The notes under the pieces: model-generated
Database searches by the model: none
What the model saw: only the letters and a program-made list of their open reading frames with translations
Told to the model about the DNA's origin: nothing
Part shown: in pieces, positions 1 to 64,000 of the stretch
How the letters are laid out: each line of letters begins with the position of its first letter
How positions within the stretch are numbered: position 1 is the first letter of the stretch
Program-made: the position numbers and the translations under genes
DNA from: Mobula birostris
Taxonomy: Eukaryota
DNA: 64,000 nt
Assembly (NCBI RefSeq): GCF_030028105.1
Contig: NC_092398.1
Span: 21,090,254 to 21,154,253, forward strand
Direction of reading: 5' to 3'

Positions 1-139
1 TGTGGTGATTTTTAATTGGAACTGTGACAGTCTTGAAATATTTGCAAGCAGTTTATCGAAGGTTCTCTTCTCTAGTTCACGTCAGATATAACCTCAGTTC
101 ACTGCAGCAAATGCTTTTCTGATCCACATTCCAGTGCCT

Positions 140-360
140 GCTGCCTCTTGTGTCTTCATTCTCCCTCAAGCCAGAGAGGTGACGGAGCAACTTCAGAAAC
201 AATTGGTCAGCCCACAGCTGGAGTACAGTGTCCAGTTCTGGTCTCCACACTACAGGAAGGAGGTGACGTTGTCCGGGACAGAGGGTTTCAGTTACGAGGA
301 GAGACCAGTGACGCAGCCTCTGTTCTCCCTGGAGCCGGGGAGGCTGTGCAAGGACCTGAT
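140..360 (+). mobile_element. Degenerate CR1 LINE ORF2 C-terminal fragment downstream of the receptor stop (also about 13500-13720, 29565-29815, 47860-48110)
   Basis: Translates to LVSPQLEYSVQFWSPHYRKEV(TALERVQRRF), the CR1 [13 protein letters not shown] motif. Confidence 0.8.
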
Positions 361-809
361 GGAGGGGTCTGGGGTGGGGTGAGGTGGGGGGGGTCAAAAA
401 ATCACGGCGCGATCGAGCTGTCATATCTGGTCGCCGTGGCAATGAGGAAGCCGGGCCCAGGAGGCAGTAAACTAACTTGGCCTGGACTCACTCAGAGGGT
501 CCTTTGAGCTGGGGCAAGTTTTTTTTGATAGGACGCTATCGGGCGACTGCGGGTAAAAATTCAGTTAGTTGCTCAGGGGATGAACAGATCACTGGCAAAT
601 AGGTGGTTGGGGAGAGGGGGATCAGTGGTTGGCTATCAGCCGAGGATTCTGGTTCACTCGGCCTTGTAGGACTGGAACAATGGTAGGCCAAGTGGGGGAG
701 GGAATGGGTGCGTTAATGGTGGGAGGTGACAGAGGGCAATATGGAGTATAGGGTACCAATAACAGGACAGAGCGAGGAGCCTGCACTGGGGGGACCAGAG
801 AGAGAGTCC

Positions 810-1847
810 TCACACACTGGCAACCGTCCTGGAGATGGTCTTGATGCGAGTGCTGCAGGCTGACTCTGTCGGCTCCTCAGCAAAGGCCAAACGGAGCGAG
901 CTGGACAGGGAGCGCCGGAAGACCTGGCGGAAGTCACGGCCAGCGAAGACATAGAGGATGGGGTTCAGGGCGCTGTTGAAGGAGGCTAGGCCCACGGACA
1001 ATGTATCCCAGATGAAGGCCACTTGAAGATTGAAGAAAGCCTGAGCTAGGCCGCAGATGTGGTATGGGAGCCAGCAGATGAAAAAGGCAGCAACTACAAA
1101 TGCAATGAGGCGGATAGGCTTCCTGGTCTTGCTGGACTTGGCGAACTTGCCCCTCTGCAGCTTCTGACCGATCAGGAGGTAGCAGGATGCCATGATGAGG
1201 AAGGGGAAGATGAAGGCAAAGAGGGCCCGTGTCACCTCCACCACCTCCCTGGTCCGGTCTCCAAAATATGTCCCGGTGTAGTTAATGGTGCAGAAAATTA
1301 AGCCGAACTCAGAACCTATGTATACCTGCCGTGTCAGCAGAGTGGGCAGGCACATGAGGAAGGCGAGGCCCCAGGCCCCAAGGCAGGCCGCACGCACCCA
1401 AGGCAGGGACCGGTGAGTCTGGGACCAGATGGGTCTAGTGACGGCCAGGCAGCGGTCGATGCTGATCATGGTCAATAGGAAGACACTGGCGTACATGTTG
1501 AGGACAATGGCCGAGGGAAGGAGCTTACAGAGGACATTGTCTCTCGGCCAGGTGTTTACCAAGGCAACTTTAGCCATCTGGAAGGGGAGGGTGAGGCAGT
1601 AGGTCAGGTCTGCCACAGCCAGGTTCAGGAACCACACCGTGTTGACACTCCGTTTCATCTTGAAGCCTGTCACCCAGATGACAGCACCGTTGCCAAGGAC
1701 CCCCAACAGGAAAGTGAGCGTGTAGACAAAGATGGACAAAATGGAGGATGCTGGCAGATGGGTCCTATAATCCACAGGTAAGTTCTCATAGGAGTAGTTT
1801 TCAAAGGGAGTTGTGTTGAAAAAGTAATAATCTCCAGAATAGTCCAT
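810..1847 (-). CDS. C3a/C5a anaphylatoxin chemotactic receptor-like GPCR, copy 1 (subtype A), 345 aa, single coding exon
   Basis: 7TM motifs GN (TM1), [10 protein letters not shown] (TM2), [18 protein letters not shown] (TM3), CWLPYH (TM6), NPILY (TM7). The start MDYSGDYY is in strong context (agcATGg) 6 nt after a polypyrimidine/CAG acceptor. The ORF-track N-terminal 155 aa are intronic low-complexity read-through. Confidence 0.93.
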
Positions 1848-1855
1848 GCTGAGCT

Positions 1856-3870
1856 GGAAGAGAAGATATTGTGGAGGTGAGAGAGGTTGGGAGTGGAGGG
1901 AGGGGACAAGAAGAGAGATGGGTGAGGGAAAGAAGAGGGAAGGAGAGAGATGGGTGAGGGGAAAAAGGAGGCAGGGAGAGATAGGGAGGGAAAAGAGGGA
2001 AGATAGGGTAAAAAAGAGAGCTTCATGGGAGAGGAGAGGTAGGTAAAGATGATGGAGGCCAAAAGGGGAGTGAAGGGAGAAGGGGAGGGGGAGTGGAATG
2101 AACAACAGAGGAGGAACTGAAATGGCTGGATGAGGAGGTGCGAAGGGAGGATGTGAAGGGAAGAGAGGTGGATGGGTAAGAGGAGGATGGTAGGGCAGAG
2201 GAGACAGGGAAGGGAGGACAGGTGAAGATTGGTGAAGATGATGGGGGATGAGGAATGAGGACAGATGAGGGAAGGAAAGAGGAGAGAAATGGGAGAGAGA
2301 GGGAGTAGACAAGGTGAGGGGAGGAGGGGAGGGAAGTGGAAGATGGAGGGGGAGGGGGAAGAGGGAAGGGGAGGGGAAATGGGAAGGAGAGAAGGATGAG
2401 GGAAGGGGAGGGTGAAGGAGATGGGGATGATGAAAAAGAAAGAGGGGAGGAGGGGAAGGGAAGAGGAGGAAGAGGAGAAAGGGGAGGGGGTGGGGAGGAC
2501 ATGAGAGGAAGGGGTGGAGGAGAAAGGGAAGGGGAGGAGGAGGTGGGAATGGGAGGGGAGGAGGAGGAGGGAAGAGGTGGAGGAGGGAGGGTGAGGAAGA
2601 GGGAGGAAGAAGAAGAGTGAGGGGAAAAAGGAAGAGGGAGGGGAAGGAGGAAGATGGAATGGGAGGAGGAGGAGGGGGTGCAAGGAAGTGCAGAGTGTAC
2701 AGGGAGGAGGAGGAGGGTGGAAAGGGAGGAGGTGAAGGAAGAAAGAGTGGAGGAAGAGAAGGGCAGGAATGGGAAGGGCTAGAAGGGACGGGAAGAAGAG
2801 GAGGAGGGAAGGGGTAGGTGAACAGGAAGGAAGGGGAGGGTGAACAGGACTGGGAGTTGTAGGGAACGGAAGGAAGGGAGGATAAAAGAGGGAGTGGAAG
2901 AAGAGAGTGGGGGGAAGAGGAGGAAGGGGAAGGAAGAGGAGTGAAGGGGAGGAGAAGAGAAGGGGAGGAGGAAGGAAGGGGAGGAGGAAGGAAGGGGAGG
3001 GGAGAGGGAGGGAAGGGGAGGAGGAGGGAATGGGAGGGGGAGGAGGAGGGATGGGGAGGGGGAGGAGGAGGGATGGGGAGGGGGAGGGGGAAGAAGAGTT
3101 AAGCTGGAAGCATTGAGTAGGAGATGGAAATTGAGGGGTGAAGCTAAAGGGAAGCAGGGAAGGGGTAGAGATGGGGTGTGGTGAAGGGAGGTTGCAGTAA
3201 GTGTCAGGGACAAGCAAAGAGAAACAGGGACAGAGGATGTGAGGTGGAGCGGGGAAAGGTTTGAATGCAGGAATGATGGAAAGAATAAGGAGGGAAATGG
3301 GAAAGGTGAGTGACAAAGGGTGGAGGGGGTAGGGGAAGAGATGGAGAGGTGGGAAAAACAAAAAAGGGTGGGGTGAAGGTTTGAAGGGGGTGGGAAGGAG
3401 ACAGATCCTAGGTGGAGTTATGGAGAACATAGGCCAAGGACAACAGAGGGGGCGGGGTGAAATGGGAGGGAAAAGGTGGGGTGGAAGAGGGGATCGGAGG
3501 GGGATGGAGAGAAGAAGAGAACTGGGAAGAGAAAGAGGGAGAGAGAAAAGGGGAAAGACAGGGGGAAGGAGGAAGAAAATGGGAAGAGAGAGAGAAGAAG
3601 GGGATGAGGAAGAGCTGGGAAGAGGGGAGAAGAGCGAGGAAGGAGAGGTGGGAAAGGGAGGGAAATGTGGGGGGAAAGGGAAAGGGGGAGAGGGAGGAAT
3701 ATGAGAGAGGAAGAGGGGGAGGGGAGCGAGGATGTCGAGTGCAGAAGGAACAGGGAGGGGAGGGGAATGGGAGTGAGCAGGGAGAGAGATGGGGATTGAA
3801 CAAGGGAAAGGGGTAAAGGTGGAAAAGAAGGGTAAGGGAAGGTTAAGGGGAAAAGACAGAGAGGACGGAG
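1856..3870. repeat. GA-rich low-complexity tract (intronic; pyrimidine-rich on the coding strand)
   Basis: About 2 kb of nearly pure G/A (GGA, GGGA, GAA motifs). Confidence 0.95.
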
Positions 3871-4191
3871 GTCACAACCATCTCCCCCCTCACTGCCCCT
3901 CCTGCACCACGACGCTCACTCCTCACCAGCCCGCACATGGCGCATTGGCTCTCCTCCCTGTCAGCCCCCTCCAGCCCCACAGCAGAGACGGGAAATGGAC
4001 GGGGAAGGGGGAGAAAGTGGCCTTCAGCGTGACGCTCCCTCCTCACCTCCTCACCGAAATGAACGCAGTGCGCTCCTCCATCCTCACCTCCCCACACCCA
4101 CCCCCCCGCACCCTCCCCACCATTCATCATCCGCTGCCGGCCCCGAGGAACCCCAGCTCCGGCATCCCTTCCTGGGACCCCACCAACTCAC

Positions 4192-4580
4192 CTTGGAGCC
4201 TGCTCCCCCTCTCGATGAAGTTCAGCCTCCCCGTAATCTCCGGCTCACTCCATCCCCCGGGCAGCAGAGAGTTGCACCCAGATCCCAAACCGTTGCGACC
4301 ACCGCAACCAATCCTCGACATGAACCGTGCAGAAACGAACGGAATCGCTGTCCTCCGCCCCCGGGAGAGCAGGGAAGGTGGAACAGGACACTGGTGCGGG
4401 AGAGGTCCGGAGAGCGGGGTGGGTCCCGTCTGAGGCTGACAAACACATCGTTATGATTTCGTCACATTCTTTAATATCTGGTGTCTGGTTTATCAGCTCA
4501 GTTCCTCAAACTGAACTCAGCTGCGGACCGCAAGGCATTGAAGACAAATCACAGCAGTTCCTGAATGAGACAAAGTGTAA
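4192..4580 (-). promoter_or_regulatory. Putative 5' non-coding exon and proximal promoter, copy 1
   Basis: Consensus donor AAG|GTGAGT (intron 1854-4191). Upstream motif cluster: C/EBP-ATF-like ATTTCGTCAC 4456, GATA TGATAA about 4490, PU.1/ETS GAGGAACTG 4499-4507, E-box CAGCTG 4518, second ETS CAGGAACT 4556. TSS not determinable. Confidence 0.55.
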
Positions 4581-4582
4581 AT

Positions 4583-5730
4583 CTCCCATCACATATTCCT
4601 GCGGTGAAGCACAGAGTGAAGCACCCCACCCCGTCCCATCACACTCTCCCGTGGTCAGATACAGAGTGAAGCTCCCTCCACACCCTCCCATCACACACTC
4701 CAGGGGTCAGACACAGAGTGAAGCTCACTCCACACCATCCCATCACACACCCCCCGGGTCAGACACAGAGTGAAGCTCCCCCACACCATCCCATCACACA
4801 TTTCCGGGGTCAGACACAGAGTGAAGCTCCCTCCACACCGTCCCATCACACACTCCTTGGATCAGACACCGTATTAATTTCCCTGTTCACCATCACACCA
4901 CTCATTCCCAGGGTCAAACATAGAGTGAAACCTCCTCCACAGCGTCCCATCACACACACATCTGGGGTCAGACACAGAGTGAAGCTCCCTCCACACTGTC
5001 CCATCACACATATCTGGGGTCAGACACAGAGTGAAGCTCCCTCCACACCCTCCCATCACACACTCCAGGGGTCAGACACAGAGTGAAGCTCCCTCTGTAC
5101 CGTCCCATCACACACTTCTGGGGTCAGACACAGAGTGAAGCTCCCTCCGTACCGTCCCATCACACACTTCTGGGGTCAGACACAGTGTGAAGCTCCCTCC
5201 ACTTCGTCCCATCACACACCCCCTGGGTCAGACACAGAGTGAAGCTCACTCCACACCATCCCATCACACACCCCCCGGGTCAGACACAGAGTGAAGCTCC
5301 CCCACACCATTCCATCACACATTTCCAGGATCAGACACAGAGTGAAGCTCCCTCCACACTGTCCCATCACACACATCTGGGGTCAGACACAGAGTGAAGC
5401 TCCCTCCACACCGTCCCATTACACTCTCCCAGGGTCAGACACAGAGTGAAGCTCCCTCTGCACTGTCCCATCACACACATCTGGGGTCAGACACAGAGTG
5501 AAACCTCCTCCACACCATCCCATCACACACTCCCGGGGTCAGACACAGAGTGAAGCTCCCTCCACCCTGTATATCACACACTCCCGGGGTCAGACACACA
5601 TTAAATCTCCCTTTGCCCTCTCCCAGGGTCAGAAACTGAGTGAAACTCCCTCTGCACGTCTGATCACACACTCCCAGGGTCAGACACAGAGTGAAGCTCC
5701 CTGCACACCATCCCATCACACACTCCCGGT
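4583..5730. repeat. 52-bp minisatellite, about 22 units
   Basis: Consensus approximately GGGGTCAGACACAGAGTGAAGCTCCCTCCACACCGTCCCATCACACACTCCC; GTGAA anchors about 52 bp apart from 4616 to 5691. Confidence 0.95.
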
Positions 5731-6629
5731 GTGGAGCTGGAAGATTAAGTCAGTAGGGTGGAGTGGGGGAGGTTGGTGGTGTGGTAGATATTGACAGCCA
5801 TCAGTCATGAGATACTGCCTGTTTGGCTCAGCTGGGGTCCACCGTTGCGAGTTGTGGTTGTGCACAAGAACTTCGGTTGTTGGAAGAGAGGCCGATCCCT
5901 CTGGGAGCAGAGGAACTCCTGCTGTACTGTTGGGTCGGTGGCAAGAGGTGTCTGTGGAACTGTGAGGCGCAAAGGAGCAAAGACTGTGACACTCCTATCA
6001 TGAACACTTGCTGAACTCCCGTCCTTTCCCAGTTCCCTGCATGTAGAAAAGACAGGCAATACCTTGGACATTTTATTTCAAAAGTCTGGGCACCCCACAG
6101 TTGACGTCGATGAGGAGATCTTCTCCCAATCTCAGGACCCACACAGGAGATCATCACTATCTTTGCCCCTACCCCCCACCCCATGCATCTCCCCTTTCCT
6201 GGGCCGTGGGCTTGTTTTCAAAGCAATCGTTTGTCTTTTTTGCCTGCAAAGCACTCCTGACGTCTGCTTTCATTTTAGTGGTACAGTGTTTGTGGCAAAC
6301 AATATTCATAAGACTATGTTTATATTAGGATATAGGATAAAGATGAAATAAATAAAATATATATTCAAAAAATTCAAAGTGCATTTATTATGAAAAGATG
6401 TATAAATTATACAACCTTGAAATTTGCCTACTTCCAGACAGCCCCAAAGCAAGGAACCCAAAAGAACCCTTTAAAATATAAAGACCAACCCCCAATGGAC
6501 ATAGAAAGAAGGTGTTGTGGGCGGAGGAACCTTGCAAACAATGGAAGTGAGCATTCCAAAACAGATTGAAACCTTGGATCTATGACGGGATCCTGAGTTA
6601 CCCCTATGAACTGTGCTCGATCACCCCTA

Positions 6630-7423
6630 TGAACTCTGCTTTTGAAAAGAGAGAGAGAGAGCTATTTAACACCAACATCTTGTTTTTAAGAGAGAGAGAG
6701 AGAGACGAAGACTGCTCACAGTTTGTTTATACTTTCCCAAGGACATCGCCTGCTTGTACGTTCTTACAGACAGAGAAGGGAGGAGCTGTTATTTGAGAGA
6801 TATTTGGTACTCAGTACGGAGAGATAAATAGAAGGTCAGATGATAGACCAGAGAGACATGGTTTTGGACACTGAATGAGCTTTGTTGTGCCCACAGAAAA
6901 AGTGGGTTTTAGAAGATCGTTTAGGTGGATTGATCAGTGGCTCTCAGTGTGGAGAAGGTGTGACCGGTGGGGAGGTATTTGTGTGGCCAACCCTCACCTG
7001 GGTTGATTGCTCCACCACAGAAGAATGGTCCCCTTTGTTGTGGTCACAGACGGTAACATTTAAAGAATTTTGGAGGACAATGGGAAGATCAATGGCGTCA
7101 GCTCACTTGAAGACTCGAATCTCTCCCTCTCTCTCTCTCTCCATCACTACTCAACTCAATACCACAAACTGAACTGAACTTTACTCATCATCGTAAGACT
7201 GTATCTATTTACCCCTAGACTTGAAGAAGCTTGGTTTTCATATATTTCCACATTTACTGATATACTTACTTACATATAATCAATGGTAATCTGTTTGATT
7301 TATCTGCATTTATTTTACTGTATTGCGTAGTTACTAATAAATACCACTAGTTAATAACAATACTGGACTCCAAGGTGTTTTCCATTTCTGCTGGTTCTTT
7401 AAACCTGTCACGGGGTACGTGAC
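6630..7423 (+). mobile_element. LTR-like element remnant (also about 19935-20730; internally replaced versions 36530-37339 and 54415-55224)
   Basis: Non-coding; AATAAA near the 3' end; ends ...gtcacggggtacgtgac, resembling a TG...CA LTR terminus. The 5' end is unclear and the family is not identified. Confidence 0.45.
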
Positions 7424-7729
7424 CGTTGCCAACCATGGCTGATGAGCCCCATCTTCCCAAAGCAGGTAATGACAGAAAGTGAAACTCCAGTCAACAGTTT
7501 ATTGTTGCCTTTGTGTTTAACAAGTACAATCCACCCCTATAGAGTGAGGGGTGAAGAGAAATCCATTCTCCAGGTGACCTTTTGTGTTGAATTAGACCAT
7601 AAAATCATAAGATGCAGGAGCAGAATTAGGCCATTTGAGTCTTCTCAGCCATTCCATCATGGCTGATTTATTATCCCTTCCCATATTGGACACTGTGTGC
7701 ATATATATAGATATTTTTGATGTATTTAT

Positions 7730-7850
7730 TTATTTTTTGGGGGTTTGGCACGGAACAGACCCTTCCAACCCTTCGAGCTGCGCCGCCCAGCAATCCCCTG
7801 GTTTAACCCCAGCCTAATCACAAAACAATTTATAATGACCAAACTAAGCT
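7730..7850 (-). mobile_element. V-SINE 3' fragment, antisense (present in all four units)
   Basis: Reverse complement resembles the 3' part of the SINE at 28035-28310 (taaattgt..tgtgattaggc..ggtt.aa..attgctgggcggc). Confidence 0.55.
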
Positions 7851-7864
7851 GCTAACTCGCTTAT

Positions 7865-8340
7865 TTGCTTCCCCCCTCCCTCCCACTCCCCATTCTCCCC
7901 TCTCCCATCCCTCTTCTCTCACATTTCCCTCCCTCTCTCCCTGTCTCCTCCCTCTCCCCCTTCTCTCCATCCCTCCCTTTTCCTCTCCCTCCCTCCACCT
8001 CCACTTCCTCTCACTCCCTCTTCCCCTCCTTTCCTCTCCCCGACTACCTCCCCCTCCTCCCCTCTCCCCTTCTCTCCAACCCTCTCCCTCCCTCCACTTC
8101 CTCTCACTCCCTATTCCTCTTTTTGCCTCTCCATGACTCCCTCCCTCTCCTCTCCTCTGCCCCTTCTCTCCATCCCTCCCCTTCCCTCTCCCTCCACCTT
8201 TCCCTCTCTCATTTCATCTCCCTCCTTCCCCTTCCCTCCACTTCCTCTCCCCCCCTCTCCTCTCCATCCCTCCCTCTCCCCTCCATCCCTGCACTTCCCT
8301 TTCTCTCCACTTCCTCCACCTCTCCCTAACTCCCCCCACC
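7865..8340. repeat. CT-rich low-complexity tract (also 21172-21647; truncated at about 37781-37940 and 55676-55835)
   Basis: Nearly pure C/T on the + strand. Confidence 0.9.
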
Positions 8341-9007
8341 CTCACAACTGGTTTCCCTGGAAGTCCTATGGGCAGTCAACTGAATGAGAGGAGGATAGTG
8401 ATCCGAAGGTATTTATCTTTGGATCAAGAGGAGGGAGACGTCGGTCAGAAGAAACTACAGTCTAATCAAGGACAGGGGAAGCAGTCGGACTAGTTTTCTC
8501 TTTCCTCCCCATTTTGTGGACTCTGAACTGATTCTTGCTCTTGGACAATCTAATCAGAGCAATTGAATGTGGACACAGGGAACTTCAGGTAAATCTGAGA
8601 CCATCCTCAGATGAGAAGGCAAAATGCCAGCCCTACCAAAGAAGCGATCTATAATCTTGTTAGACACTGTCTGGGTTTCCCCATTTAATTGGTTTGGAAC
8701 AAAAGTGAGTGAGCTGCCCCGGACTGGACACAACAAGCCCCTTCCCCAGAGGTTCTAGCTCCCCCATAAACCCCAGGAGCTAGTTTAACTCGGATTTTAA
8801 TTAATGACTATATTAATCAGTTTGGAACCACAACAAGGGCCTGTTTCTGTGTTGTCCTTTTCTAATGTTCTCTGTTGGTCTCACCGTACTCCGTGACTTT
8901 CTAAGAGAAACAATCAAACCTGGACAACTCTCCCTGTAACTAAATCCCTCAGATCCAAGCAGCATCCTGGTGAATTTCTTAACTCTCTCCAAACCAGATG
9001 CAGATTC

Positions 9008-10907
9008 TGTAACAGTGCAACAATAATAGGGTTGTTGTGATGGGTAATTTTAACTTTCGTAATATTGACTAGCATCTCCTTCGAGCAAGGGGTTTAGATG
9101 GAGTGGAGTTTGTTAGGTTTATACGGGAAGGTTTCCTGATGCAATATGTAGATATGCCAACTAGAGGAGAGGCTGTACTTGATCTAGTATTGGGAAATGA
9201 ACCTGGTCCGGTGGCAGGTCTCTCAGTGAGAGGACATTTTGGAGGTCGTGATCACAACTCTATCTCCTTTACCATGGCGCTGGAGAGGGATGGGAGCTGT
9301 AAACATTTAATTGGGGTGGGGGAAATATGATGCAGGAACTTGGGAAGATAAATTGGGAGCAGCAGTTCTCAGGGAAATGCACAGCAGAAATGTGCCAAAT
9401 GTTCAGGGAACATTTACATGGCATACTGCATAGGCATGTTCCACTGAGGCAGGGAAAGAATGACAGGGTAAAACACCCAAGGTGCACAAAGGATATGGAA
9501 AATCTAGTTGAGGAAAGCTTACGAAAGTTTCAAGACACTAGGTACTGTTAGAGCTCTAGAAAATTACAAGGGTGCCGGGAAGGAGCTCAAGAATGAAATG
9601 AGGAGAGCTAGAAGGGCCATGAAAAGGCCTTGCCGAGCAGGATTGAGGAAAACTCCAAGGCATTCTTCAAGCAAGTGAAGAGCAAGAGGATGAGCTGTGT
9701 GAGAATAGGACCAATCAGGAGTGAGAGTGGAGACACGTGCATGGAGTCAGAGGAGGAAGATGAGGAACTTGATGAATACTTTGCTTCAGTATTCACCAGT
9801 AAAAAGGACCCTGGCAATTATGGGGATAACTTAAAGCAGACTGAAATGCTTGAGTGTGTAGATAGCAAGAATGAGGATGTGCTGGAGCTTTTGAAAGGTA
9901 TTATGTTAGATAAGTCACCGGAACCAGGCGGGATATACCCAAATCTACCGTGGGAAGCAAGGGAGGAAACTGCTGAGCCTCTGGCGATGATCTTTGCATT
10001 ATCAATAGGTAATGAAGAAGTACCGGAGGATTGGAAGCTTGCAAACGTTGTTCCCTTGTTCAGGAAGGAAGTAGAGAAAACCCAGGAAATTATAGACAAG
10101 TAAGTCTTACTTCAGTGGTGGGCAAGTTGTTAGAGAAGATTGAGAGGCAGTTTTTTTTGAGCATTTGGAGGATATAATCTAATTTGGGATAGTCAGCATG
10201 GCTTTATCAAGGGCAGGTCATGCCTTACGAACCTGATTGAATTCTTTAAGGATGTAACAAAACACATTGATGAAGGTAGAGCGGTGAATGTAATGTGTAT
10301 GGATTTCAGTAAGGCAGTTGATATGGTTCCCCATGTGAGGTTCAATCAGAAAGTAATGAAGCATGGGATCTAAGGAGACCTTGCTTTGTGGATCCAGAAT
10401 TGGTTTGACCAAAGAAGGCAAAAGGTGGTAGTGGATGGTTCGTATTCTGCATGGAGGACGGTGACCACTGGTGTTCTGAGGGATCTGTTCTGGGATCCCT
10501 CCTCTTTGTGATTTTTTTAAATGACCTGGATGAGGAAGTAGAAGTGTAGGTTGGTAAGTTTGTTGATGATACAAAAGTTGGGGGTGTTGTGGATAGTCTG
10601 GAGGGCTGACAGCGTTTACAACTCGACATCAATAGGATCCAAAGCTAGGCTGAGAAATGGCAAATGGAGTTCAGCCCCAATAAGTGTGAAATGATTCATT
10701 TCAGTAGGTCAAATTTGAAGACAGAGCATAACATTAACGGTAAGGCTCTCAGCAGTGTGGAGGATCAGCGAGATCTTGGGGTCCATGTCCCTAGGACACT
10801 CAACCTGCTGTGTGGGTTGACAATGTTGTTAAGAAGGCGTATAGTGTGTTGGCCTTTATCAACTGTGGACTTCAGATCAACAGTCGTGAGGTAATGTTAC
10901 ATCTATA
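9008..10907 (+). mobile_element. Degenerate CR1 LINE ORF2 (endonuclease C-term to RT), many stops and frameshifts
   Basis: [40 protein letters not shown] and KCEMIHF motifs. Confidence 0.9.
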
Positions 10908-11099
10908 TGTAATACCCTGGGAAAGGTTTCACTGATATATTTAAGGTGGAGGTGGATGGGTTTGGGATGCATCAGAGCATCAACGGTTAACAGAAAGAAA
11001 GCAGGAGATTGGAGTTGAGAGGAATCATAATCAATGTAAAGGTGGAGCAGACTCAACAGGCCTCATGGCCTAATTCTGTTCCTCTGCCTTGAGGCCTCC

Positions 11100-11300
11100 T
11101 GCTTCAGCTCTGAATGCAAGTTCACAATCACCATTCATCGTCATATTCCGGAGCAGTTTACCATGAGGGGCCTTGTTAAGTGCCTTACTGAAGTCCATGT
11201 GGACACAGCCACTCTCCTACCCTTGCCAATCGCCTTCATCACCTCCTGAAAAAGCTCAGCCAAGCCTGTCTGCCATGACCTGCTCTGTAAAAGGCCACGC
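11100..11300 (-). mobile_element. Old CR1 RT fragment, antisense (also about 26410-26600, 45270-45460, 63148-63340)
   Basis: LAELFQEVTKAI..GR.V.VVHMDFSKAFNKAPHGKLL in paralogous copies. Confidence 0.7.
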
Positions 11301-11524
11301 TCACATCCCTCCTCTTCATTGACTGGGGGTCTCGCAGGACACCCAGCACCACCACCTCCTTAATCTCAGCGTTCCCGTGCAAATTAGCAAGGCCCACACC
11401 ATGCTCACTACCTTTCTTGTCCTTTTCCATGCTAGATTCCAACACAAGTTAGTCGCACGGTACCCCACCCCTGTCCAGTTATTCCAAACATAAGCACCTC
11501 CCTCGGTTCCCGACCCTCAGGTCC

Positions 11525-11858
11525 TCAAAAAGGTGGCATCCATCATTAAGGACCCCCATCACCCAGGCCGTGCCTTGTTCTCATTGATACCATCGGGAAG
11601 GAGGTACAGAAGCCTGAAGTCACGCACTCAATGATTCAGGAACAGCTTCTTCCCATCTGCCATCAGATCTCTGAATAGGCATTGAACCCAGGAACGCGAC
11701 CTCACTGCTTTTTTTATTTCTATTTTTGCACTACTTATTGAATTTAACTATTATATATATACTTGCTGTAATTCAGTTTTTTCTCTATTGTTTGTATTGC
11801 AATGCATTGTACACAGTCAATAAATTTCACAACATATGCCAGAGATTCTGATTCTGGT
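11525..11858 (+). mobile_element. Rex1/Babar-type LINE 3' end (also about 26845-27178, 45705-46038, 63585-63913)
   Basis: Translates to KVASIIKDPHHPGRALFSLIPSGRRYRSLK...FRNSFFPSAIRSLN, followed by an AT-rich UTR, AATAAA and an (ATTCTG)n tail. Confidence 0.75.
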
Positions 11859-12724
11859 TCAATACAATACCTTGGGATTCTCTTTTATCCCACTCACCAA
11901 GGAGACTTTTGGCCACCTTCTTGAGTTCTATCCTGCATACATTTGTCTCTCATCCTCACTGAGGGGTCGTTCTCTGATAACTGCTGCGGGATTGGACCCA
12001 GGGATCCACTGTCAAGCCTGTGTGGGGTGCCTTCAGTTTAAACATCTGCTGTTGCAGAACCGGTTATGGACAGCAGGGGGAGACATTGTAGAGGGATAAT
12101 CTGTGCCGAGCAACCTGCTGAAATCAGCTGAATCCTTTCTGTACGTGACCCATATCCCACCACTCCCTGTATGATCATTTGTCTATGTACGCTCAGTGAA
12201 CACTTTATTCAGTCCCTCCTGTACTGAATAAACCAGCCACTGGAAGAGTTTAATCTGCGCTGTAACTCAATAAATTAATTAATTAAACAGTCCGGTGCAT
12301 CCACTCCCACCACCACCCATGGCAGCCCGGCACATCCCCTTTAAACTTTCCTTCGTCTCCCCTTCAAACGAAGCCCTCCTCACGGGGGTGGGGGGGCAGT
12401 AGGAGAAACTGATCATCACTGCCCATCCCATCCCTGCCCTCATCATTTTATAAACTTCCGGTAAGGTCTCCCCTCAGCCCCCAGAGAAAACGATCCAGTT
12501 CTGTTTGCCCTCCCCATTCAGCTCAATCTCTACCGACCCCTGGAGTTGCTGCAAGCTTTTCCTTGTAAACCAGGAGACCCCACCCTTTTCTATACCATGG
12601 TCCGATTAAGCAAGGGGTCTCCCCGGACCCCAGGGTGGGAAACGCTGGTGTAAACACAAGAGATGCTCCAGCTGTTGCTGACTCTTCCAGAGCAACACAC
12701 ACAGAATGTTGGAGGAACTATTGT

Positions 12725-13088
12725 TCGCTCATTATGCGCCACGTCGTCTGGCGTAGGCAATCGCGGCCTTCGATCAAGATTGTTCTTGGCAAATTTTTCT
12801 GCAGAAGTGGTTTGCCATTGCTATCTTCTTGGACGTGTCTTTACAAGACACGAGACCCCAGCCATTGTCAATACTCTTCAGAGATTGTCTGCCTGGCGTC
12901 AGTGGTCGCATAACCAGGACTTGTGATATGCATCAGCTGCTCGTCTGACCATCCACCACCTGCTCCCACGGCTTCACGTGACCCTGATCGGAGGGTCTAC
13001 ACCTTGCCCAAGGGTGACCTGCAGGTGAGTGGAGGAAAGGAGCACATTACATCTCCTTTGGTAGAGACGTATCTGCACCCCACCACCT
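12725..13088 (-). mobile_element. SINE-like element with RTE-type tail (also about 28792-29153; truncated 47220-47450)
   Basis: Minus strand has GCAATGGCAAACCACTTCTG, the motif typical of RTE/BovB-mobilised SINE 3' ends. Confidence 0.45.
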
Positions 13089-13194
13089 TAGAAACTATGG
13101 AAAGAGATAAGCAGTCACATTTATTCATTTCCATATTTGAATAAGCATACCTATTTACTCATTGTGTTAATTATGTTTAATAATTTTATTTTTA

Positions 13195-13300
13195 ATGAAT
13201 AAACAGTCCTGGTGAAGGACTCGGCCCAAAAGGTCAACTGTTTATTCATCTCCACAGACGCTGCCTGACCTGCTGAGTTCCCTCATTTTGTGTCTGTTGC
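13195..13300 (+). mobile_element. Penelope-like element remnant with a decayed minimal hammerhead ribozyme (also 29260-29365, 47557-47662)
   Basis: 14-bp stem ATGAATAAACAGTC/GACTGTTTATTCAT (one mismatch in this copy) enclosing CTGGTGA..AAAA..GTC, versus the canonical core CTGANGA..GAAA..GTC. Confidence 0.55.
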
Positions 13301-14165
13301 CCCTGAAGTTTTTCGTTACACTTGTACCGCACCAGATATAGACATGAAAATACACAGGAATTGTGGTGATTTTTAATTGGAACTGTGACAGTCTTGAAAT
13401 ATTTGCAAGCAGTTTATCGAAGGCTCTCTTCTCTAGTTCACGTCAGATATAACCTCAGTTCACTCCAGCAAATGCTTTGCTGATCCACATTCCAGTGCCT
13501 GCTGCCTCTTGTGTCTTCATTCTCCCTCAAGCCAGAGAGGTGACGGAGCAACTTCAGAAACAATTGGTCAGCCCACAGCTGGAGTACAGTGTCCACTTCT
13601 GGTCTCCCCACTACAGGAAGGAGGTGACGTTGTCCGGGACAGAGGGTTTCAGTTACGAGGAGAGACCAGTGACGCAGCCTCTGTTCTCCCTGGAGCCGAG
13701 GAGGCTGTGCAAGGACCTGATGGAGGGGGCTGGGGTGGGGTGGGCGGGGTCAAAAAATCACGGCGCGATCGAGCTGTCATATCTGGTCGCCGTGGCAATG
13801 AGGAAGCCGGGCCCAAGAGACAGTGAACCAACTTGGCCTGGACTCACTCAGAGGGTCCTTTGAGCTGGGGCAAGTTTTTTTTGATAGGACGCTATCTGGC
13901 GACTGCGGGGAAAAATTCAGTTAGTTGCTCAGGGGATGAACAGATCACTGGCAAATAGGTGGTTGGGGAGGTGGGGATCAGTGGTTGGCTATCAGCCGAG
14001 GATTCTGGTTCACTAGGCCTTGTAGGACTGGAACAATGGTAGGCCAAGTGGGGGAGGGAATGGGTGCGTTAATGGCGGGAGATGACAGAGGGCAATATGG
14101 AGTATAGGGTACCAATAACAGGACAGAGCGAGGAGCCTGCACTGGGGGGACCAGAGGGAGAGTCC

Positions 14166-15203
14166 TCACACACTGGCAACCGTCCTGGAGATGGTCTTGA
14201 TGCGAGTGCTGCAGGCTGACTCTGTCGGCTCCTCAGCAAAGGCCAAACGGAGCGAGCTGGACAGGGAGCGCCGGAAGACCTGGCGGAAGTCACGGCCAGC
14301 GAAGACATAGAGGATGGGGTTCAGGGCGCTGTTGAAGGAGGCTAGGCCCACGGACAATGTATCCCAGATGAAGGCCACTTGAAGGTTGAAGAAAGCCTGA
14401 GCTAGGCCGCAGATGTGGTATGGGAGCCAGCAGATGAAAAAGGCGGCAACTACAAATGCAATGAGGCGGATAGGCTTCCTGGTCTTGCTGGACTTGGCGA
14501 ACTTGCCCCTCTGCAGCTTCTGGCCGATCAGGAGGTAGCAGGATGCCATGATGAGGAAGGGGAAGATGAAGGCAAAGAGGGCCCGTGTCACCTCCACCAC
14601 CTCCCTGGTCCGGTCTCCAAAATATGTCCCGGTGTAGTTAATGGTGCAGAAAATTAAGCCGAACTCAGAACCTATGTATACCTGCCGTGTCAGCAGAGTG
14701 GGCAGGCACATGAGGAAGGCGAGGCCCCAGGCCCCAAGGCAGGCCGCACGCACCCAAGGCAGGGACCGGTGAGTCTGGGACCAGATGGGTCTAGTGACGG
14801 CCAGGCAGCGGTCGATGCTGATCATGGTCAATAGGAAGACACTGGCGTACATGTTGAGGACAATGGCTGAGGGAAGGAGCTTACAGAGGACATTGTCTCT
14901 CGGCCAGGTGTTTACCAAGGCAACTTTAGCCATCTGAAAGGAGAGGGTGAAGCAGTAGGTCAGATCTGCCACAGCCAGGTTCAGGAACCACACCGTGTTG
15001 ACACTCCGTTTCATCTTGAAGCCTGTCACCCAGATGACAGCACCGTTGCCAGGGACCCCCAACAGGAAAGTGAGCGTGTAGACAAAGATGGACAAAATGG
15101 AGGATGCTGGCAGATGGGTCCTATAATCCACAGGTAAGTTCTCATAGGAGTAGTTTTCAAAGGGAGTTGTGTTGAAAAAGTAATAATCTCCAGAATAGTC
15201 CAT
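14166..15203 (-). CDS. C3a/C5a receptor-like GPCR, copy 2 (subtype A), 345 aa
   Basis: Intact ORF differing from copy 1 at 3 aa (GVPGN vs GVLGN; YCFTLSF vs YCLTLPF). Confidence 0.92.
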   Translation of the reverse strand: MDYSGDYYFFNTTPFENYSYENLPVDYRTHLPASSILSIFVYTLTFLLGVPGNGAVIWVTGFKMKRSVNTVWFLNLAVADLTYCFTLSFQMAKVALVNTWPRDNVLCKLLPSAIVLNMYASVFLLTMISIDRCLAVTRPIWSQTHRSLPWVRAACLGAWGLAFLMCLPTLLTRQVYIGSEFGLIFCTINYTGTYFGDRTREVVEVTRALFAFIFPFLIMASCYLLIGQKLQRGKFAKSSKTRKPIRLIAFVVAAFFICWLPYHICGLAQAFFNLQVAFIWDTLSVGLASFNSALNPILYVFAGRDFRQVFRRSLSSSLRLAFAEEPTESACSTRIKTISRTVASV

Positions 15204-15211
15204 GCTGAGCT

Positions 15212-17205
15212 GGAAGAGAAGATATTGTGGAGGTGAGAGAGGTTGGGAGTGGAGGGAGGGGACAAGAAGAGAGATGGGTGAGGGAAAGAAGAGGGAAGGA
15301 GAGAGATGGGTGAGGGGAAAAAGGAGGCAGGGAGAGATAGGGAGGGAAAAGAGGGAAGATAGGGTAAAAAAGAGAGCTTCATGGGAGAGGAGAGGTAGGT
15401 AAAGATGATGGAGGCCAAAAGGGGAGTGAAGGGAGAAGGGGAGGGGGAGTGGAATGAACAACAGAGGAGGAACTGAAATGGCTGGATGAGGAGGTGCGAA
15501 GGGAGGATGTGAAGGGAAGAGAGGTGGATGGGTAAGAGGAGGATGGTGGGGCAGAGGAGACAGGGAAGGGAGGACAGGTGAAGATTTGTGAAGATGATGG
15601 AGGATGAGGAATGAGGACAGATGAGGGAAGGAAAGAGGAGAGAAATGGGAGAGGGAAGGAGTAGACAAGGTGAGGGGAGGAGGGGAGGGAAGTGGAAGAT
15701 GGAGGGGGAGGGGGAAGAGGGAAGGGGAGGGGAAATGGGAAGGAGAGAAGGATGAGGGAAGGGGAGGGTGAAGGAGATGGGGATGATGAAAAAGAAAGAG
15801 GGGAGGAGGGGAAGGGAAGAGGAGGAAGAGGAAGAGGAGAAAGGGGAGGGGGTGGGGAGGACATGAGAGGAAGGGGTGGAGGAGAAAGGGAAGGGGAGGA
15901 GGAGGTGGGAATGGAAGGGGAGGAGGAGGAGGGAAGAGGTGGAGGAGGGAGGGTGAGGAAGAGGGAGGAAGAAGAAGAGTGAGGGGAAAAAGGAAGAGGG
16001 AGGGGAAGGAGGAAGATGGAATGGGAGGAGGAGGAGGGGGTGCAAGGAAGTGCAGAGTACAGGGAGGAGGAGGGTGGAAAGGGAGGAGGTGAAGGAAGAA
16101 AGAGTGGAGGAAGAGAAGGGCAGAAATGGGAAGGGCTAGAAGGGGAGGGAAGAAGAGGAAGAGGGAAGGGGTAGGTGAACAGGAAGGAAGGGGAGGGTGA
16201 ACAGGACTGGGAGTTGTAGGGAACGGAAGGAAGGGAGGATAAAAGAGGGAGTGGAAGAAGAGAGTGGGAGGAAGAGGAGGAAGGGGAAGGAAGAGGAGTG
16301 AAGGGGAGGAGAAGAGAAGGGGAGGAGGAAGGAAGGGGAGGAGGAAGGAAGGGGAGGGGAGAGGGAGGGAAGGGGAGGAGGAGGGAATGGGAGGGGGAGG
16401 AGGAGGGATGGGGAGGGGGAGGGGGAAGAAGAGTTAAGCTGGAAGCATTGAGTAGGAGACGGAAATTGAGGGGTGAAGCTAAAGGGAAGCAGTGAAGGGG
16501 TAGAGATGGGGTGTGGTGAAGGGAGGTTGCAGTAAGTGTCAGGGACAAGCAAAGAGAAGCAGGGACAGAGGATGTGAGGTGGAGCGGGGAAAGGTTTGAA
16601 TGCAGGAATGATGGAAAGAATAAGGAGGGAAATGGGGAAGGTGAGTGACAAAGGGTGGAGGGGGTAGGGGAAGAGATGGAGAGGTGGGAAAAACAAAAAA
16701 GGGTGGGGTGAAGGTTTGAAGGGGGTGGGAAGGAGACAGATCCTAGGTGGAGTTATGGAGAACATAGGCCAAGGACAACAGAGGGGGCGGGGTGAAACGG
16801 GAGGGAAAAGGTGGGGTGGAAGAGGGGATCGGAGGGGGATGGAGAGAAGAAGAGAACTGGGAAGAGAAAGAGGGAGAGAGAAAAGGGGAAAGACAGGGGG
16901 AAGGAGGAAGAAAATGGGAAGAGAGAGGGAAGAAGGGGATGAGGAAGAGCTGGGAAGAGGGGAGAAGAGCGAGGAAGGAGAGGTGGGAAAGGGAGGGAAA
17001 TGTGGGGGGAAAGGGAAAGGGGGAGAGGGAGGAATATGAGAGAGGAAGAGGGGGAGGGGAGCGAGGATGTCGAGTGCAGAAGGAACAGGGAGGGGAGGGG
17101 AATGGGAGTGAGCAGGGAGAGAGATGGGGATTGAACAAGGGAAAGGGGTGAAGGTGGAAAAGAAGGGTAAGGGAAGATTAAGGGGAAAAGACAGAGAGGA
17201 TGGAG
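15212..17205. repeat. GA-rich low-complexity tract, unit 2
   Basis: As in unit 1. Confidence 0.95.
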
Positions 17206-17551
17206 GTCACAACCATCTCCCCCCTCACTGCCCCTCCTGCACCACGACGCTCACTCCTCACCAGCCCGCACATGGCGCATTGGCTCTCCTCGCTGTCAGC
17301 CCCCTCCAGCCCCACAGCAGAGACGGGAAATGGACGGGGAAGGGGAAGAAAGTGGTCTTCAGCGTGACGCTCCCTCCTCACCTCCTCACCCTCAGTACGG
17401 CACTCCCTCCTCACCGAAATGAACGCAGTGCGCTCCTCCATCCTCCCCTCCCCACACCCACCCCCCCGCACCCTCCCCACCATTCATCATCCGCTGCCGG
17501 CCCCTAGGAACCCCAGCTCCGGCATCCCTTCCTGGGACCCCACCAACTCAC

Positions 17552-17940
17552 CTTGGAGCCTGCTCCCCCTCTCGATGAAGTTCAGCCTCCCCGTAATCTC
17601 CGGCTCACTCCGTCCCCCGGGCAGCAGAGAGTTTACCCAGATCCCAAACCGTTGCGACCACCGCAACCAATCCTGGACATGAACCGTGCAGAAACGATCG
17701 GAATCGCTGTCCTCCGCCCCCGGGAGAGCAGGGAAGGTGGAACAGGACACTGGTGCGGGAGAGGTCCGGAGAGCGGGGTGGGTCCCGTCTGAGGCTGACA
17801 AACACATCGTTATGATTTCGTCACATTCTTTAATCTCTGGTGTCCGGTTTATCAGCTCAGTTCCTCAAACTGAACTCAGCTGCGGACCGCAAGGCATTGA
17901 AGACAAATCACAGCAGTTCCTGAATGAGACAAAGTGTAAA
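17552..17940 (-). promoter_or_regulatory. Putative 5' non-coding exon and promoter, copy 2
   Basis: Same AAG|GTGAGT donor (intron 15210-17551) and motif cluster. Confidence 0.55.
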
Positions 17941-17941
17941 T

Positions 17942-19036
17942 CTCCCATCACATATTCCTGCGGTGAAGCACAGAGTGAAGCTCCCCACCCCGTCCCATCA
18001 CACTCTCCCGTGGTCAGATACAGAGTGAAGCTCCCTCCACACCCTCCCATCACACACTCCAGGGGTCAGACACAGAGTGAAGCTCCCTCCACACCCTCCC
18101 ATCACACACTCCAGGGGTCAGACACAGAGTGAAGCTCCCTCTGTACCATCCCATCACACACTTCTGGGGCCAGACACAGAGTGAAGCTCCCTCCGTACCG
18201 TCCCATCACACACTTCTGGGGTCAGACACAGTGCGAAGCTCCCTCCACTTCGTCCCATCACACACCCCCTGGGTCAGACACAGAGTGAAGCTCACTCCAC
18301 ACCATCCCATCACACACCCCCCGGGTCAGACACAGAGTGAAGCTCCCCCACACCATCCCATCACACATTTCCGGGGTCAGACACAGAGTGAAGCTCCCTC
18401 CACACCCTCCCAACACACACTCCAGGGGTCAGACACAGAGTGAAGCTCCCTCTGTACCGTCCCATCACACACTTCTGGGGTCAGACACAGAGTGAAGCTC
18501 CCTCCACACCGTCCCATCACACACTCCTTGGATCAGACACCGTATTAATTTCCCTGTTCACCATCACACCACTCATTCCCAGGGTCAAACATAGAGTGAA
18601 ACCTCCTCCACAGCGTCCCATCACACACATCTGGGATCAGACACAGAGTGAAGCTCCCTCCACACTGTCCCATCACACACATCTGGGGTCAGACACAGAG
18701 TGAAGCTCCCTCCACACCGTCCCATTACACTCTCCCAGGGTCAGACACAGAGTGAAGCTCCCTCTGCACTGTCCCATCACACACATCTGGGGTCAGACAC
18801 AGAGTGAAACCTCCTCCACACCATCCCATCACACACTCCCGGGGTCAGACACAGAGTGAAGCTCCCTCCACCCTGTATATCACACACTCCCGAGGTCAGA
18901 CACACATTAAAGCTCCCTTTGCCCTCTCCCAGGGTCAGAAACTGAGTGAAACTCCCTCTGCACGTCTGATCACACACTCCCAGGGTCAGACACAGAGTGA
19001 AGCTCCCTGCACACCATCCCATCACACACTCCCGGT
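17942..19036. repeat. 52-bp minisatellite, about 21 units
   Basis: Anchors 17975 to 18997. Confidence 0.95.
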
Positions 19037-22000
19037 GTGGAGCTGGAAGATTAAGTCAGTAGGGTGGAGTGGGGGAGGTTGGTGGTGTGGTAGATATTGA
19101 CAGCCATCAGTCATGAGATACTGCCTGTTTGGCTCAGCTGGGGTCCACCGTTGTGAGTTGTGGTTGTGCACAAGAACTTCGGTTGTTGGAAGAGAGGCCG
19201 ATCCCTCTGGGAGCAGAGGAACTCCTGCTGTACTGTTGGGTCGGTGGCAAGAGGTGTCTGTGGAACTGTGAGGCACAAAGGAGCAAAGACTGTGACACTC
19301 CTATCATGAACACTTGCTGAACTCCCGCCCTTTCCCAGTTCCCTGCATGTAGAAAAGACAGGCAATACCTTGGACATTTTATTTCAAAAGTCTGGGCACT
19401 CCACAGTTGACGTCGATGAGGAGATCTTCTCCCAATCTCAGGACCCACACAGGAGATCATCACTATCTTTGCCCCTACCCCCCACCCCATGCATCTCCCC
19501 TTTCCTGGGCCGTGGGCTTGTTTTCAAAGCAATCGTTTGTCTTTTTTGCCTGCAAAGCACTCCTGACGTCTGCTTTCATTTTAGTGGTACAGTGTTTGTG
19601 GCAAACAATATTCATAAGACTATGTTTATATTAGGATATAGGATAAAGATGAAATAAATAAAATATATATTCAAAAAATTCAAAGTGCATTTATTATGAA
19701 AAGATGTATAAATTATACAACCTTGAAATTTGCCTACTTCCAGACAGCCCCAAAGCAAGGAACCCAAAAGAACCCTTTAAAATATAAAGACCAACCCCCA
19801 ATGGACATAGAAAGAAGTGTTGTGGGCGGAGGAACCTTGCAAACAATGGAAGTGAGCATTCCAAAACAGATTGAAACCTTGGATCTATGACGGGATCCTG
19901 AGTTACCCCTATGAACTGTGCTCGATCACCCCTATGAACTCTGCTTTTGAAAAGAGAGAGAGAGAGCTATTTAACACCAACATCTTGTTTTTAAGAGAGA
20001 GAGAGAGAGAGACGAAGACTGCTCACAGTTTGTTTATACTTTCCCAAGGACATCGCCTGCTTGTACGTTCTTACAGACAGAGAAGGGAGGAGCTGTTATT
20101 TGAGAGATATTTGGTACTCAGTACGGAGAGATAAATAGAAGGTCAGATGATAGACCAGAGAGACATGGTTTTGGACACTGAATGAGCTTTGTTGTGCCCA
20201 CAGAAAAAGTGGGTTTTAGAAGATCGTTTAGGTGGATTGATCAGTGGCTCTCTCAGTGTGGAGAAGGTGTGACCGGTGGGGAGGTATTTGTGTGGCCAAC
20301 CCTCACCTGTGTTGATTGCTCCACCACAGAAGAACGGTCTCCTTTGTTGTGGTCACAGACGGTAACATTTAAAGAATTTTGGAGGACAATGGGAAGATCA
20401 ATGGCGTCAGCTCACTTGAAGACTCGAATCTCTCCCTCTCTCTCTCTCCATCACTACTCAACTCAATACAACGAACTGAACTGAACTTTACTCATCATCG
20501 TAAGACTGTATCTATTTACCCCTAGACTTGAAGAAGCTTGGTTTTCATATATTTCCACATTTACTGATATACTTATTTACATATAATCAATGGTAATCTG
20601 TTTGATTTATCTGCATTTATTTTACTGTATTGCGTAGTTACTAATAAATACCACTAGTTAATAGCAATACTGGACTCCAAGGTGTTTTCCATTTCTGCTG
20701 GTTCTTTAAACCCGTCACGGGGTACGTGACCGTTGCCAACCACGGCTGATGAGCCCCATCTTCCCAAAGCAGGTAATGACGGAAAGTGAAACTCCAGTCA
20801 ACAGTTTATTGTTGCCTTTGTGTTTAACAAGTACAATCCACCCCTATGGAGTGAGAGGTGAAGAGAAATCCATTCTCCAGGTGACCCGTTGTGTTGAATT
20901 AGACCATAAAATCATAAGATGCAGGAGCAGAATTAGGCCATTTGAGTCTTCTCAGCCATTCCATCATGGCTGATTTATTATCCCTTCCCATAGTGGACAC
21001 TGTGTGCATATATATAGATATTTTTGATGTATTTATTTATTTTTTGGGGGTTTGGCACGGAACAGACCCTTCCAACCCTTCGAGCTGCGCCGCCCAGCAA
21101 TCCCCTGGTTTAACCCCAGCCTAATCACAAAACAATTTATAATGACCAAACTAAGCTGCTAACTCGCTTATTTGCTTCCCCCCTCCCTCCCACTCCCCAT
21201 TCTCCCCTCTCCCATCCCTCTTCTCTCACATCTCCCTCCCTCTCTCCCTGTCTCCTCCCTCTCCCCCTTCTCTCCATCCCTCCCTTTTCCTCTCCCTCCC
21301 TCCACCTCCACTTCCTCTCACTCCCTCTTCCCCTCCTTTCCTCTCCCCGACTACCTCCCCCTCCTCCCCTCTCCCCTTCTCTCCAACCCTCTCCTTTCCT
21401 CCACTTCCTCTCACTCCCTATTCCCCTTTTTGCCTCTCCATGACTCCCTCCCTCTCCTCTCCTCTGCCCCTTCTCTCCATCCCTCCCCTTCCCTCTCCCT
21501 CCACCTTTCCCTCTCTCATTTCATCTCCCTCCTTCCCCTTCCCTCCACTTCCTCTTCCCCCCTCTCCTCTCCATTCCTCCCTCTCCCCTCCATCCCTGCA
21601 CTTCCCTTTCTCTTTACTTCCTCCACCTCTCCCTAACTCCCCCCACCCTCACAACTGGTTTCCCTGGAAGTCCTATGGGCAGTCAACTGAATGAGAGGAG
21701 GATAGCGATCCGAAGGTATTTATCTTTGGATCAAGAGGAGGGAGACGTCGGTCAGAAGAAACTACAGTCTAATCAAGGACAGGGGAAGCAGTCGGACTAG
21801 TTTTCTCTTTCCTCCCCATTTTGTGGACTCTGAACTGATTCTTGCTCTTGGACAATCTAATCAGAGCAATTGAATGTGGACACAGGGAACTTCAGGTAAA
21901 TCTGAGACCATCCTCAGATGAGAAGGCAAAATGCCAGCCCTACCAAAGAAGTGATCTATAATCTTGTTAGACACTGTCTGGGTTTCCCCATTTAATTGGT

Positions 22001-22314
22001 TTGGAACAAAAGTGAGTGAGCTGCCCCGGACTGGACACAACAAGCCCCTTCCCCAGAGGTTCTAGCTCCCCCATAAACCCCAGGAGCTAGTTTAACTCAG
22101 ATTTTAATTAATGACTATATTAATCAGTTTGGAACCACAACAAGGGCCTGTTTCTGTGTTGTCCTTTTCTAATGTTCTCTGTTGGTCTCACCGTACTCCG
22201 TGACTTTCTAAGAGAAACAATCAAACCTGGACAACTCTCCCTGTAACTAAATCCCTCAGATCCAGGCAGCATCCTGGTGAATTTCTTAACTCTCTCCAAA
22301 CCAGACGCAGATTC

Positions 22315-23888
22315 TGTAACAGTGCAACAATAATAGGGTTGCTGTGATGGGTGATTTTAACTTTCGTATTGACTAGCATCTCCTTCGAGCAAGGGGTTTA
22401 GATGGAGTGGAGTTTGTTAGGTTTGTACGGGAAGGTTTCCTGATGCAATATGTAGATATGCCAACTAGAGGAGAGGCTGTACTTGATCTAGTATTGGGAA
22501 ATGAACCTGGTCCGGTGGCAGGTCTCTCAGTGAGAGGACATTTTGGAGGTCGTGATCACAACTCTATCTCCTTTACCATGGCGCTGGAGAGGGATGGGAG
22601 CTGTAAACATTTAATTGGGGTGGGGGAAATATGATGCAGGAACTTGGGAAGATAAATTGGGAGCAGCAGTTCTCAGGGAAATGCACAGCAGAAATGTGCC
22701 AAATGTTCAGGGAACATTTACATGGCATACTGCATAGGCATGTTCCACTAAGGCAGGGAAAGAATGACAGGGTAAAACACCCAAGGTGCACAAAGGATAT
22801 GGAAAATCTAGTTGAGAAGAAAAGAAAAGCTTACAAAAGTTTCAAGAAACTAGGTACTGTTAGAGAGCTAGAAAATTACAAGAGTGCTGGGAAGGAGCTC
22901 AAGAATGAAATGAGGAGAGCAGAAGGGCCATGAAAAGGCCTTGCTGAGCAGGATTGAGGAAAACTCCAAGGCATTCTTCAAGCAAGTGAAGAGCAAGAGG
23001 ATGAGCTGTGTGAGAATAGGACCAATCAGGAGTGAGAGTGGAGACACATGCATGGAGTCAGAGGAGGAAGATGAGGAACTTGATGAATACTTTGCTTCAG
23101 TATTCACCAGTAAAAAGGACCCTGGCAATTGTGGGGATAACTTAAAGTGGACTGAAATGCTTGAGTGTGTAGATAGCAAGAATGAGTATGTGCTGGAGCT
23201 TTTGGAAGGTATTATGTTAGATAAGTCACCGGGAACAGGCGTGATATACCCAAGTCTACTGTGGGAAGCAAGGGAGGGAATTGCTTAGCCTCTGGCAATG
23301 ATCTTTGCATTATCGGTAGGGAACAAAGAAGTACCGGAGGATTGGAAGCTTGCAAACATTGTTCCCTTGTTCAAGAAGGAAGTACATATAACCCAGGAAA
23401 TTATAGACAAGTAAGTCTTACTTCAGTGGTGGGTAAGTTGTTGGAGGAGATTGAGAAGCAGTTCAATTGAGAATTTGGAGAAACATAATCTAATTTAGGA
23501 GTCAGCATGGCTTTATCAGGGACAGGTCATGCCTTACCAACCTGATTGAATTCTTTGAGGATGTAACAAAACACAGTGATGAAGGTAGAGCAGTGGATGT
23601 AATGTGTATGGATTTCAGTAAGGCATTTGATATGGTTCCCCATGCGAGGTTCATTCATAAAGTAATGAAACATGGGATCTAAGGAGATCTTGCTTTGTGG
23701 ATCCAGAATCCGATTGACCATAGAAGGCAAAGGGTGGTTGTGGATCAGCGAAATCTTGGAGTCCATGCCCCTAGGACACTCAAAGCTGCTGCGCGGGTTG
23801 ACAATGTTGTTAAGAAGGCGTATGGTATGTTGACTTTCATCAACTGTGGAATTAAGATCAACAGCCATGATGTAATGTTATATCTATA
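22315..23888 (+). mobile_element. Degenerate CR1 ORF2, unit 2 (5'-deleted paralogues 37941-38981 and 55836-56875)
   Basis: Paralogue of 9008-10907 with an internal deletion of about 330 bp. Confidence 0.88.
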
Positions 23889-24498
23889 TGTAATACCCTG
23901 GGAAAGGTTTCACTGCTAATGTAATGGTATTTCTGTAGCAGCAGTGTTTGGGTCATGGCTAGAGATAACTGGAGCTTTGGGATATACATCATCCAATGAA
24001 GGGAGTGTTTTTTTCTTGTTGTGTGCCTGAGAACAAGATGATCTGAGTCTTTTGTTCGGCGAGAGACGAAGAGTGAAGATGCCTGAAAGGAGAAGTTGTA
24101 GCCAGCAGGATGGAGTGGACTTGGAGTCGACAAAGCCCAGGGAAATCGATGGAGGACCAATGGAAGGGAAACTGTGATCTCCAACTTGAGCACATTACAC
24201 TGTCACATTAAAATGGGCCCTTTTCTTTTTGCTTTCTTTACTAACCCTTTTGTCAAATTAAGAATTATAAAGCTAAATCATTTACTTCCCATATGGTGTA
24301 CTCTCTGTTATTTCATGGTTCTGTTATTTCCGTTATTTCATGGTACTGTCATTTCATGGTAGTGTTATTTTGTAGTGTGCTGCCTGTTATTTTGTGTTAC
24401 TGACCTGTAACGGGGGACCTGATCACACAGCATCCACACAAACCAGGGGTTTTGCACCTCAGATTCCACACGCTTGGTGGGCCAGAGGCAAAGTAACA
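23889..24498. mobile_element. Solo-LTR-like element, about 610 bp (also 38982-39589, 56876-57483; only 27 bp left at 10908-10934)
   Basis: TGTAATA...GTAACA termini, non-coding, interrupts CR1; no TSD visible. Confidence 0.55.
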
Positions 24499-25855
24499 AA
24501 ACACATTGATGAAGGTAGAGCAGTGGATGTAGTGTGTATGGATTTGAGTAAGGCCGTTGATAAGGTACCCCATGCAAGGTTCATTCAGAAAGTAATGAAG
24601 CATGGGATCTAAGGAGACCTTGCTTTGTGGATCCAGAATTGGCTTGCCCACAGAAGGTAAAGGGTGGTTATGGATGGTTCATATTCTGCATGGAGGACGG
24701 TGACCAGTGGTGTTCTGCAGGGATCTGTTCTGAGACCCCTCCTCTTTGTGATTTTTATAAATGACCTTTGATGAGGAAGTAGAAGCGTGGGTTTGTAAGT
24801 TTGTTGAAGATACAAAAGTTGAGGGTGTTGTGGATAGTCTGGAGGGTTACGCCCTAGAGTTACGCCACCAGCCAATCCTCAGGGTTAAATATAGCACCGT
24901 GGTTAGAACCCACTTGCAGTACTGTGTTCAGTTCTGGTCACCTCACTACAGGAAGGATGTGAATACGATAGAGAGGAGATTCACAGGGATGTTGCCTGGA
25001 TTGGGGAGCATGCCTTACAAGAATAGGTTGAGTGAACTTGGTCTTTTCTCCCTGGAGCGACAAAGGATGAGAGGTGACCTGATCGAGGTGTGTAAGATAA
25101 TGACAGGCATTGATTGTCTGGATAGTCAGAGGCTTGTTAGGGACTCTTAGATAGGTAAATGGAGCTTAGCAAAATAGAGGGCTATGCGGTAAGGAAGTTC
25201 TGGGCAGCTTCTAGAGCAGGTTACTAGGTTGGCACAACATTGTGGGCCGAAGGGCCTGTACCGTGCTAGATTTTCGAACTTCTATGTTCTATAGGTGGAG
25301 ATATGGATAGCGTATGGGACTGGCAAAGCATATAGTGTGATATACTGATGATCAGTTGCAGATATCGGCTGAGAAACGGCAGGCGGAGTTTTATCCAGAT
25401 AAATGTGAGGTGCTGCACCTTGGTAGGGCAAATGCTGGCAGACAGTGCGCTGTTCAGGGCAAGATTCTTAATAGCGTTGCTGAGCAGAGAGATCTTGATG
25501 TCCAAGTTCATAGATCCAAGAAACAGTCTACACAGGTCAATAGGGTGTTTAGAAAGCTTTATGGGATGTTCGTTTTTAGTTCGCAGTGCATTGAGTTCAA
25601 GAGGTTGAGATACAACTTTATAAAAGTCAGGTTAGGCCACGTCTGGAGTAATGCATACAGTCCTGGTCACCCAGCAGAGGACGTTGAGCTTTGGAGAGGG
25701 CGCAGAAGAGGTTTACCAGGATGCTGCCTGGTTTCGAGGGCATGTACTACCAGGAGAAGCTGGATAAACTTGGAGTGTTTTCTTTGGAGTGACAGAGGTT
25801 CAGAGGAGATTTGATTGAGGTTTATAAGATTATGAGACACATAGATGGAATAGAC
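24499..25855 (+). mobile_element. Two stacked degenerate CR1 RT/3' fragments (paralogues about 39590-41157 and 57484-59051)
   Basis: [51 protein letters not shown] tail near 25280, then a further DKCEVLHLGR fragment. Confidence 0.85.
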
Positions 25856-26039
25856 TAATTTTTTTTTTAAAATGCCTCATGTTCATCTGGATTAAACTTC
25901 ATCCTCTATTTCTCTGCCCACATTTCCAATTGGTCTCTATCCTAATGAATTCTTTGACACCGTGACTCACTATCAACAACGTTAGTCTCACATTTAACAA
26001 TCAGCTAGCTACACTTTTGTCCGGATGATGGAAATGAGA

Positions 26040-26400
26040 TTTAAATGGAACCTTTTGGATATTGAAAAGCCTCGAGAGATTGGACTTGGAGGGGATGTTT
26101 CCTGTACTGGGGGAGTCTAGGACCAGAGGGCACAACCTCAGAATAGAGGGACTTCCCTTTAGAATGGAGTTGAGGATTAATTTCTTTAGCCAGAGGGTGG
26201 TGAATCTGTGGAATTCATTGCCACAGATAGCTGTGAAGGCCAGGTCATTGGATATATTTAAAGTGTAGGAGGATAGGTTCTGGATGCATCAGAGCATCAA
26301 CGGTTAACGGGGAGAAAGCAGGAGATTGGAGTTGAGAGGGATCATAATCAACGTAAAGGTGGAGCAGACTCAACAGGCCTCATGGCCTAATTCTGCTCCT
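26040..26400 (+). mobile_element. CR1 3' end (also about 44915-45262, 62793-63140; partial 10935-11090)
   Basis: MFPVLGESRTRGHNLRI..FFSQRVVNLWNSLP followed by the CR1 3' UTR. Confidence 0.85.
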
Positions 26401-27490
26401 ATGTCTTGTGTCCTCCAACTTCAGTTTTGAATGCAAGTTCACAATCACCATTCAACGTCATATTCCGGAGCAGTTTACCATGAGGGGCCTTGTTAAATGC
26501 CTTACTGAAGTCCATGTGGACAACAGCCACTCTCCTACCCTTGCCAATCGCCTTCGTCACCTCCTGAAAAAGTTCAGCCAAGCCTGTCTGCCATGACCTG
26601 CTCTGTAAAAGGCCACGCTCACATCCCTCCTCTTCATTGACTGGGGGGTCTCTCAGGACACCCAGCACCACCACCTCCTTAATCTCAGCGTTCTCGTGCA
26701 AATTAGCAAGGCCCACACCATGCTCACTACCTTTCTTGTCCTTTTCCACGCTAGATTCCAACACAAGTTAGTCGCACGGTACCCCACCCCTGTCCAGTTA
26801 TTCCAAACATAAGCACCTCCCTCGGTTCCCGACCCGCAAGTCCCCAAAAAGGTGGAGACCATCATTAAGGACACCCATCACCCAAGCCACGCCTTGTTTT
26901 CATTGATACCATCGGGGAGGAGGTACAGAAGCCTGAAGTCACACATTCAATGATTCAGGAACAGCTTCTTCCCATCTGCCAGCAGATCTCTGAATAGGCA
27001 TTGAACCCAGGAACGCGACCTCACTGCTTTTTTATTTCTATTTTTGCACTACTTATTGAATTTAACTATTATATATATATACTTACTGTAATTCAGTTTT
27101 TTCTCTATTGTTTGTATTGCAATGCATTGTACACAGTCAATAAATTTCACAACATATGCCAGAGATTCTGATTCTGGTTCAATACAATACCTTGAGATTC
27201 TCTTTTATCTCACTCACCAAGGAGACTTTTGGCCACCTTCTTGAGTTCTATCCTGCATACATTTGTCTCTCATCCTCACTGAGGGGTCGTTCTCTGATAA
27301 CTGCTGCGGGATCCACTGTCAAGCCTGTGTGGGGTGCCTTCAGTTTAAACATCTGCTGTTGCAGAACCGGTTATGGACAGCAGGGGGAGACATTGTAGAG
27401 GGATAATCTGTGCCGAGCAAACTGCTGAAATCAGCTGAATGTTTCTGTACGTGACCCATATCCCACCATTCCCTGCACAATCATGTGTCT

Positions 27491-28012
27491 ATACACACTC
27501 AGTAAACACTTTATTTGGTCCCTCCTGTACTGAATACACTGGCCACTGAGTGTCTGCTTGTGATCTGCTGCTGTATCCTGTCCACTTCATGGTTTGACAT
27601 GTTGTGGGTTCAGAGATGTTCTCGGCACACCTTTGTTATAACGAGTGGATATTAGAGATACTGCCGCCTTCTTGACAGCTTGAGCCAGTCTGGCCATTCT
27701 CCTCTGATCTCTCTCATTAACAAGGCTTTTTCGTCCACAGAACTCAATGGATGTTTTCCCATTCGTTTTTCGCACCATTCTCTGTAAACTCTACAGACTG
27801 CTGTGCCTGAAAATCCCAGGAGATCAGCAGTTTCTGAGATAATCAAACCACCCCATCTGGCGCAAATAATACATTCACCAGTCAAAGTCACTTCGATCAC
27901 ATTTCATCCCCCATTCTGGTGTTTGGTCTGAACCTCTTGACCATGTCTGCGTGCTTTTATGCACTGGGTTGCCACCACGTAATTGGCTGATCAGACACTT
28001 GCACTAACGAAG
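27491..28012 (-). mobile_element. Tc1/mariner non-autonomous remnant (transposase N-terminal HTH only; also about 46365-46915)
   Basis: GARWGGLSISETADLLGFSGTAVCRVYREW...LVNER.QRRMARL; terminal hairpin CACTCAGT...ACTGAGTG at 27496-27552. Confidence 0.75.
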
Positions 28013-28034
28013 AGTCTTCTGTGTGTAGAAGTCT

Positions 28035-28310
28035 CTAGAGGTTAGCACGACGCTTTACAGTACGGGAGACCCAGGTTCTATTCCCGCCACTGCCAGTAAG
28101 GAGTTTGTACGTTCACCCTGTGACTGTGTGGGTTTCCTCTGGGTGCTCCGGTTTCCTCCCACAGTCCAAAGCCGTACCGGTGGAAAGGTTAATTGGCTAT
28201 TATAAATTGTCCTGTGATTAGGCAGGTTTAAATCAGGCAATTGCTGGGCGGCATGGCACCAAGGACTGGAAGAGTCCAATCTGCGTGGTGACTCAATAAA
28301 TTAATTAATT
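28035..28310 (+). mobile_element. tRNA-derived V-SINE (truncated copy about 46940-47102)
   Basis: Pol III B-box-like GGTTC(T/A)ATTCC plus V-domain GGGTTTCCTCTGGGTGCTCCGGTTTCCTCCCACAGTCCAAAG...GGTTAATTGG. Confidence 0.75.
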
Positions 28311-30212
28311 AAACAGTCTGGTGCGTCCACTCCCACTACCACCCATGGCAGCCCACTTTTGGCACCCAGCACACTTGCCCAGAACATCGTCTTTAAACTT
28401 TCCTTCCTCCCCCCTTGAAACGAAGCCCTCCTCCCGGCGGGGGGGGGGGGGAGGTGGCGTAGCGGGAGGAGAAACTGATCATCACTGTCCATCCCATCCC
28501 TGTCCTCATAATTTTATAAACTTCCGGAGAAGTCTCCCCTCAGCCCCCGGAGAAAACGATCCAGTTCTGTTTGCCCTCCCCATACAGCTCGAACTCTACC
28601 AACCCCTGGAGTTGCTGCAAGCTTTTCCTTGTAAACCAGGGGACCCCACCCTTTTCTAGGCCATGGTCCAATTAAGCAAGGGGTCTCCCCGGACCCCAGG
28701 GTGGGAAACGCTGGTGTAAACACAAGAGATTCTGCAGCTGTTGCTGACTCTTCCAGAGCAACACACACAGAATGTTGGAGGAACTATTGTTCGCTCATTA
28801 TGCACCGCGTCGTCTGGCATAGGCGATCGCGGCCTTCGATCAAGATTGTTCTTGGCAAATTTTTCTGCAGAAGTGGTTTGCCATTGCTATCTCTGGGTTG
28901 TGACTTTACAAGACACGAGACCCCAGCCATTGTCAATACTCCTCCGAGACTGTCTGCCTGGCGTCAGTGGTTGCATAACCAGGACTTGTGATATGCATCA
29001 GCTGCTCGTCTGACCAGCCACCACCTGCTCCCACGGCTTCACGTGACCCTGACCAGAGGGTCTACACCTTGCCCAAGGGTGACCTGCAGGTGAGTGGAGG
29101 AAAGGAGCACATTACATCTCCTTTGGTAGAGACGTATCTGCACCCCACCACCCTAGGAACTATGGAAAGAGATAAGAAGTCATGTTTATTCATTTCCATA
29201 TATGAATAAACATATCTATTAACTCATTTTATTAATTATGTAAAATAATTTTATTTTTAATGAATAAACAGTCCTGGTGAAGGACTCGGCCCAAAAGGTC
29301 GACTGTTTATTCATCTCCACAGACGCTGCCTGACCTGCTGAGTTCCCTCATTTTGTGTCTGTTGCCCCTGAAGTCTTTCGTTATACTTGTAGCTCACCAG
29401 ATATGGACATGAAAATACACAGGAATTGTGGTGATTTTTAATTGGAACTGTGACAGTCTTGAAATATTTGCAAGCAGTTTATCGAAGTCTCTCTTCTCTA
29501 GTTCACGTCAGATATAACCTCAGTTCACTGCAGCAAATGCTTTGCTGACCCACATTCCAGTGCCTGCTGCCTCTTGTGTCTTCATTCTCCCTCAAGCCAG
29601 AGAGGTGACGGAGCAACTTCAGAAACAATTGGTCAGCCCACACCTGGAGTTCAGTGTCCAGTTCTGGTCTCCACACTACAGGAAGGAGGTGACTGCACTG
29701 GAGAGGGTGCAGAGGAGATTCCCCACGACGTTGTCCAGGACGGAGCGTTTCGGTTACGAGGAGAGACCAGAGTCTGTTCTCCCTAGAGCGGGGGAGGCTG
29801 TGCAAGGACCTGATGGAGGGGGCTGGGGTGGGGTGGGGGGGGCAAAAATCATGGCTCGATCGAGCTGTGGTATCTGGTCACCATTGCAATAAGGAAGCCG
29901 GGCCCAGGAGGCAGTGAACCAACTTGGCCTGGACTCACTCAGAGGGTCCTTTAAGCTGGGGCAAGTTTTTTTTGATAGGATGCTATCGGGCGACTGCGGG
30001 GAAATATTCAGTTAGTTGCTCAGGGGATGAACAGACCACTGGCAAATAGGTGGTTGGGAGAGGTGGTCAGTGGTTTGCTATCAGCCGAGGATTCTGGTTC
30101 ACTAGGCCTTGTAGGACTGGAACAATGGTAGGCAAAGTGGGGGAGGGAATGGGTGTGATAATGGCAGGTCAGAGCAAGGAGCCAGCATTGGCAAGACATA
30201 GAAAGAGAGCCC

Positions 30213-31250
30213 TCACACACTGACAACCGTCCTGGAGATGGTCTTGATGTGGGTGCTGCAGGCTGACTCTGTCGGCTCCTCAGCAAAGGCCAAACGGAGC
30301 GAGCTGGACAGGGAGCGCCGGAAGACCTGGCGGAAGTCACGGCCAGCGAAGACATAGAGGATGGGGTTCAGGGCGCTGTTGAGGGAGGCTAGGCCCATGG
30401 ACAATGTATCCCAGATGAAGGCCACTTGATGTTTGAAGAAAGCCTGAGCTAGGCTGCAGATGTGGTATGGGAGCCAGCAGATGAAAAAGGCAGCAACTAC
30501 AAATGCAATGAGGCGGATAGGCTTCCTGGTCTTGCTGGACTTGGCGAACTTGCCCCTCTGCAGCGTTCGGCCGATCAGGAGGTAGCAGGATGCCATGATG
30601 AGGAAGGGGAAGACGAAGGCAAAAAGGGCCCGTGTCACTTCCACCACCTCCCTGGTCCGGTCTCCAAAATATGTTCCGGTGTAGTTCAAGGTGCAGAAAA
30701 TTAAGCCAAACTCAGAATCTATGTATATCTGCCGTGTCAGCAGAGTGGGCAGGCACATGAGGAAGGCGAGGCTCCAGGCCCCAAGGCAGGCCACACGCAC
30801 CCAAGGCAGGGACCGGTGAATCTGGGACCAAATGGGTCTAGTGACAGCCAGGCAGCGGTCGATGCTGATCATGGTCAATAGGAAGACACTGGCGTACATG
30901 TTGAGGACGATGGCTGAGGGAAGGAGCTTACAGAGGACGTTGTCTCTCGGCCAGGTGTTTTCCAGGGCAATGTTAGCCATCTGGAAGGGGAGGGTGAGGC
31001 AGTAGGTCAGGTCTGCCACAGCCAGGTTCAGGAACCACACCGTGTTGACACTTCGTTTCATCTTGAAGCCTGTCACCCAGATGACAGCACCGTTGCCAGG
31101 GACCCCCAACAGGAAAGTGAGCGTGTAGACAAAGATGGACAAGATGGAGGATGCTGGCAGATGGGTCCCATTATCCATAGTTAAGAACTCATCGGTGTAG
31201 TTTTCAAAGGAAGTAATGTTGAAAATCTCAAAATGTTCAGAACGGGACAT
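30213..31250 (-). CDS. C3a/C5a receptor-like GPCR, copy 3 (subtype B), 345 aa
   Basis: Same 7TM motifs; start MSRSEHFEIF at the position equivalent to copy 1, just after a ttctcttccag acceptor. Confidence 0.93.
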   Translation of the reverse strand: MSRSEHFEIFNITSFENYTDEFLTMDNGTHLPASSILSIFVYTLTFLLGVPGNGAVIWVTGFKMKRSVNTVWFLNLAVADLTYCLTLPFQMANIALENTWPRDNVLCKLLPSAIVLNMYASVFLLTMISIDRCLAVTRPIWSQIHRSLPWVRVACLGAWSLAFLMCLPTLLTRQIYIDSEFGLIFCTLNYTGTYFGDRTREVVEVTRALFAFVFPFLIMASCYLLIGRTLQRGKFAKSSKTRKPIRLIAFVVAAFFICWLPYHICSLAQAFFKHQVAFIWDTLSMGLASLNSALNPILYVFAGRDFRQVFRRSLSSSLRLAFAEEPTESACSTHIKTISRTVVSV

Positions 31251-31259
31251 GCTGAGCCT

Positions 31260-32637
31260 GGAAGAGAAGATATTGTGGAGGTGAGAGAGGTTGGGAGTGG
31301 AGGGAGGGGACAAGAAGAGAGATGGGTGAGGGAAAGAAGAGGGAAGGAGAGAGATGGGTGAGGGGAAAAGGAGGCAGGGAGAGATAGGGAGGGAAAAGAG
31401 GGAAGATAGGGTAAAAAAGAGAGTTTCAAGGGAGAGGAGAGGTAGGTAAAGGTGATGGAGGCCAAAAGGGGGGTGAAGGGAGAAAGGGAGGGGGAGGGGA
31501 ATGAACAACAGAGGAGGAACTGAAACGGCTGGATGAGGAGGTGCGAAGGGAGGATGTGAAGGGAAGAGAGGTGGATGGGTAAGGGGAGGATGGTGGGGCA
31601 GAGGAGACGGGGAAGGGAGGACAGGTGAAGATTGGTGAAGATGACAGGGGGATGAGGAATGAGGACAGTTGAGGAAAGGAAAGAGGAGTGAAATGGGAGA
31701 GGGACGGAGTAGACAAGGTGAGGAGAGGAGAGGAGGGAAGGGGATTATGGAGGGGGAGGGGAAGAGGGAAGAGGAGGGGAAATGGGAAGGAGAGAAGGAT
31801 GAGGAAAGGGGAGGGTGAAGGAGATGGGGATGAGGAGGAAGAAAGAGGGGAGTAGGGGAAGGGAAGAGGAGGAAGAGGAAGAGGAGAAAGGAGAGGGGGT
31901 GGGGAGAACATGAGAGGAAGGGTTGGAGGAGAAAGGGGAGGGGAGGAGGAGGAGGGAAGAGGTGGAGGAGGGAGGGTGAGGATGAGGGAGGAAGAATAAG
32001 AGCGAGGGGAAAAAGGAAGAGGGAGGGGAAGGAGGAGGATGGAATGGAAGGAGGATGAGGGTGTGCGAGGAAGTGGAGTGTGTACAGGGAGGAGGAGGGT
32101 GGAAAGGGAGGAGGTGAAGGAAGAAAGAGGGGAGGAGAAGAGAAGAAGAGGAAGAGAGAAGGTGAGGAGGAGAGAAGGCAAGGAGGAGGGAAGGGGAGGA
32201 GGAAGGAAGGGGAGGTGGAGGAGCAGGGATGGGGATGGGGAGAGGAAAGAGGAGTTAAGCTGGAAGCATTGCGTAGGAGACAGAAATGGAGGGATGAAGG
32301 GTAAAGGGAAGCAGGGAAGGGGTAGATATGGGGTGCGGTGAAGGGAGGTTGCAGTAAGTGTCAGGTACGAGCAAAGAGAAACGGGGACAGAGGATGTGAG
32401 GTGGAGTGGGGGAAGGGTTGAATGCACGAACGGTGGAAAGAATAAGGAAGGAAAAAGGGGAAGGTGAGTGACAAAGGGTGGAGGGGGTAGGGGAAGAGAT
32501 GTCGAGTGCAGAAGGAACAGGGAGGGGAGGGGAATGGGAGTGAGCAGGGAGAGAGATGGGGATTGAACAAGGGAAAGGGGTGAAGGTGGAAAAGAAGGGT
32601 AAGGGAAGGATAAGGGGGAAAGACAGAGAGAATGGAG
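31260..32637. repeat. GA-rich low-complexity tract, unit 3 (shorter)
   Basis: As in unit 1, with internal deletions totalling about 0.6 kb. Confidence 0.95.
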
Positions 32638-32982
32638 GTCACAACCATCTCCCCCCTGACTGCCCCTCCTGCCCCACGGTGCTCACTCCTCACCAGCCCG
32701 CACATGGCGCATTGGCTCTCCTCCCTGTCAGCCCCCTCCAGCCCCACAGCAGAGACGGGAAATGGACGGGGAAGGGGAAGAAAGTGGTCTTCAGCGTGAC
32801 GCTCCCTCCTCACCTCCTCATCCTCAGCACGGCACTCCCTCCTCACAGAAATGAAAGCAGTGTGCTCCTCCATCCTGCCCTCCCCACACCCACCCCCCGC
32901 ACCCTCCTCACCATTCATCATCCGCTGCCGGCTCCTAGGGACCCCAGCTCCGGCATCCCTTCCTGGGACCCCACCAACTCAC

Positions 32983-33375
32983 CTTGGAGCCTGCTCCCCC
33001 TCTCGATGAAGTTCAGCCTCCCCGTAATCTCCGGCTCACTCCGTCCCCCGGGCAGCAGAGAGTTGCACCCAGATCCCAAACCGTTGCGACCACCGCAACC
33101 AATCCTGGACATGAACCGTGCAGAAACGAACGGAATCGCTGTCCTCTGCCCCGGGGAGAGCAGGGAAGGTGGAACAGGACGCTGGTGCGGGAGAGGTCCG
33201 GAGAGTGGAGTGGGTCCCGTCTGAGGCTGACAAACACATCGTTATGATTTCGTCACATTTTTAATCTCTGGTGTCCGGTTTATCAGCTCAGTTCCTCAAA
33301 CTGAACTCAGCTGCGGACGGCAAGGCATTGAAGGGAAACCACAGCAGTTCCTGAATCAGAGAGAAAAGAGTAAAT
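32983..33375 (-). promoter_or_regulatory. Putative 5' non-coding exon and promoter, copy 3
   Basis: Same donor (intron 31258-32982) and motif cluster; RUNX-type AACCACA at 33337-33343. Confidence 0.55.
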
Positions 33376-34380
33376 GTCCCATCACATATTCCTGCAGTGA
33401 AGCACAGAGTGAACCTCCCTCCGCACCGTCCCATCACACACTCCCGGAGTCAGAAACAGAGTGAATCTCCCTCCACACCATCCCATCACATTCTCTCAGG
33501 GTCAGAAACAGAGTGAAGCTCCCTCCGCACAGTCCCATCACACACTCCCGGGGTCAGACACAGAGTGAACCTCCGTCCACACCGTCCCATCACACTCTTC
33601 TGTGGTCAGATACAGAGTGAAACTCCCTCCACACCGTCCCATCACACACTCCCGGAGTCAGACACAGAGTGAATCTCCCTCCGCACCGTCCCATCACACA
33701 CTCCCGGGGTCAGACACAGAGTGAAACTCCCTCCACACTGTCCCATCACACACTCCCGGGGTCAGAAACAGAGTGAACCTCCGTCCACACCGTCCCATCA
33801 CACTCTTCTGTGGTCAGACACAGAGTGAAACTCCCTCCACACCGTCCCATCACACTCTTCTGTGGTCAGATACAGAGTGAAACTCCCTCCACACCGTCCC
33901 ATCACACACTCCCGGAGTCAGAAACAGAGTGAATCTCCCTCCACACCGTCCCATCACATTCTCTCAGGGTCAGACACAGAGTGAAGCTCCCTCCACATAG
34001 TCCCATCACACACTCCCGGGGTCAGACACAGAGTGAACCTCCCTCCGCACCGTCCCATCACACAATCCCGGGGTCGGAAACAGAGTGAAGCTCCCTCCAC
34101 ACCGTCCCATCACACTCTTCTGTGGTCAGATACAGAGTGAAACTCCCTCCACACCGTCCCATCACACACTCCCGGAGTCAGAAACAGAGTGAATCTCCCT
34201 CCACACCGTCCCCTCACATTCTCTCAGGGTCAGACACAGAGTGAAGCTCCCTCCACACAGTCCCATCACACACTCCCGTGGTCAGACACACAGTGAAAGT
34301 CCCTCCACACTGTCAATCACACACTCCCGGGGTTAGACACAGAGTGAAGCTCCTTCCAGACTGTCCCATCACACACTCCT
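33376..34380. repeat. 52-bp minisatellite, about 19 units
   Basis: Anchors 33409 to 34344. Confidence 0.95.
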
Positions 34381-34962
34381 GCTGTGCAGCTGGAAGATTA
34401 AGTCAATGGTTTTGGGAGGGGCGCGAGGTTGGTGGTGTGGGAGATATTCACAGTCATCAGTCACGAGATGCTGCCTGCTTGGCTCAGCTGGGGTCCACCA
34501 TTGCGAGTTGTGGTTGTGTGCAAGAACTTTGGTTGTTGGGAGAGAGGCCGATCCCTCTATGAGCAAAGGAACTCCTGCTGTACTGTTGGGTCGGTGGCAA
34601 GAGATGTCTGTGGAACTGTGAGGTGCAAAGGAGCAAAGACTGTGACACTCCTATCATGAACACTTGCTGAACTCCCGCCCTTTCCCAGTTCCCTGCATGA
34701 AGAAAAAACGGGCAATAACCTGGACATTTTATTTTAAAAGTCTGGGCTGCCCACAGTTGACCTCGGTGAGGAGATCTTCTCCCAAACTCTGGACCCGCAC
34801 AGGAGACCATCACTATCTTTGCCCCTACTCCACACCGCATGCATCTCCCCTTTCCTCGGCTGTGGGCTTGTTTTCAAAGCTATCATTTCTCTTTTTAGCC
34901 TGCAAAGCACTCCTGATGTCTGCTTTAATTTTAGTGCTACACTGTTTGCGGCAAACAATATT

Positions 34963-36220
34963 ATAGACAATAGGTGCAGGAGTGGGCCATTCGGCCCTTT
35001 GAGCCAGCACCGCCATTCACTGTGATCATGGCTGATCATCCACAATCAGTATCCAGTTCCTGCCTTATCCCCATAACCTTTGATTCCGCTATCTTTTAGT
35101 GCTCTATCCATCTCTTTTTTGAAAGCATCCAGAGACTTGGCCTCCACAGCCTTCTGGGGCAGAGCATTCCATATATCCACCACTCTCTGGATGAAAAAGA
35201 TTTTCCTTAACTCCGTCTAAATGGCCTACCCCTTATTCTTAAACTGTGACCTCTGGTTCTGGACTCACCCATCAGCGGGAACATGCTTCCTGCCTGCAGC
35301 GTGTCCAATCCCTTAATAATGTTATATGTTTCAATAAAGTCCCCTCTCAGCCTTCTAAATTCCAGAGTATACAAGCCCAGTCGCTCCAATCTTTCCACAT
35401 ATGACAGTCCTGCCATCCCGGGAATTAACCTTGTGAACCTACACCGTACTCTCTCAATAGCAAGAATATCCTTCCTCAAATTTGGAGACCAAAACTGCAC
35501 ACAGTACTCCAGGTGTGGTCTCACCAGGGCCCTGTACAGCTGCAGAAGGATCACTTTGCTCTTATACTCAATTCCCCTTCTTATGAAGGCCAGCATGCCA
35601 TTAGCTTTCTTCACTGCCTGCTGTACTTGCATGCTTGCTTTCAGTGACTGATGTACAAGAACACCTAGATCTCATTGTACTTCCCCTTTTCCTAACTTGA
35701 CTCCATTTAGATAATAATCTGCCTTCCCGTTCTTACCACCAAAGTGGATAACCTCACATTTATCCACATTAAACTGCATCTGCCATGCATCTACCCACTC
35801 ACCCAGCCTGTCCAAGTCACCTTGCATGCTCTTAACATCCTCCTCACATTTCACACTGCCACCCAGCTTTGTGTCATCAGCAAATTTGCTAATGTTACTT
35901 TTAATTCCCTCATTTAAATTGTTAATATATATTGTAAACAGCTGCAGTCCCAGCACTGAACCCTGCGGTACTCCACTGGTCACCGCCTGCCATTCCAAAA
36001 GGGAGCCGTTAATCGCTACTCTTTGTTTTCTGTCAGCCAGCCAATTTTCAATCCATGTCAGTACTCTGCCCCCAATACCATGTGCCCTAATTTTGCCCAC
36101 TAATCTCCTATGTGGGACTTTATCAAAGGCTTTCTGAAAGTCCATGTACACTACATCCACTGGCTCTCCCTTGTCCATTTTCATAGTTACATCCTCAAAA
36201 AATTCCAGAAGATTTGTCAG
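34963..36220 (-). mobile_element. Young 5'-truncated CR1 LINE (about 1.26 kb)
   Basis: RT motifs [36 protein letters not shown]; empty site in unit 1 at about 6306. Confidence 0.95.
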
Positions 36221-39200
36221 AAGACAATGTTTATATTAGGATATAGGATAAAGATGAAATAAATAAAATGTATATTCAAAAGATTCAAAGTACATTTATT
36301 ATGAAAGGATGTATAAATGATACAACCTTGAGACTTGTCTGCTTCCAGAAAGCCGCAAAGCAAGGAACACAAAAGAACCAAAAGAATCCAATTAAAATAT
36401 AAAGACCAACCACCAATGGGCATAGAAAGAAGGTGTTGTGGGGGGGGTGGGGTCCTTCCAAACAATGGAAGCGAGCATTCCAAAACAGATTGAATCCTTG
36501 GGTCTGTGACAGGGTCCTGAATTACCCCTAAGAACTGTGTTTTTAAAAAGAGAGAGAGAGCTATTTAACACTGACATCTTGTTTTTAAGAGAGAGAGAGA
36601 GAGACAAAGACTGCTCACAGTTTGTTTATTCTTTCCCAAGGACATCGCCTGCTTGTACGTTCTTACAGACAGAGAAGGGAGGAGCTGTTATTTGAGAGAT
36701 AGTTGGTACTCAGTACGGGGAGATAAATAGAAGGTCAGATGATAGACCGGAGAGACATGGTTTTGGACACTGAATGAGCTTTGTTGTGCCCACAGAAAAA
36801 GTGGGTTTTGGAAGATCATTTAGGTGGATTGATCAGTGGCTCTCTCAGTGTGGAGAAGGTGTGACCAGTGGGGAGGTATTTGTGTGGCCAACCCTCACCT
36901 GGGTTGATTGCTCCACCACAGAAGAACGGTCCCCTTTCTTGTGGTCACATCCGCCGTCCTCCCCATCTCTCCCTCGACTCCCCCCCAAAACCCCCGTCCC
37001 CAGTCATATGATTCAGCATTATCATCCAAAAACAAAACGATACATGACCACCCATTGGTTAATAGCACCCTACTGTCTCTATTAACCCAAGCACCTGTCT
37101 AGCTAGAGACTTTCTCAGCATTTAACATAACAAAGAAGCCATTTAAAATTTAACATACAAAGAAACGAAAGACCCCGTACGCTTACTTACATATAATCAA
37201 TGCTAATCTGTTTGATTTACTGCATTTATTTTACCGTATTGCGTGGTCTCTAATAAATTCCACAAGTTAATAGCAATACTGGACTCCAAGGTGTTTTCCA
37301 TTTCTGCTGGTTCTTTAAACCCGTCACGGGGTACGTGACCATTGCCAACCACGGCTGATGAGCCCCATCTTCCCAAAGCAGGTAATGACGGAAAGTGAAA
37401 CTCCAGTCAACAGTTTATTGTTGCCTTTGTGTTTAACAAGTACAAACCACCCCTATAGAGTGAGGGGTGAAGAGAAATCCATTCTCCAGGTGACCCGTTG
37501 TGTTGAATTAGACCATAAAATCATAAGATGCAGGAGCAGAATTAGGCCATTTGAGTCTTCTCAGCCATTCCATCATGGCTGATTTATTATCCCTTCCCAT
37601 AGTGGACACTGTGTGCATATATATAGATATTTTTGATGTATTTATTTATTTTTTGGGGGTTTGGCACGGAACAGACCCTTCCAACCCTTCGAGCTACGCC
37701 GCCCAGCAATCCCCCGATTTAAGCCCAGCCTAATCACAAAACAATTTATAAGGACCAAACTAAACTGCTAACTCTCTTATCTGCTTCACCCTCCCTCCCA
37801 CTCCCTATTCTCCCCTCTCCCATCTGGCTTCTCTCACATCTCCCTCCCTCTCCCCCTTCTCTCCATCCCTCCCCTTTCCTCCCCCTCCCTCCACCTCCAC
37901 TCACTCCCTTTTCCCCTCCTTTCCTCTCCCCTCTTCCCTTTCAAGATACTAGAAGAGAGCCAAAAAATTGCAAGAGTGCTGGGAAGGAGCTCAAGAATGA
38001 AATGAGGAGAGCTAGAAGGGCCATGAAAAGGCCTTGCTGAGCAGGATTGAGGAAAACTCCAAGGCATTCTACAAGCAAGTGAAGAGCAAGAGGATGAGCC
38101 GTCTGAGAATAGGACCAATCAGGAGTGAGAGTGGAGACACGTGCATGGAGTCAGAGGAGGAAGATGAGGAACTTGATGAATACCTTGCTTCAGTATTCAC
38201 CAGTAAAAAGCACCCTGGCAATTGTGGGGATAACTTAAAGTGGACTGAAATGCTTGAGTGTGTAGGTATCAGGAGAGAGGATGTGCTGGAGCTTTTGAAA
38301 GGTATTGTGTTAGATAAGTCACGGGGACCAGGCGGGATATACCCAAATCTACTGTGGGAAGCAAGGGAGGAAATTGCTGAGCCTCTGGCGATGATCTTTG
38401 CATTATCAATAGGGAATGAAAAAGTACCGGAGGACTGGAAGCTTGCAAATGTTTTTCTCTTGTTCAGGAAGGAAGTAGAGAAAACCCAGGAATTTATAGA
38501 CAAGTAAGTCTTACTTCAGTGGTGGGCAAGTTGTTGGAGAAGATTGAGAGGCAGTTTTATTGAGCATTTGGAGAGACATAATCTAATTTATGAGTCAGCA
38601 TGGCTTTATCAGGGACAGGTCATGCCTTACCAACCTGATTGAATTCTTTGAGGATGTAACAAAACACAGTGATGAAGGTAGAGCAGTGGATGTAATGTGT
38701 ATGGATTTCAGTAAAGCATTTGATATGGTTCCCCATGCGAGGTTCATTCAGAAAATAATGAAACATGGGATCTAAGGAGATCTTGCTTTGTGGATCCAGA
38801 ATCCGATTGACCATAGAAGGCAAAGGGTGGTTGTGGATCAGCGAAATCTTGGAGTCCATGTCCCTAGGACACTCAAAGCTGCTGCGCGAGTTGACAATGT
38901 TGTTAAGAAGGCGTATGGTATGTTGACCTTCATCAACTGTGGAATTAAGATCAACAGTCATGAGGTAATGTTACATCTATATGTAATACCCTGGGAAAGG
39001 TTTCACTGCTAATGTAATGGCTTTTCTGTAGCAGCAGTGTTTGGGCCATGGCTAGAGATAACTGGAGCTTTGGCATATACACCATCCAATGAAGGGAGTG
39101 TTTTTTTCTTGTTGTGTGCCTGAGAACAAGGTGATCTGAGTCTTTTGTTCGGCGAGAGACGAAGAGTGAAGATGCCTGAAAGGAGAAGTTGTAGCCAGCA

Positions 39201-41157
39201 GGATGGAGTGGACTTGGAGTCGACAAAGCCCAGGGAAATCGATGGAGGACCAATGGAAGGGAAACCGTGAGCTCCAACTTGAGCACATTATCCTGCCTCG
39301 TTAAAATGGGCCCTTTTCCTTTTGTTTTCTTTACTAACCCTTCTGTCAAATTAAGAATTATAAAGCTAAATTGTTTACTTTCCATATGGTGTATTCTGTT
39401 ATTTCGTGGTTCTGTTATTTCCGCTATTTCATGATAGTATCATTTTGTGGTAGTGTTATTTTGTAGTGTGCTGTCTGCTATTTTGTGTTACTGACCTGTA
39501 ACGGGGGAACTGATCACACAGCATCCACACAAGCAAGGGGTTTTGCACCTCAGGTTCCACACGTTTGGTGGGCCAGAGACAATGTAACAAAACACATTGA
39601 TGAAGGTAGAGCAGTGGATTTAGTGTGTATGGATTTCAGTAAGGCATTTGATAAGGTTCCCCGTGCGAGGTTCATTCAGAAAGTAATGAAGCATGAGATC
39701 TAAGGAGACTTTGCTTTGTGGATCCAGAATTGGCTTGCCCACAGAAGGCAAAGGGTGGGTGTAGATAGTTCGTATTCTGCATGCAGGACAGTGACCAGTG
39801 GTGTGCCTCAGGGAACTGTTCTGGGACCCCTCCTCTTTGTGATTTTTATAAATGACCTGGCTGAGGAAGTAGAAGCGTGGGTTTCTAAGTTTGTTGAAGA
39901 TACATAAGTTGGGGTTGTTGTGTATAGTCTGCAGGGTTACGCCCTAGAGTTACGCCACCAGCCAATCCTCAGGGTTACATATATAATACGTGGTTAGATT
40001 CCACTTGCAGTACTGTGTTCAGTTCTGGACACCTCACTACAGGAAGAATGTGAATATTATAGAGAGGAGATTCACAAGGATGTTGCCTGGATTGGGGAGC
40101 ATTCCTTACAAGAATAGGTTGAGTGAACTTGGCCTTTTCTCCTTGGAGCGACAAAGGATGAGAGGTGACCTGATCAAGGTGTATAAGATAATGAGAGGCA
40201 TTGATTGTCTGGATAGTCAGAGGCTTGTTCCCAGGACTGAAATGGCTAATACAAGGGGGCATAGTTTTAAGGTACAGGGGGGATGTCAGAGGTAAGTTTT
40301 TCACACACAGAGTGGTGGGTACATGGAATGCACTGCTAGTGAAGGTGGTAGAGGTGGATACAATAGGGTCTTTTAAGGGACTCTTAGATATGTACATGGC
40401 AATTAGCAAAATAGAGGGCTATGCGGTAAGGAAGTTCTGGGCAGCTTCTAGAGCAGGTTACTAGGTTGGCACAACATTGTGGGCCGAAGGGCCTGTACCG
40501 TGCTAGATTTTCAAAGTTCTATGTTCTATAGGTGGAGATATGGATAGCGTATGGGACTGGCAAAGCATATAGTGTGATATACTGATGATCAGTTGCAGCT
40601 ATCGGCTGAGAAATGGCAGGTGGAGTTTTACCCAGATAAATGTGAGGTGCTGCACCTTGGTAGGGCAAATGCTGGGAGACAGTGCGCTGCTCAGGGCAAG
40701 ATTCTTAATAGCGTTGCTGAGCAGAGAGATCTTGATGTCCAAGTTCATAGATCCGTGAAACTGTCAACACAGGTCAATAGGGTGTTTAAAAAGTTTTATG
40801 GGATGTTTGTTTTTAGTTCGCAGTGCATTGAGTTCAAGAGGTTGAGATACAACTTTATAAAAGTCAGGTTAGGCCACATCTGGAATAATGCATACAGTCC
40901 TGGTCACCCGACAGAGGACGTTGAGCTTTGGAGAGGGCGCAGAAGAGGTTTACCAGGACGCTGCCTGGTTTCGAGGGCATGTACTATCAGGAGAAGGTGG
41001 AAAAACCTGGAGTGTTTTCTTTGGAGCGACAGAGGTTCAGAGGAGACCTGGTTGAGCTTTATTAGATTATGAGAGACATAGATAGAATAGACAGGAAGTA
41101 TCTTTTTCCCAGGGTAGAAATGTCTAACAGAGGGCATGCATTGGAAGTGAGATGGGG

Positions 41158-44100
41158 TAGAAACATAGAAACATAGAAAATAGGTGCAAGAGTAGGCCAT
41201 TCGGCCCTTTGAGCCTGCACTGCCATTCAGTATGATCATGGCTGATCATCCACCTCAGAACCCTGCACCAGCCTTCCCTCCATACCCCCTGATCCCTTTA
41301 GCCACAAGGGCCATATCTAACTCCCTCTTAAGTATAGCCAATGAACTGGCCTCAACTGTTTCCTGTGGCAGAGAATTCCACAGATTCACCACTCTCTGTG
41401 TGAAGAAGTTTTTCCTAATCTTGGTCCTAAAAGGCTTCCCCTTTATCCTCAAACTGTGACCCCTGGTTCTGGACTTCCCCAGCATCGGGGACAATCTTCC
41501 TGCATCTAGCCTGTTCAATCCCTTTAGGATTTTATACGATTCAATCAGATCCCCCCTCAATCTTCTAAATTTCAACGAGTATAAGCCCAGTTCATCCAGT
41601 CTTTCTTCATATTGAAAGCCCTGCCATCCCAGGAATCAATCTGGTGAACCTTCTTTGTACTCCCTCTATGGCAAGGATGTCTTTCCTCAGATTAGGGGAC
41701 CAAAACTGCACACAATACTCCAGGTGTGGTCTCACCAAGGTCTTGTACAACTGCAGTAGTACCTCCCTGCTCCTGTACTCGAATCCTCTTGCTATAAACG
41801 CCAGCATACCATTCACCTTTTTCACCGCCTGCTGTACCTGCATGCCCACTTTCAATGACTGGTGTATAATGACACCCAGGTCTCGTTGCACCTCCCCTTT
41901 TCCTAATCGGCCACCATTCAGATAATAATCTGTTTTCCTATTTTTGCCACCAAAGTGGATAACTTCACATTTATCCACATTAAATTACATCTGCCATGAA
42001 TTTGCCCACTCACCCAACCTATCCAAGTCACCCTGCATCCTCTTAGCATCCTCCTCACAGCTAACACTGCCACCCAGCTTCGTGTCATCCGCAAACTTGG
42101 AGATGCTGCATTTAATTCCCTCATCCAAGTCATTAATATATATTGTAAACAACTGGGGTCCCAGCACTGAGCCTTGCGGTACCCCACTAGTCACTGCCTG
42201 CCATTCTGAAAAGGTCCCGTTTATTCCCACTCTTTGCTTCCTGTCTGCTAACCAACTCTCCACCCACACCAATACCTTACCCCCAATACCGTGCGCTTTA
42301 AGCTTGCACACTAATCTCCTGTGTGGGACCTTGTCAAAAGCCTTTTGAAAATCAAAATATACCACATCCACTGGTTCTCCCCTATCCATTCTACTAGTTA
42401 CATCCTCAAAAAATTCTATGAGATTCGTCAGACATGATTTTCCTTTCACAAATCCATGCTGACATTGTCCGATGATTTCACTGCTTTCCAAATGTGCTGT
42501 TATCACATCTTTGATAACTGACTCTAGCAGTTTCCCCACTACCGATGTTAGGCTAACCGGTCTATAATTCCCTGGTTTCTCTCTCCCTCCTTTTTTAAAA
42601 AGTGGGGTCACATTAGCCACCCTCCAATCCTCAGGAACTAGTCCAGAATCTAAAGAGTTTTGAAAAATTATCACTAATGCATCCACTATTTCTTGGGCTA
42701 CTTCCTTAAACACTCTGGGATGCAGACCATCTGGCCCTGGGTATTATCTGCCTTTAATCCCTTCAATTTACCTAACACCACTTCCCTACTAACATGTATT
42801 TCACTCAGTTCCTCCATCTCACTGGATCCTCTGTCCCCTACTATTTCTGGAAGATTATTTATGTCCTCCTTAGTGAAGACAGAACCAAAGTAATTATTCA
42901 ATTGGTCTGCCATGTCCTTGCTCCCCATAATCAATTCACCTGTTTTTGTCTGTAGAGGACCTACATTTGTCTTAACCAATCTTTTTCTTTTCACATATCT
43001 ATAAAAGCTTTTACAGTCAGTTTTTATGCTCCCTGCCAGTTTTCCCTCATAATCTTTTTTCCCTTCCTAATTAAGCCCTTTGTCCTCCTCTGCTGAACAC
43101 TGAATTTCCCCCAGTCCTCAGGTGAGCCACTTTTTCTGGCTAATTTGTATGCTTCTTCTTTGGAATTGATACTATCCCTAATTTCCCTTGTCAGCCATGG
43201 GTGCACTACCTTCCTTGATTTATTCTTTTGCCAAACTGGGATGTACAATTGTTGTAGTTCATCCATGCAACCTTTAAATGCTTGCCATTGCATATCCACC
43301 GTCAATCCTTTAAGTGTCATTTGCCAGTCTATCTTAGCTAATTCACGTCTCATACCTTCAAAGTTACCATTCCTTAAGTTCAGAACCTTTGTTTCTGAAT
43401 TAACTATGTAACTCTCCATCTTAATGAAGAATTCCACCATATTATGGTCACTTTTACCCAAGGAGCCTCTCACGACAAGATTGCTAATTAACCCTTCCTC
43501 ATTGCTCAATACCCAGTCTAGAATAGCCTGCTCTCTAGTTGGTTCCTCGACATGTTGGTTCAAAAAACCATCCCGCATACATTCCAAGAAATCCTCTTCC
43601 TCAGCACCTTTACCAATTTGGTTCACCCAATCTACATGTAGATTGAAGTCACCCATTATAACTGCTGTTCCTTTATTGTACACATTTCTAATTTCCTGTT
43701 TAATACCATCCCCAACCTCACTACTACTGTTAGGTGGCCTGTACATAACTCCCACCAGTGTTTTCTGCCCCTTAGTGTTATGCAGCTCTATCCATATCGA
43801 TTCCACATCTTCCCGGCTTATGTCCTTCCTTTCTATTGCGTTAATCTCCTCTCTAACCAGCAATGTTACCCAACCTCCTTTTCTTTCATGTCTATCCCTC
43901 CTGAATATTGAATATCCCTGAATGTTGAGCTCCCATCCTTGGTCACCCCGGAGCCATGTCTCTGTGATCCCAACTATATCATAATCATTAATAACAATCT
44001 GCACTTTCAATTCATCCACCTTGTTACGAATGCTCCTTGCATTGACACACAAAGCCTTCAGGCGCGCTTTTACAACTCTCCTATCCCTTATACAATTATG

Positions 44101-44215
44101 TTGAAAAGTGGCCCTTTTTGATGCTTGCCCTGGATTTTTCGGCCTGCCACTTTTACTATTCACCTTACTACTTTTTGCTTCTACCTTCTTTTTACACCCC
44201 TCTGTCTCTCTGCAC
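41158..44215 (-). mobile_element. CR1 LINE with near-complete but frameshifted ORF2 (APE endonuclease + RT), about 3.06 kb, nested in an older + strand CR1
   Basis: NARSIRNK, GITETWL, YRPPNS, MGDFN, SDHN (endonuclease); [13 protein letters not shown] (RT); (TTTCTATG)n tail at 41158; ORF split into several pieces. Confidence 0.95.
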
Positions 44216-47200
44216 TTCAAAGGAGATGTGGGGGGTAAGTTTTTCACTCAGAGAGTGCTGGATGCCTGGAATGTGCTGCCTCTTATGGCGGTGTGGCAAA
44301 TGCATTAAAGGCTTTTAAGAAACATTTGGATCAGCACATGGATCTGAGGAGATAGAGGGATACAGACATGGAGTAGGTAAAAGGGATTAGTTTATTTGGA
44401 GGGGTTTGATTTGGCTGGTTCAGCACAACTTTGTGGGCCAGATGGTCCATTTCTGTGCTCTTCTGTTCTATGTTATCAGTCTATCTACTCATGTGACCAC
44501 TTTCAGGGAGCTGTGGACTTGGACCCCAAGATCCTTCTGTTATTCATCATCGCTCCCTACATTCCTGCCGTTTCCTGGATACTTTGCCTGAACTTTTCAT
44601 CCTGCAAAGTTAAACACCTCACTTCATCCAGAGTTTACAATCAAAACATCAGTTAAAATCAATTTCTGTACACGGCTGGAAGCCCAAGAACAGTTTATTT
44701 GTCGTAAACGCTGGGAAACCACTAGATCCTTATTTTAAAATGCCTCATGTTCATCTGGATTAAACTTCATCTGCCATTTCTCTGCCCACATTTCCAACTG
44801 TTCTCTATCTTGATGAATTCTTTGACACCGTGACTCACTATCAACAACGTTAGTCTCACATTTAACAATCAGCTAGCTACACTTTCGTCCGGATGATGGA
44901 AATGTGATTTAAATGAAACCTTTTGGATATTGAAAGGGTGAGAGATAATGGACGTAGAGAGGATGTTTCCTATACTGGGGGAGTCTAGGACCAGAGGGCA
45001 CAGCTTCAGAATAGAGGGACTTCCCTTTAGAAAGGAGGTGAGGAAGGATTCCTTTAGGCAGAAGGTGGTGAATCTGTGGAACTATTGCCACAGATAGCTG
45101 TGAATGCCAGGACATTGCATATATTCAAAGTGGAGGTGGATAGGTTCTGGATTCGTCAGAGCGTTAATGGGAAGAAAGCAGGAGATTGGAGTTGAGAGGG
45201 ATCATAATCGATGTAAAGGTGGAGCAGACTCAACAGGCGTCATGGCCTAATTCTGCTCCTATGCCTTGTGTCCTCCAGCTTCAGTTCTGAATGCAAGTTC
45301 ACAATCACCATTCATCGTCATGTTCCGGAGCAGTTTACTATGAGGGGCCTTCTTAAATGCCTTACTGAAGTCCATGTGGACAACAGCTACTCTCCTACCC
45401 TTGCCAATCGCCTTCGTCACCTCCTGAAAAAGCTCAGCCAAGCCTGTCTGCCATGACCTGCTCTGTAAAAGGCCACGCTCACATCCCTCCTCTTCATTGA
45501 CTGGGGGGTCTCTCAGGACACCCAGCACCACCACCTCCTTAATCTCAGCGTTCCCGTGCAAATTAGCAAGGCCCACGCCATGCTCACTACCTTTCTTGTC
45601 CTTTTCCATGCTAGATTCCAACACAAGTTAGTCGCACGGTACCCCACCCCTGTCCTGTGACTCCAAACATAAGCACCTCCCTCGGTTCCCGACCCGCAAG
45701 TCCTCAAAAAAGTGGCGTCCGTCATTAAGAACCCCCATCACCCAAGCCACGCCTTGTTTTCATTGATACCATCGGGGGAGGAGGTACAGAAGCCTGAAGT
45801 CACACACTCAATGATTCAGGAACAGCTTCTTCCCATCTGCCAGCAGATCTCTGAATAGGCATTGAACCCAGGAACACTACCTCACTGCTTTTTTATTTCT
45901 ATTTTTGCACTACTTAATGAATTTAACTATTATATATATATACTTTCTGTAATTCGGTTTTTTCTCTATTGTTTGTATTGCAATGCATTGTACACAGTCA
46001 ATAAATTTCACAACATATGCCAGAGATTCTGATTCTGGTTCAATACAATACCTTGGGATTCTCTTTTATCCCACTCACCAAGGAGACTACTGCCCACCTT
46101 CTTGAGCTCTATCCTGCATACATTTGTCTCTCATCCTCACTGAGGGGTCGTTCTCTGATAACTGCTGCGGGATTGGACCCAGCGATCCACTGTCAAGCCT
46201 GTGTGGGATGCCTTCAGTTTAAACATCTGCTGTTGCAGAACCGGTTATGGACAGCAGGGGGAGACATTGTAGAGGGATAATCTGTGCCGAGCAACCTGCT
46301 GAATTCAGCTGAATCCTTTTTGTACCTGACCCATATCCCACCACTCCCTGCACAATCATGTGTCTATACACACTCAGTAAACACTTTATTCGGTCCCTCC
46401 TGTACTGAATACACCAGCCACTGAGTGTCTGCTCGTGATCTGCTGCTGTATCCTGCCCACTTCACGGTTCGACGTGTTGTGGGTTCAGAAATGTTCTCGG
46501 CACACCTCTGTTGTAATAAGTGGATATTAGAGATACTAAATATAAAACCGCAAACACAGGACAAACTGCCGCCTTCCCGACAGCTTGAGCCCGTCTGGCA
46601 ATTCTCCTCTGATCTCTCTCATTAACAAGGCTTTTTCACTCACAGAACTCAATGGATGTTTTTCCATTTGTTTTTCGCGCCATTCTCTGTAAACTCTACA
46701 GACTGCTGTGCCTGAAAATCCCAGGAGATCAGCAGTTTCTGAGATACTCAAACCACCCCATCTGGCGCCAATAATGCATTCACCAGTTAAAGTAACTTCG
46801 ATCACATTTCATCCCCCATTCTGGTGTTTGGTCTGAACCTCTTGACCACGTCTGCGTGCTTTTATGCACTGGGTTGCCGCCACGTGATTGGCTGATTAGA
46901 TACTTGCACTAACGAAGAGTCCACTGTGTGTAGAAGTCTCTAGTGGTTAGCACGACGCTTTACAGTATGGGAGACCCAGGTTCAATTCCCGCCACTGCCA
47001 GTAAGGAGTTTGTCCGTTCACCCCGTGACTGTATGGGTTTCCTCTGGGTGCTCTGGTTTCCTCCCACAGTGCAAAGCCATACCGGTGGGTAGGTTAATTG
47101 GTGAGGTCTCCCCTCAGCCCCCGGAGAAAATGATCCAGTTTTGTCCGCCCTCCTCATTCAGCTCGATCTCTACCGACCCCTGGTTTTGCTGCAAGCTTTT

Positions 47201-48514
47201 CCTTGTAAACCAGGGGACCCCGCCCATTGTCAATACTCTTCCGAGACTGTCTGCCTGGTGTCAGTGGTCAAATAACCAGGACTTGTGATGTGCAAAAGCT
47301 GCTCGTGTGACCATCCACCACCTGCTCCCACGGCTTCACGTGACCCTGATCGGAGGGTCTACACCTTGCCCAAGGGTGACCTGCAGGCAAGTGGAGGAAA
47401 GGAGCACATTACAGCTCCTTTGGTAGACACGTATCGCCACCCCACCACCCTAGAAACTATGGAAAGTGATAAGCAGTCATCTTTATTCATTTCCATAGAT
47501 GAATAAACATATCTATTAACTCATTTTATTAATTATGTAAAATAATTTTATGTTTAATGAATAAACAGTCCTGGTGAAGGACTCGGCCCAAAAGGTCGAC
47601 TGTTTATTCATCTCCACAGATGCTGCCTGACCTGCTGAGTTCCCTCATTTTGTGTCTGTTGCCCCTGAAGTCTTTCGTTATACTTGTAGCTCACCAGATA
47701 TGGACATGAAAATACACAGGAATTGTGGTGATTTTTAATTGGAACTGTGACAGTCTTGAAATATTTGCAAGCAGTTTATCGAAGGCTCTCTTCTCTAGTT
47801 CACGTCAGATATAACTTCAGTTCACTCCAGCAAATGCTTTTCTGATCCACATTCCAGTGCCTGCTGCCTCTTGTGTCTTCATTCTCCCTCAAGCCAGAGA
47901 GGTGACGGAGCAACTTCAGAAACAATTGGTCAGCCCACAGCTGGAGTACAGTGTCCAGTTCTGGTCTCCACACTACAGGAAGGAGGTGACCACACTGGAA
48001 AGGGTGCAGAGGAGATTCCCCACGACGTTGTCCGGGACAGAGCGTTGCAGTTACGAGGAGAGACCAGAGTCTGTTCTCCCTGGAGCGGGGGAGGCTGTGC
48101 AAGGACCTGATGGAGGGGTCTGGGGTGGGGTGGGGTGCGGGGGGCAAAAATCACGGCCAGATCGAGCTGTCGTATCTGGTCGCCATGGCAATGAGGAAGC
48201 CGGGCCCAGGAGGCAGTAAACTAACTTGGCCTGGACTCACTCAGAGGGTCCTTTGAGCTGGGGCAAGTTTTTTTTGATAGGACGCTATCTGGTGACTGCG
48301 GGGAAATATTCAGTTAGTTGCTCAGGGGATGAACAGACCACTGGCAAATAGGTGGTTGGGGGAGATGGTCAGTGGTTGGCTATCAGCCGAGGATTCTGGT
48401 TCACTAGGCCTTGTAGGACTGGAACAATGGTAGGCAAAGTGGGGGAGGGAATGTGTGTGATAATGGCAGGTCAGAGCAAGGAGCCAGCATTGGCAAGACA
48501 TAGAAAGAGAGCCC

Positions 48515-49552
48515 TCACACACTGACAACCGTCCTGGAGATGGCCTTGATGTGGGTGCTGCAGGCTGACTCTGTCGGCTCCTCAGCAAAGGCCAAACGGA
48601 GCGAGCTGGACAGGGAGCGCCGGAAGACCTGGCGGAAGTCACGGCCAGCGAAGACATAGAGGATGGGGTTCAGGGCGCTGTTGAGGGAGGCTAGGCCCAT
48701 GGACAATGTATCCCAGATGAAGGCCACTTGATGTTTGAAGAAAGCCTGAGCTAGGCTGCAGATGTGGTATGGGAGCCAGCAGATGAAAAAGGCAGCAACT
48801 ACAAATGCAATGAGGCGGATAGGCTTCCTGGTCTTGCTGGACTTGGCGAACTTGCCCCTCTGCAGCATTCGGCCGATCAGGAGGTAGCAGGATGCCATGA
48901 TGAGGAAGGGGAAGACGAAGGCAAAAAGGGCCCGTGTCACTTCCACCACCTCCCTGGTCCGGTCTCCAAAATATGTTCCGGTGTAGTTCAAGGTGCAGAA
49001 AATTAAGCCGAACTCAGAATCTATGTATATCTGCCGTGTCAGCAGAGTGGGCAGGCACATGAGGAAGGCGAGGCTCCAGGCCCCAAGGCAGGCCACACGC
49101 ACCCAAGGCAGGGACCGGTGAATCTGGGACCAAATGGGTCTAGTGACAGCCAGGCAGCGGTCGATGCTGATCATGGTCAATAGGAAGACACTGGCGTACA
49201 TGTTGAGGACGATGGCTGAGGGAAGGAGCTTACAGAGGACGTTGTCTCTCGGCCAGGTGTTTTCCAGGGCAATGTTAGCCATCTGGAAGGGGAGGGTGAG
49301 GCAGTAGGTCAGGTCTGCCACAGCCAGGTTCAGGAACCACACCGTGTTGACACTTCGTTTCATCTTGAAGCCTGTCACCCAGATGACAGCACCGTTGCCA
49401 GGGACCCCCAACAGGAAAGTGAGCGTGTAGACAAAGATGGACAAGATGGAGGATGCTGGCAGATGGGTCCCATTATCCATAGTTAAGAACTCATCGGTGT
49501 AGTTTTCAAAGGAAGTAATGTTGAAAATCTCAAAATATTCAGAACAGGACAT
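48515..49552 (-). CDS. C3a/C5a receptor-like GPCR, copy 4 (subtype B), 345 aa
   Basis: Intact ORF starting MSCSEYFEIF; 4 aa differences from copy 3 (R3C, H6Y, GRTL/GRML, IKTI/IKAI). Confidence 0.93.
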   Translation of the reverse strand: MSCSEYFEIFNITSFENYTDEFLTMDNGTHLPASSILSIFVYTLTFLLGVPGNGAVIWVTGFKMKRSVNTVWFLNLAVADLTYCLTLPFQMANIALENTWPRDNVLCKLLPSAIVLNMYASVFLLTMISIDRCLAVTRPIWSQIHRSLPWVRVACLGAWSLAFLMCLPTLLTRQIYIDSEFGLIFCTLNYTGTYFGDRTREVVEVTRALFAFVFPFLIMASCYLLIGRMLQRGKFAKSSKTRKPIRLIAFVVAAFFICWLPYHICSLAQAFFKHQVAFIWDTLSMGLASLNSALNPILYVFAGRDFRQVFRRSLSSSLRLAFAEEPTESACSTHIKAISRTVVSV

Positions 49553-49561
49553 GCTGAGCCT

Positions 49562-50941
49562 GGAAGAGAAGATATTGTGGAGGTGAGAGAGGTTGGGAGT
49601 GGAGGGAGGGGACAAGAAGAGAGATGGGTGAGGGAAAGAAGAGGGAAGGAGAGAGATGGGAGAGGGGAAAAGGAGGCAGGGAGAGATAGGGAGGGAAAAG
49701 AGGGAAGATAGGGTAAAAAAAAGAGAGTTTCATGGGAGAGGAGAGGTAGGTAAAGGTGATGGAGGCCAAAAGGGGGGTGAAGGGAGAAAGGGAGGGGGAG
49801 GGGAATGAACAACAGAGGAGGAACTGAAACGGCTGGATGAGGAGGTGCGAAGGGAGGATGTGAAGGGAAGAGAGGTGGATGGGTAAGGGGAGGATGGTGG
49901 GGCAGAGGAGACGGGGAAGGGAGGACAGGTGAAGATTGGTGAAGATGACAGGGGGATGAGGAATGAGGACAGTTGAGGAAAGGAAAGAGGAGTGAAATGG
50001 GAGAGGGACGGAGTAGACAAGGTGAGGAGAGGAGAGGAGGGAAGGGGATTATGGAGGGGGAGGGGAAGAGGGAAGAGGAGGGGAAATGGGAAGGAGAGAA
50101 GGATGAGGAAAGGGGAGGGTGAAGGAGATGGGGATGAGGAGGAAGAAAGAGGGGAGTAGGGGAAGGGAAGAGGAGGAAGAGGAAGAGGAGAAAGGAGAGG
50201 GGGTGGGGAGAACATGAGAGGAAGGGTTGGAGGAGAAAGGGGAGGGGAGGAGGAGGAGGGAAGAGGTGGAGGAGGGAGGGTGAGGATGAGGGAGGAAGAA
50301 TAAGAGCGAGGGGAAAAAGGAAGAGGGAGGGGAAGGAGGAGGATGGAATGGAAGGAGGATGAGGGTGTGCGAGGAAGTGGAGTGTGTACAGGGAGGAGGA
50401 GGGTGGAAAGGGAGGAGGTGAAGGAAGAAAGAGGGGAGGAGAAGAGAAGAAGAGGAAGAGAGAAGGTGAGGAGGAGAGAAGGCAAGGAGGAGGGAAGGGG
50501 AGGAGGAAGGAAGGGGAGGTGGATGAGCAGGGATGGGGATGGGGAGGGGAAAGAGGAGTTAAGCTGGAAGCATTGCGTAGGAGACGGAAATGGAGGGATG
50601 AAGGGTAAAGGGAAGCAGGGAAGGGGTAGAGATGGGGTGTGGTGAAGGGAGGTTGCAGTAAGTGTCAGGGACAAGCAAAGAGAAACGGGGACAGAGGATG
50701 TGAGGTGGAGTGGGGGAAGGGTTGAATGCACGAACGGTGGAAAGAATAAGGAAGGAAAGAGGGGAAGGTGAGTGACAAAGGGTGGAGGGGGTAGGGGAAG
50801 AGATGTCGAGTGCAGAAGGAACAGGGAGGGGAGGGGAATGGGAGTGAGCAGGGAGAGAGATGGGGATTGAACAAGGGAAAGGGGTGAAGGTGGAAAAGAA
50901 GGGTAAGGGAAGGATAAGGGGGAGAGACAGAGAGAATGGAG
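49562..50941. repeat. GA-rich low-complexity tract, unit 4
   Basis: As in unit 3. Confidence 0.95.
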
Positions 50942-51286
50942 GTCACAACCATCTCCCCCCTGACTGCCCCTCCTGCCCCACGGTGCTCACTCCTCACCAG
51001 CCCGCACATGGCGCATTGGCTCTCCTCCCTGTCAGCCCCCTCCAGCCCCACAGCAGAGACGGGAAATGGACGGGGAAGGGGGAGAAAGTGGTCTTCAGCG
51101 TGACGCTCCCTCCTCACCTCCTCATCCTCAGCACGGCACTCCCTCCTCACAGAAATGAAAGCAGTGTGCTCCTCCATCCTGCCCTCCCCACACCCACCCC
51201 CCGCACCCTCCTCACCATTCATCATCCGCTGCCGGCTCCTAGGGACCCCAGCTCCGGCATCCCTTCCTGGGACCCCACCAACTCAC

Positions 51287-51679
51287 CTTGGAGCCTGCTC
51301 CCCCTCTCGATGAAGTTCAGCCTCCCCGTAATCTCCGGCTCACTCCGTCCCCCGGGCAGCAGAGAGTTGCACCCAGATCCCAAACCGTTGCGACCACCGC
51401 AACCAATCCTGGACATGAACCGTGCAGAAACGAACGGAATCGCTGTCCTCCGCCCCCGGGAGAGCAGGGAAGGTGGAACAGGACGCTGGTGCGGGAGAGG
51501 TCCGGAGAGTGGAGTGGGTCCCGTCTGAGGCTGACAAACACATCGTTATGATTTCGTCACATTTTTAATCTCTGGTGTCCGGTTTATCAGCTCAGTTCCT
51601 CAAACTGAACTCAGCTGCGGACGGCAAGGCATTGAAGGGAAACCACAGCAGTTCCTGAATCAGAGAGAAAAGAGTAAAT
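51287..51679 (-). promoter_or_regulatory. Putative 5' non-coding exon and promoter, copy 4
   Basis: Same donor (intron 49560-51286) and motif cluster; AACCACA at 51641-51647. Confidence 0.55.
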
Positions 51680-52266
51680 GTCCCATCACATATTCCTGCA
51701 GTGAAGCACAGAGTGAACCTCCCTCCGCACCGTCCCATCACACACTCCCGGAGTCGGAAACAGAGTGAATCTCCCTCCACACCATCCCATCACACACTCC
51801 CCGGGTCAGACACAGAGTGAACCTCCCTCCGCACCGTCCCATCACACAATCCCGGGGTCAGAAACAGTGAACCTCCGTCCACACCGTCCCATCACACTCT
51901 TCTGTGGTCAGATACAGAGTGAAACTCCCTCCACACCGTCCCATCACACAATCCCGGGGTCAGAAACTGAGTGAATCTCCCTCCACACCGTTCCATCACA
52001 CTCTTCTGTGGTCAGATACAGAGTGAAACTCCCTCCACACCGTCCCATCACACACTCCCGGAGTCAGAAACAGAGTGAATCTCCCTCCACACCGTCCCCT
52101 CACATTCTCTCAGGGTCAGACACAGAGTGAAACTCCCTCCACACAGTCCCATCACACACTCCCGTGGTCAGACACACAGTGAAACTCCCTCCACACTGTC
52201 AATCACACACTCCCGGGGTTAGACACAGAGTGAAGCTCCCTCCAGACTGTCCCATCACACACTCCT
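51680..52266. repeat. 52-bp minisatellite, about 11 units
   Basis: Anchors 51713 to 52230. Confidence 0.95.
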
Positions 52267-52848
52267 GGTGTGCAGCTGGAAGATTAAGTCAATGGTTTGG
52301 GGAGGGGCGCAAGGTTGGTGGTGTGGGAGATATTCACAGTCATCAGTCACGAGATGCTGCCTGTTTGGCTCAGCTGGGGTCCACCATTGCGAGTTGTGGT
52401 TGTGTGCAAGAACTTTGGTTGTTGGGAGAGAGGCCGATCCCTCTGGGAGCAGAGGAACTCCTGCTGTACTGTTGGGTCGGTGGCAAGAGATGTCTGTGGA
52501 ACTGTGAGGTGCAAAGGAGCAAAGACTGTGACACTCCTATCATGAACACTTGCTGAACTCCCGCCCTTTCCCAGTTCCTTGCATGAAGAAAAAACGGGCA
52601 ATAACCTGGACATTTTATTTTAAAAGTCTGGGCTGCCCACAGTTGACCTCGGTGAGGAGATCTTCTCCCAAACTCTGGACCCGCACAGGAGACCATCACT
52701 ATCTTTGCCCCTACTCCACACCGCATGCATCTCCCCTTTCCTCAGCTGTGGGCTTGTTTTCAAAGCTATCATTTCTCTTTTTAGCCTGCAAAGCACTCCT
52801 GATGTCTGCTTTAATTTTAGTGCTACACTGTTTGCGGCAAACAATATT

Positions 52849-54105
52849 ATAGACAATAGGTGCAGGAGTGGGCCATTCGGCTCTTTGAGCCAGCACCGCC
52901 ATTCACTGTGATCATGGCTGACCATCCACAATCAGTATCCAGTTCCTGCCTTATCCCCATAACCTTTGATTCCGCTATCTTTAAGTGTTCGATCCATCTC
53001 TTTTTGAAAGCATCCAGAGACTTGGCCTCCACAGCCTTCTGGGGCAGAGCATTCCATATATCCACCACTCTCTGGATGAAAAAGATTTTCCTTAACTCCG
53101 TCTAAATGGCCTACCCCTTATTCTTAAACTGTGACCTCTGGTTCTGGACTCACCCATCAGCGGGAACATGCTTCCTGCCTGCAGCGTGTCCAATCCCTTA
53201 ATAATGTTATATGTTTCAATAAAGTCCCCTCTCAGCCTTCTAAATTCCAGAGTATACAAGCCCAGTCGCTCCAATCTTTCCACATATGACAGTCCTGCCA
53301 TCCCGGGAATTAACCTTGTGAACCTACGCTGCACTCTCTCAATAGCAAGAATATCCTTCCTCAAATTTGGAGACCAAAACTGCACACAGTACTCCAGGTG
53401 TGGTCTCACCAGGGCCCTGTACAGCTGCAGAAGGACCTCTTTGCTCTTATACTCAATTCCCCTTCTTATGAAGGCCAGCATGCCATTAGCTTTCTTCACT
53501 GCCTGCTGTACTTGCATGCTTGCTTTCAGTGACTGATGTACAAAAACACCTAGATCTCATTGTACTTCCCCTTTTCCTAACTTGATTCCATTTAGATAAT
53601 AATCTGCCTTCCCGTTCTCACCACCAAAGTGGATAACCTCACATTTATCCACATTAAACTGCATCTGCCATGCATCTACCCACTCACCCAGCCTGTCCAA
53701 GTCACCTTGCATGCTCTTAACATCCTCCTCACATTTCACACTGCCACCCAGCTTTGTGTCATCAGCAAATTTGCTAATGTTACTTTTAATTCCCTCATCT
53801 AAATCGTTAATATATATTGTAAACAGCTGCAGTCCCAGCACTGAACCCTGCGGTACCCCACTGGTCACCGCCTGCCATTCCAAAAGGGAGCCGTTAATCA
53901 CTACTCTTTGTTTTCTGTCAGCCAGCCAATTTTCAATCCATGTCAGTACTCTGCCCCCAATACCATGTGCCCTAATTTTGCCCACTAATCTCCTATGTGG
54001 GACTTTATCAAAGGCTTTCTGAAAGTCCAGGTACACTACATCCACTGGCTCTCCCTCGTCCATTTTCATAGTTACATCCTCAAAAAATTCCAGAAGATTT
54101 GTCAG
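52849..54105 (-). mobile_element. Young 5'-truncated CR1 LINE, duplicate of 34963-36220
   Basis: Same junctions and RT motifs. Confidence 0.95.
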
Positions 54106-57100
54106 AAGACAATGTTTATATTAGGATATAGGATAAAGATGAAATAAATAAAATGTATATTCAAAAGATTCAAAGTACATTTATTATGAAAGGATATATA
54201 AATGATACAACCTTGAGACTTGTCTGCTTCCAGAAAGCCGCAAAGCAAGGAACACAAAAGAACCAAAAGAACCCAATTAAAATATAAAGACCAACCCCCA
54301 ATGGGCATAGAAAGAAGGTGTTGTGGGGGGGCGGGGGTCCTTCCAAACAATGGAAGCGAGCATTCCAAAACAGATTGAATTCTTGGGTCTGTGACGGGGT
54401 CCTGAATTACCCCTAAGAACTGTGTTTTTGAAAAGAGAGAGAGAGCTATTTAACACCGACATCTTGTTTTTAAGAGAGAGAGAGGGAGACAAAGACTGCT
54501 CACAGTTTGTTTATACTTTCCCAAGGACATCGCCTGCTTGTACGTTCTTACAGACAGAGAAGGGAGGAGCTGTTATTTGAGAGATAGTTGGTACTCAGTA
54601 CGGGGAGATAAATAGAAGGTCAGATGATAGACCAGAGAGACATGGTTTTGGACACTGAATGAGCTTTGTTGTGCCCACAGAAAAAGTGGGTTTTGGAAGA
54701 TCGTTTAGGTGGATTGATCAGTGGCTCTCTCAGTGTGGAGAAGGTGTGACTGGTGGGGAGGTATTTGTGTGGCCAACCCTCACCTGGGTTGATTGCTCCA
54801 CCACAGAAGAACGGTCCCCTTTCTTGTGGTCACATCCGCTGTCCTCCCCATCTCTCCCTCAACTCCCCCCCAAAACCCCCATCCCCAGTCATATGATTCA
54901 GCATTATCATCCAAAAACAAAACGATACATGACCACCCATTGGTTAATAGCACCCTACTGTCTCTATTAACCCAAGCACCTGTCTAGCTGGAGACTTTCT
55001 CAGCATTTAACATAACAAAGAAGCCATTTAAAATTTAACATACAAAGAAACGAAAGACCCCGTACGCTTACTTATATATAATCAATGCTAATCTGTTTGA
55101 TTTACTGCATTTATTTTATCGTATTGCGTGGTTACTAATAAATTCCACCAGTTATTAGCAATACTGGACTCCAAGGTGTTTTCCATTTCTGCTGGTTCTT
55201 TAAACCCATCACGGGGTACGTGACCGTTGCCAACCACGGCTGATGAGCCCCATCTTCCCAAAGCAGGTAATGACGGAAAGTGAAACTCCAGTCAACAGTT
55301 TATTGTTGCCTTTGTGTTTAACAAGTACAATCCACCCCTACAGAGTGAGGGGTGAAGAGAAATCCATTCTCCAGGTGACCTGTTGTGTTGAATTAGACCA
55401 TAAAATCATAAGATGCAGGAGCAGAATTAGGCCATTTTGAGTCTTCTCAGCCATTCCATCATGGCTGATCTATTATCCCTTCCCATAGGATATATAGATA
55501 TTTCTGTGTGCATATATATAGATATTTTTGATGTATTTATTTATTTTTGGGGGGTTTGGCACGGAACAGTCCCTTCCAAGCCTTCGAGCTACGCCGCCCA
55601 GCAATCCCCCGATTTAAGCCCAGCCTAATCACAAAACAATTTATAATGACCAAACTAAACTGCTAACTCTCTTATCTGCTTCACCCTCCCTCCCACTCCC
55701 TATTCTCCCCTCTCCCATCCGGCTTCTCTCACATCTCCCTCCCTCTCCCCCTTCTCTCCATCCCTCCCCTTTCCTCCCCCTCCCTCCACCTCCACTCACT
55801 CCCTTTTCCCCTCCTTTCCTCTCCCCTCTCCCCTTTCAAGATACTAGAAGAGAGCCAGAAAATTGCAAGAGTGCTGGGAAGGAGCTCAAGAATGAAATGA
55901 GGAGAGCTAGAAGGGCCATGAAAAGGCCTTGCTGAGCAGGATTGAGGAAAACTCCAAGGCATTCTACAAGCAAGTGAAGAGCAAGAGGATGAGCCGTCTG
56001 AGAATAGGACCAATCAGGAGTGAGAGTGGAGACACGTGCATGGAGTCAGAGGAGGAAGATGAGGAACTTGATGAATACTTTGCTTCAGTATTCACCAGTA
56101 AAAAGCACCCTGGCAATTGTGGGGATAACTTAAAGTGGACTGAAATGCTTGAGTGTGTAGGTATCAGGAGAGAGGATGTGCTGGAGCTTTTGAAAGGTAT
56201 TGTGTTAGATAAGTAACCGAGACCAGGCGGGATATACCCAAATCTACTGTGGGAAGCAAGGGAGGAAATTGCTGAGCCTCTGGCGATGATCTTTGCATTA
56301 TCAATAGGGAATGAAAAAGTACCGGAGGACTAGAAGCTTGCAAATGTTTTTCTCTTTTTCAGGAAGGAAGTAGAGAAAACCCAGGAAGTTATAGACAAGT
56401 AAGTCTTACTTCAGTGGTGGGCAAGTTGTTGGAGAAGATTGAGAGGCAGTTTTATTGAGCATTTGGAGAGACATAATCTAATTTAGGAGTCAGCATGGCT
56501 TTATCAGGGACAGGTCATGCCTTACCAACCTGATTGAATTCTTTGAGGATGTTACAAAACAGAGTGATGAAGGTAGAGCAGTGGATGTAATGTGTATGGA
56601 TTTCAGTAAGGCATTTGATATGGTTCCCCATGCGAGGTTCATTCAGAAAATAATGAAGCATGGGATCTAAGGAGATCTTGCTTTGTGGATCCAGAATCCG
56701 ATTGACCATAGAAGGCAAAGGGTGGTTGTGGATCAGCGAAATCTTGGAGTCCATGCCCTAGGACACTCAAAGCTGCTGCGCGGGTTGACAATGTTGTTAA
56801 GAAGGCGTATGGTATGTTGACCTTCATCAACTGTGGAATTAAGATCAACAGTCATGAGGTAATGTTACATCTATATGTAATACCCTGGGAAAGGTTTCAC
56901 TGCTAATGTAATGGCTTTTCTGTAGCAGCAGTGTTTGGGCCATGGCTAGAGATAACTGTATCTTTGGAATATACACCATCCAATGAAGGGAGTGTTTTTT
57001 TCTTGTTGTGTGCCTGAGAACAAGGTGATCTGAGTCTTTTGTTCGGCGAGAGACGAAGAGTGAAGATGCCTGAAAGGAGAAGTTGTAGCCAGCAGGATGG

Positions 57101-59051
57101 AGTGGACTTGGAGTCGACAAAGCCCAGGGAAATCGATGGAGGACCAATGGAAGGGAAACTGTGAGCTCCAACTTGAGCACATTACACTGTCACATTAAAA
57201 TGGGCCCTTTTCTTTTTGCTTTCTTTACTAACCCTTTTGTCAAATTAAGAATTATAAAGCTAAATTGTTTACTTTCCATATGGTGTATTCTGTTATTTCG
57301 TGGTTCTGTTATTTCCGCTATTTCATGATAGTATCATTTTGTGGTAGTGTTATTTTGTAGTGTGCTGTCTGCTATTTTGTGTTACTGACCTGTAACGGGG
57401 GAACTGATCACACAGCATCCACACAAGCAAGGGGTTTTGCACCTCAGGTTCCACACGTTTGGTGGGCCAGAGACAATGTAACAAAACACATTGATGAAGG
57501 TAGAGCAGTGGATTTAGTGTGTATGGATTTCAGTAAGGCATTTAATAAGGTTCCCCGTGCGAGGTTCATTCAGAAAGTAATGAAGCATGAGATCTAAGGA
57601 GACCTTGCTTTGTGGATCCAGAATTGGCTTGCCCACAGAAGGCAAAGGGTGGGTGTAGATAGTTCGTATTCTGCATGCAGGACAGTGACCAGTGGTGTGC
57701 CTCAGGGAACTGTTCTGGGACCCCTCCTCTTTGTGATTTTTATAAATGACCTGGCTGAGGAAGTAGAAGCGTGGGTTTCTAAGTTTGTTGAAGATACATA
57801 AGTTGGGGTTGTTGTGTATAGTCTGCAGGCTTACGCCCTAGAGTTACGCCACCAGCCAATCCTCAGGGTTACATATATAATACGTGGTTAGATTCCACTT
57901 GCAGTACTGTGTTCAGTTCTGGACACCTCACTACAGGAAGAATGTGAATATTATAGAGAGGAGATTCACAAGGATGTTGCCTGGATTGGGGAGCATTCCT
58001 TACAAGAATAGGTTGAGTGAACTTGGCCTTTTCTCCTTGGAGCGACAAAGGATGAGAGGTGACCTGATCAAGGTGTATAAGATAATGAGAGGCATTGATT
58101 GTCTGGATAGTCAGAGGCTTGTTCCCAGGACTGAAATGGCTAATACAGGGGGGCATAGTTTTAAGGTACAGGGGGGATGTCAGAGGTAAGTTTTTCACAC
58201 ACAGAGTGGTGGGTACATGGAATGCACTGCTAGTGAAGGTGGTAGAGGTGGATACAATAGGGTCTTTTAAGGGACTCTTAGATAGGTAAATGGAGCTTAG
58301 CAAAATAGAGAGTTATGTGGTAGGGAAGTTCTGGGCAGCTTCTAGAGCAGGTTACTAGGTTGGCACAACATTGTGGGCCGAAGGGCCTGTACCGTGCTAG
58401 ATTTTCGAACTTCTATGTTCTATAGGTGGAGATATGGATAGCGTATGGGACTGGCAAAGCATACAGTGTGATATACTGATGATCAGTTGCAGCTATCGGC
58501 TGAGAAATGGCAGGTGGAGTTTTACCCAGATAAATGTGAGGTGCTGCACCTTGGTAGGGCAAATGCTGGGAGACAGTGCGCTGTTCAGGGCAAGATTCTT
58601 AATAGCGTTGCTGAGCAGAGAGATCTTGATGTCCAAGTTCATAGATCCGTGAAACTGTCAACACAGGTCAATAGGGTGTTTAAAAAGTTTTATGCGATGT
58701 TTGTTTTTAGTTCGCAGTGCATTGAGTTCAAGAGGTTGAGATACAACTTTATAAAAGTCAGGTTAGGCCACATCTGGAATAATGCATACAGTCCTGGTCA
58801 CCCGACAGAGGACGTTGAGCTTTGGAGAGGGCGCAGAAGAGGTTTACCAGGACGCTGCCTGGTTTCGAGGGCATGTACTATCAGGAGAAGGTGGAAAAAC
58901 CTGGAGTGTTTTCTTTGGAGCGACAGAGGTTCAGAGGAGACCTGGTTGAGGTTTATTAGATTATGAGAGACATAGATAGAATAGACAGGAAGTATCTTTT
59001 TCCCAGGGTAGAAATGTCTAACAGAGGGCATGCATTGGAAGTGAGATGGGG

Positions 59052-62000
59052 TAGAAACATAGAAACATAGAAAATAGGTGCAAGAGTAGGCCATTCGGCC
59101 CTTTGAGCCTGCACTGCCATTCAGTATGATCATGGCTGATCATCCACCTCAGAACCCTGCACCAGCCTTCCCTCCATACCCCCTGATCCCTTTAGCCACA
59201 AGGGCCATATCTAACTCCCTCTTAAGTATAGCCAATGAACTGGCCTCAACTGTTTCCTGTGGCAGAGAATTCCACAGATTCACCACTCTCTGTGTGAAGT
59301 TTTTCCTAATCTTGGTCCTAAAAGGCTTCCCCTTTATCCTCAAACTGTGACCCCTGGTTCTGGACTTCCCCAACATCGGGAACAATCTTCCGGTATCAAG
59401 CCTGTCCAATCCCTTTAGGATTTTATACTTTTCAATTCATCCCCCCTCAATCTTCTAAATTTCAACGAGTATAAGCCTAGTTCATCCAGTCTTTCATCAT
59501 ATGAAAGTCCTGCCATCCCAGGAATCAATCTGGTGAACCTTCTTTGTACTCCCTCTATGGCAAGGATATCTTTCCTCAGATTAGGGGACCAAAACTGCAC
59601 ACAGTACTCCAGGTGTGGTCTCACCAAGGCCTTGTACAACTGCAGTAGTACCTCCCTGCTCCTCTACTCGAATCCTCTTGCTATAAACGCCAGCATACCA
59701 TTCGCCTTTTTCACCGCCTGCTGTACCTGCATGCCCACTTTCAATGACTGGTGTATAATGACACCCAGGTCTTGTTGCACCTCCCCTTTTCCTAATCGGC
59801 CACCATTCAGATAATAATCTGTTTTCCTATTTTTGCCACCAAAGTGGATAACTTCACATTTATCCACATTAAATTACATCTGCCATGAATTTCCCCACTC
59901 ACCTAACCTATCCAAGTCACCCAGCATCCTCCTCACAGCTAACACTGCCGCTCAGCTTCGTGTCATCCGCAAACTTGGAGATGCAGCATTTAATTCCCTC
60001 ATCCAAGTCATTAATATATATTGTAAACAACTGGGGTCCCAGCACTGAGCCTTGTGGTACCCCACTAGTCACCGCCTGCCATTCTGAAAAGGTCCCATTT
60101 ATTCCCACTCTTTGCTTCCTGTCTGCCAACCAATTCTCTATCCACATCAATACCTTACCCCCAATACCATGTGCTTTAAGTTTGCACACTAATCTCCTGT
60201 GTGGGACCTTGTCAAAAGCCTTTTGAAAATCCAAATATACCACATCCACTGGTTCTCCCCTATCCACTCTACTAGTTACATCCTCAAAAAATTCTATGAG
60301 ATTCGTCAGACATGATTTTCCTTTCACAAATCCATGCTGACATTGTCCGATGATTTCACCGCTTTCCAAATGTGCTGTTATCACATCTTTGATAACTGAC
60401 TCTAGCAGTTTCCCCACTACCGATGTTAGGCTAACCGGTCTATAATTCCCTGGTTTCTCTCTCCCTCCTTTTTTAAAAAGTGGAGTTACATTAGCCACCC
60501 TCCAATCCTCAGGAACTAGTCCAGAATCTAAAGAGTTTTGAAAAATTATCACTAATGCATCCACTATTTCTTGGGCTACTTCCTTAAACACTCTGGGATG
60601 CAGACCATCTGGCCCTGGGTATTATCTGCCTTTAATCCCTTCAATTTACCTAACACCACTTCCCTACTAACATGTATTTCGCTCAGTTCCTCCATCTCAC
60701 TGGACCCTCTGTCCCCTACTATTTCTGGAAGATTATTTATGTCCTCCTTAGTGAAGACAGAACCAAAGTAATTATTCAATTGGTCTGCCATGTCCTTGCT
60801 CCCCATAATCAATTCACCTGTTTCTGTCTGTAGAGGACCTACATTTGTCTTAACCAATCTTTTTCTTTTCACATATCTATAAAAGCTTTTACAGTCAGTT
60901 TTTATACTCCCTGCCAGTTTTCCCTCATAATCTTTTTTCCCTTCCTAATTAAGCCCTTTGTCCTCCTCTGCTGAACACTGAATTTCTCCCAGTCCTCAGG
61001 TTAGCCACTTTTTCTGGCTAATTTGTATGCTTCTTCTTTGGAATTGAAACTATCCCTAATTTCCCTTGTCAGCTATGGGTGCACTACCTTCCTTGATTTA
61101 TTCTTTTGCCAAACTGGGATGAACAATTGTTGTAGTTCATCCATGCGATCTTTAAATGCTTGCCATTGCATATCCACCGTCAACCCTTTAAGTGTCATTT
61201 GCCAGTCTATCTTAGCTAATTCACGTCTCATACCTTCAAAGTTACCATTCCTTAAGTTCAGAACCTTTGTTTCTGAATTAACTATGTAACTCTCCATCTT
61301 AATGAAGAATTCCACCATATTATGGTCACTTTTACCCAAGGGGCCTCTCACGACAAGATTGCTAATTAACCCTTCCTCATTGCTCAAAACCCAGTCCAGA
61401 ATAGCCTGCTCTCTAGTTGGTTCCTCGACATGTTGGTTCAAAAAACCATCCCGCATAGATTCCAAGATATCCTCTTCCTCAGCACCCTTACCAATTTGGT
61501 TCACCCAATCTACATGTAGGTTGAAGTCACCCATTATAACTGCTGTTCCTTTATTGCACACATTTCTAATTTCCTGTTTAATACCATCCCCAACCTCACT
61601 ACTACTGTTAGGTGGTCTGTACACAACTCCCACCAGCGTTTTCTGCCCCTTAGTGTTATGCAGCTCTATCCATATCGATTCCACATCTTCCCAGCTTATG
61701 TCCTTCCTTTCTATTGCGTTAATCTCCTCTCTAACCAGCAATGCTACCCAACCTCCTTTTCTTTCATGTCTATCCCTCCTGAATATTGAATATCCCTGAA
61801 TGTTGAGCTCCCATCCTTGGTCACCCCGGAGCCATGTCTCTGTGATCCCAACTATATCATAATCATTAATAACAATCTGCACTTTCAATTCATCCACCTT
61901 GTTACGAATGCTCCTTGCATTGACACACAAAGCCTTCAGGCGCACTTTTACAACTCTCCTATCCCTTATACAATTATGTTGAAAAGTGGCCCTTTTTGAT

Positions 62001-62093
62001 GCTTGCCCTGGATTTGTCGGCCTGCCACTTTTACTATTCACCTTACTACTTTTTGCTTCTACCTTCATTTTACACCCCTCTGTCTCTCTGCAC
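59052..62093 (-). mobile_element. CR1 LINE near-complete ORF2 pseudogene, duplicate of 41158-44215
   Basis: Same junctions and motifs; additional stops and deletions. Confidence 0.95.
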
Positions 62094-64000
62094 TTCAAAG
62101 GAGATGTGGGGGGTAAGTTTTTCGCTCAGAGAGTGCTGGATGCCTGGAATGTGCTGCCTCTTATGGTGGTGTGGCAAATGCATTAAAGACTTTTAAGAAA
62201 CATTTGGATCAGCACATGGAGCTGAGGAGATAGAGGGATACAGACATGGAGTAGGTAAAAGGGATTAGTTTATTTGGAGGGGTTTGATTTGGCTGGTTCA
62301 GCACAACTTTGTGGGCCAGATGGTCCATTTCTGTGCTCTTCTGTTCTATGTTATCAGTCTATCTACTCATGTGACCACTTTCAGGGAGCTGTGGACTTGG
62401 ACCCCAAGATCCTTCTGTTATTCATCATCGCTCCCTACATTCCTGCCGTTTCCTGGATACTTTGCCTGAACTTTTCATCCTGCAAAGTTAAACACCTCAC
62501 TTCATCCAGAGTTTACAATCAAAACATCAGTTAAAATCAATTTCTGTACACGGCTGGAAGCCCAAGAACAGTTTATTTGTCGTAAACGCTGGGAAACCAC
62601 TAGATCCTTATTTTAAAATGCCTCATGTTCATCTGGATTAAACTTCATCTGCCATTTCTCTGCCCACATTTCCAACTGTTCTCTATCCTGATGAATTCTT
62701 TGACACCGTGACTCACTATCAACAACGTTAGTCTCACATTTAACAATCAGCTAGCTACACTTTCGTCCGGATGATGGAAATGTGATTTAAATGAAACCTT
62801 TTGGATATTGAAAGGCTGAGAGATAATGGACGTAGAGAGGATGTTTCCTATACTGGGGGAGTCTAGGACCAGAGGGCACAGCTTCAGAATAGAGGGACTT
62901 CCCTTTAGAAAGGAGGTGAGGAAGAATTCCTTTAGGCAGAAGGTGGTGAATCTGTGGAACTATTGCCACAGATAGCTGTGAATGCCAGGACATTGCATAT
63001 ATTTAAAGTGGAGGTGGATAGGTTCTGGATTCGTCAGAGCGTTAATGGGAAGAAAGCAGGAGATTGGAGTTGAGAGGGATCATAATCGATGTAAAGGTGG
63101 AGCAGACTCAACAGGCCTCATGGCCTAATTCTGCTCCTATGCCTTGTGTCCTCCAGCTTCAGTTCTGAATGCAAGTTCACAATCACCATTCATCGTCATG
63201 TTCCGGAGCAGTTTACCATGGGGGGCCTTCTTAAATGCCTTACTGAAGTCCATGTGGACAACAGCCACTCTCCTACCCTTGCCAATCGCCTTCGTCACCT
63301 CCTGAAAAAGCTCAGCCAAGCCTGTCTGCCATGACCTGCTCTGTAAAAGGCCACGCTCACATCCCTCCTCTTCATTGACTGGGGGTCTCTCAGAACACCC
63401 AGCACCACCACCTCCTTAATCTCAGCGTTCCCGTGCAAATTAGCAAGGCCCACACCATGCTCACTACCTTTCTTGTCCTTTTCCATGCTAGATTCCAACA
63501 CAAGTTAGTCGCACGGTACCCCACCCCTGTCCTGTGACTCCAAACATAAGCACCTCCCTCGGTTCCCGACCCTCAAGTCCTCAAAAAAGTGGCGTCCGTC
63601 ATTAAGAACCCCCATCACCCAAGCCACGCCTTGTTTTCATTGATACCATCAGGAAGGAGGTACAGAAGCCTGAAGTCACACACTCAATGATTCAGGAACA
63701 GCTTCTTCCCATCTGCCAGCAGATCTCTGAATAGGCATTGAACCCAGGAACACTACCTCACTGCTTTTTTATTTCTATTTTTGCACTACTTATTGAATTT
63801 AACTATTATATATATACTTGCTGTAATTCAGTTTTTTCTCTATTATTATGTATTGCAATGCATTGTACACAGTCAATAAATTTCACAACATATGCCAGAG
63901 ATTCTGATTCTGGTTCAATACAATACCTTGGGATTCTCTTTTATCTCACTCACCAAGGAGACTACTGCCCACCTTCTTGAGTTCTATCCTGCATACATTT

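Follow-up and report, generated by a model that had tools for sequence, protein, structure and literature searches.

The usual view gives each vertebrate one or two conserved anaphylatoxin receptor genes, and among related chemoattractant receptors a rodent expansion (Fpr-rs) is known. According to the available text of 10.1101/2023.01.18.524551, four residues of human C3aR (R161, R340, Y393, and D417) hold the last arginine of the ligand. In C5aR1, the N-terminus with its sulfated tyrosines is the first docking site for C5a, and the N-terminus of C3aR matters little (PMC10518620, in the part available). The FPR1-3 clusters offer a further parallel: these chemoattractant GPCR genes lie in tandem and show selection on their extracellular parts (PMC10566242, in the part available). 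The locus described here shares that arrangement but falls in a separate clade, and its FPR scores were below those of C3aR and C5aR1; the named mammalian FPRs lay outside our trees. We consider it reasonably probable that the 64,000-nucleotide stretch of Mobula birostris DNA analyzed here (GCF_030028105.1 NC_092398.1:21090254-21154253; the window) carries a spliced gene of the C3aR/C5aR family as four intact tandem copies falling into two types, and that its product is likely an anaphylatoxin sensor whose docking N-terminus has likely been diversified by selection on a fixed pocket. Tandem GPCR arrays are common, and receptor function here is putative.

All four copies are ATG-to-stop open reading frames of 345 amino acids (1,038 bp) on the minus strand: copy 1 (P0122; 810..1847), copy 2 (P0001; 14166..15203), copy 3 (P0002; 30213..31250), and copy 4 (P0003; 48515..49552). 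Steps between successive copies were 13,356, 16,047, and 18,302 bp, bearing out the head-to-tail units of 13 to 18 kb proposed in a first-pass annotation, and the order is A-A-B-B, with copies 1 and 2 forming type A and copies 3 and 4 type B. Coding and whole-unit identities agreed on this grouping. Coding sequences were 99.13% identical between copies 1 and 2 (9 bases apart) and 99.52% identical between copies 3 and 4 (5 bases apart), vs. 94.3 to 94.6% (56 to 59 base differences) between types. Over whole units, substitutions reached 3.55% between units 1 and 2 (440 of 12,403 aligned bases), 2.05% between units 3 and 4 (252 of 12,310 bases in the alignment, which ends with the window), and 6.5 to 7.3% between types: the tandem duplication covers whole units, far beyond chance, as that annotation had supposed. 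Two copies are altered at a proline: copy 1 carries L51 where most relatives carry proline, and in copy 2 a TM2 proline that 77 of the 78 other receptors with the disulfide retain has been replaced (P88S). All four proteins were already present in NCBI and UniRef, where relatives are named C3aR-like. A search of the window with 8 family members as queries found no further copy or remnant beyond the four loci, and the 64 kb held no other genes besides the four receptors. Long open reading frames at 1670-3430, 3789-4433, 32556-33224, 50860-51528, and similar positions were rejected as genes, as they fall inside the low-complexity intron or on the strand opposite exon 1.

Each copy is preceded by a 5' non-coding exon and a 1.7- to 2.3-kb intron that ends 6 to 7 nt before the ATG, and so the "uninterrupted" of the earlier description applies, in all four copies, to the coding sequence only. 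The structure was read from copy 4, whose 1,727-nt intron (GT..AG; 49560..51286, this and the following features all on the minus strand) was skipped by contigs of all three RNA runs (X2, X3, and X7) and retained in the DNA run (X1); these three were taken as RNA from this splicing behavior, no run being recorded as RNA. Its 5' non-coding exon (51287..51433) measured 148 nt in the spliced contigs, and another contig extended to 51538. Copy 3 has a 1,725-nt intron (31258..32982) and an exon of at least 32983..33129, the same as copy 4 across these 147 nt. In type A, the introns would span 2,338 nt in copy 1 (1854..4191; GTGAGT..TTCCAG, purine/pyrimidine-skewed; placed from copy 4) and 2,342 nt in copy 2 (15210..17551), with homology giving minimum exon extents of 4192..4338 and 17552..17697, respectively. 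Splice donor and acceptor were conserved in all four copies.

Expression was assessed against a reference stretch made of copy 4 and its upstream spacer, that is, a B copy. Over the gene there were 22 contig pieces (17 RNA and 5 DNA) among 32 listed of about 129,000; they were assigned by the difference counts expected per copy, not by letters, and contig depth gives no copy number or expression level. Five RNA pieces had the exact copy 3 count at informative sites, among them the coding portions of the two spliced contigs; three more came close to that count but did not match it, and in two copies 3 and 4 were indistinguishable. Two pieces from the distal 3' flank resembled copy 4 and may derive from the next gene; such flank pieces were the only RNA support for copy 4. 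Four matched no copy in the window and probably stem from two further types, C and D (M. birostris P0124 and P0127), and one was ambiguous. No piece among the 17 fit type A cleanly, the reference stretch having been a B copy. With spliced contigs in 3/3 RNA runs and informative pieces fitting copy 3 best, the expression check suggested by the first-pass annotation was answered for one type: type B is expressed, most clearly copy 3.

The spacers record how the array grew. A 52-bp minisatellite, a genome-wide repeat by read depth, lies upstream of exon 1 in unit 1 (4584..5729; about 20 repeat units) and recurs in unit 2 (17943..19035), unit 3 (33403..34379; 18.8 repeat units), and unit 4 (51707..52265; 10.8 repeat units, 8 fewer than in unit 3). 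The decaying transposable elements reported earlier around the genes proved to be LINE remnants on the minus strand, a reverse transcriptase (35672..36184 in unit 3 and 53557-54069 in unit 4) and an endonuclease (43024..44187 and 61073-62068, respectively), neither of which was found in units 1 and 2. Across the distal part of unit 1 (9528..13361), divergence from unit 2 climbs from 1 to 2% to 4 to 9%, which would put the crossover edge of the A1/A2 duplication near 9.5 kb/22.85 kb. For B1/B2, the distal 3' flank of copy 4 (47800..48400, minus strand) differs from that of copy 3 by 3 to 8%, vs. 0 to 2% in the gene body, and the corresponding edge would lie near 30.1/48.4 kb. Each within-type doubling shows a single step in divergence, the pattern expected of unequal crossing-over. 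By the B step, copy 4 would carry a 3' flank belonging to the next gene, and a fifth gene would probably be of type C or D. The spacer upstream of copy 4 (51680..64000) keeps the register of unit 3 (33792-46125) as far as the window reaches, which predicts a further gene at about 66.4-67.4 kb.

A jump between similar 3' flanks would yield the same junction pattern, and it could be argued that, although types A and B both exist as genes, each was doubled only in the assembly, by placing two haplotypes in tandem. The close identity of the coding pairs (99.1% and 99.5%) fits such an artefact, as do the presence of one A and one B protein in Mobula hypostoma and the fact that copy 4-specific coding contigs were not seen among the pieces compared. 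Yet the A-A-B-B order would need two independent assembly errors, and the units within a type stand 2.05% and 3.55% apart, with many indels and the 8-unit minisatellite difference; a divergence of 2% would generally exceed the allele level. One DNA and one RNA contig show 1/2 diagnostic differences, as a collapsed mix of copies would, although alleles would do so too. The accessible portions of PMC11789554 and PMC10329317 gave no per-base nuclear heterozygosity for M. birostris. We judge an assembly origin of the doublings to be unlikely and take the four copies as probably genuine.

The window proteins are class A (rhodopsin-like) GPCRs, with a PF00001 match (E value of 1e-51), the DRC, CWLP, and NPILY motifs, and a C107/C186 disulfide between TM3 and extracellular loop 2 (ECL2). 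Their best solved-structure matches by sequence were C3aR and then C5aR1, and a model of copy 3 (pLDDT 78.8) had seven helices and an ECL2 hairpin and matched the folds of C3aR and C5aR1 first. Three trees of 66, 30, and 41 proteins (the 30-protein tree under a mixture model) recovered a C3aR-plus-C5aR clade that includes the window proteins at 100/100 each time, against chemerin/FPR-like outgroups named by their database labels. Membership in the anaphylatoxin-receptor family, as first annotated, is supported by all three lines, and the closest named proteins among the matches listed came from Mobula and other rays, in keeping with the cartilaginous fish guessed from the sequence. Within the clade, the window proteins grouped with C3AR1 at 90/80 in the 66-protein tree and 70/65 under the mixture model, and their position was open with 41 proteins. 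A grouping with C5aR was never the best tree but was not rejected (AU test, P = 0.36 and 0.27), and the alternatives with C5aR or a second shark gene as sister gave AU P values of 0.13 to 0.36; the three trees and five topology tests are compatible with orthology to either C3aR or C5aR.

The comparison with the two described receptors is correspondingly divided. Top sequence and fold similarity, a weakly favored sister-group position, and the retained pocket ally the ray copies with C3AR1: R173, R207, Y262, and D281, found in all four copies together with C107/C186 and D131-R132, equal human C3aR R161, R340, Y393, and D417 (R4.64, R5.42, Y6.51, and D7.35; human numbers counted from alignments to solved structures). 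The two arginines and the tyrosine of this pocket also occur in the chemerin/FPR-like outgroups; D7.35 alone is more specific. The hallmarks of C3AR1 outside the pocket, a long ECL2 and a tyrosine at Cys+2 (human Y174), were absent from the window copies. ECL2 spans 63 to 201 residues in 14 tetrapod C3aRs vs. 30 in the ray copies, and the Cys+2 tyrosine, present in 14/14 tetrapod C3aRs and 0/7 C5aRs, has no counterpart in the window copies, which carry isoleucine or leucine. The available text of PMC8977587 describes a short loop for teleost C3aR as well, so that a long ECL2 is not universal in fish C3aR. The N-terminus likewise differs, with 20 to 23 residues and 0 to 2 tyrosines in C3AR1 vs. 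33 residues and up to 6 tyrosines in the ray copies, and the ray genes exist in many copies. Conversely, an acidic, tyrosine-bearing N-terminus of 33 residues, a short ECL2 segment of 30 residues, a CxLxY-type loop motif, and, in type A, a valine at 7.39 are shared with C5AR1, although type B has only 1 to 2 tyrosines and sulfation is putative. Unlike C3aR, C5AR1 gave the lower sequence score, and it is the second shark gene that groups with C5AR1 (97/92, and 87/87 under the mixture model; open in the 41-protein tree). The window proteins may be described as having a C3aR-like core and a C5aR1-like ectodomain. In such a receptor, the C-terminal arginine of the ligand would bind R173, R207, Y262, and D281 and would trigger Gi-type chemotactic signaling in leukocytes, and the 33-residue acidic N-terminus would serve as a C5aR1-type first docking site.

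It is at this putative docking site that types A and B differ most. Between copies 1 and 3, residues 2 to 33 hold 20 non-synonymous differences over 74 sites and 1 synonymous difference over 22 sites. The N-terminal dN of 0.335 is five times the gene-wide dS of 0.064 (Fisher P = 3.4e-6), in a single pairwise comparison whose region was chosen after the differences had been seen and which gives P = 0.037 within the region alone. The other 312 codons of the same pair hold 21 non-synonymous and 15 synonymous differences (dN/dS of 0.47), and this remainder of the coding sequence is under purifying selection (P = 0.03). In a set of 10 Mobula proteins, 19 of the 32 N-terminal sites were variable vs. 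7 of 65 in TM3-TM4. In composition, the type A N-terminus carries 6 tyrosines and 2 sequons and that of type B 1 to 2 tyrosines and 3 sequons; the tyrosine-rich and tyrosine-poor forms would differ in affinity, ligand preference, or exposure to microbial blockers. We interpret the pattern as likely diversifying selection on the docking site, for which ligand tuning or microbial blockers would be conceivable drivers.

The N-termini are also visibly mosaic: type A retains an ancestral-like stretch over the first 12 residues, whereas residues 19 to 28 of type B are common to types C and D. The copies might then be products of dosage or drift, with the N-terminal difference a gene-conversion mosaic among types A to D that owes nothing to selection. 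The altered prolines of copies 1 and 2 would suit this account, and some B/D homogenization is hinted at by an RNA contig that differs from copy 4 at only 7 positions in 617 nt. An older converted tract should, however, have brought synonymous changes with it, in conflict with the 1/22 vs. 20/74 above, and the intron adjoining the N-terminal codons is no more diverged, with only 1 to 4 differences per 100. The same A and B N-termini moreover persist in a second species, and the rest of the coding sequence is constrained. Conversion without selection therefore strikes us as improbable, and selection on the docking N-terminus is retained as the likely explanation. Because the copies vary the putative N-terminal docking site while the pocket stays constant, these four natural variants allow a direct test of the two-site binding model and of the ancestral state of the C3a/C5a receptors.

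Relatives in other species date the array. Types A and B each pair with one M. hypostoma protein (100/96 and 92/93), which indicates that the types predate the split of the two species and that doubling within each type came later; two more M. hypostoma proteins resemble P0124 and P0127, with pairing unsettled in the tree. On this evidence, only the A1/A2 and B1/B2 duplications look recent. Unequal crossing-over would have produced types A to D before the M. birostris/M. hypostoma split, after which A and B would have doubled separately. The recent, lineage-specific expansion proposed at first holds for the within-type doublings but not for the array as a whole, which is not species specific: A and B are older than that split, and Hypanus, Hemitrygon, and Pristis have multi-copy sets of their own. 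Birth-and-death evolution fared similarly. The duplicates are sorted by lineage, with Mobula and dasyatid copies in separate clades (100/99 and 100/97), although concerted evolution could mimic such sorting; the window contains no pseudogene, and death is hinted at only by P88S of copy 2. Sharks and chimaeras provide the likely single-gene counterpart (for example, Heterodontus P0014 and Callorhinchus P0072), placed in the same clade (100/99 for sharks and 95/97 for the chimaera) and matching the window copies in loop length and pocket. Unlike the rays, each of eight sharks had one cluster among the matches listed; membership was inspected for two of the eight clusters, one consisting of three isoforms and the other of one protein.

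The window's four genes are a small part of a ray family. Of 313 proteins, 163 were aligned (after removal of 9 fragments, 2 isoforms, and the majority of the redundant matches from birds and teleosts), and 111 of these came from five rays (two Mobula species, Hypanus, Hemitrygon, and Pristis); the eight sharks and Narcine had one cluster each, and no skate-labelled proteins occurred among the matches listed (the best 120 in each of three listings). The expansion appears to be ray-wide, vs. the single cluster in sharks, and rays would thereby appear to break the one-or-two-gene rule for anaphylatoxin receptors. Among the 111, 30 keep the disulfide and the pocket, with each of five pocket sites intact in 28 to 30 of them. 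The other 81, none of them in the window, lack the TM3-ECL2 cysteine pair and most pocket residues: the DRY aspartate is kept in 1, R5.42 in 2, and D7.35 in 1. In the tree, these 81 make up a single branch that arises from within the ray genes (support of 0.998, FastTree only). In M. birostris, the window's scaffold apparently encodes at least 7 proteins with the disulfide and 11 without it, which suggests one cluster without implying adjacency. Eight new top matches from a profile search against 1.8 billion representative sequences were inspected; 1 was a Pristis member and 7 were non-ray receptors of other kinds, 6 of which were fused or repeated gene models. We found no paper on these ray genes within a scope that excluded most subscription journals and supplements, and the gene-family table of a genome paper could list the expansion. 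The array itself is of a known kind, and its genes had been annotated before; what sets it apart is the N-terminal divergence on a fixed pocket and the disulfide-less branch found across rays, an offshoot that appears to be undescribed.

This sister radiation raises the question of whether the window's receptors, too, have left complement and sense microbial peptides, neuropeptides, or waterborne cues, which would make them the starting point of the wider radiation in rays. In FPRs, extracellular positive selection tunes the binding of bacterial ligands (PMC10566242, as available), and in two sharks/chimaeras surveyed there were 1 to 2 C3 genes and one C5 gene (PMC7768046, in its available part), so that ligand multiplication is no obvious cause of many receptors. 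The pocket is nevertheless intact, at each of the five sites, in 28 to 30 of the 30 disulfide-bearing ray proteins, as expected with a ligand ending in arginine, and we regard a departure of the window copies from complement as quite unlikely. A broader scenario that keeps the window copies as probable anaphylatoxin sensors is put forward tentatively, as a possibility we would not yet bet on: the array may be the conservative end of a ray-only receptor cluster, tens of genes derived from one anaphylatoxin-receptor gene in sawfish, stingrays, and mantas, in which the window copies retune their docking N-terminus and a larger branch, having lost the ECL2 lid and disulfide, rewritten its DRY motif, and replaced its pocket, may have become open-pocket immune or chemical sensors. 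In the 81 disulfide-less proteins, the ECL2 segment is mostly 14, 9, or 5 residues long, which, stepping down from 30 residues, amounts to a natural lid-deletion series for a peptide GPCR. A model of one of them (P0058; pLDDT 74.3) showed no ECL2 hairpin, and its best fold match was still C3aR. In Pristis, the disulfide-bearing and disulfide-less kinds occur together on one 3.86-Mb contig.

Sequence alignment revealed that the TM3-ECL2 disulfide was absent from at least 81 receptors, which form one branch restricted to rays. In this branch, ECL2 was shortened to 14, 9, or 5 residues, other residues occupied the DRY Asp and the pocket positions (those for the ligand's C-terminal Arg), and database labels read either C3aR-like or FPR-like. 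Branch members P0058, P0071, P0234, P0238, P0252, P0257, P0258, P0266, P0276, P0292, P0293, and relatives lie outside the window, on a contig equal in length to that of the window. Mas-related GPCRs likewise lack the TM3-ECL2 disulfide, and the ray branch may resemble them. An older single-copy paralogue (P0023, P0021, P0018, and P0019), common to four myliobatiform rays, retained the pocket and had an altered ICL1 and C terminus.

In two sharks, the orthologue of the array and a second, C5aR-leaning gene were found on equal-sized contigs (P0022 and P0214, 89,567 bp; P0016 and P0175), a hint of linkage between the C3aR-like and C5aR-like genes of sharks; the human C3aR and C5aR genes are on different chromosomes. 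In M. hypostoma, P0121 and P0123 were 92.8% identical and annotated as isoforms X1 and X2; they look like adjacent paralogues that annotation fused via near-identical first exons.

Within the array, copy 2 (14166-15203, minus strand) encodes Ser at residue 88, the position of a TM2 proline present in 77 of the 78 other disulfide-bearing receptors, and this substitution may impair the receptor. An ATG in the 5' noncoding exon 1 (51287-51433, minus strand, in copy 4, and its homologues) starts an upstream ORF out of frame with the CDS. In copies 1, 3, and 4, this ORF (60 to 68 amino acids) overlaps the start codon of the CDS, and in copy 2, because of a 1-nucleotide deletion, it ends after only 15 amino acids; such differences could cause translation to differ among the copies.

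Each of the four units carries a 52-bp minisatellite of 11 to 20 repeat units, located several hundred bases 5' of exon 1 (4584-5729, 17943-19035, 33403-34379, and 51707-52265 in units 1 to 4, respectively). It was extremely abundant in the RNA runs and is therefore a transcribed repeat found genome-wide. Among the RNA contigs over 48462-49488, four records (18, 24, 25, and 26), with 7 to 19 differences, matched no window copy and are likely transcripts of type C or D (the related M. birostris proteins P0124 and P0127). The piece with 7 differences suggests a near-identical middle common to types B and D.

Follow-up and report, generated by a model that had tools for sequence, protein, structure and literature searches.

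Duplicated anaphylatoxin-receptor-like genes of Mobula birostris differ mainly in an N-terminal segment that was probably shaped by positive selection

The human C5a receptor C5aR1 combines a short extracellular loop ECL2 with a tyrosine-rich, acidic N-terminus, a two-site layout in which sulfated Y11 and Y14 support the binding of C5a; the sulfated tyrosines make no direct contact to the ligand in current structures (PMC10518620). Human C3AR1 carries an ECL2 of about 172 aa with a sulfated Y174, and teleost C3aRs lack such a loop and have a short ECL2 (PMC8977587). In C3aR, the residues R340, Y393 and D417 hold the C-terminal arginine of C3a, and the N-terminus of the human receptor adds little to C3a binding and helps to exclude C5a (PMC10518620). 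The FPRs of primates and carnivores belong to the same chemoattractant GPCR neighbourhood and show selection on the N-terminus and the extracellular loops (bioRxiv 2021.08.02.454796). Finally, exon 5 of the red/green opsins, treated in the model of Teshima and Innan, forms a narrow divergence peak next to an intron that has been homogenised, and within the peak orthologues are closer to each other than paralogues are (PMC3924837). Both selection acting on the extracellular side of immune GPCRs that have been duplicated and a divergence peak surrounded by conversion have good precedents. A literature search yielded no paper on the mobulid receptor cluster described here, and the main text of a mobulid genome preprint, whose supplements may include the present genes among families that were expanded or selected, contains neither ‘C3a’ nor ‘anaphylatoxin’ (bioRxiv 2026.10.27.761883). 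As far as searched, the pattern is already known, and the mobulid case is new within that literature, clean and testable.

The window analysed here, a 64-kb stretch of M. birostris DNA, contains four units of about 13-18 kb in tandem, set among LINE fragments. Every unit carries a minus-strand gene whose product is a class A GPCR of 345 aa. The receptors fall into subtypes A and B according to their N-termini:

810..1847, minus strand: CDS of copy 1, subtype A; N-terminus at 1764-1847 with six tyrosines and two sequons
14166..15203, minus strand: CDS of copy 2, subtype A; N-terminus at 15120-15203, the same as that of copy 1
30213..31250, minus strand: CDS of copy 3 (subtype B), encoding a 345-aa class A GPCR from the C3aR/C5aR1 group
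31167..31250, minus strand: codons 1-28 of copy 3, the divergent N-terminal ectodomain; one tyrosine, three N-glycan sequons and six acidic residues (residues 1-30)
31251..31423, minus strand: 5' leader, splice acceptor (AG at 31259-31258) and intron end of copy 3; zero fixed A/B substitutions
32983..33129, minus strand: 5' exon of copy 3 with GT donor, not in the CDS frame, its extent being inferred from a 145-letter loose contig end of which 30 letters were seen; homologous exons end at 4192, 17552 and 51287
48515..49552, minus strand: CDS of copy 4, subtype B; N-terminus at 49469-49552, 5 nt from copy 3

LINE fragments excepted, the open reading frames of at least 150 aa in the window revealed no gene family besides the receptors. 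The sister units (copies 1/2 and copies 3/4) show about 1.5-2.1% substitutions along 2-12 kb and are probably true duplicates, the alternative being a duplication of haplotypes in the assembly. A contig from sequencing run X2 was identical to copy 3 over 30346-31259 (0 mismatched letters) and joined the coding exon via a GT-AG intron to an exon 1.7 kb upstream, which ends at 32983. Therefore, copy 3 is spliced and very probably expressed, the run being taken as RNA only by guess. A longer N-terminus encoded from exon 1 was rejected, as no in-frame upstream ATG reading through to the receptor occurred in the 261 nt examined in any of the four copies. An ATG in exon 1 opens a separate ORF (32983-33112 plus 31251-31257 in copy 3), which in copies 1, 3 and 4 extends across the start of the receptor CDS in another frame and in copy 2 terminates early; its frame is not the same in A as in B, owing to a single-nucleotide difference downstream of the splice acceptor. 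This upstream ORF could dampen translation of the receptor.

The Pfam match to PF00001 (7tm_1; E 1.5e-52) identified the product as a class A GPCR. The best solved relatives were C3aR (E 1e-76), chains of which took the top eight places, followed by C5aR1 (1e-61 to 1e-64), and the closest named proteins, among the best 120 of 641 listed, were ‘C3a anaphylatoxin chemotactic receptor-like’ proteins of Mobula, Hemitrygon, Hypanus and Pristis. In phylogenetic trees, C3aR, C5aR1 and the ray receptors were split from chemerin-receptor-like proteins at 100/99 (19 rows) and, in a tree of 33 rows with long branches, at 60/82, too low to resolve this split, and the receptors of cartilaginous fish formed one clade (96/98 and 96/97, respectively). 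This clade joined tetrapod C3aR at 79/89, the C5aR1 alternative not being rejected (p-AU 0.237). An earlier note on this DNA had reasoned from C5aR1; an identity of the gene with C5aR1 is not supported, as the best solved relatives are C3aRs, the trees do not separate a C3aR from a C5aR1 placement and the N-terminus of human C3aR adds little to the binding of C3a. By its sequence, the receptor is a member of the anaphylatoxin-receptor group with a C5aR1-like build and a C3aR-like score, and we assign it to neither orthologue.

Within the ray receptor, R207, Y262 and D281 align with the arginine-holding R340, Y393 and D417 of C3aR and are, together with R173, invariant in 22 of 22 ray proteins; the residues of the transmembrane ligand pocket are unchanged between the subtypes. 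In contrast to human C3AR1, the ray ECL2 measures only about 30 aa and lacks the long sulfated loop of mammals, the N-terminus is longer, rich in tyrosines and acidic, and the gene is tandemly multiplied. The short ECL2 and the N-terminus of subtype A and of a third subtype, C, in which a tyrosine cluster predicted to be sulfated lies amid acidic residues, correspond to the two-site layout of C5aR1; however, the ray receptor scores lower against C5aR1, and the tyrosine cluster is nearly absent from subtype B. A structure model with seven long helices (mean pLDDT 44.6), used for helix boundaries only, placed the start of the first helix at residue 33 with low confidence, so codons 1-28 would comprise nearly the whole ectodomain, a unit that can be defined beforehand. 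Among rays in general, the C3aR-like genes have undergone a large expansion (P0005-P0146), which includes a divergent class of about 310-320 aa, many of them in Pristis, with tyrosine-poor N-termini and a shortened ECL2. Sharks had few C3aR-like genes per species among the matches found.

Outside the 28-residue tip, the receptor copies are about 94% alike. Between copies 1 and 3, codons 1-28 differ at 21 nt and 16 aa, and none of the 12 codons for conserved residues differs. As the earlier note had stated, all 21 differences fall into amino-acid-changing codons, but they are not purely non-synonymous: pathway counting yielded 20 non-synonymous changes and one synonymous change, because codon 12 requires one synonymous step. 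The remaining counts of that note were reproduced, namely about 20 amino acid sites in the rest of the receptor (codons 29-345: 36 nt, 20 aa and 14 synonymous-only codons), four amino acid differences between copies 3 and 4 with two of them in the N-terminus, and six tyrosines and two sequons in A versus one or two tyrosines and three sequons in B. The 21 differences are distributed 13/6/2 over the codon positions, and 10 of them are located in codons 2-9. Despite the loss of tyrosines, the negative charge is similar, with five to six acidic residues in B and five in A. Half of the 20 body differences lie in extracellular loop regions (67 of 317 residues; P=0.003, with loop boundaries chosen after the data had been seen). 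Two other explanations were rejected. The ungapped alignment was best at three gap costs, which argues against indels or slippage as the origin of B, and an overlapping reading frame behind the first-position bias would encounter a stop in B (+1 frame) and stops in the four copies (+2 frame); the entry of the exon 1 ORFs into different frames in A and B also counts against it.

Non-coding DNA differs between A and B by 5.8% (422 of 7598 sites; kappa 3.2), and this neutral divergence predicts about 4.7 differences in the tract, compared to the 21 observed. In none of 2000 neutral simulations of the CDS did any 28-codon window reach 21 differences, the maximum being 17. For codons 2-28, dN was 0.42-0.47, compared to 0.03 in the body, and dS was 0.05-0.07 in both; a conversion tract from an older paralogue with proportionate synonymous divergence, which the earlier note had named as the outcome that would speak against it, is thus not the case. 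The synonymous deficit of the tract gave Fisher P values of 0.039, 0.015 and 0.006 at transition weights of 1, 2 and 4. When omega was set to 1 and 21 differences were given (4000 simulations), the lack of synonymous-only codons reached P=0.040, only moderate if taken alone, while the low number of third-position changes (two or fewer, third positions differing at 2 of 27) and the high number of transversions (14 or more) reached P=0.007 and P=0.015, both statistics having been picked after the data were seen. The ratio of transitions to transversions was 7:14 in the tract and 256:166 in non-coding DNA (P=0.02). Over neutral tract divergences from 0.058 to 0.30, the joint P was at most 0.002. 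Positive selection on the N-terminus, as proposed earlier, is therefore supported by the excess of amino acid change and by the poor fit of neutral drift at any tested age of the tract. We regard it as likely that positive selection shaped the N-termini of A and B, judged from pairwise counts on one A/B contrast rather than from a codon model.

As a control, 120 C5aR1 sequences of birds and reptiles were compared, of which 1573 pairs, not independent of each other, passed the length filters. In these receptors, the rate of N-terminal change is about four times that of the body. In pairs with a body difference of 5-10% (n=35), the N-termini differed by 35% on average, and one of the 35 reached the 57% of the A/B pair; among stingray paralogue pairs of the same class, none of 43 did so (mean 25%, maximum 39%). 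According to these comparisons, a fast N-terminus is normal for the receptor family, and the A/B pair is at the extreme. The bird and reptile N-termini (P0078, P0147-P0265) may be under selection, too.

Directly next to the divergent segment, the subtypes are nearly identical. The intron end, described as such before, showed 0 substitutions at 167 aligned sites, compared to a background of 5.6%, and two 1-nt indels (P 7e-5 at the background rate, before correction for scanning). Across 2.7 kb of alignment, the longest stretch in which A and B have no fixed difference measures 177 nt and ends at the start codon. Splice constraint can explain only part of this identity, and the stretch at 31251..31423 appears to be a conversion tract that was homogenised up to the start codon. 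In copy 4, the 3' flank (about 47790-48290) is nearer to subtype A than to copy 3 and likely is a conversion or crossover tract. Within the body, 14 of 17 informative sites group by subtype and three (43, 175 and 176) by species, indicating that conversion has been occasional there and not complete. Exchange between the genes, as read from these alignments, is partial and stops at the divergent segment. The same pattern has been described for the red/green opsins (PMC3924837); compared to opsin exon 5, the peak in the ray is almost wholly non-synonymous and comprises three subtypes.

The third subtype resembles A in codons 2-12 and B in codons 19-27, and all three subtypes occur in the Mobula proteins used for comparison:

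P0122 and P0125: subtype C of M. birostris
P0121 and P0123: subtype C of M. hypostoma
P0126: subtype A of M. hypostoma
P0003: subtype B of M. hypostoma

In a tree of the N-termini, which is based on few columns, A (95/92) and B (97/97) each grouped across species, and 14 N-terminal sites favoured the subtype tree and one the species tree. Orthologous N-termini of the two species differ at 2 of 28 residues in A, 5 of 28 in B and 1-5 of 28 in C, compared to 16 of 28 between A and B, while the body distances are alike (orthologues 13-20, A/B 19-21). The split between M. hypostoma and the Atlantic manta is put at about 20 My ago (bioRxiv 2026.10.27.761883), and 14 of the 16 A/B differences are common to M. 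hypostoma. On this basis, the divergence is read as an old burst that has been conserved since; an ongoing arms race with a pathogen is a poor fit to so little change between orthologues, which is low in A and moderate in B across the two species. In this respect, the ray differs from the FPRs, where the signal is recurrent between species, whereas here it lies between paralogues and mostly before the species split. To polarise the 16 differences, we read the site tables against ten proteins of stingrays and one of a sawfish: B carries the derived state at ten sites (3, 5, 6, 7, 8, 9, 19, 22, 24 and 25) and A at three (12, 14 and 28), and three sites are ambiguous (2, 20 and 27). Subtype B has lost the ancestral Tyr3 and Tyr8 and gained Glu5 and Glu8, and Asn27, which creates the third sequon, is common to B and C. 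At least three tyrosines within residues 1-30 were found in all ten stingray proteins examined, compared to one or two in B. As far as these alignments go, the divergence is lopsided and, given that subtype C exists, took at least two steps.

As to function, we tentatively favour, at not quite even odds, that selection after the duplication in mobulids reshaped the N-terminus of B such that it differs in preference for, or affinity to, the anaphylatoxins while the pocket was kept, the ligand being inferred. Because the short ECL2 has no sulfated loop, a second docking site would most naturally be the N-terminus. The tyrosine cluster of A and C would be sulfated and, following the two-site model of C5aR1, would dock a cationic anaphylatoxin by its core, and B would dock via carboxylates instead. 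B might then bind a different type of ligand (C3a, C4a or C5a), or the same type at another affinity, and selection on the predicted docking arm in the mobulid lineage would keep conversion, which homogenises the adjoining intron, from erasing the A/B difference. Sharks have one to two C3, at least two C4 hits and one C5 (PMC7768046), so that several ligands would be available. By analogy, the small contribution of the C3aR N-terminus to C3a binding counts against altered docking. Moreover, a loss of tyrosines with the charge being kept fits escape from an antagonist equally well.

Such an escape, the possible but less probable explanation, would have freed B from a sulfotyrosine-recognising, CHIPS-like protein of a parasite or pathogen: B would still dock the anaphylatoxin, while the antagonist would bind A and C only. 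Sulfotyrosines raise the affinity of CHIPS to N-terminal peptides of C5aR about 1000-fold (PMC9372746), and the related FPRs are positively selected in their extracellular parts, which has been tied to bacterial inhibitors (bioRxiv 2021.08.02.454796). The composition of B, with its acidic residues kept, one or two tyrosines in place of six and an extra sequon, would fit an escape variant, and its orthologues differ more (5/28) than those of A (2/28). However, an arms race predicts repeated change between species that is fastest in the targeted subtype, and A has changed at only 2 of 28 residues over about 20 My. To our knowledge, no such antagonist is known for rays. A bolder version that spans docking change and escape, and that we consider rather unlikely, would make B a tyrosine-free anaphylatoxin receptor that docks by carboxylates and glycans next to sulfotyrosine-dependent sisters and a recombinant intermediate, all on one core; such a set could divide C3a, C4a and C5a among its members, possibly with a dedicated C4a receptor, or evade a parasite protein that reads sulfotyrosines.

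We consider a non-adaptive origin improbable. Here, the N-terminus would be unconstrained and simply older than the rest, as conversion would have reset body and flanks. Conversion is indeed visible in the 177-nt run at the start codon and in copy 4, where the 3' flank is A-like. Three sites of the body sort by species, N-termini of the family run about fourfold ahead of the body, and the synonymous count alone gives just P=0.04. Nonetheless, an older tract would not be expected to have a dS equal to the background, the joint P stays at or below 0.002 for neutral divergences of 0.058-0.30, and the third-position count is itself hard to obtain under omega=1 (2 of 27, P=0.007). In addition, drift would not preserve the subtype motifs across species, and neutral conversion would have no reason to end at the start codon.

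That a single copying event brought in codons 2-12 of B from other DNA, such as a distant paralogue, in place of selected point mutations is very unlikely: the clustering of 10 of the 21 differences in codons 2-9, the presence of Ser2 and Glu5 in the distant paralogues P0040 and P0145 and the mosaic appearance of subtype C, by which exchange inside the N-terminal segment occurs, would be in accordance with it, but P0040 and P0145 share no B residue from 6 to 9, third positions are the same in seven of codons 2-9, which is unexpected for a distant donor, a gapped alignment never beats the ungapped one, the match of a divergent X9 contig to B is confined to the first five coding bases and the sequence upstream of them (joint at 31246), and a search with residues 1-45 of B, at low sensitivity, returned four proteins of six candidates, all of Mobula A/B types. 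Within the window, no donor for these codons was found beyond the four copies and two LINE matches at chance level (21/33). Dating by contig 22 of run X9 (27 differences over 674 nt from copy 3, A/B 28) was dropped, because its Gln228 and Gly266 match no single M. hypostoma protein.

The three natural N-termini on a near-identical core represent a ready experiment on how far the N-terminus controls anaphylatoxin selectivity, a point left open by the structures, and the cluster is relevant to the question which ligand the C3aR/C5aR1 group of jawed vertebrates had ancestrally. Several features of the individual copies were observed in addition. Codon 3 encodes Cys in copy 4 (49544-49546) and in B of M. 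hypostoma (P0003, which also has Cys22), and Arg in copy 3; in subtype B, Cys3 is a possible site for an N-terminal disulfide or a dimer. At codon 51 (1695-1697), copy 1 has Leu in place of the Pro of nearly all relatives, and at codons 85 and 88, copy 2 has Phe and Ser in place of their Leu and Pro; judged by these residues, one or both subtype A copies may be impaired. Finally, a tandem repeat of about 52 bp is located upstream of exon 1 in every unit (4584-5732, 17943-19038, 33375-34381 and 51680-52271), with differing copy numbers.
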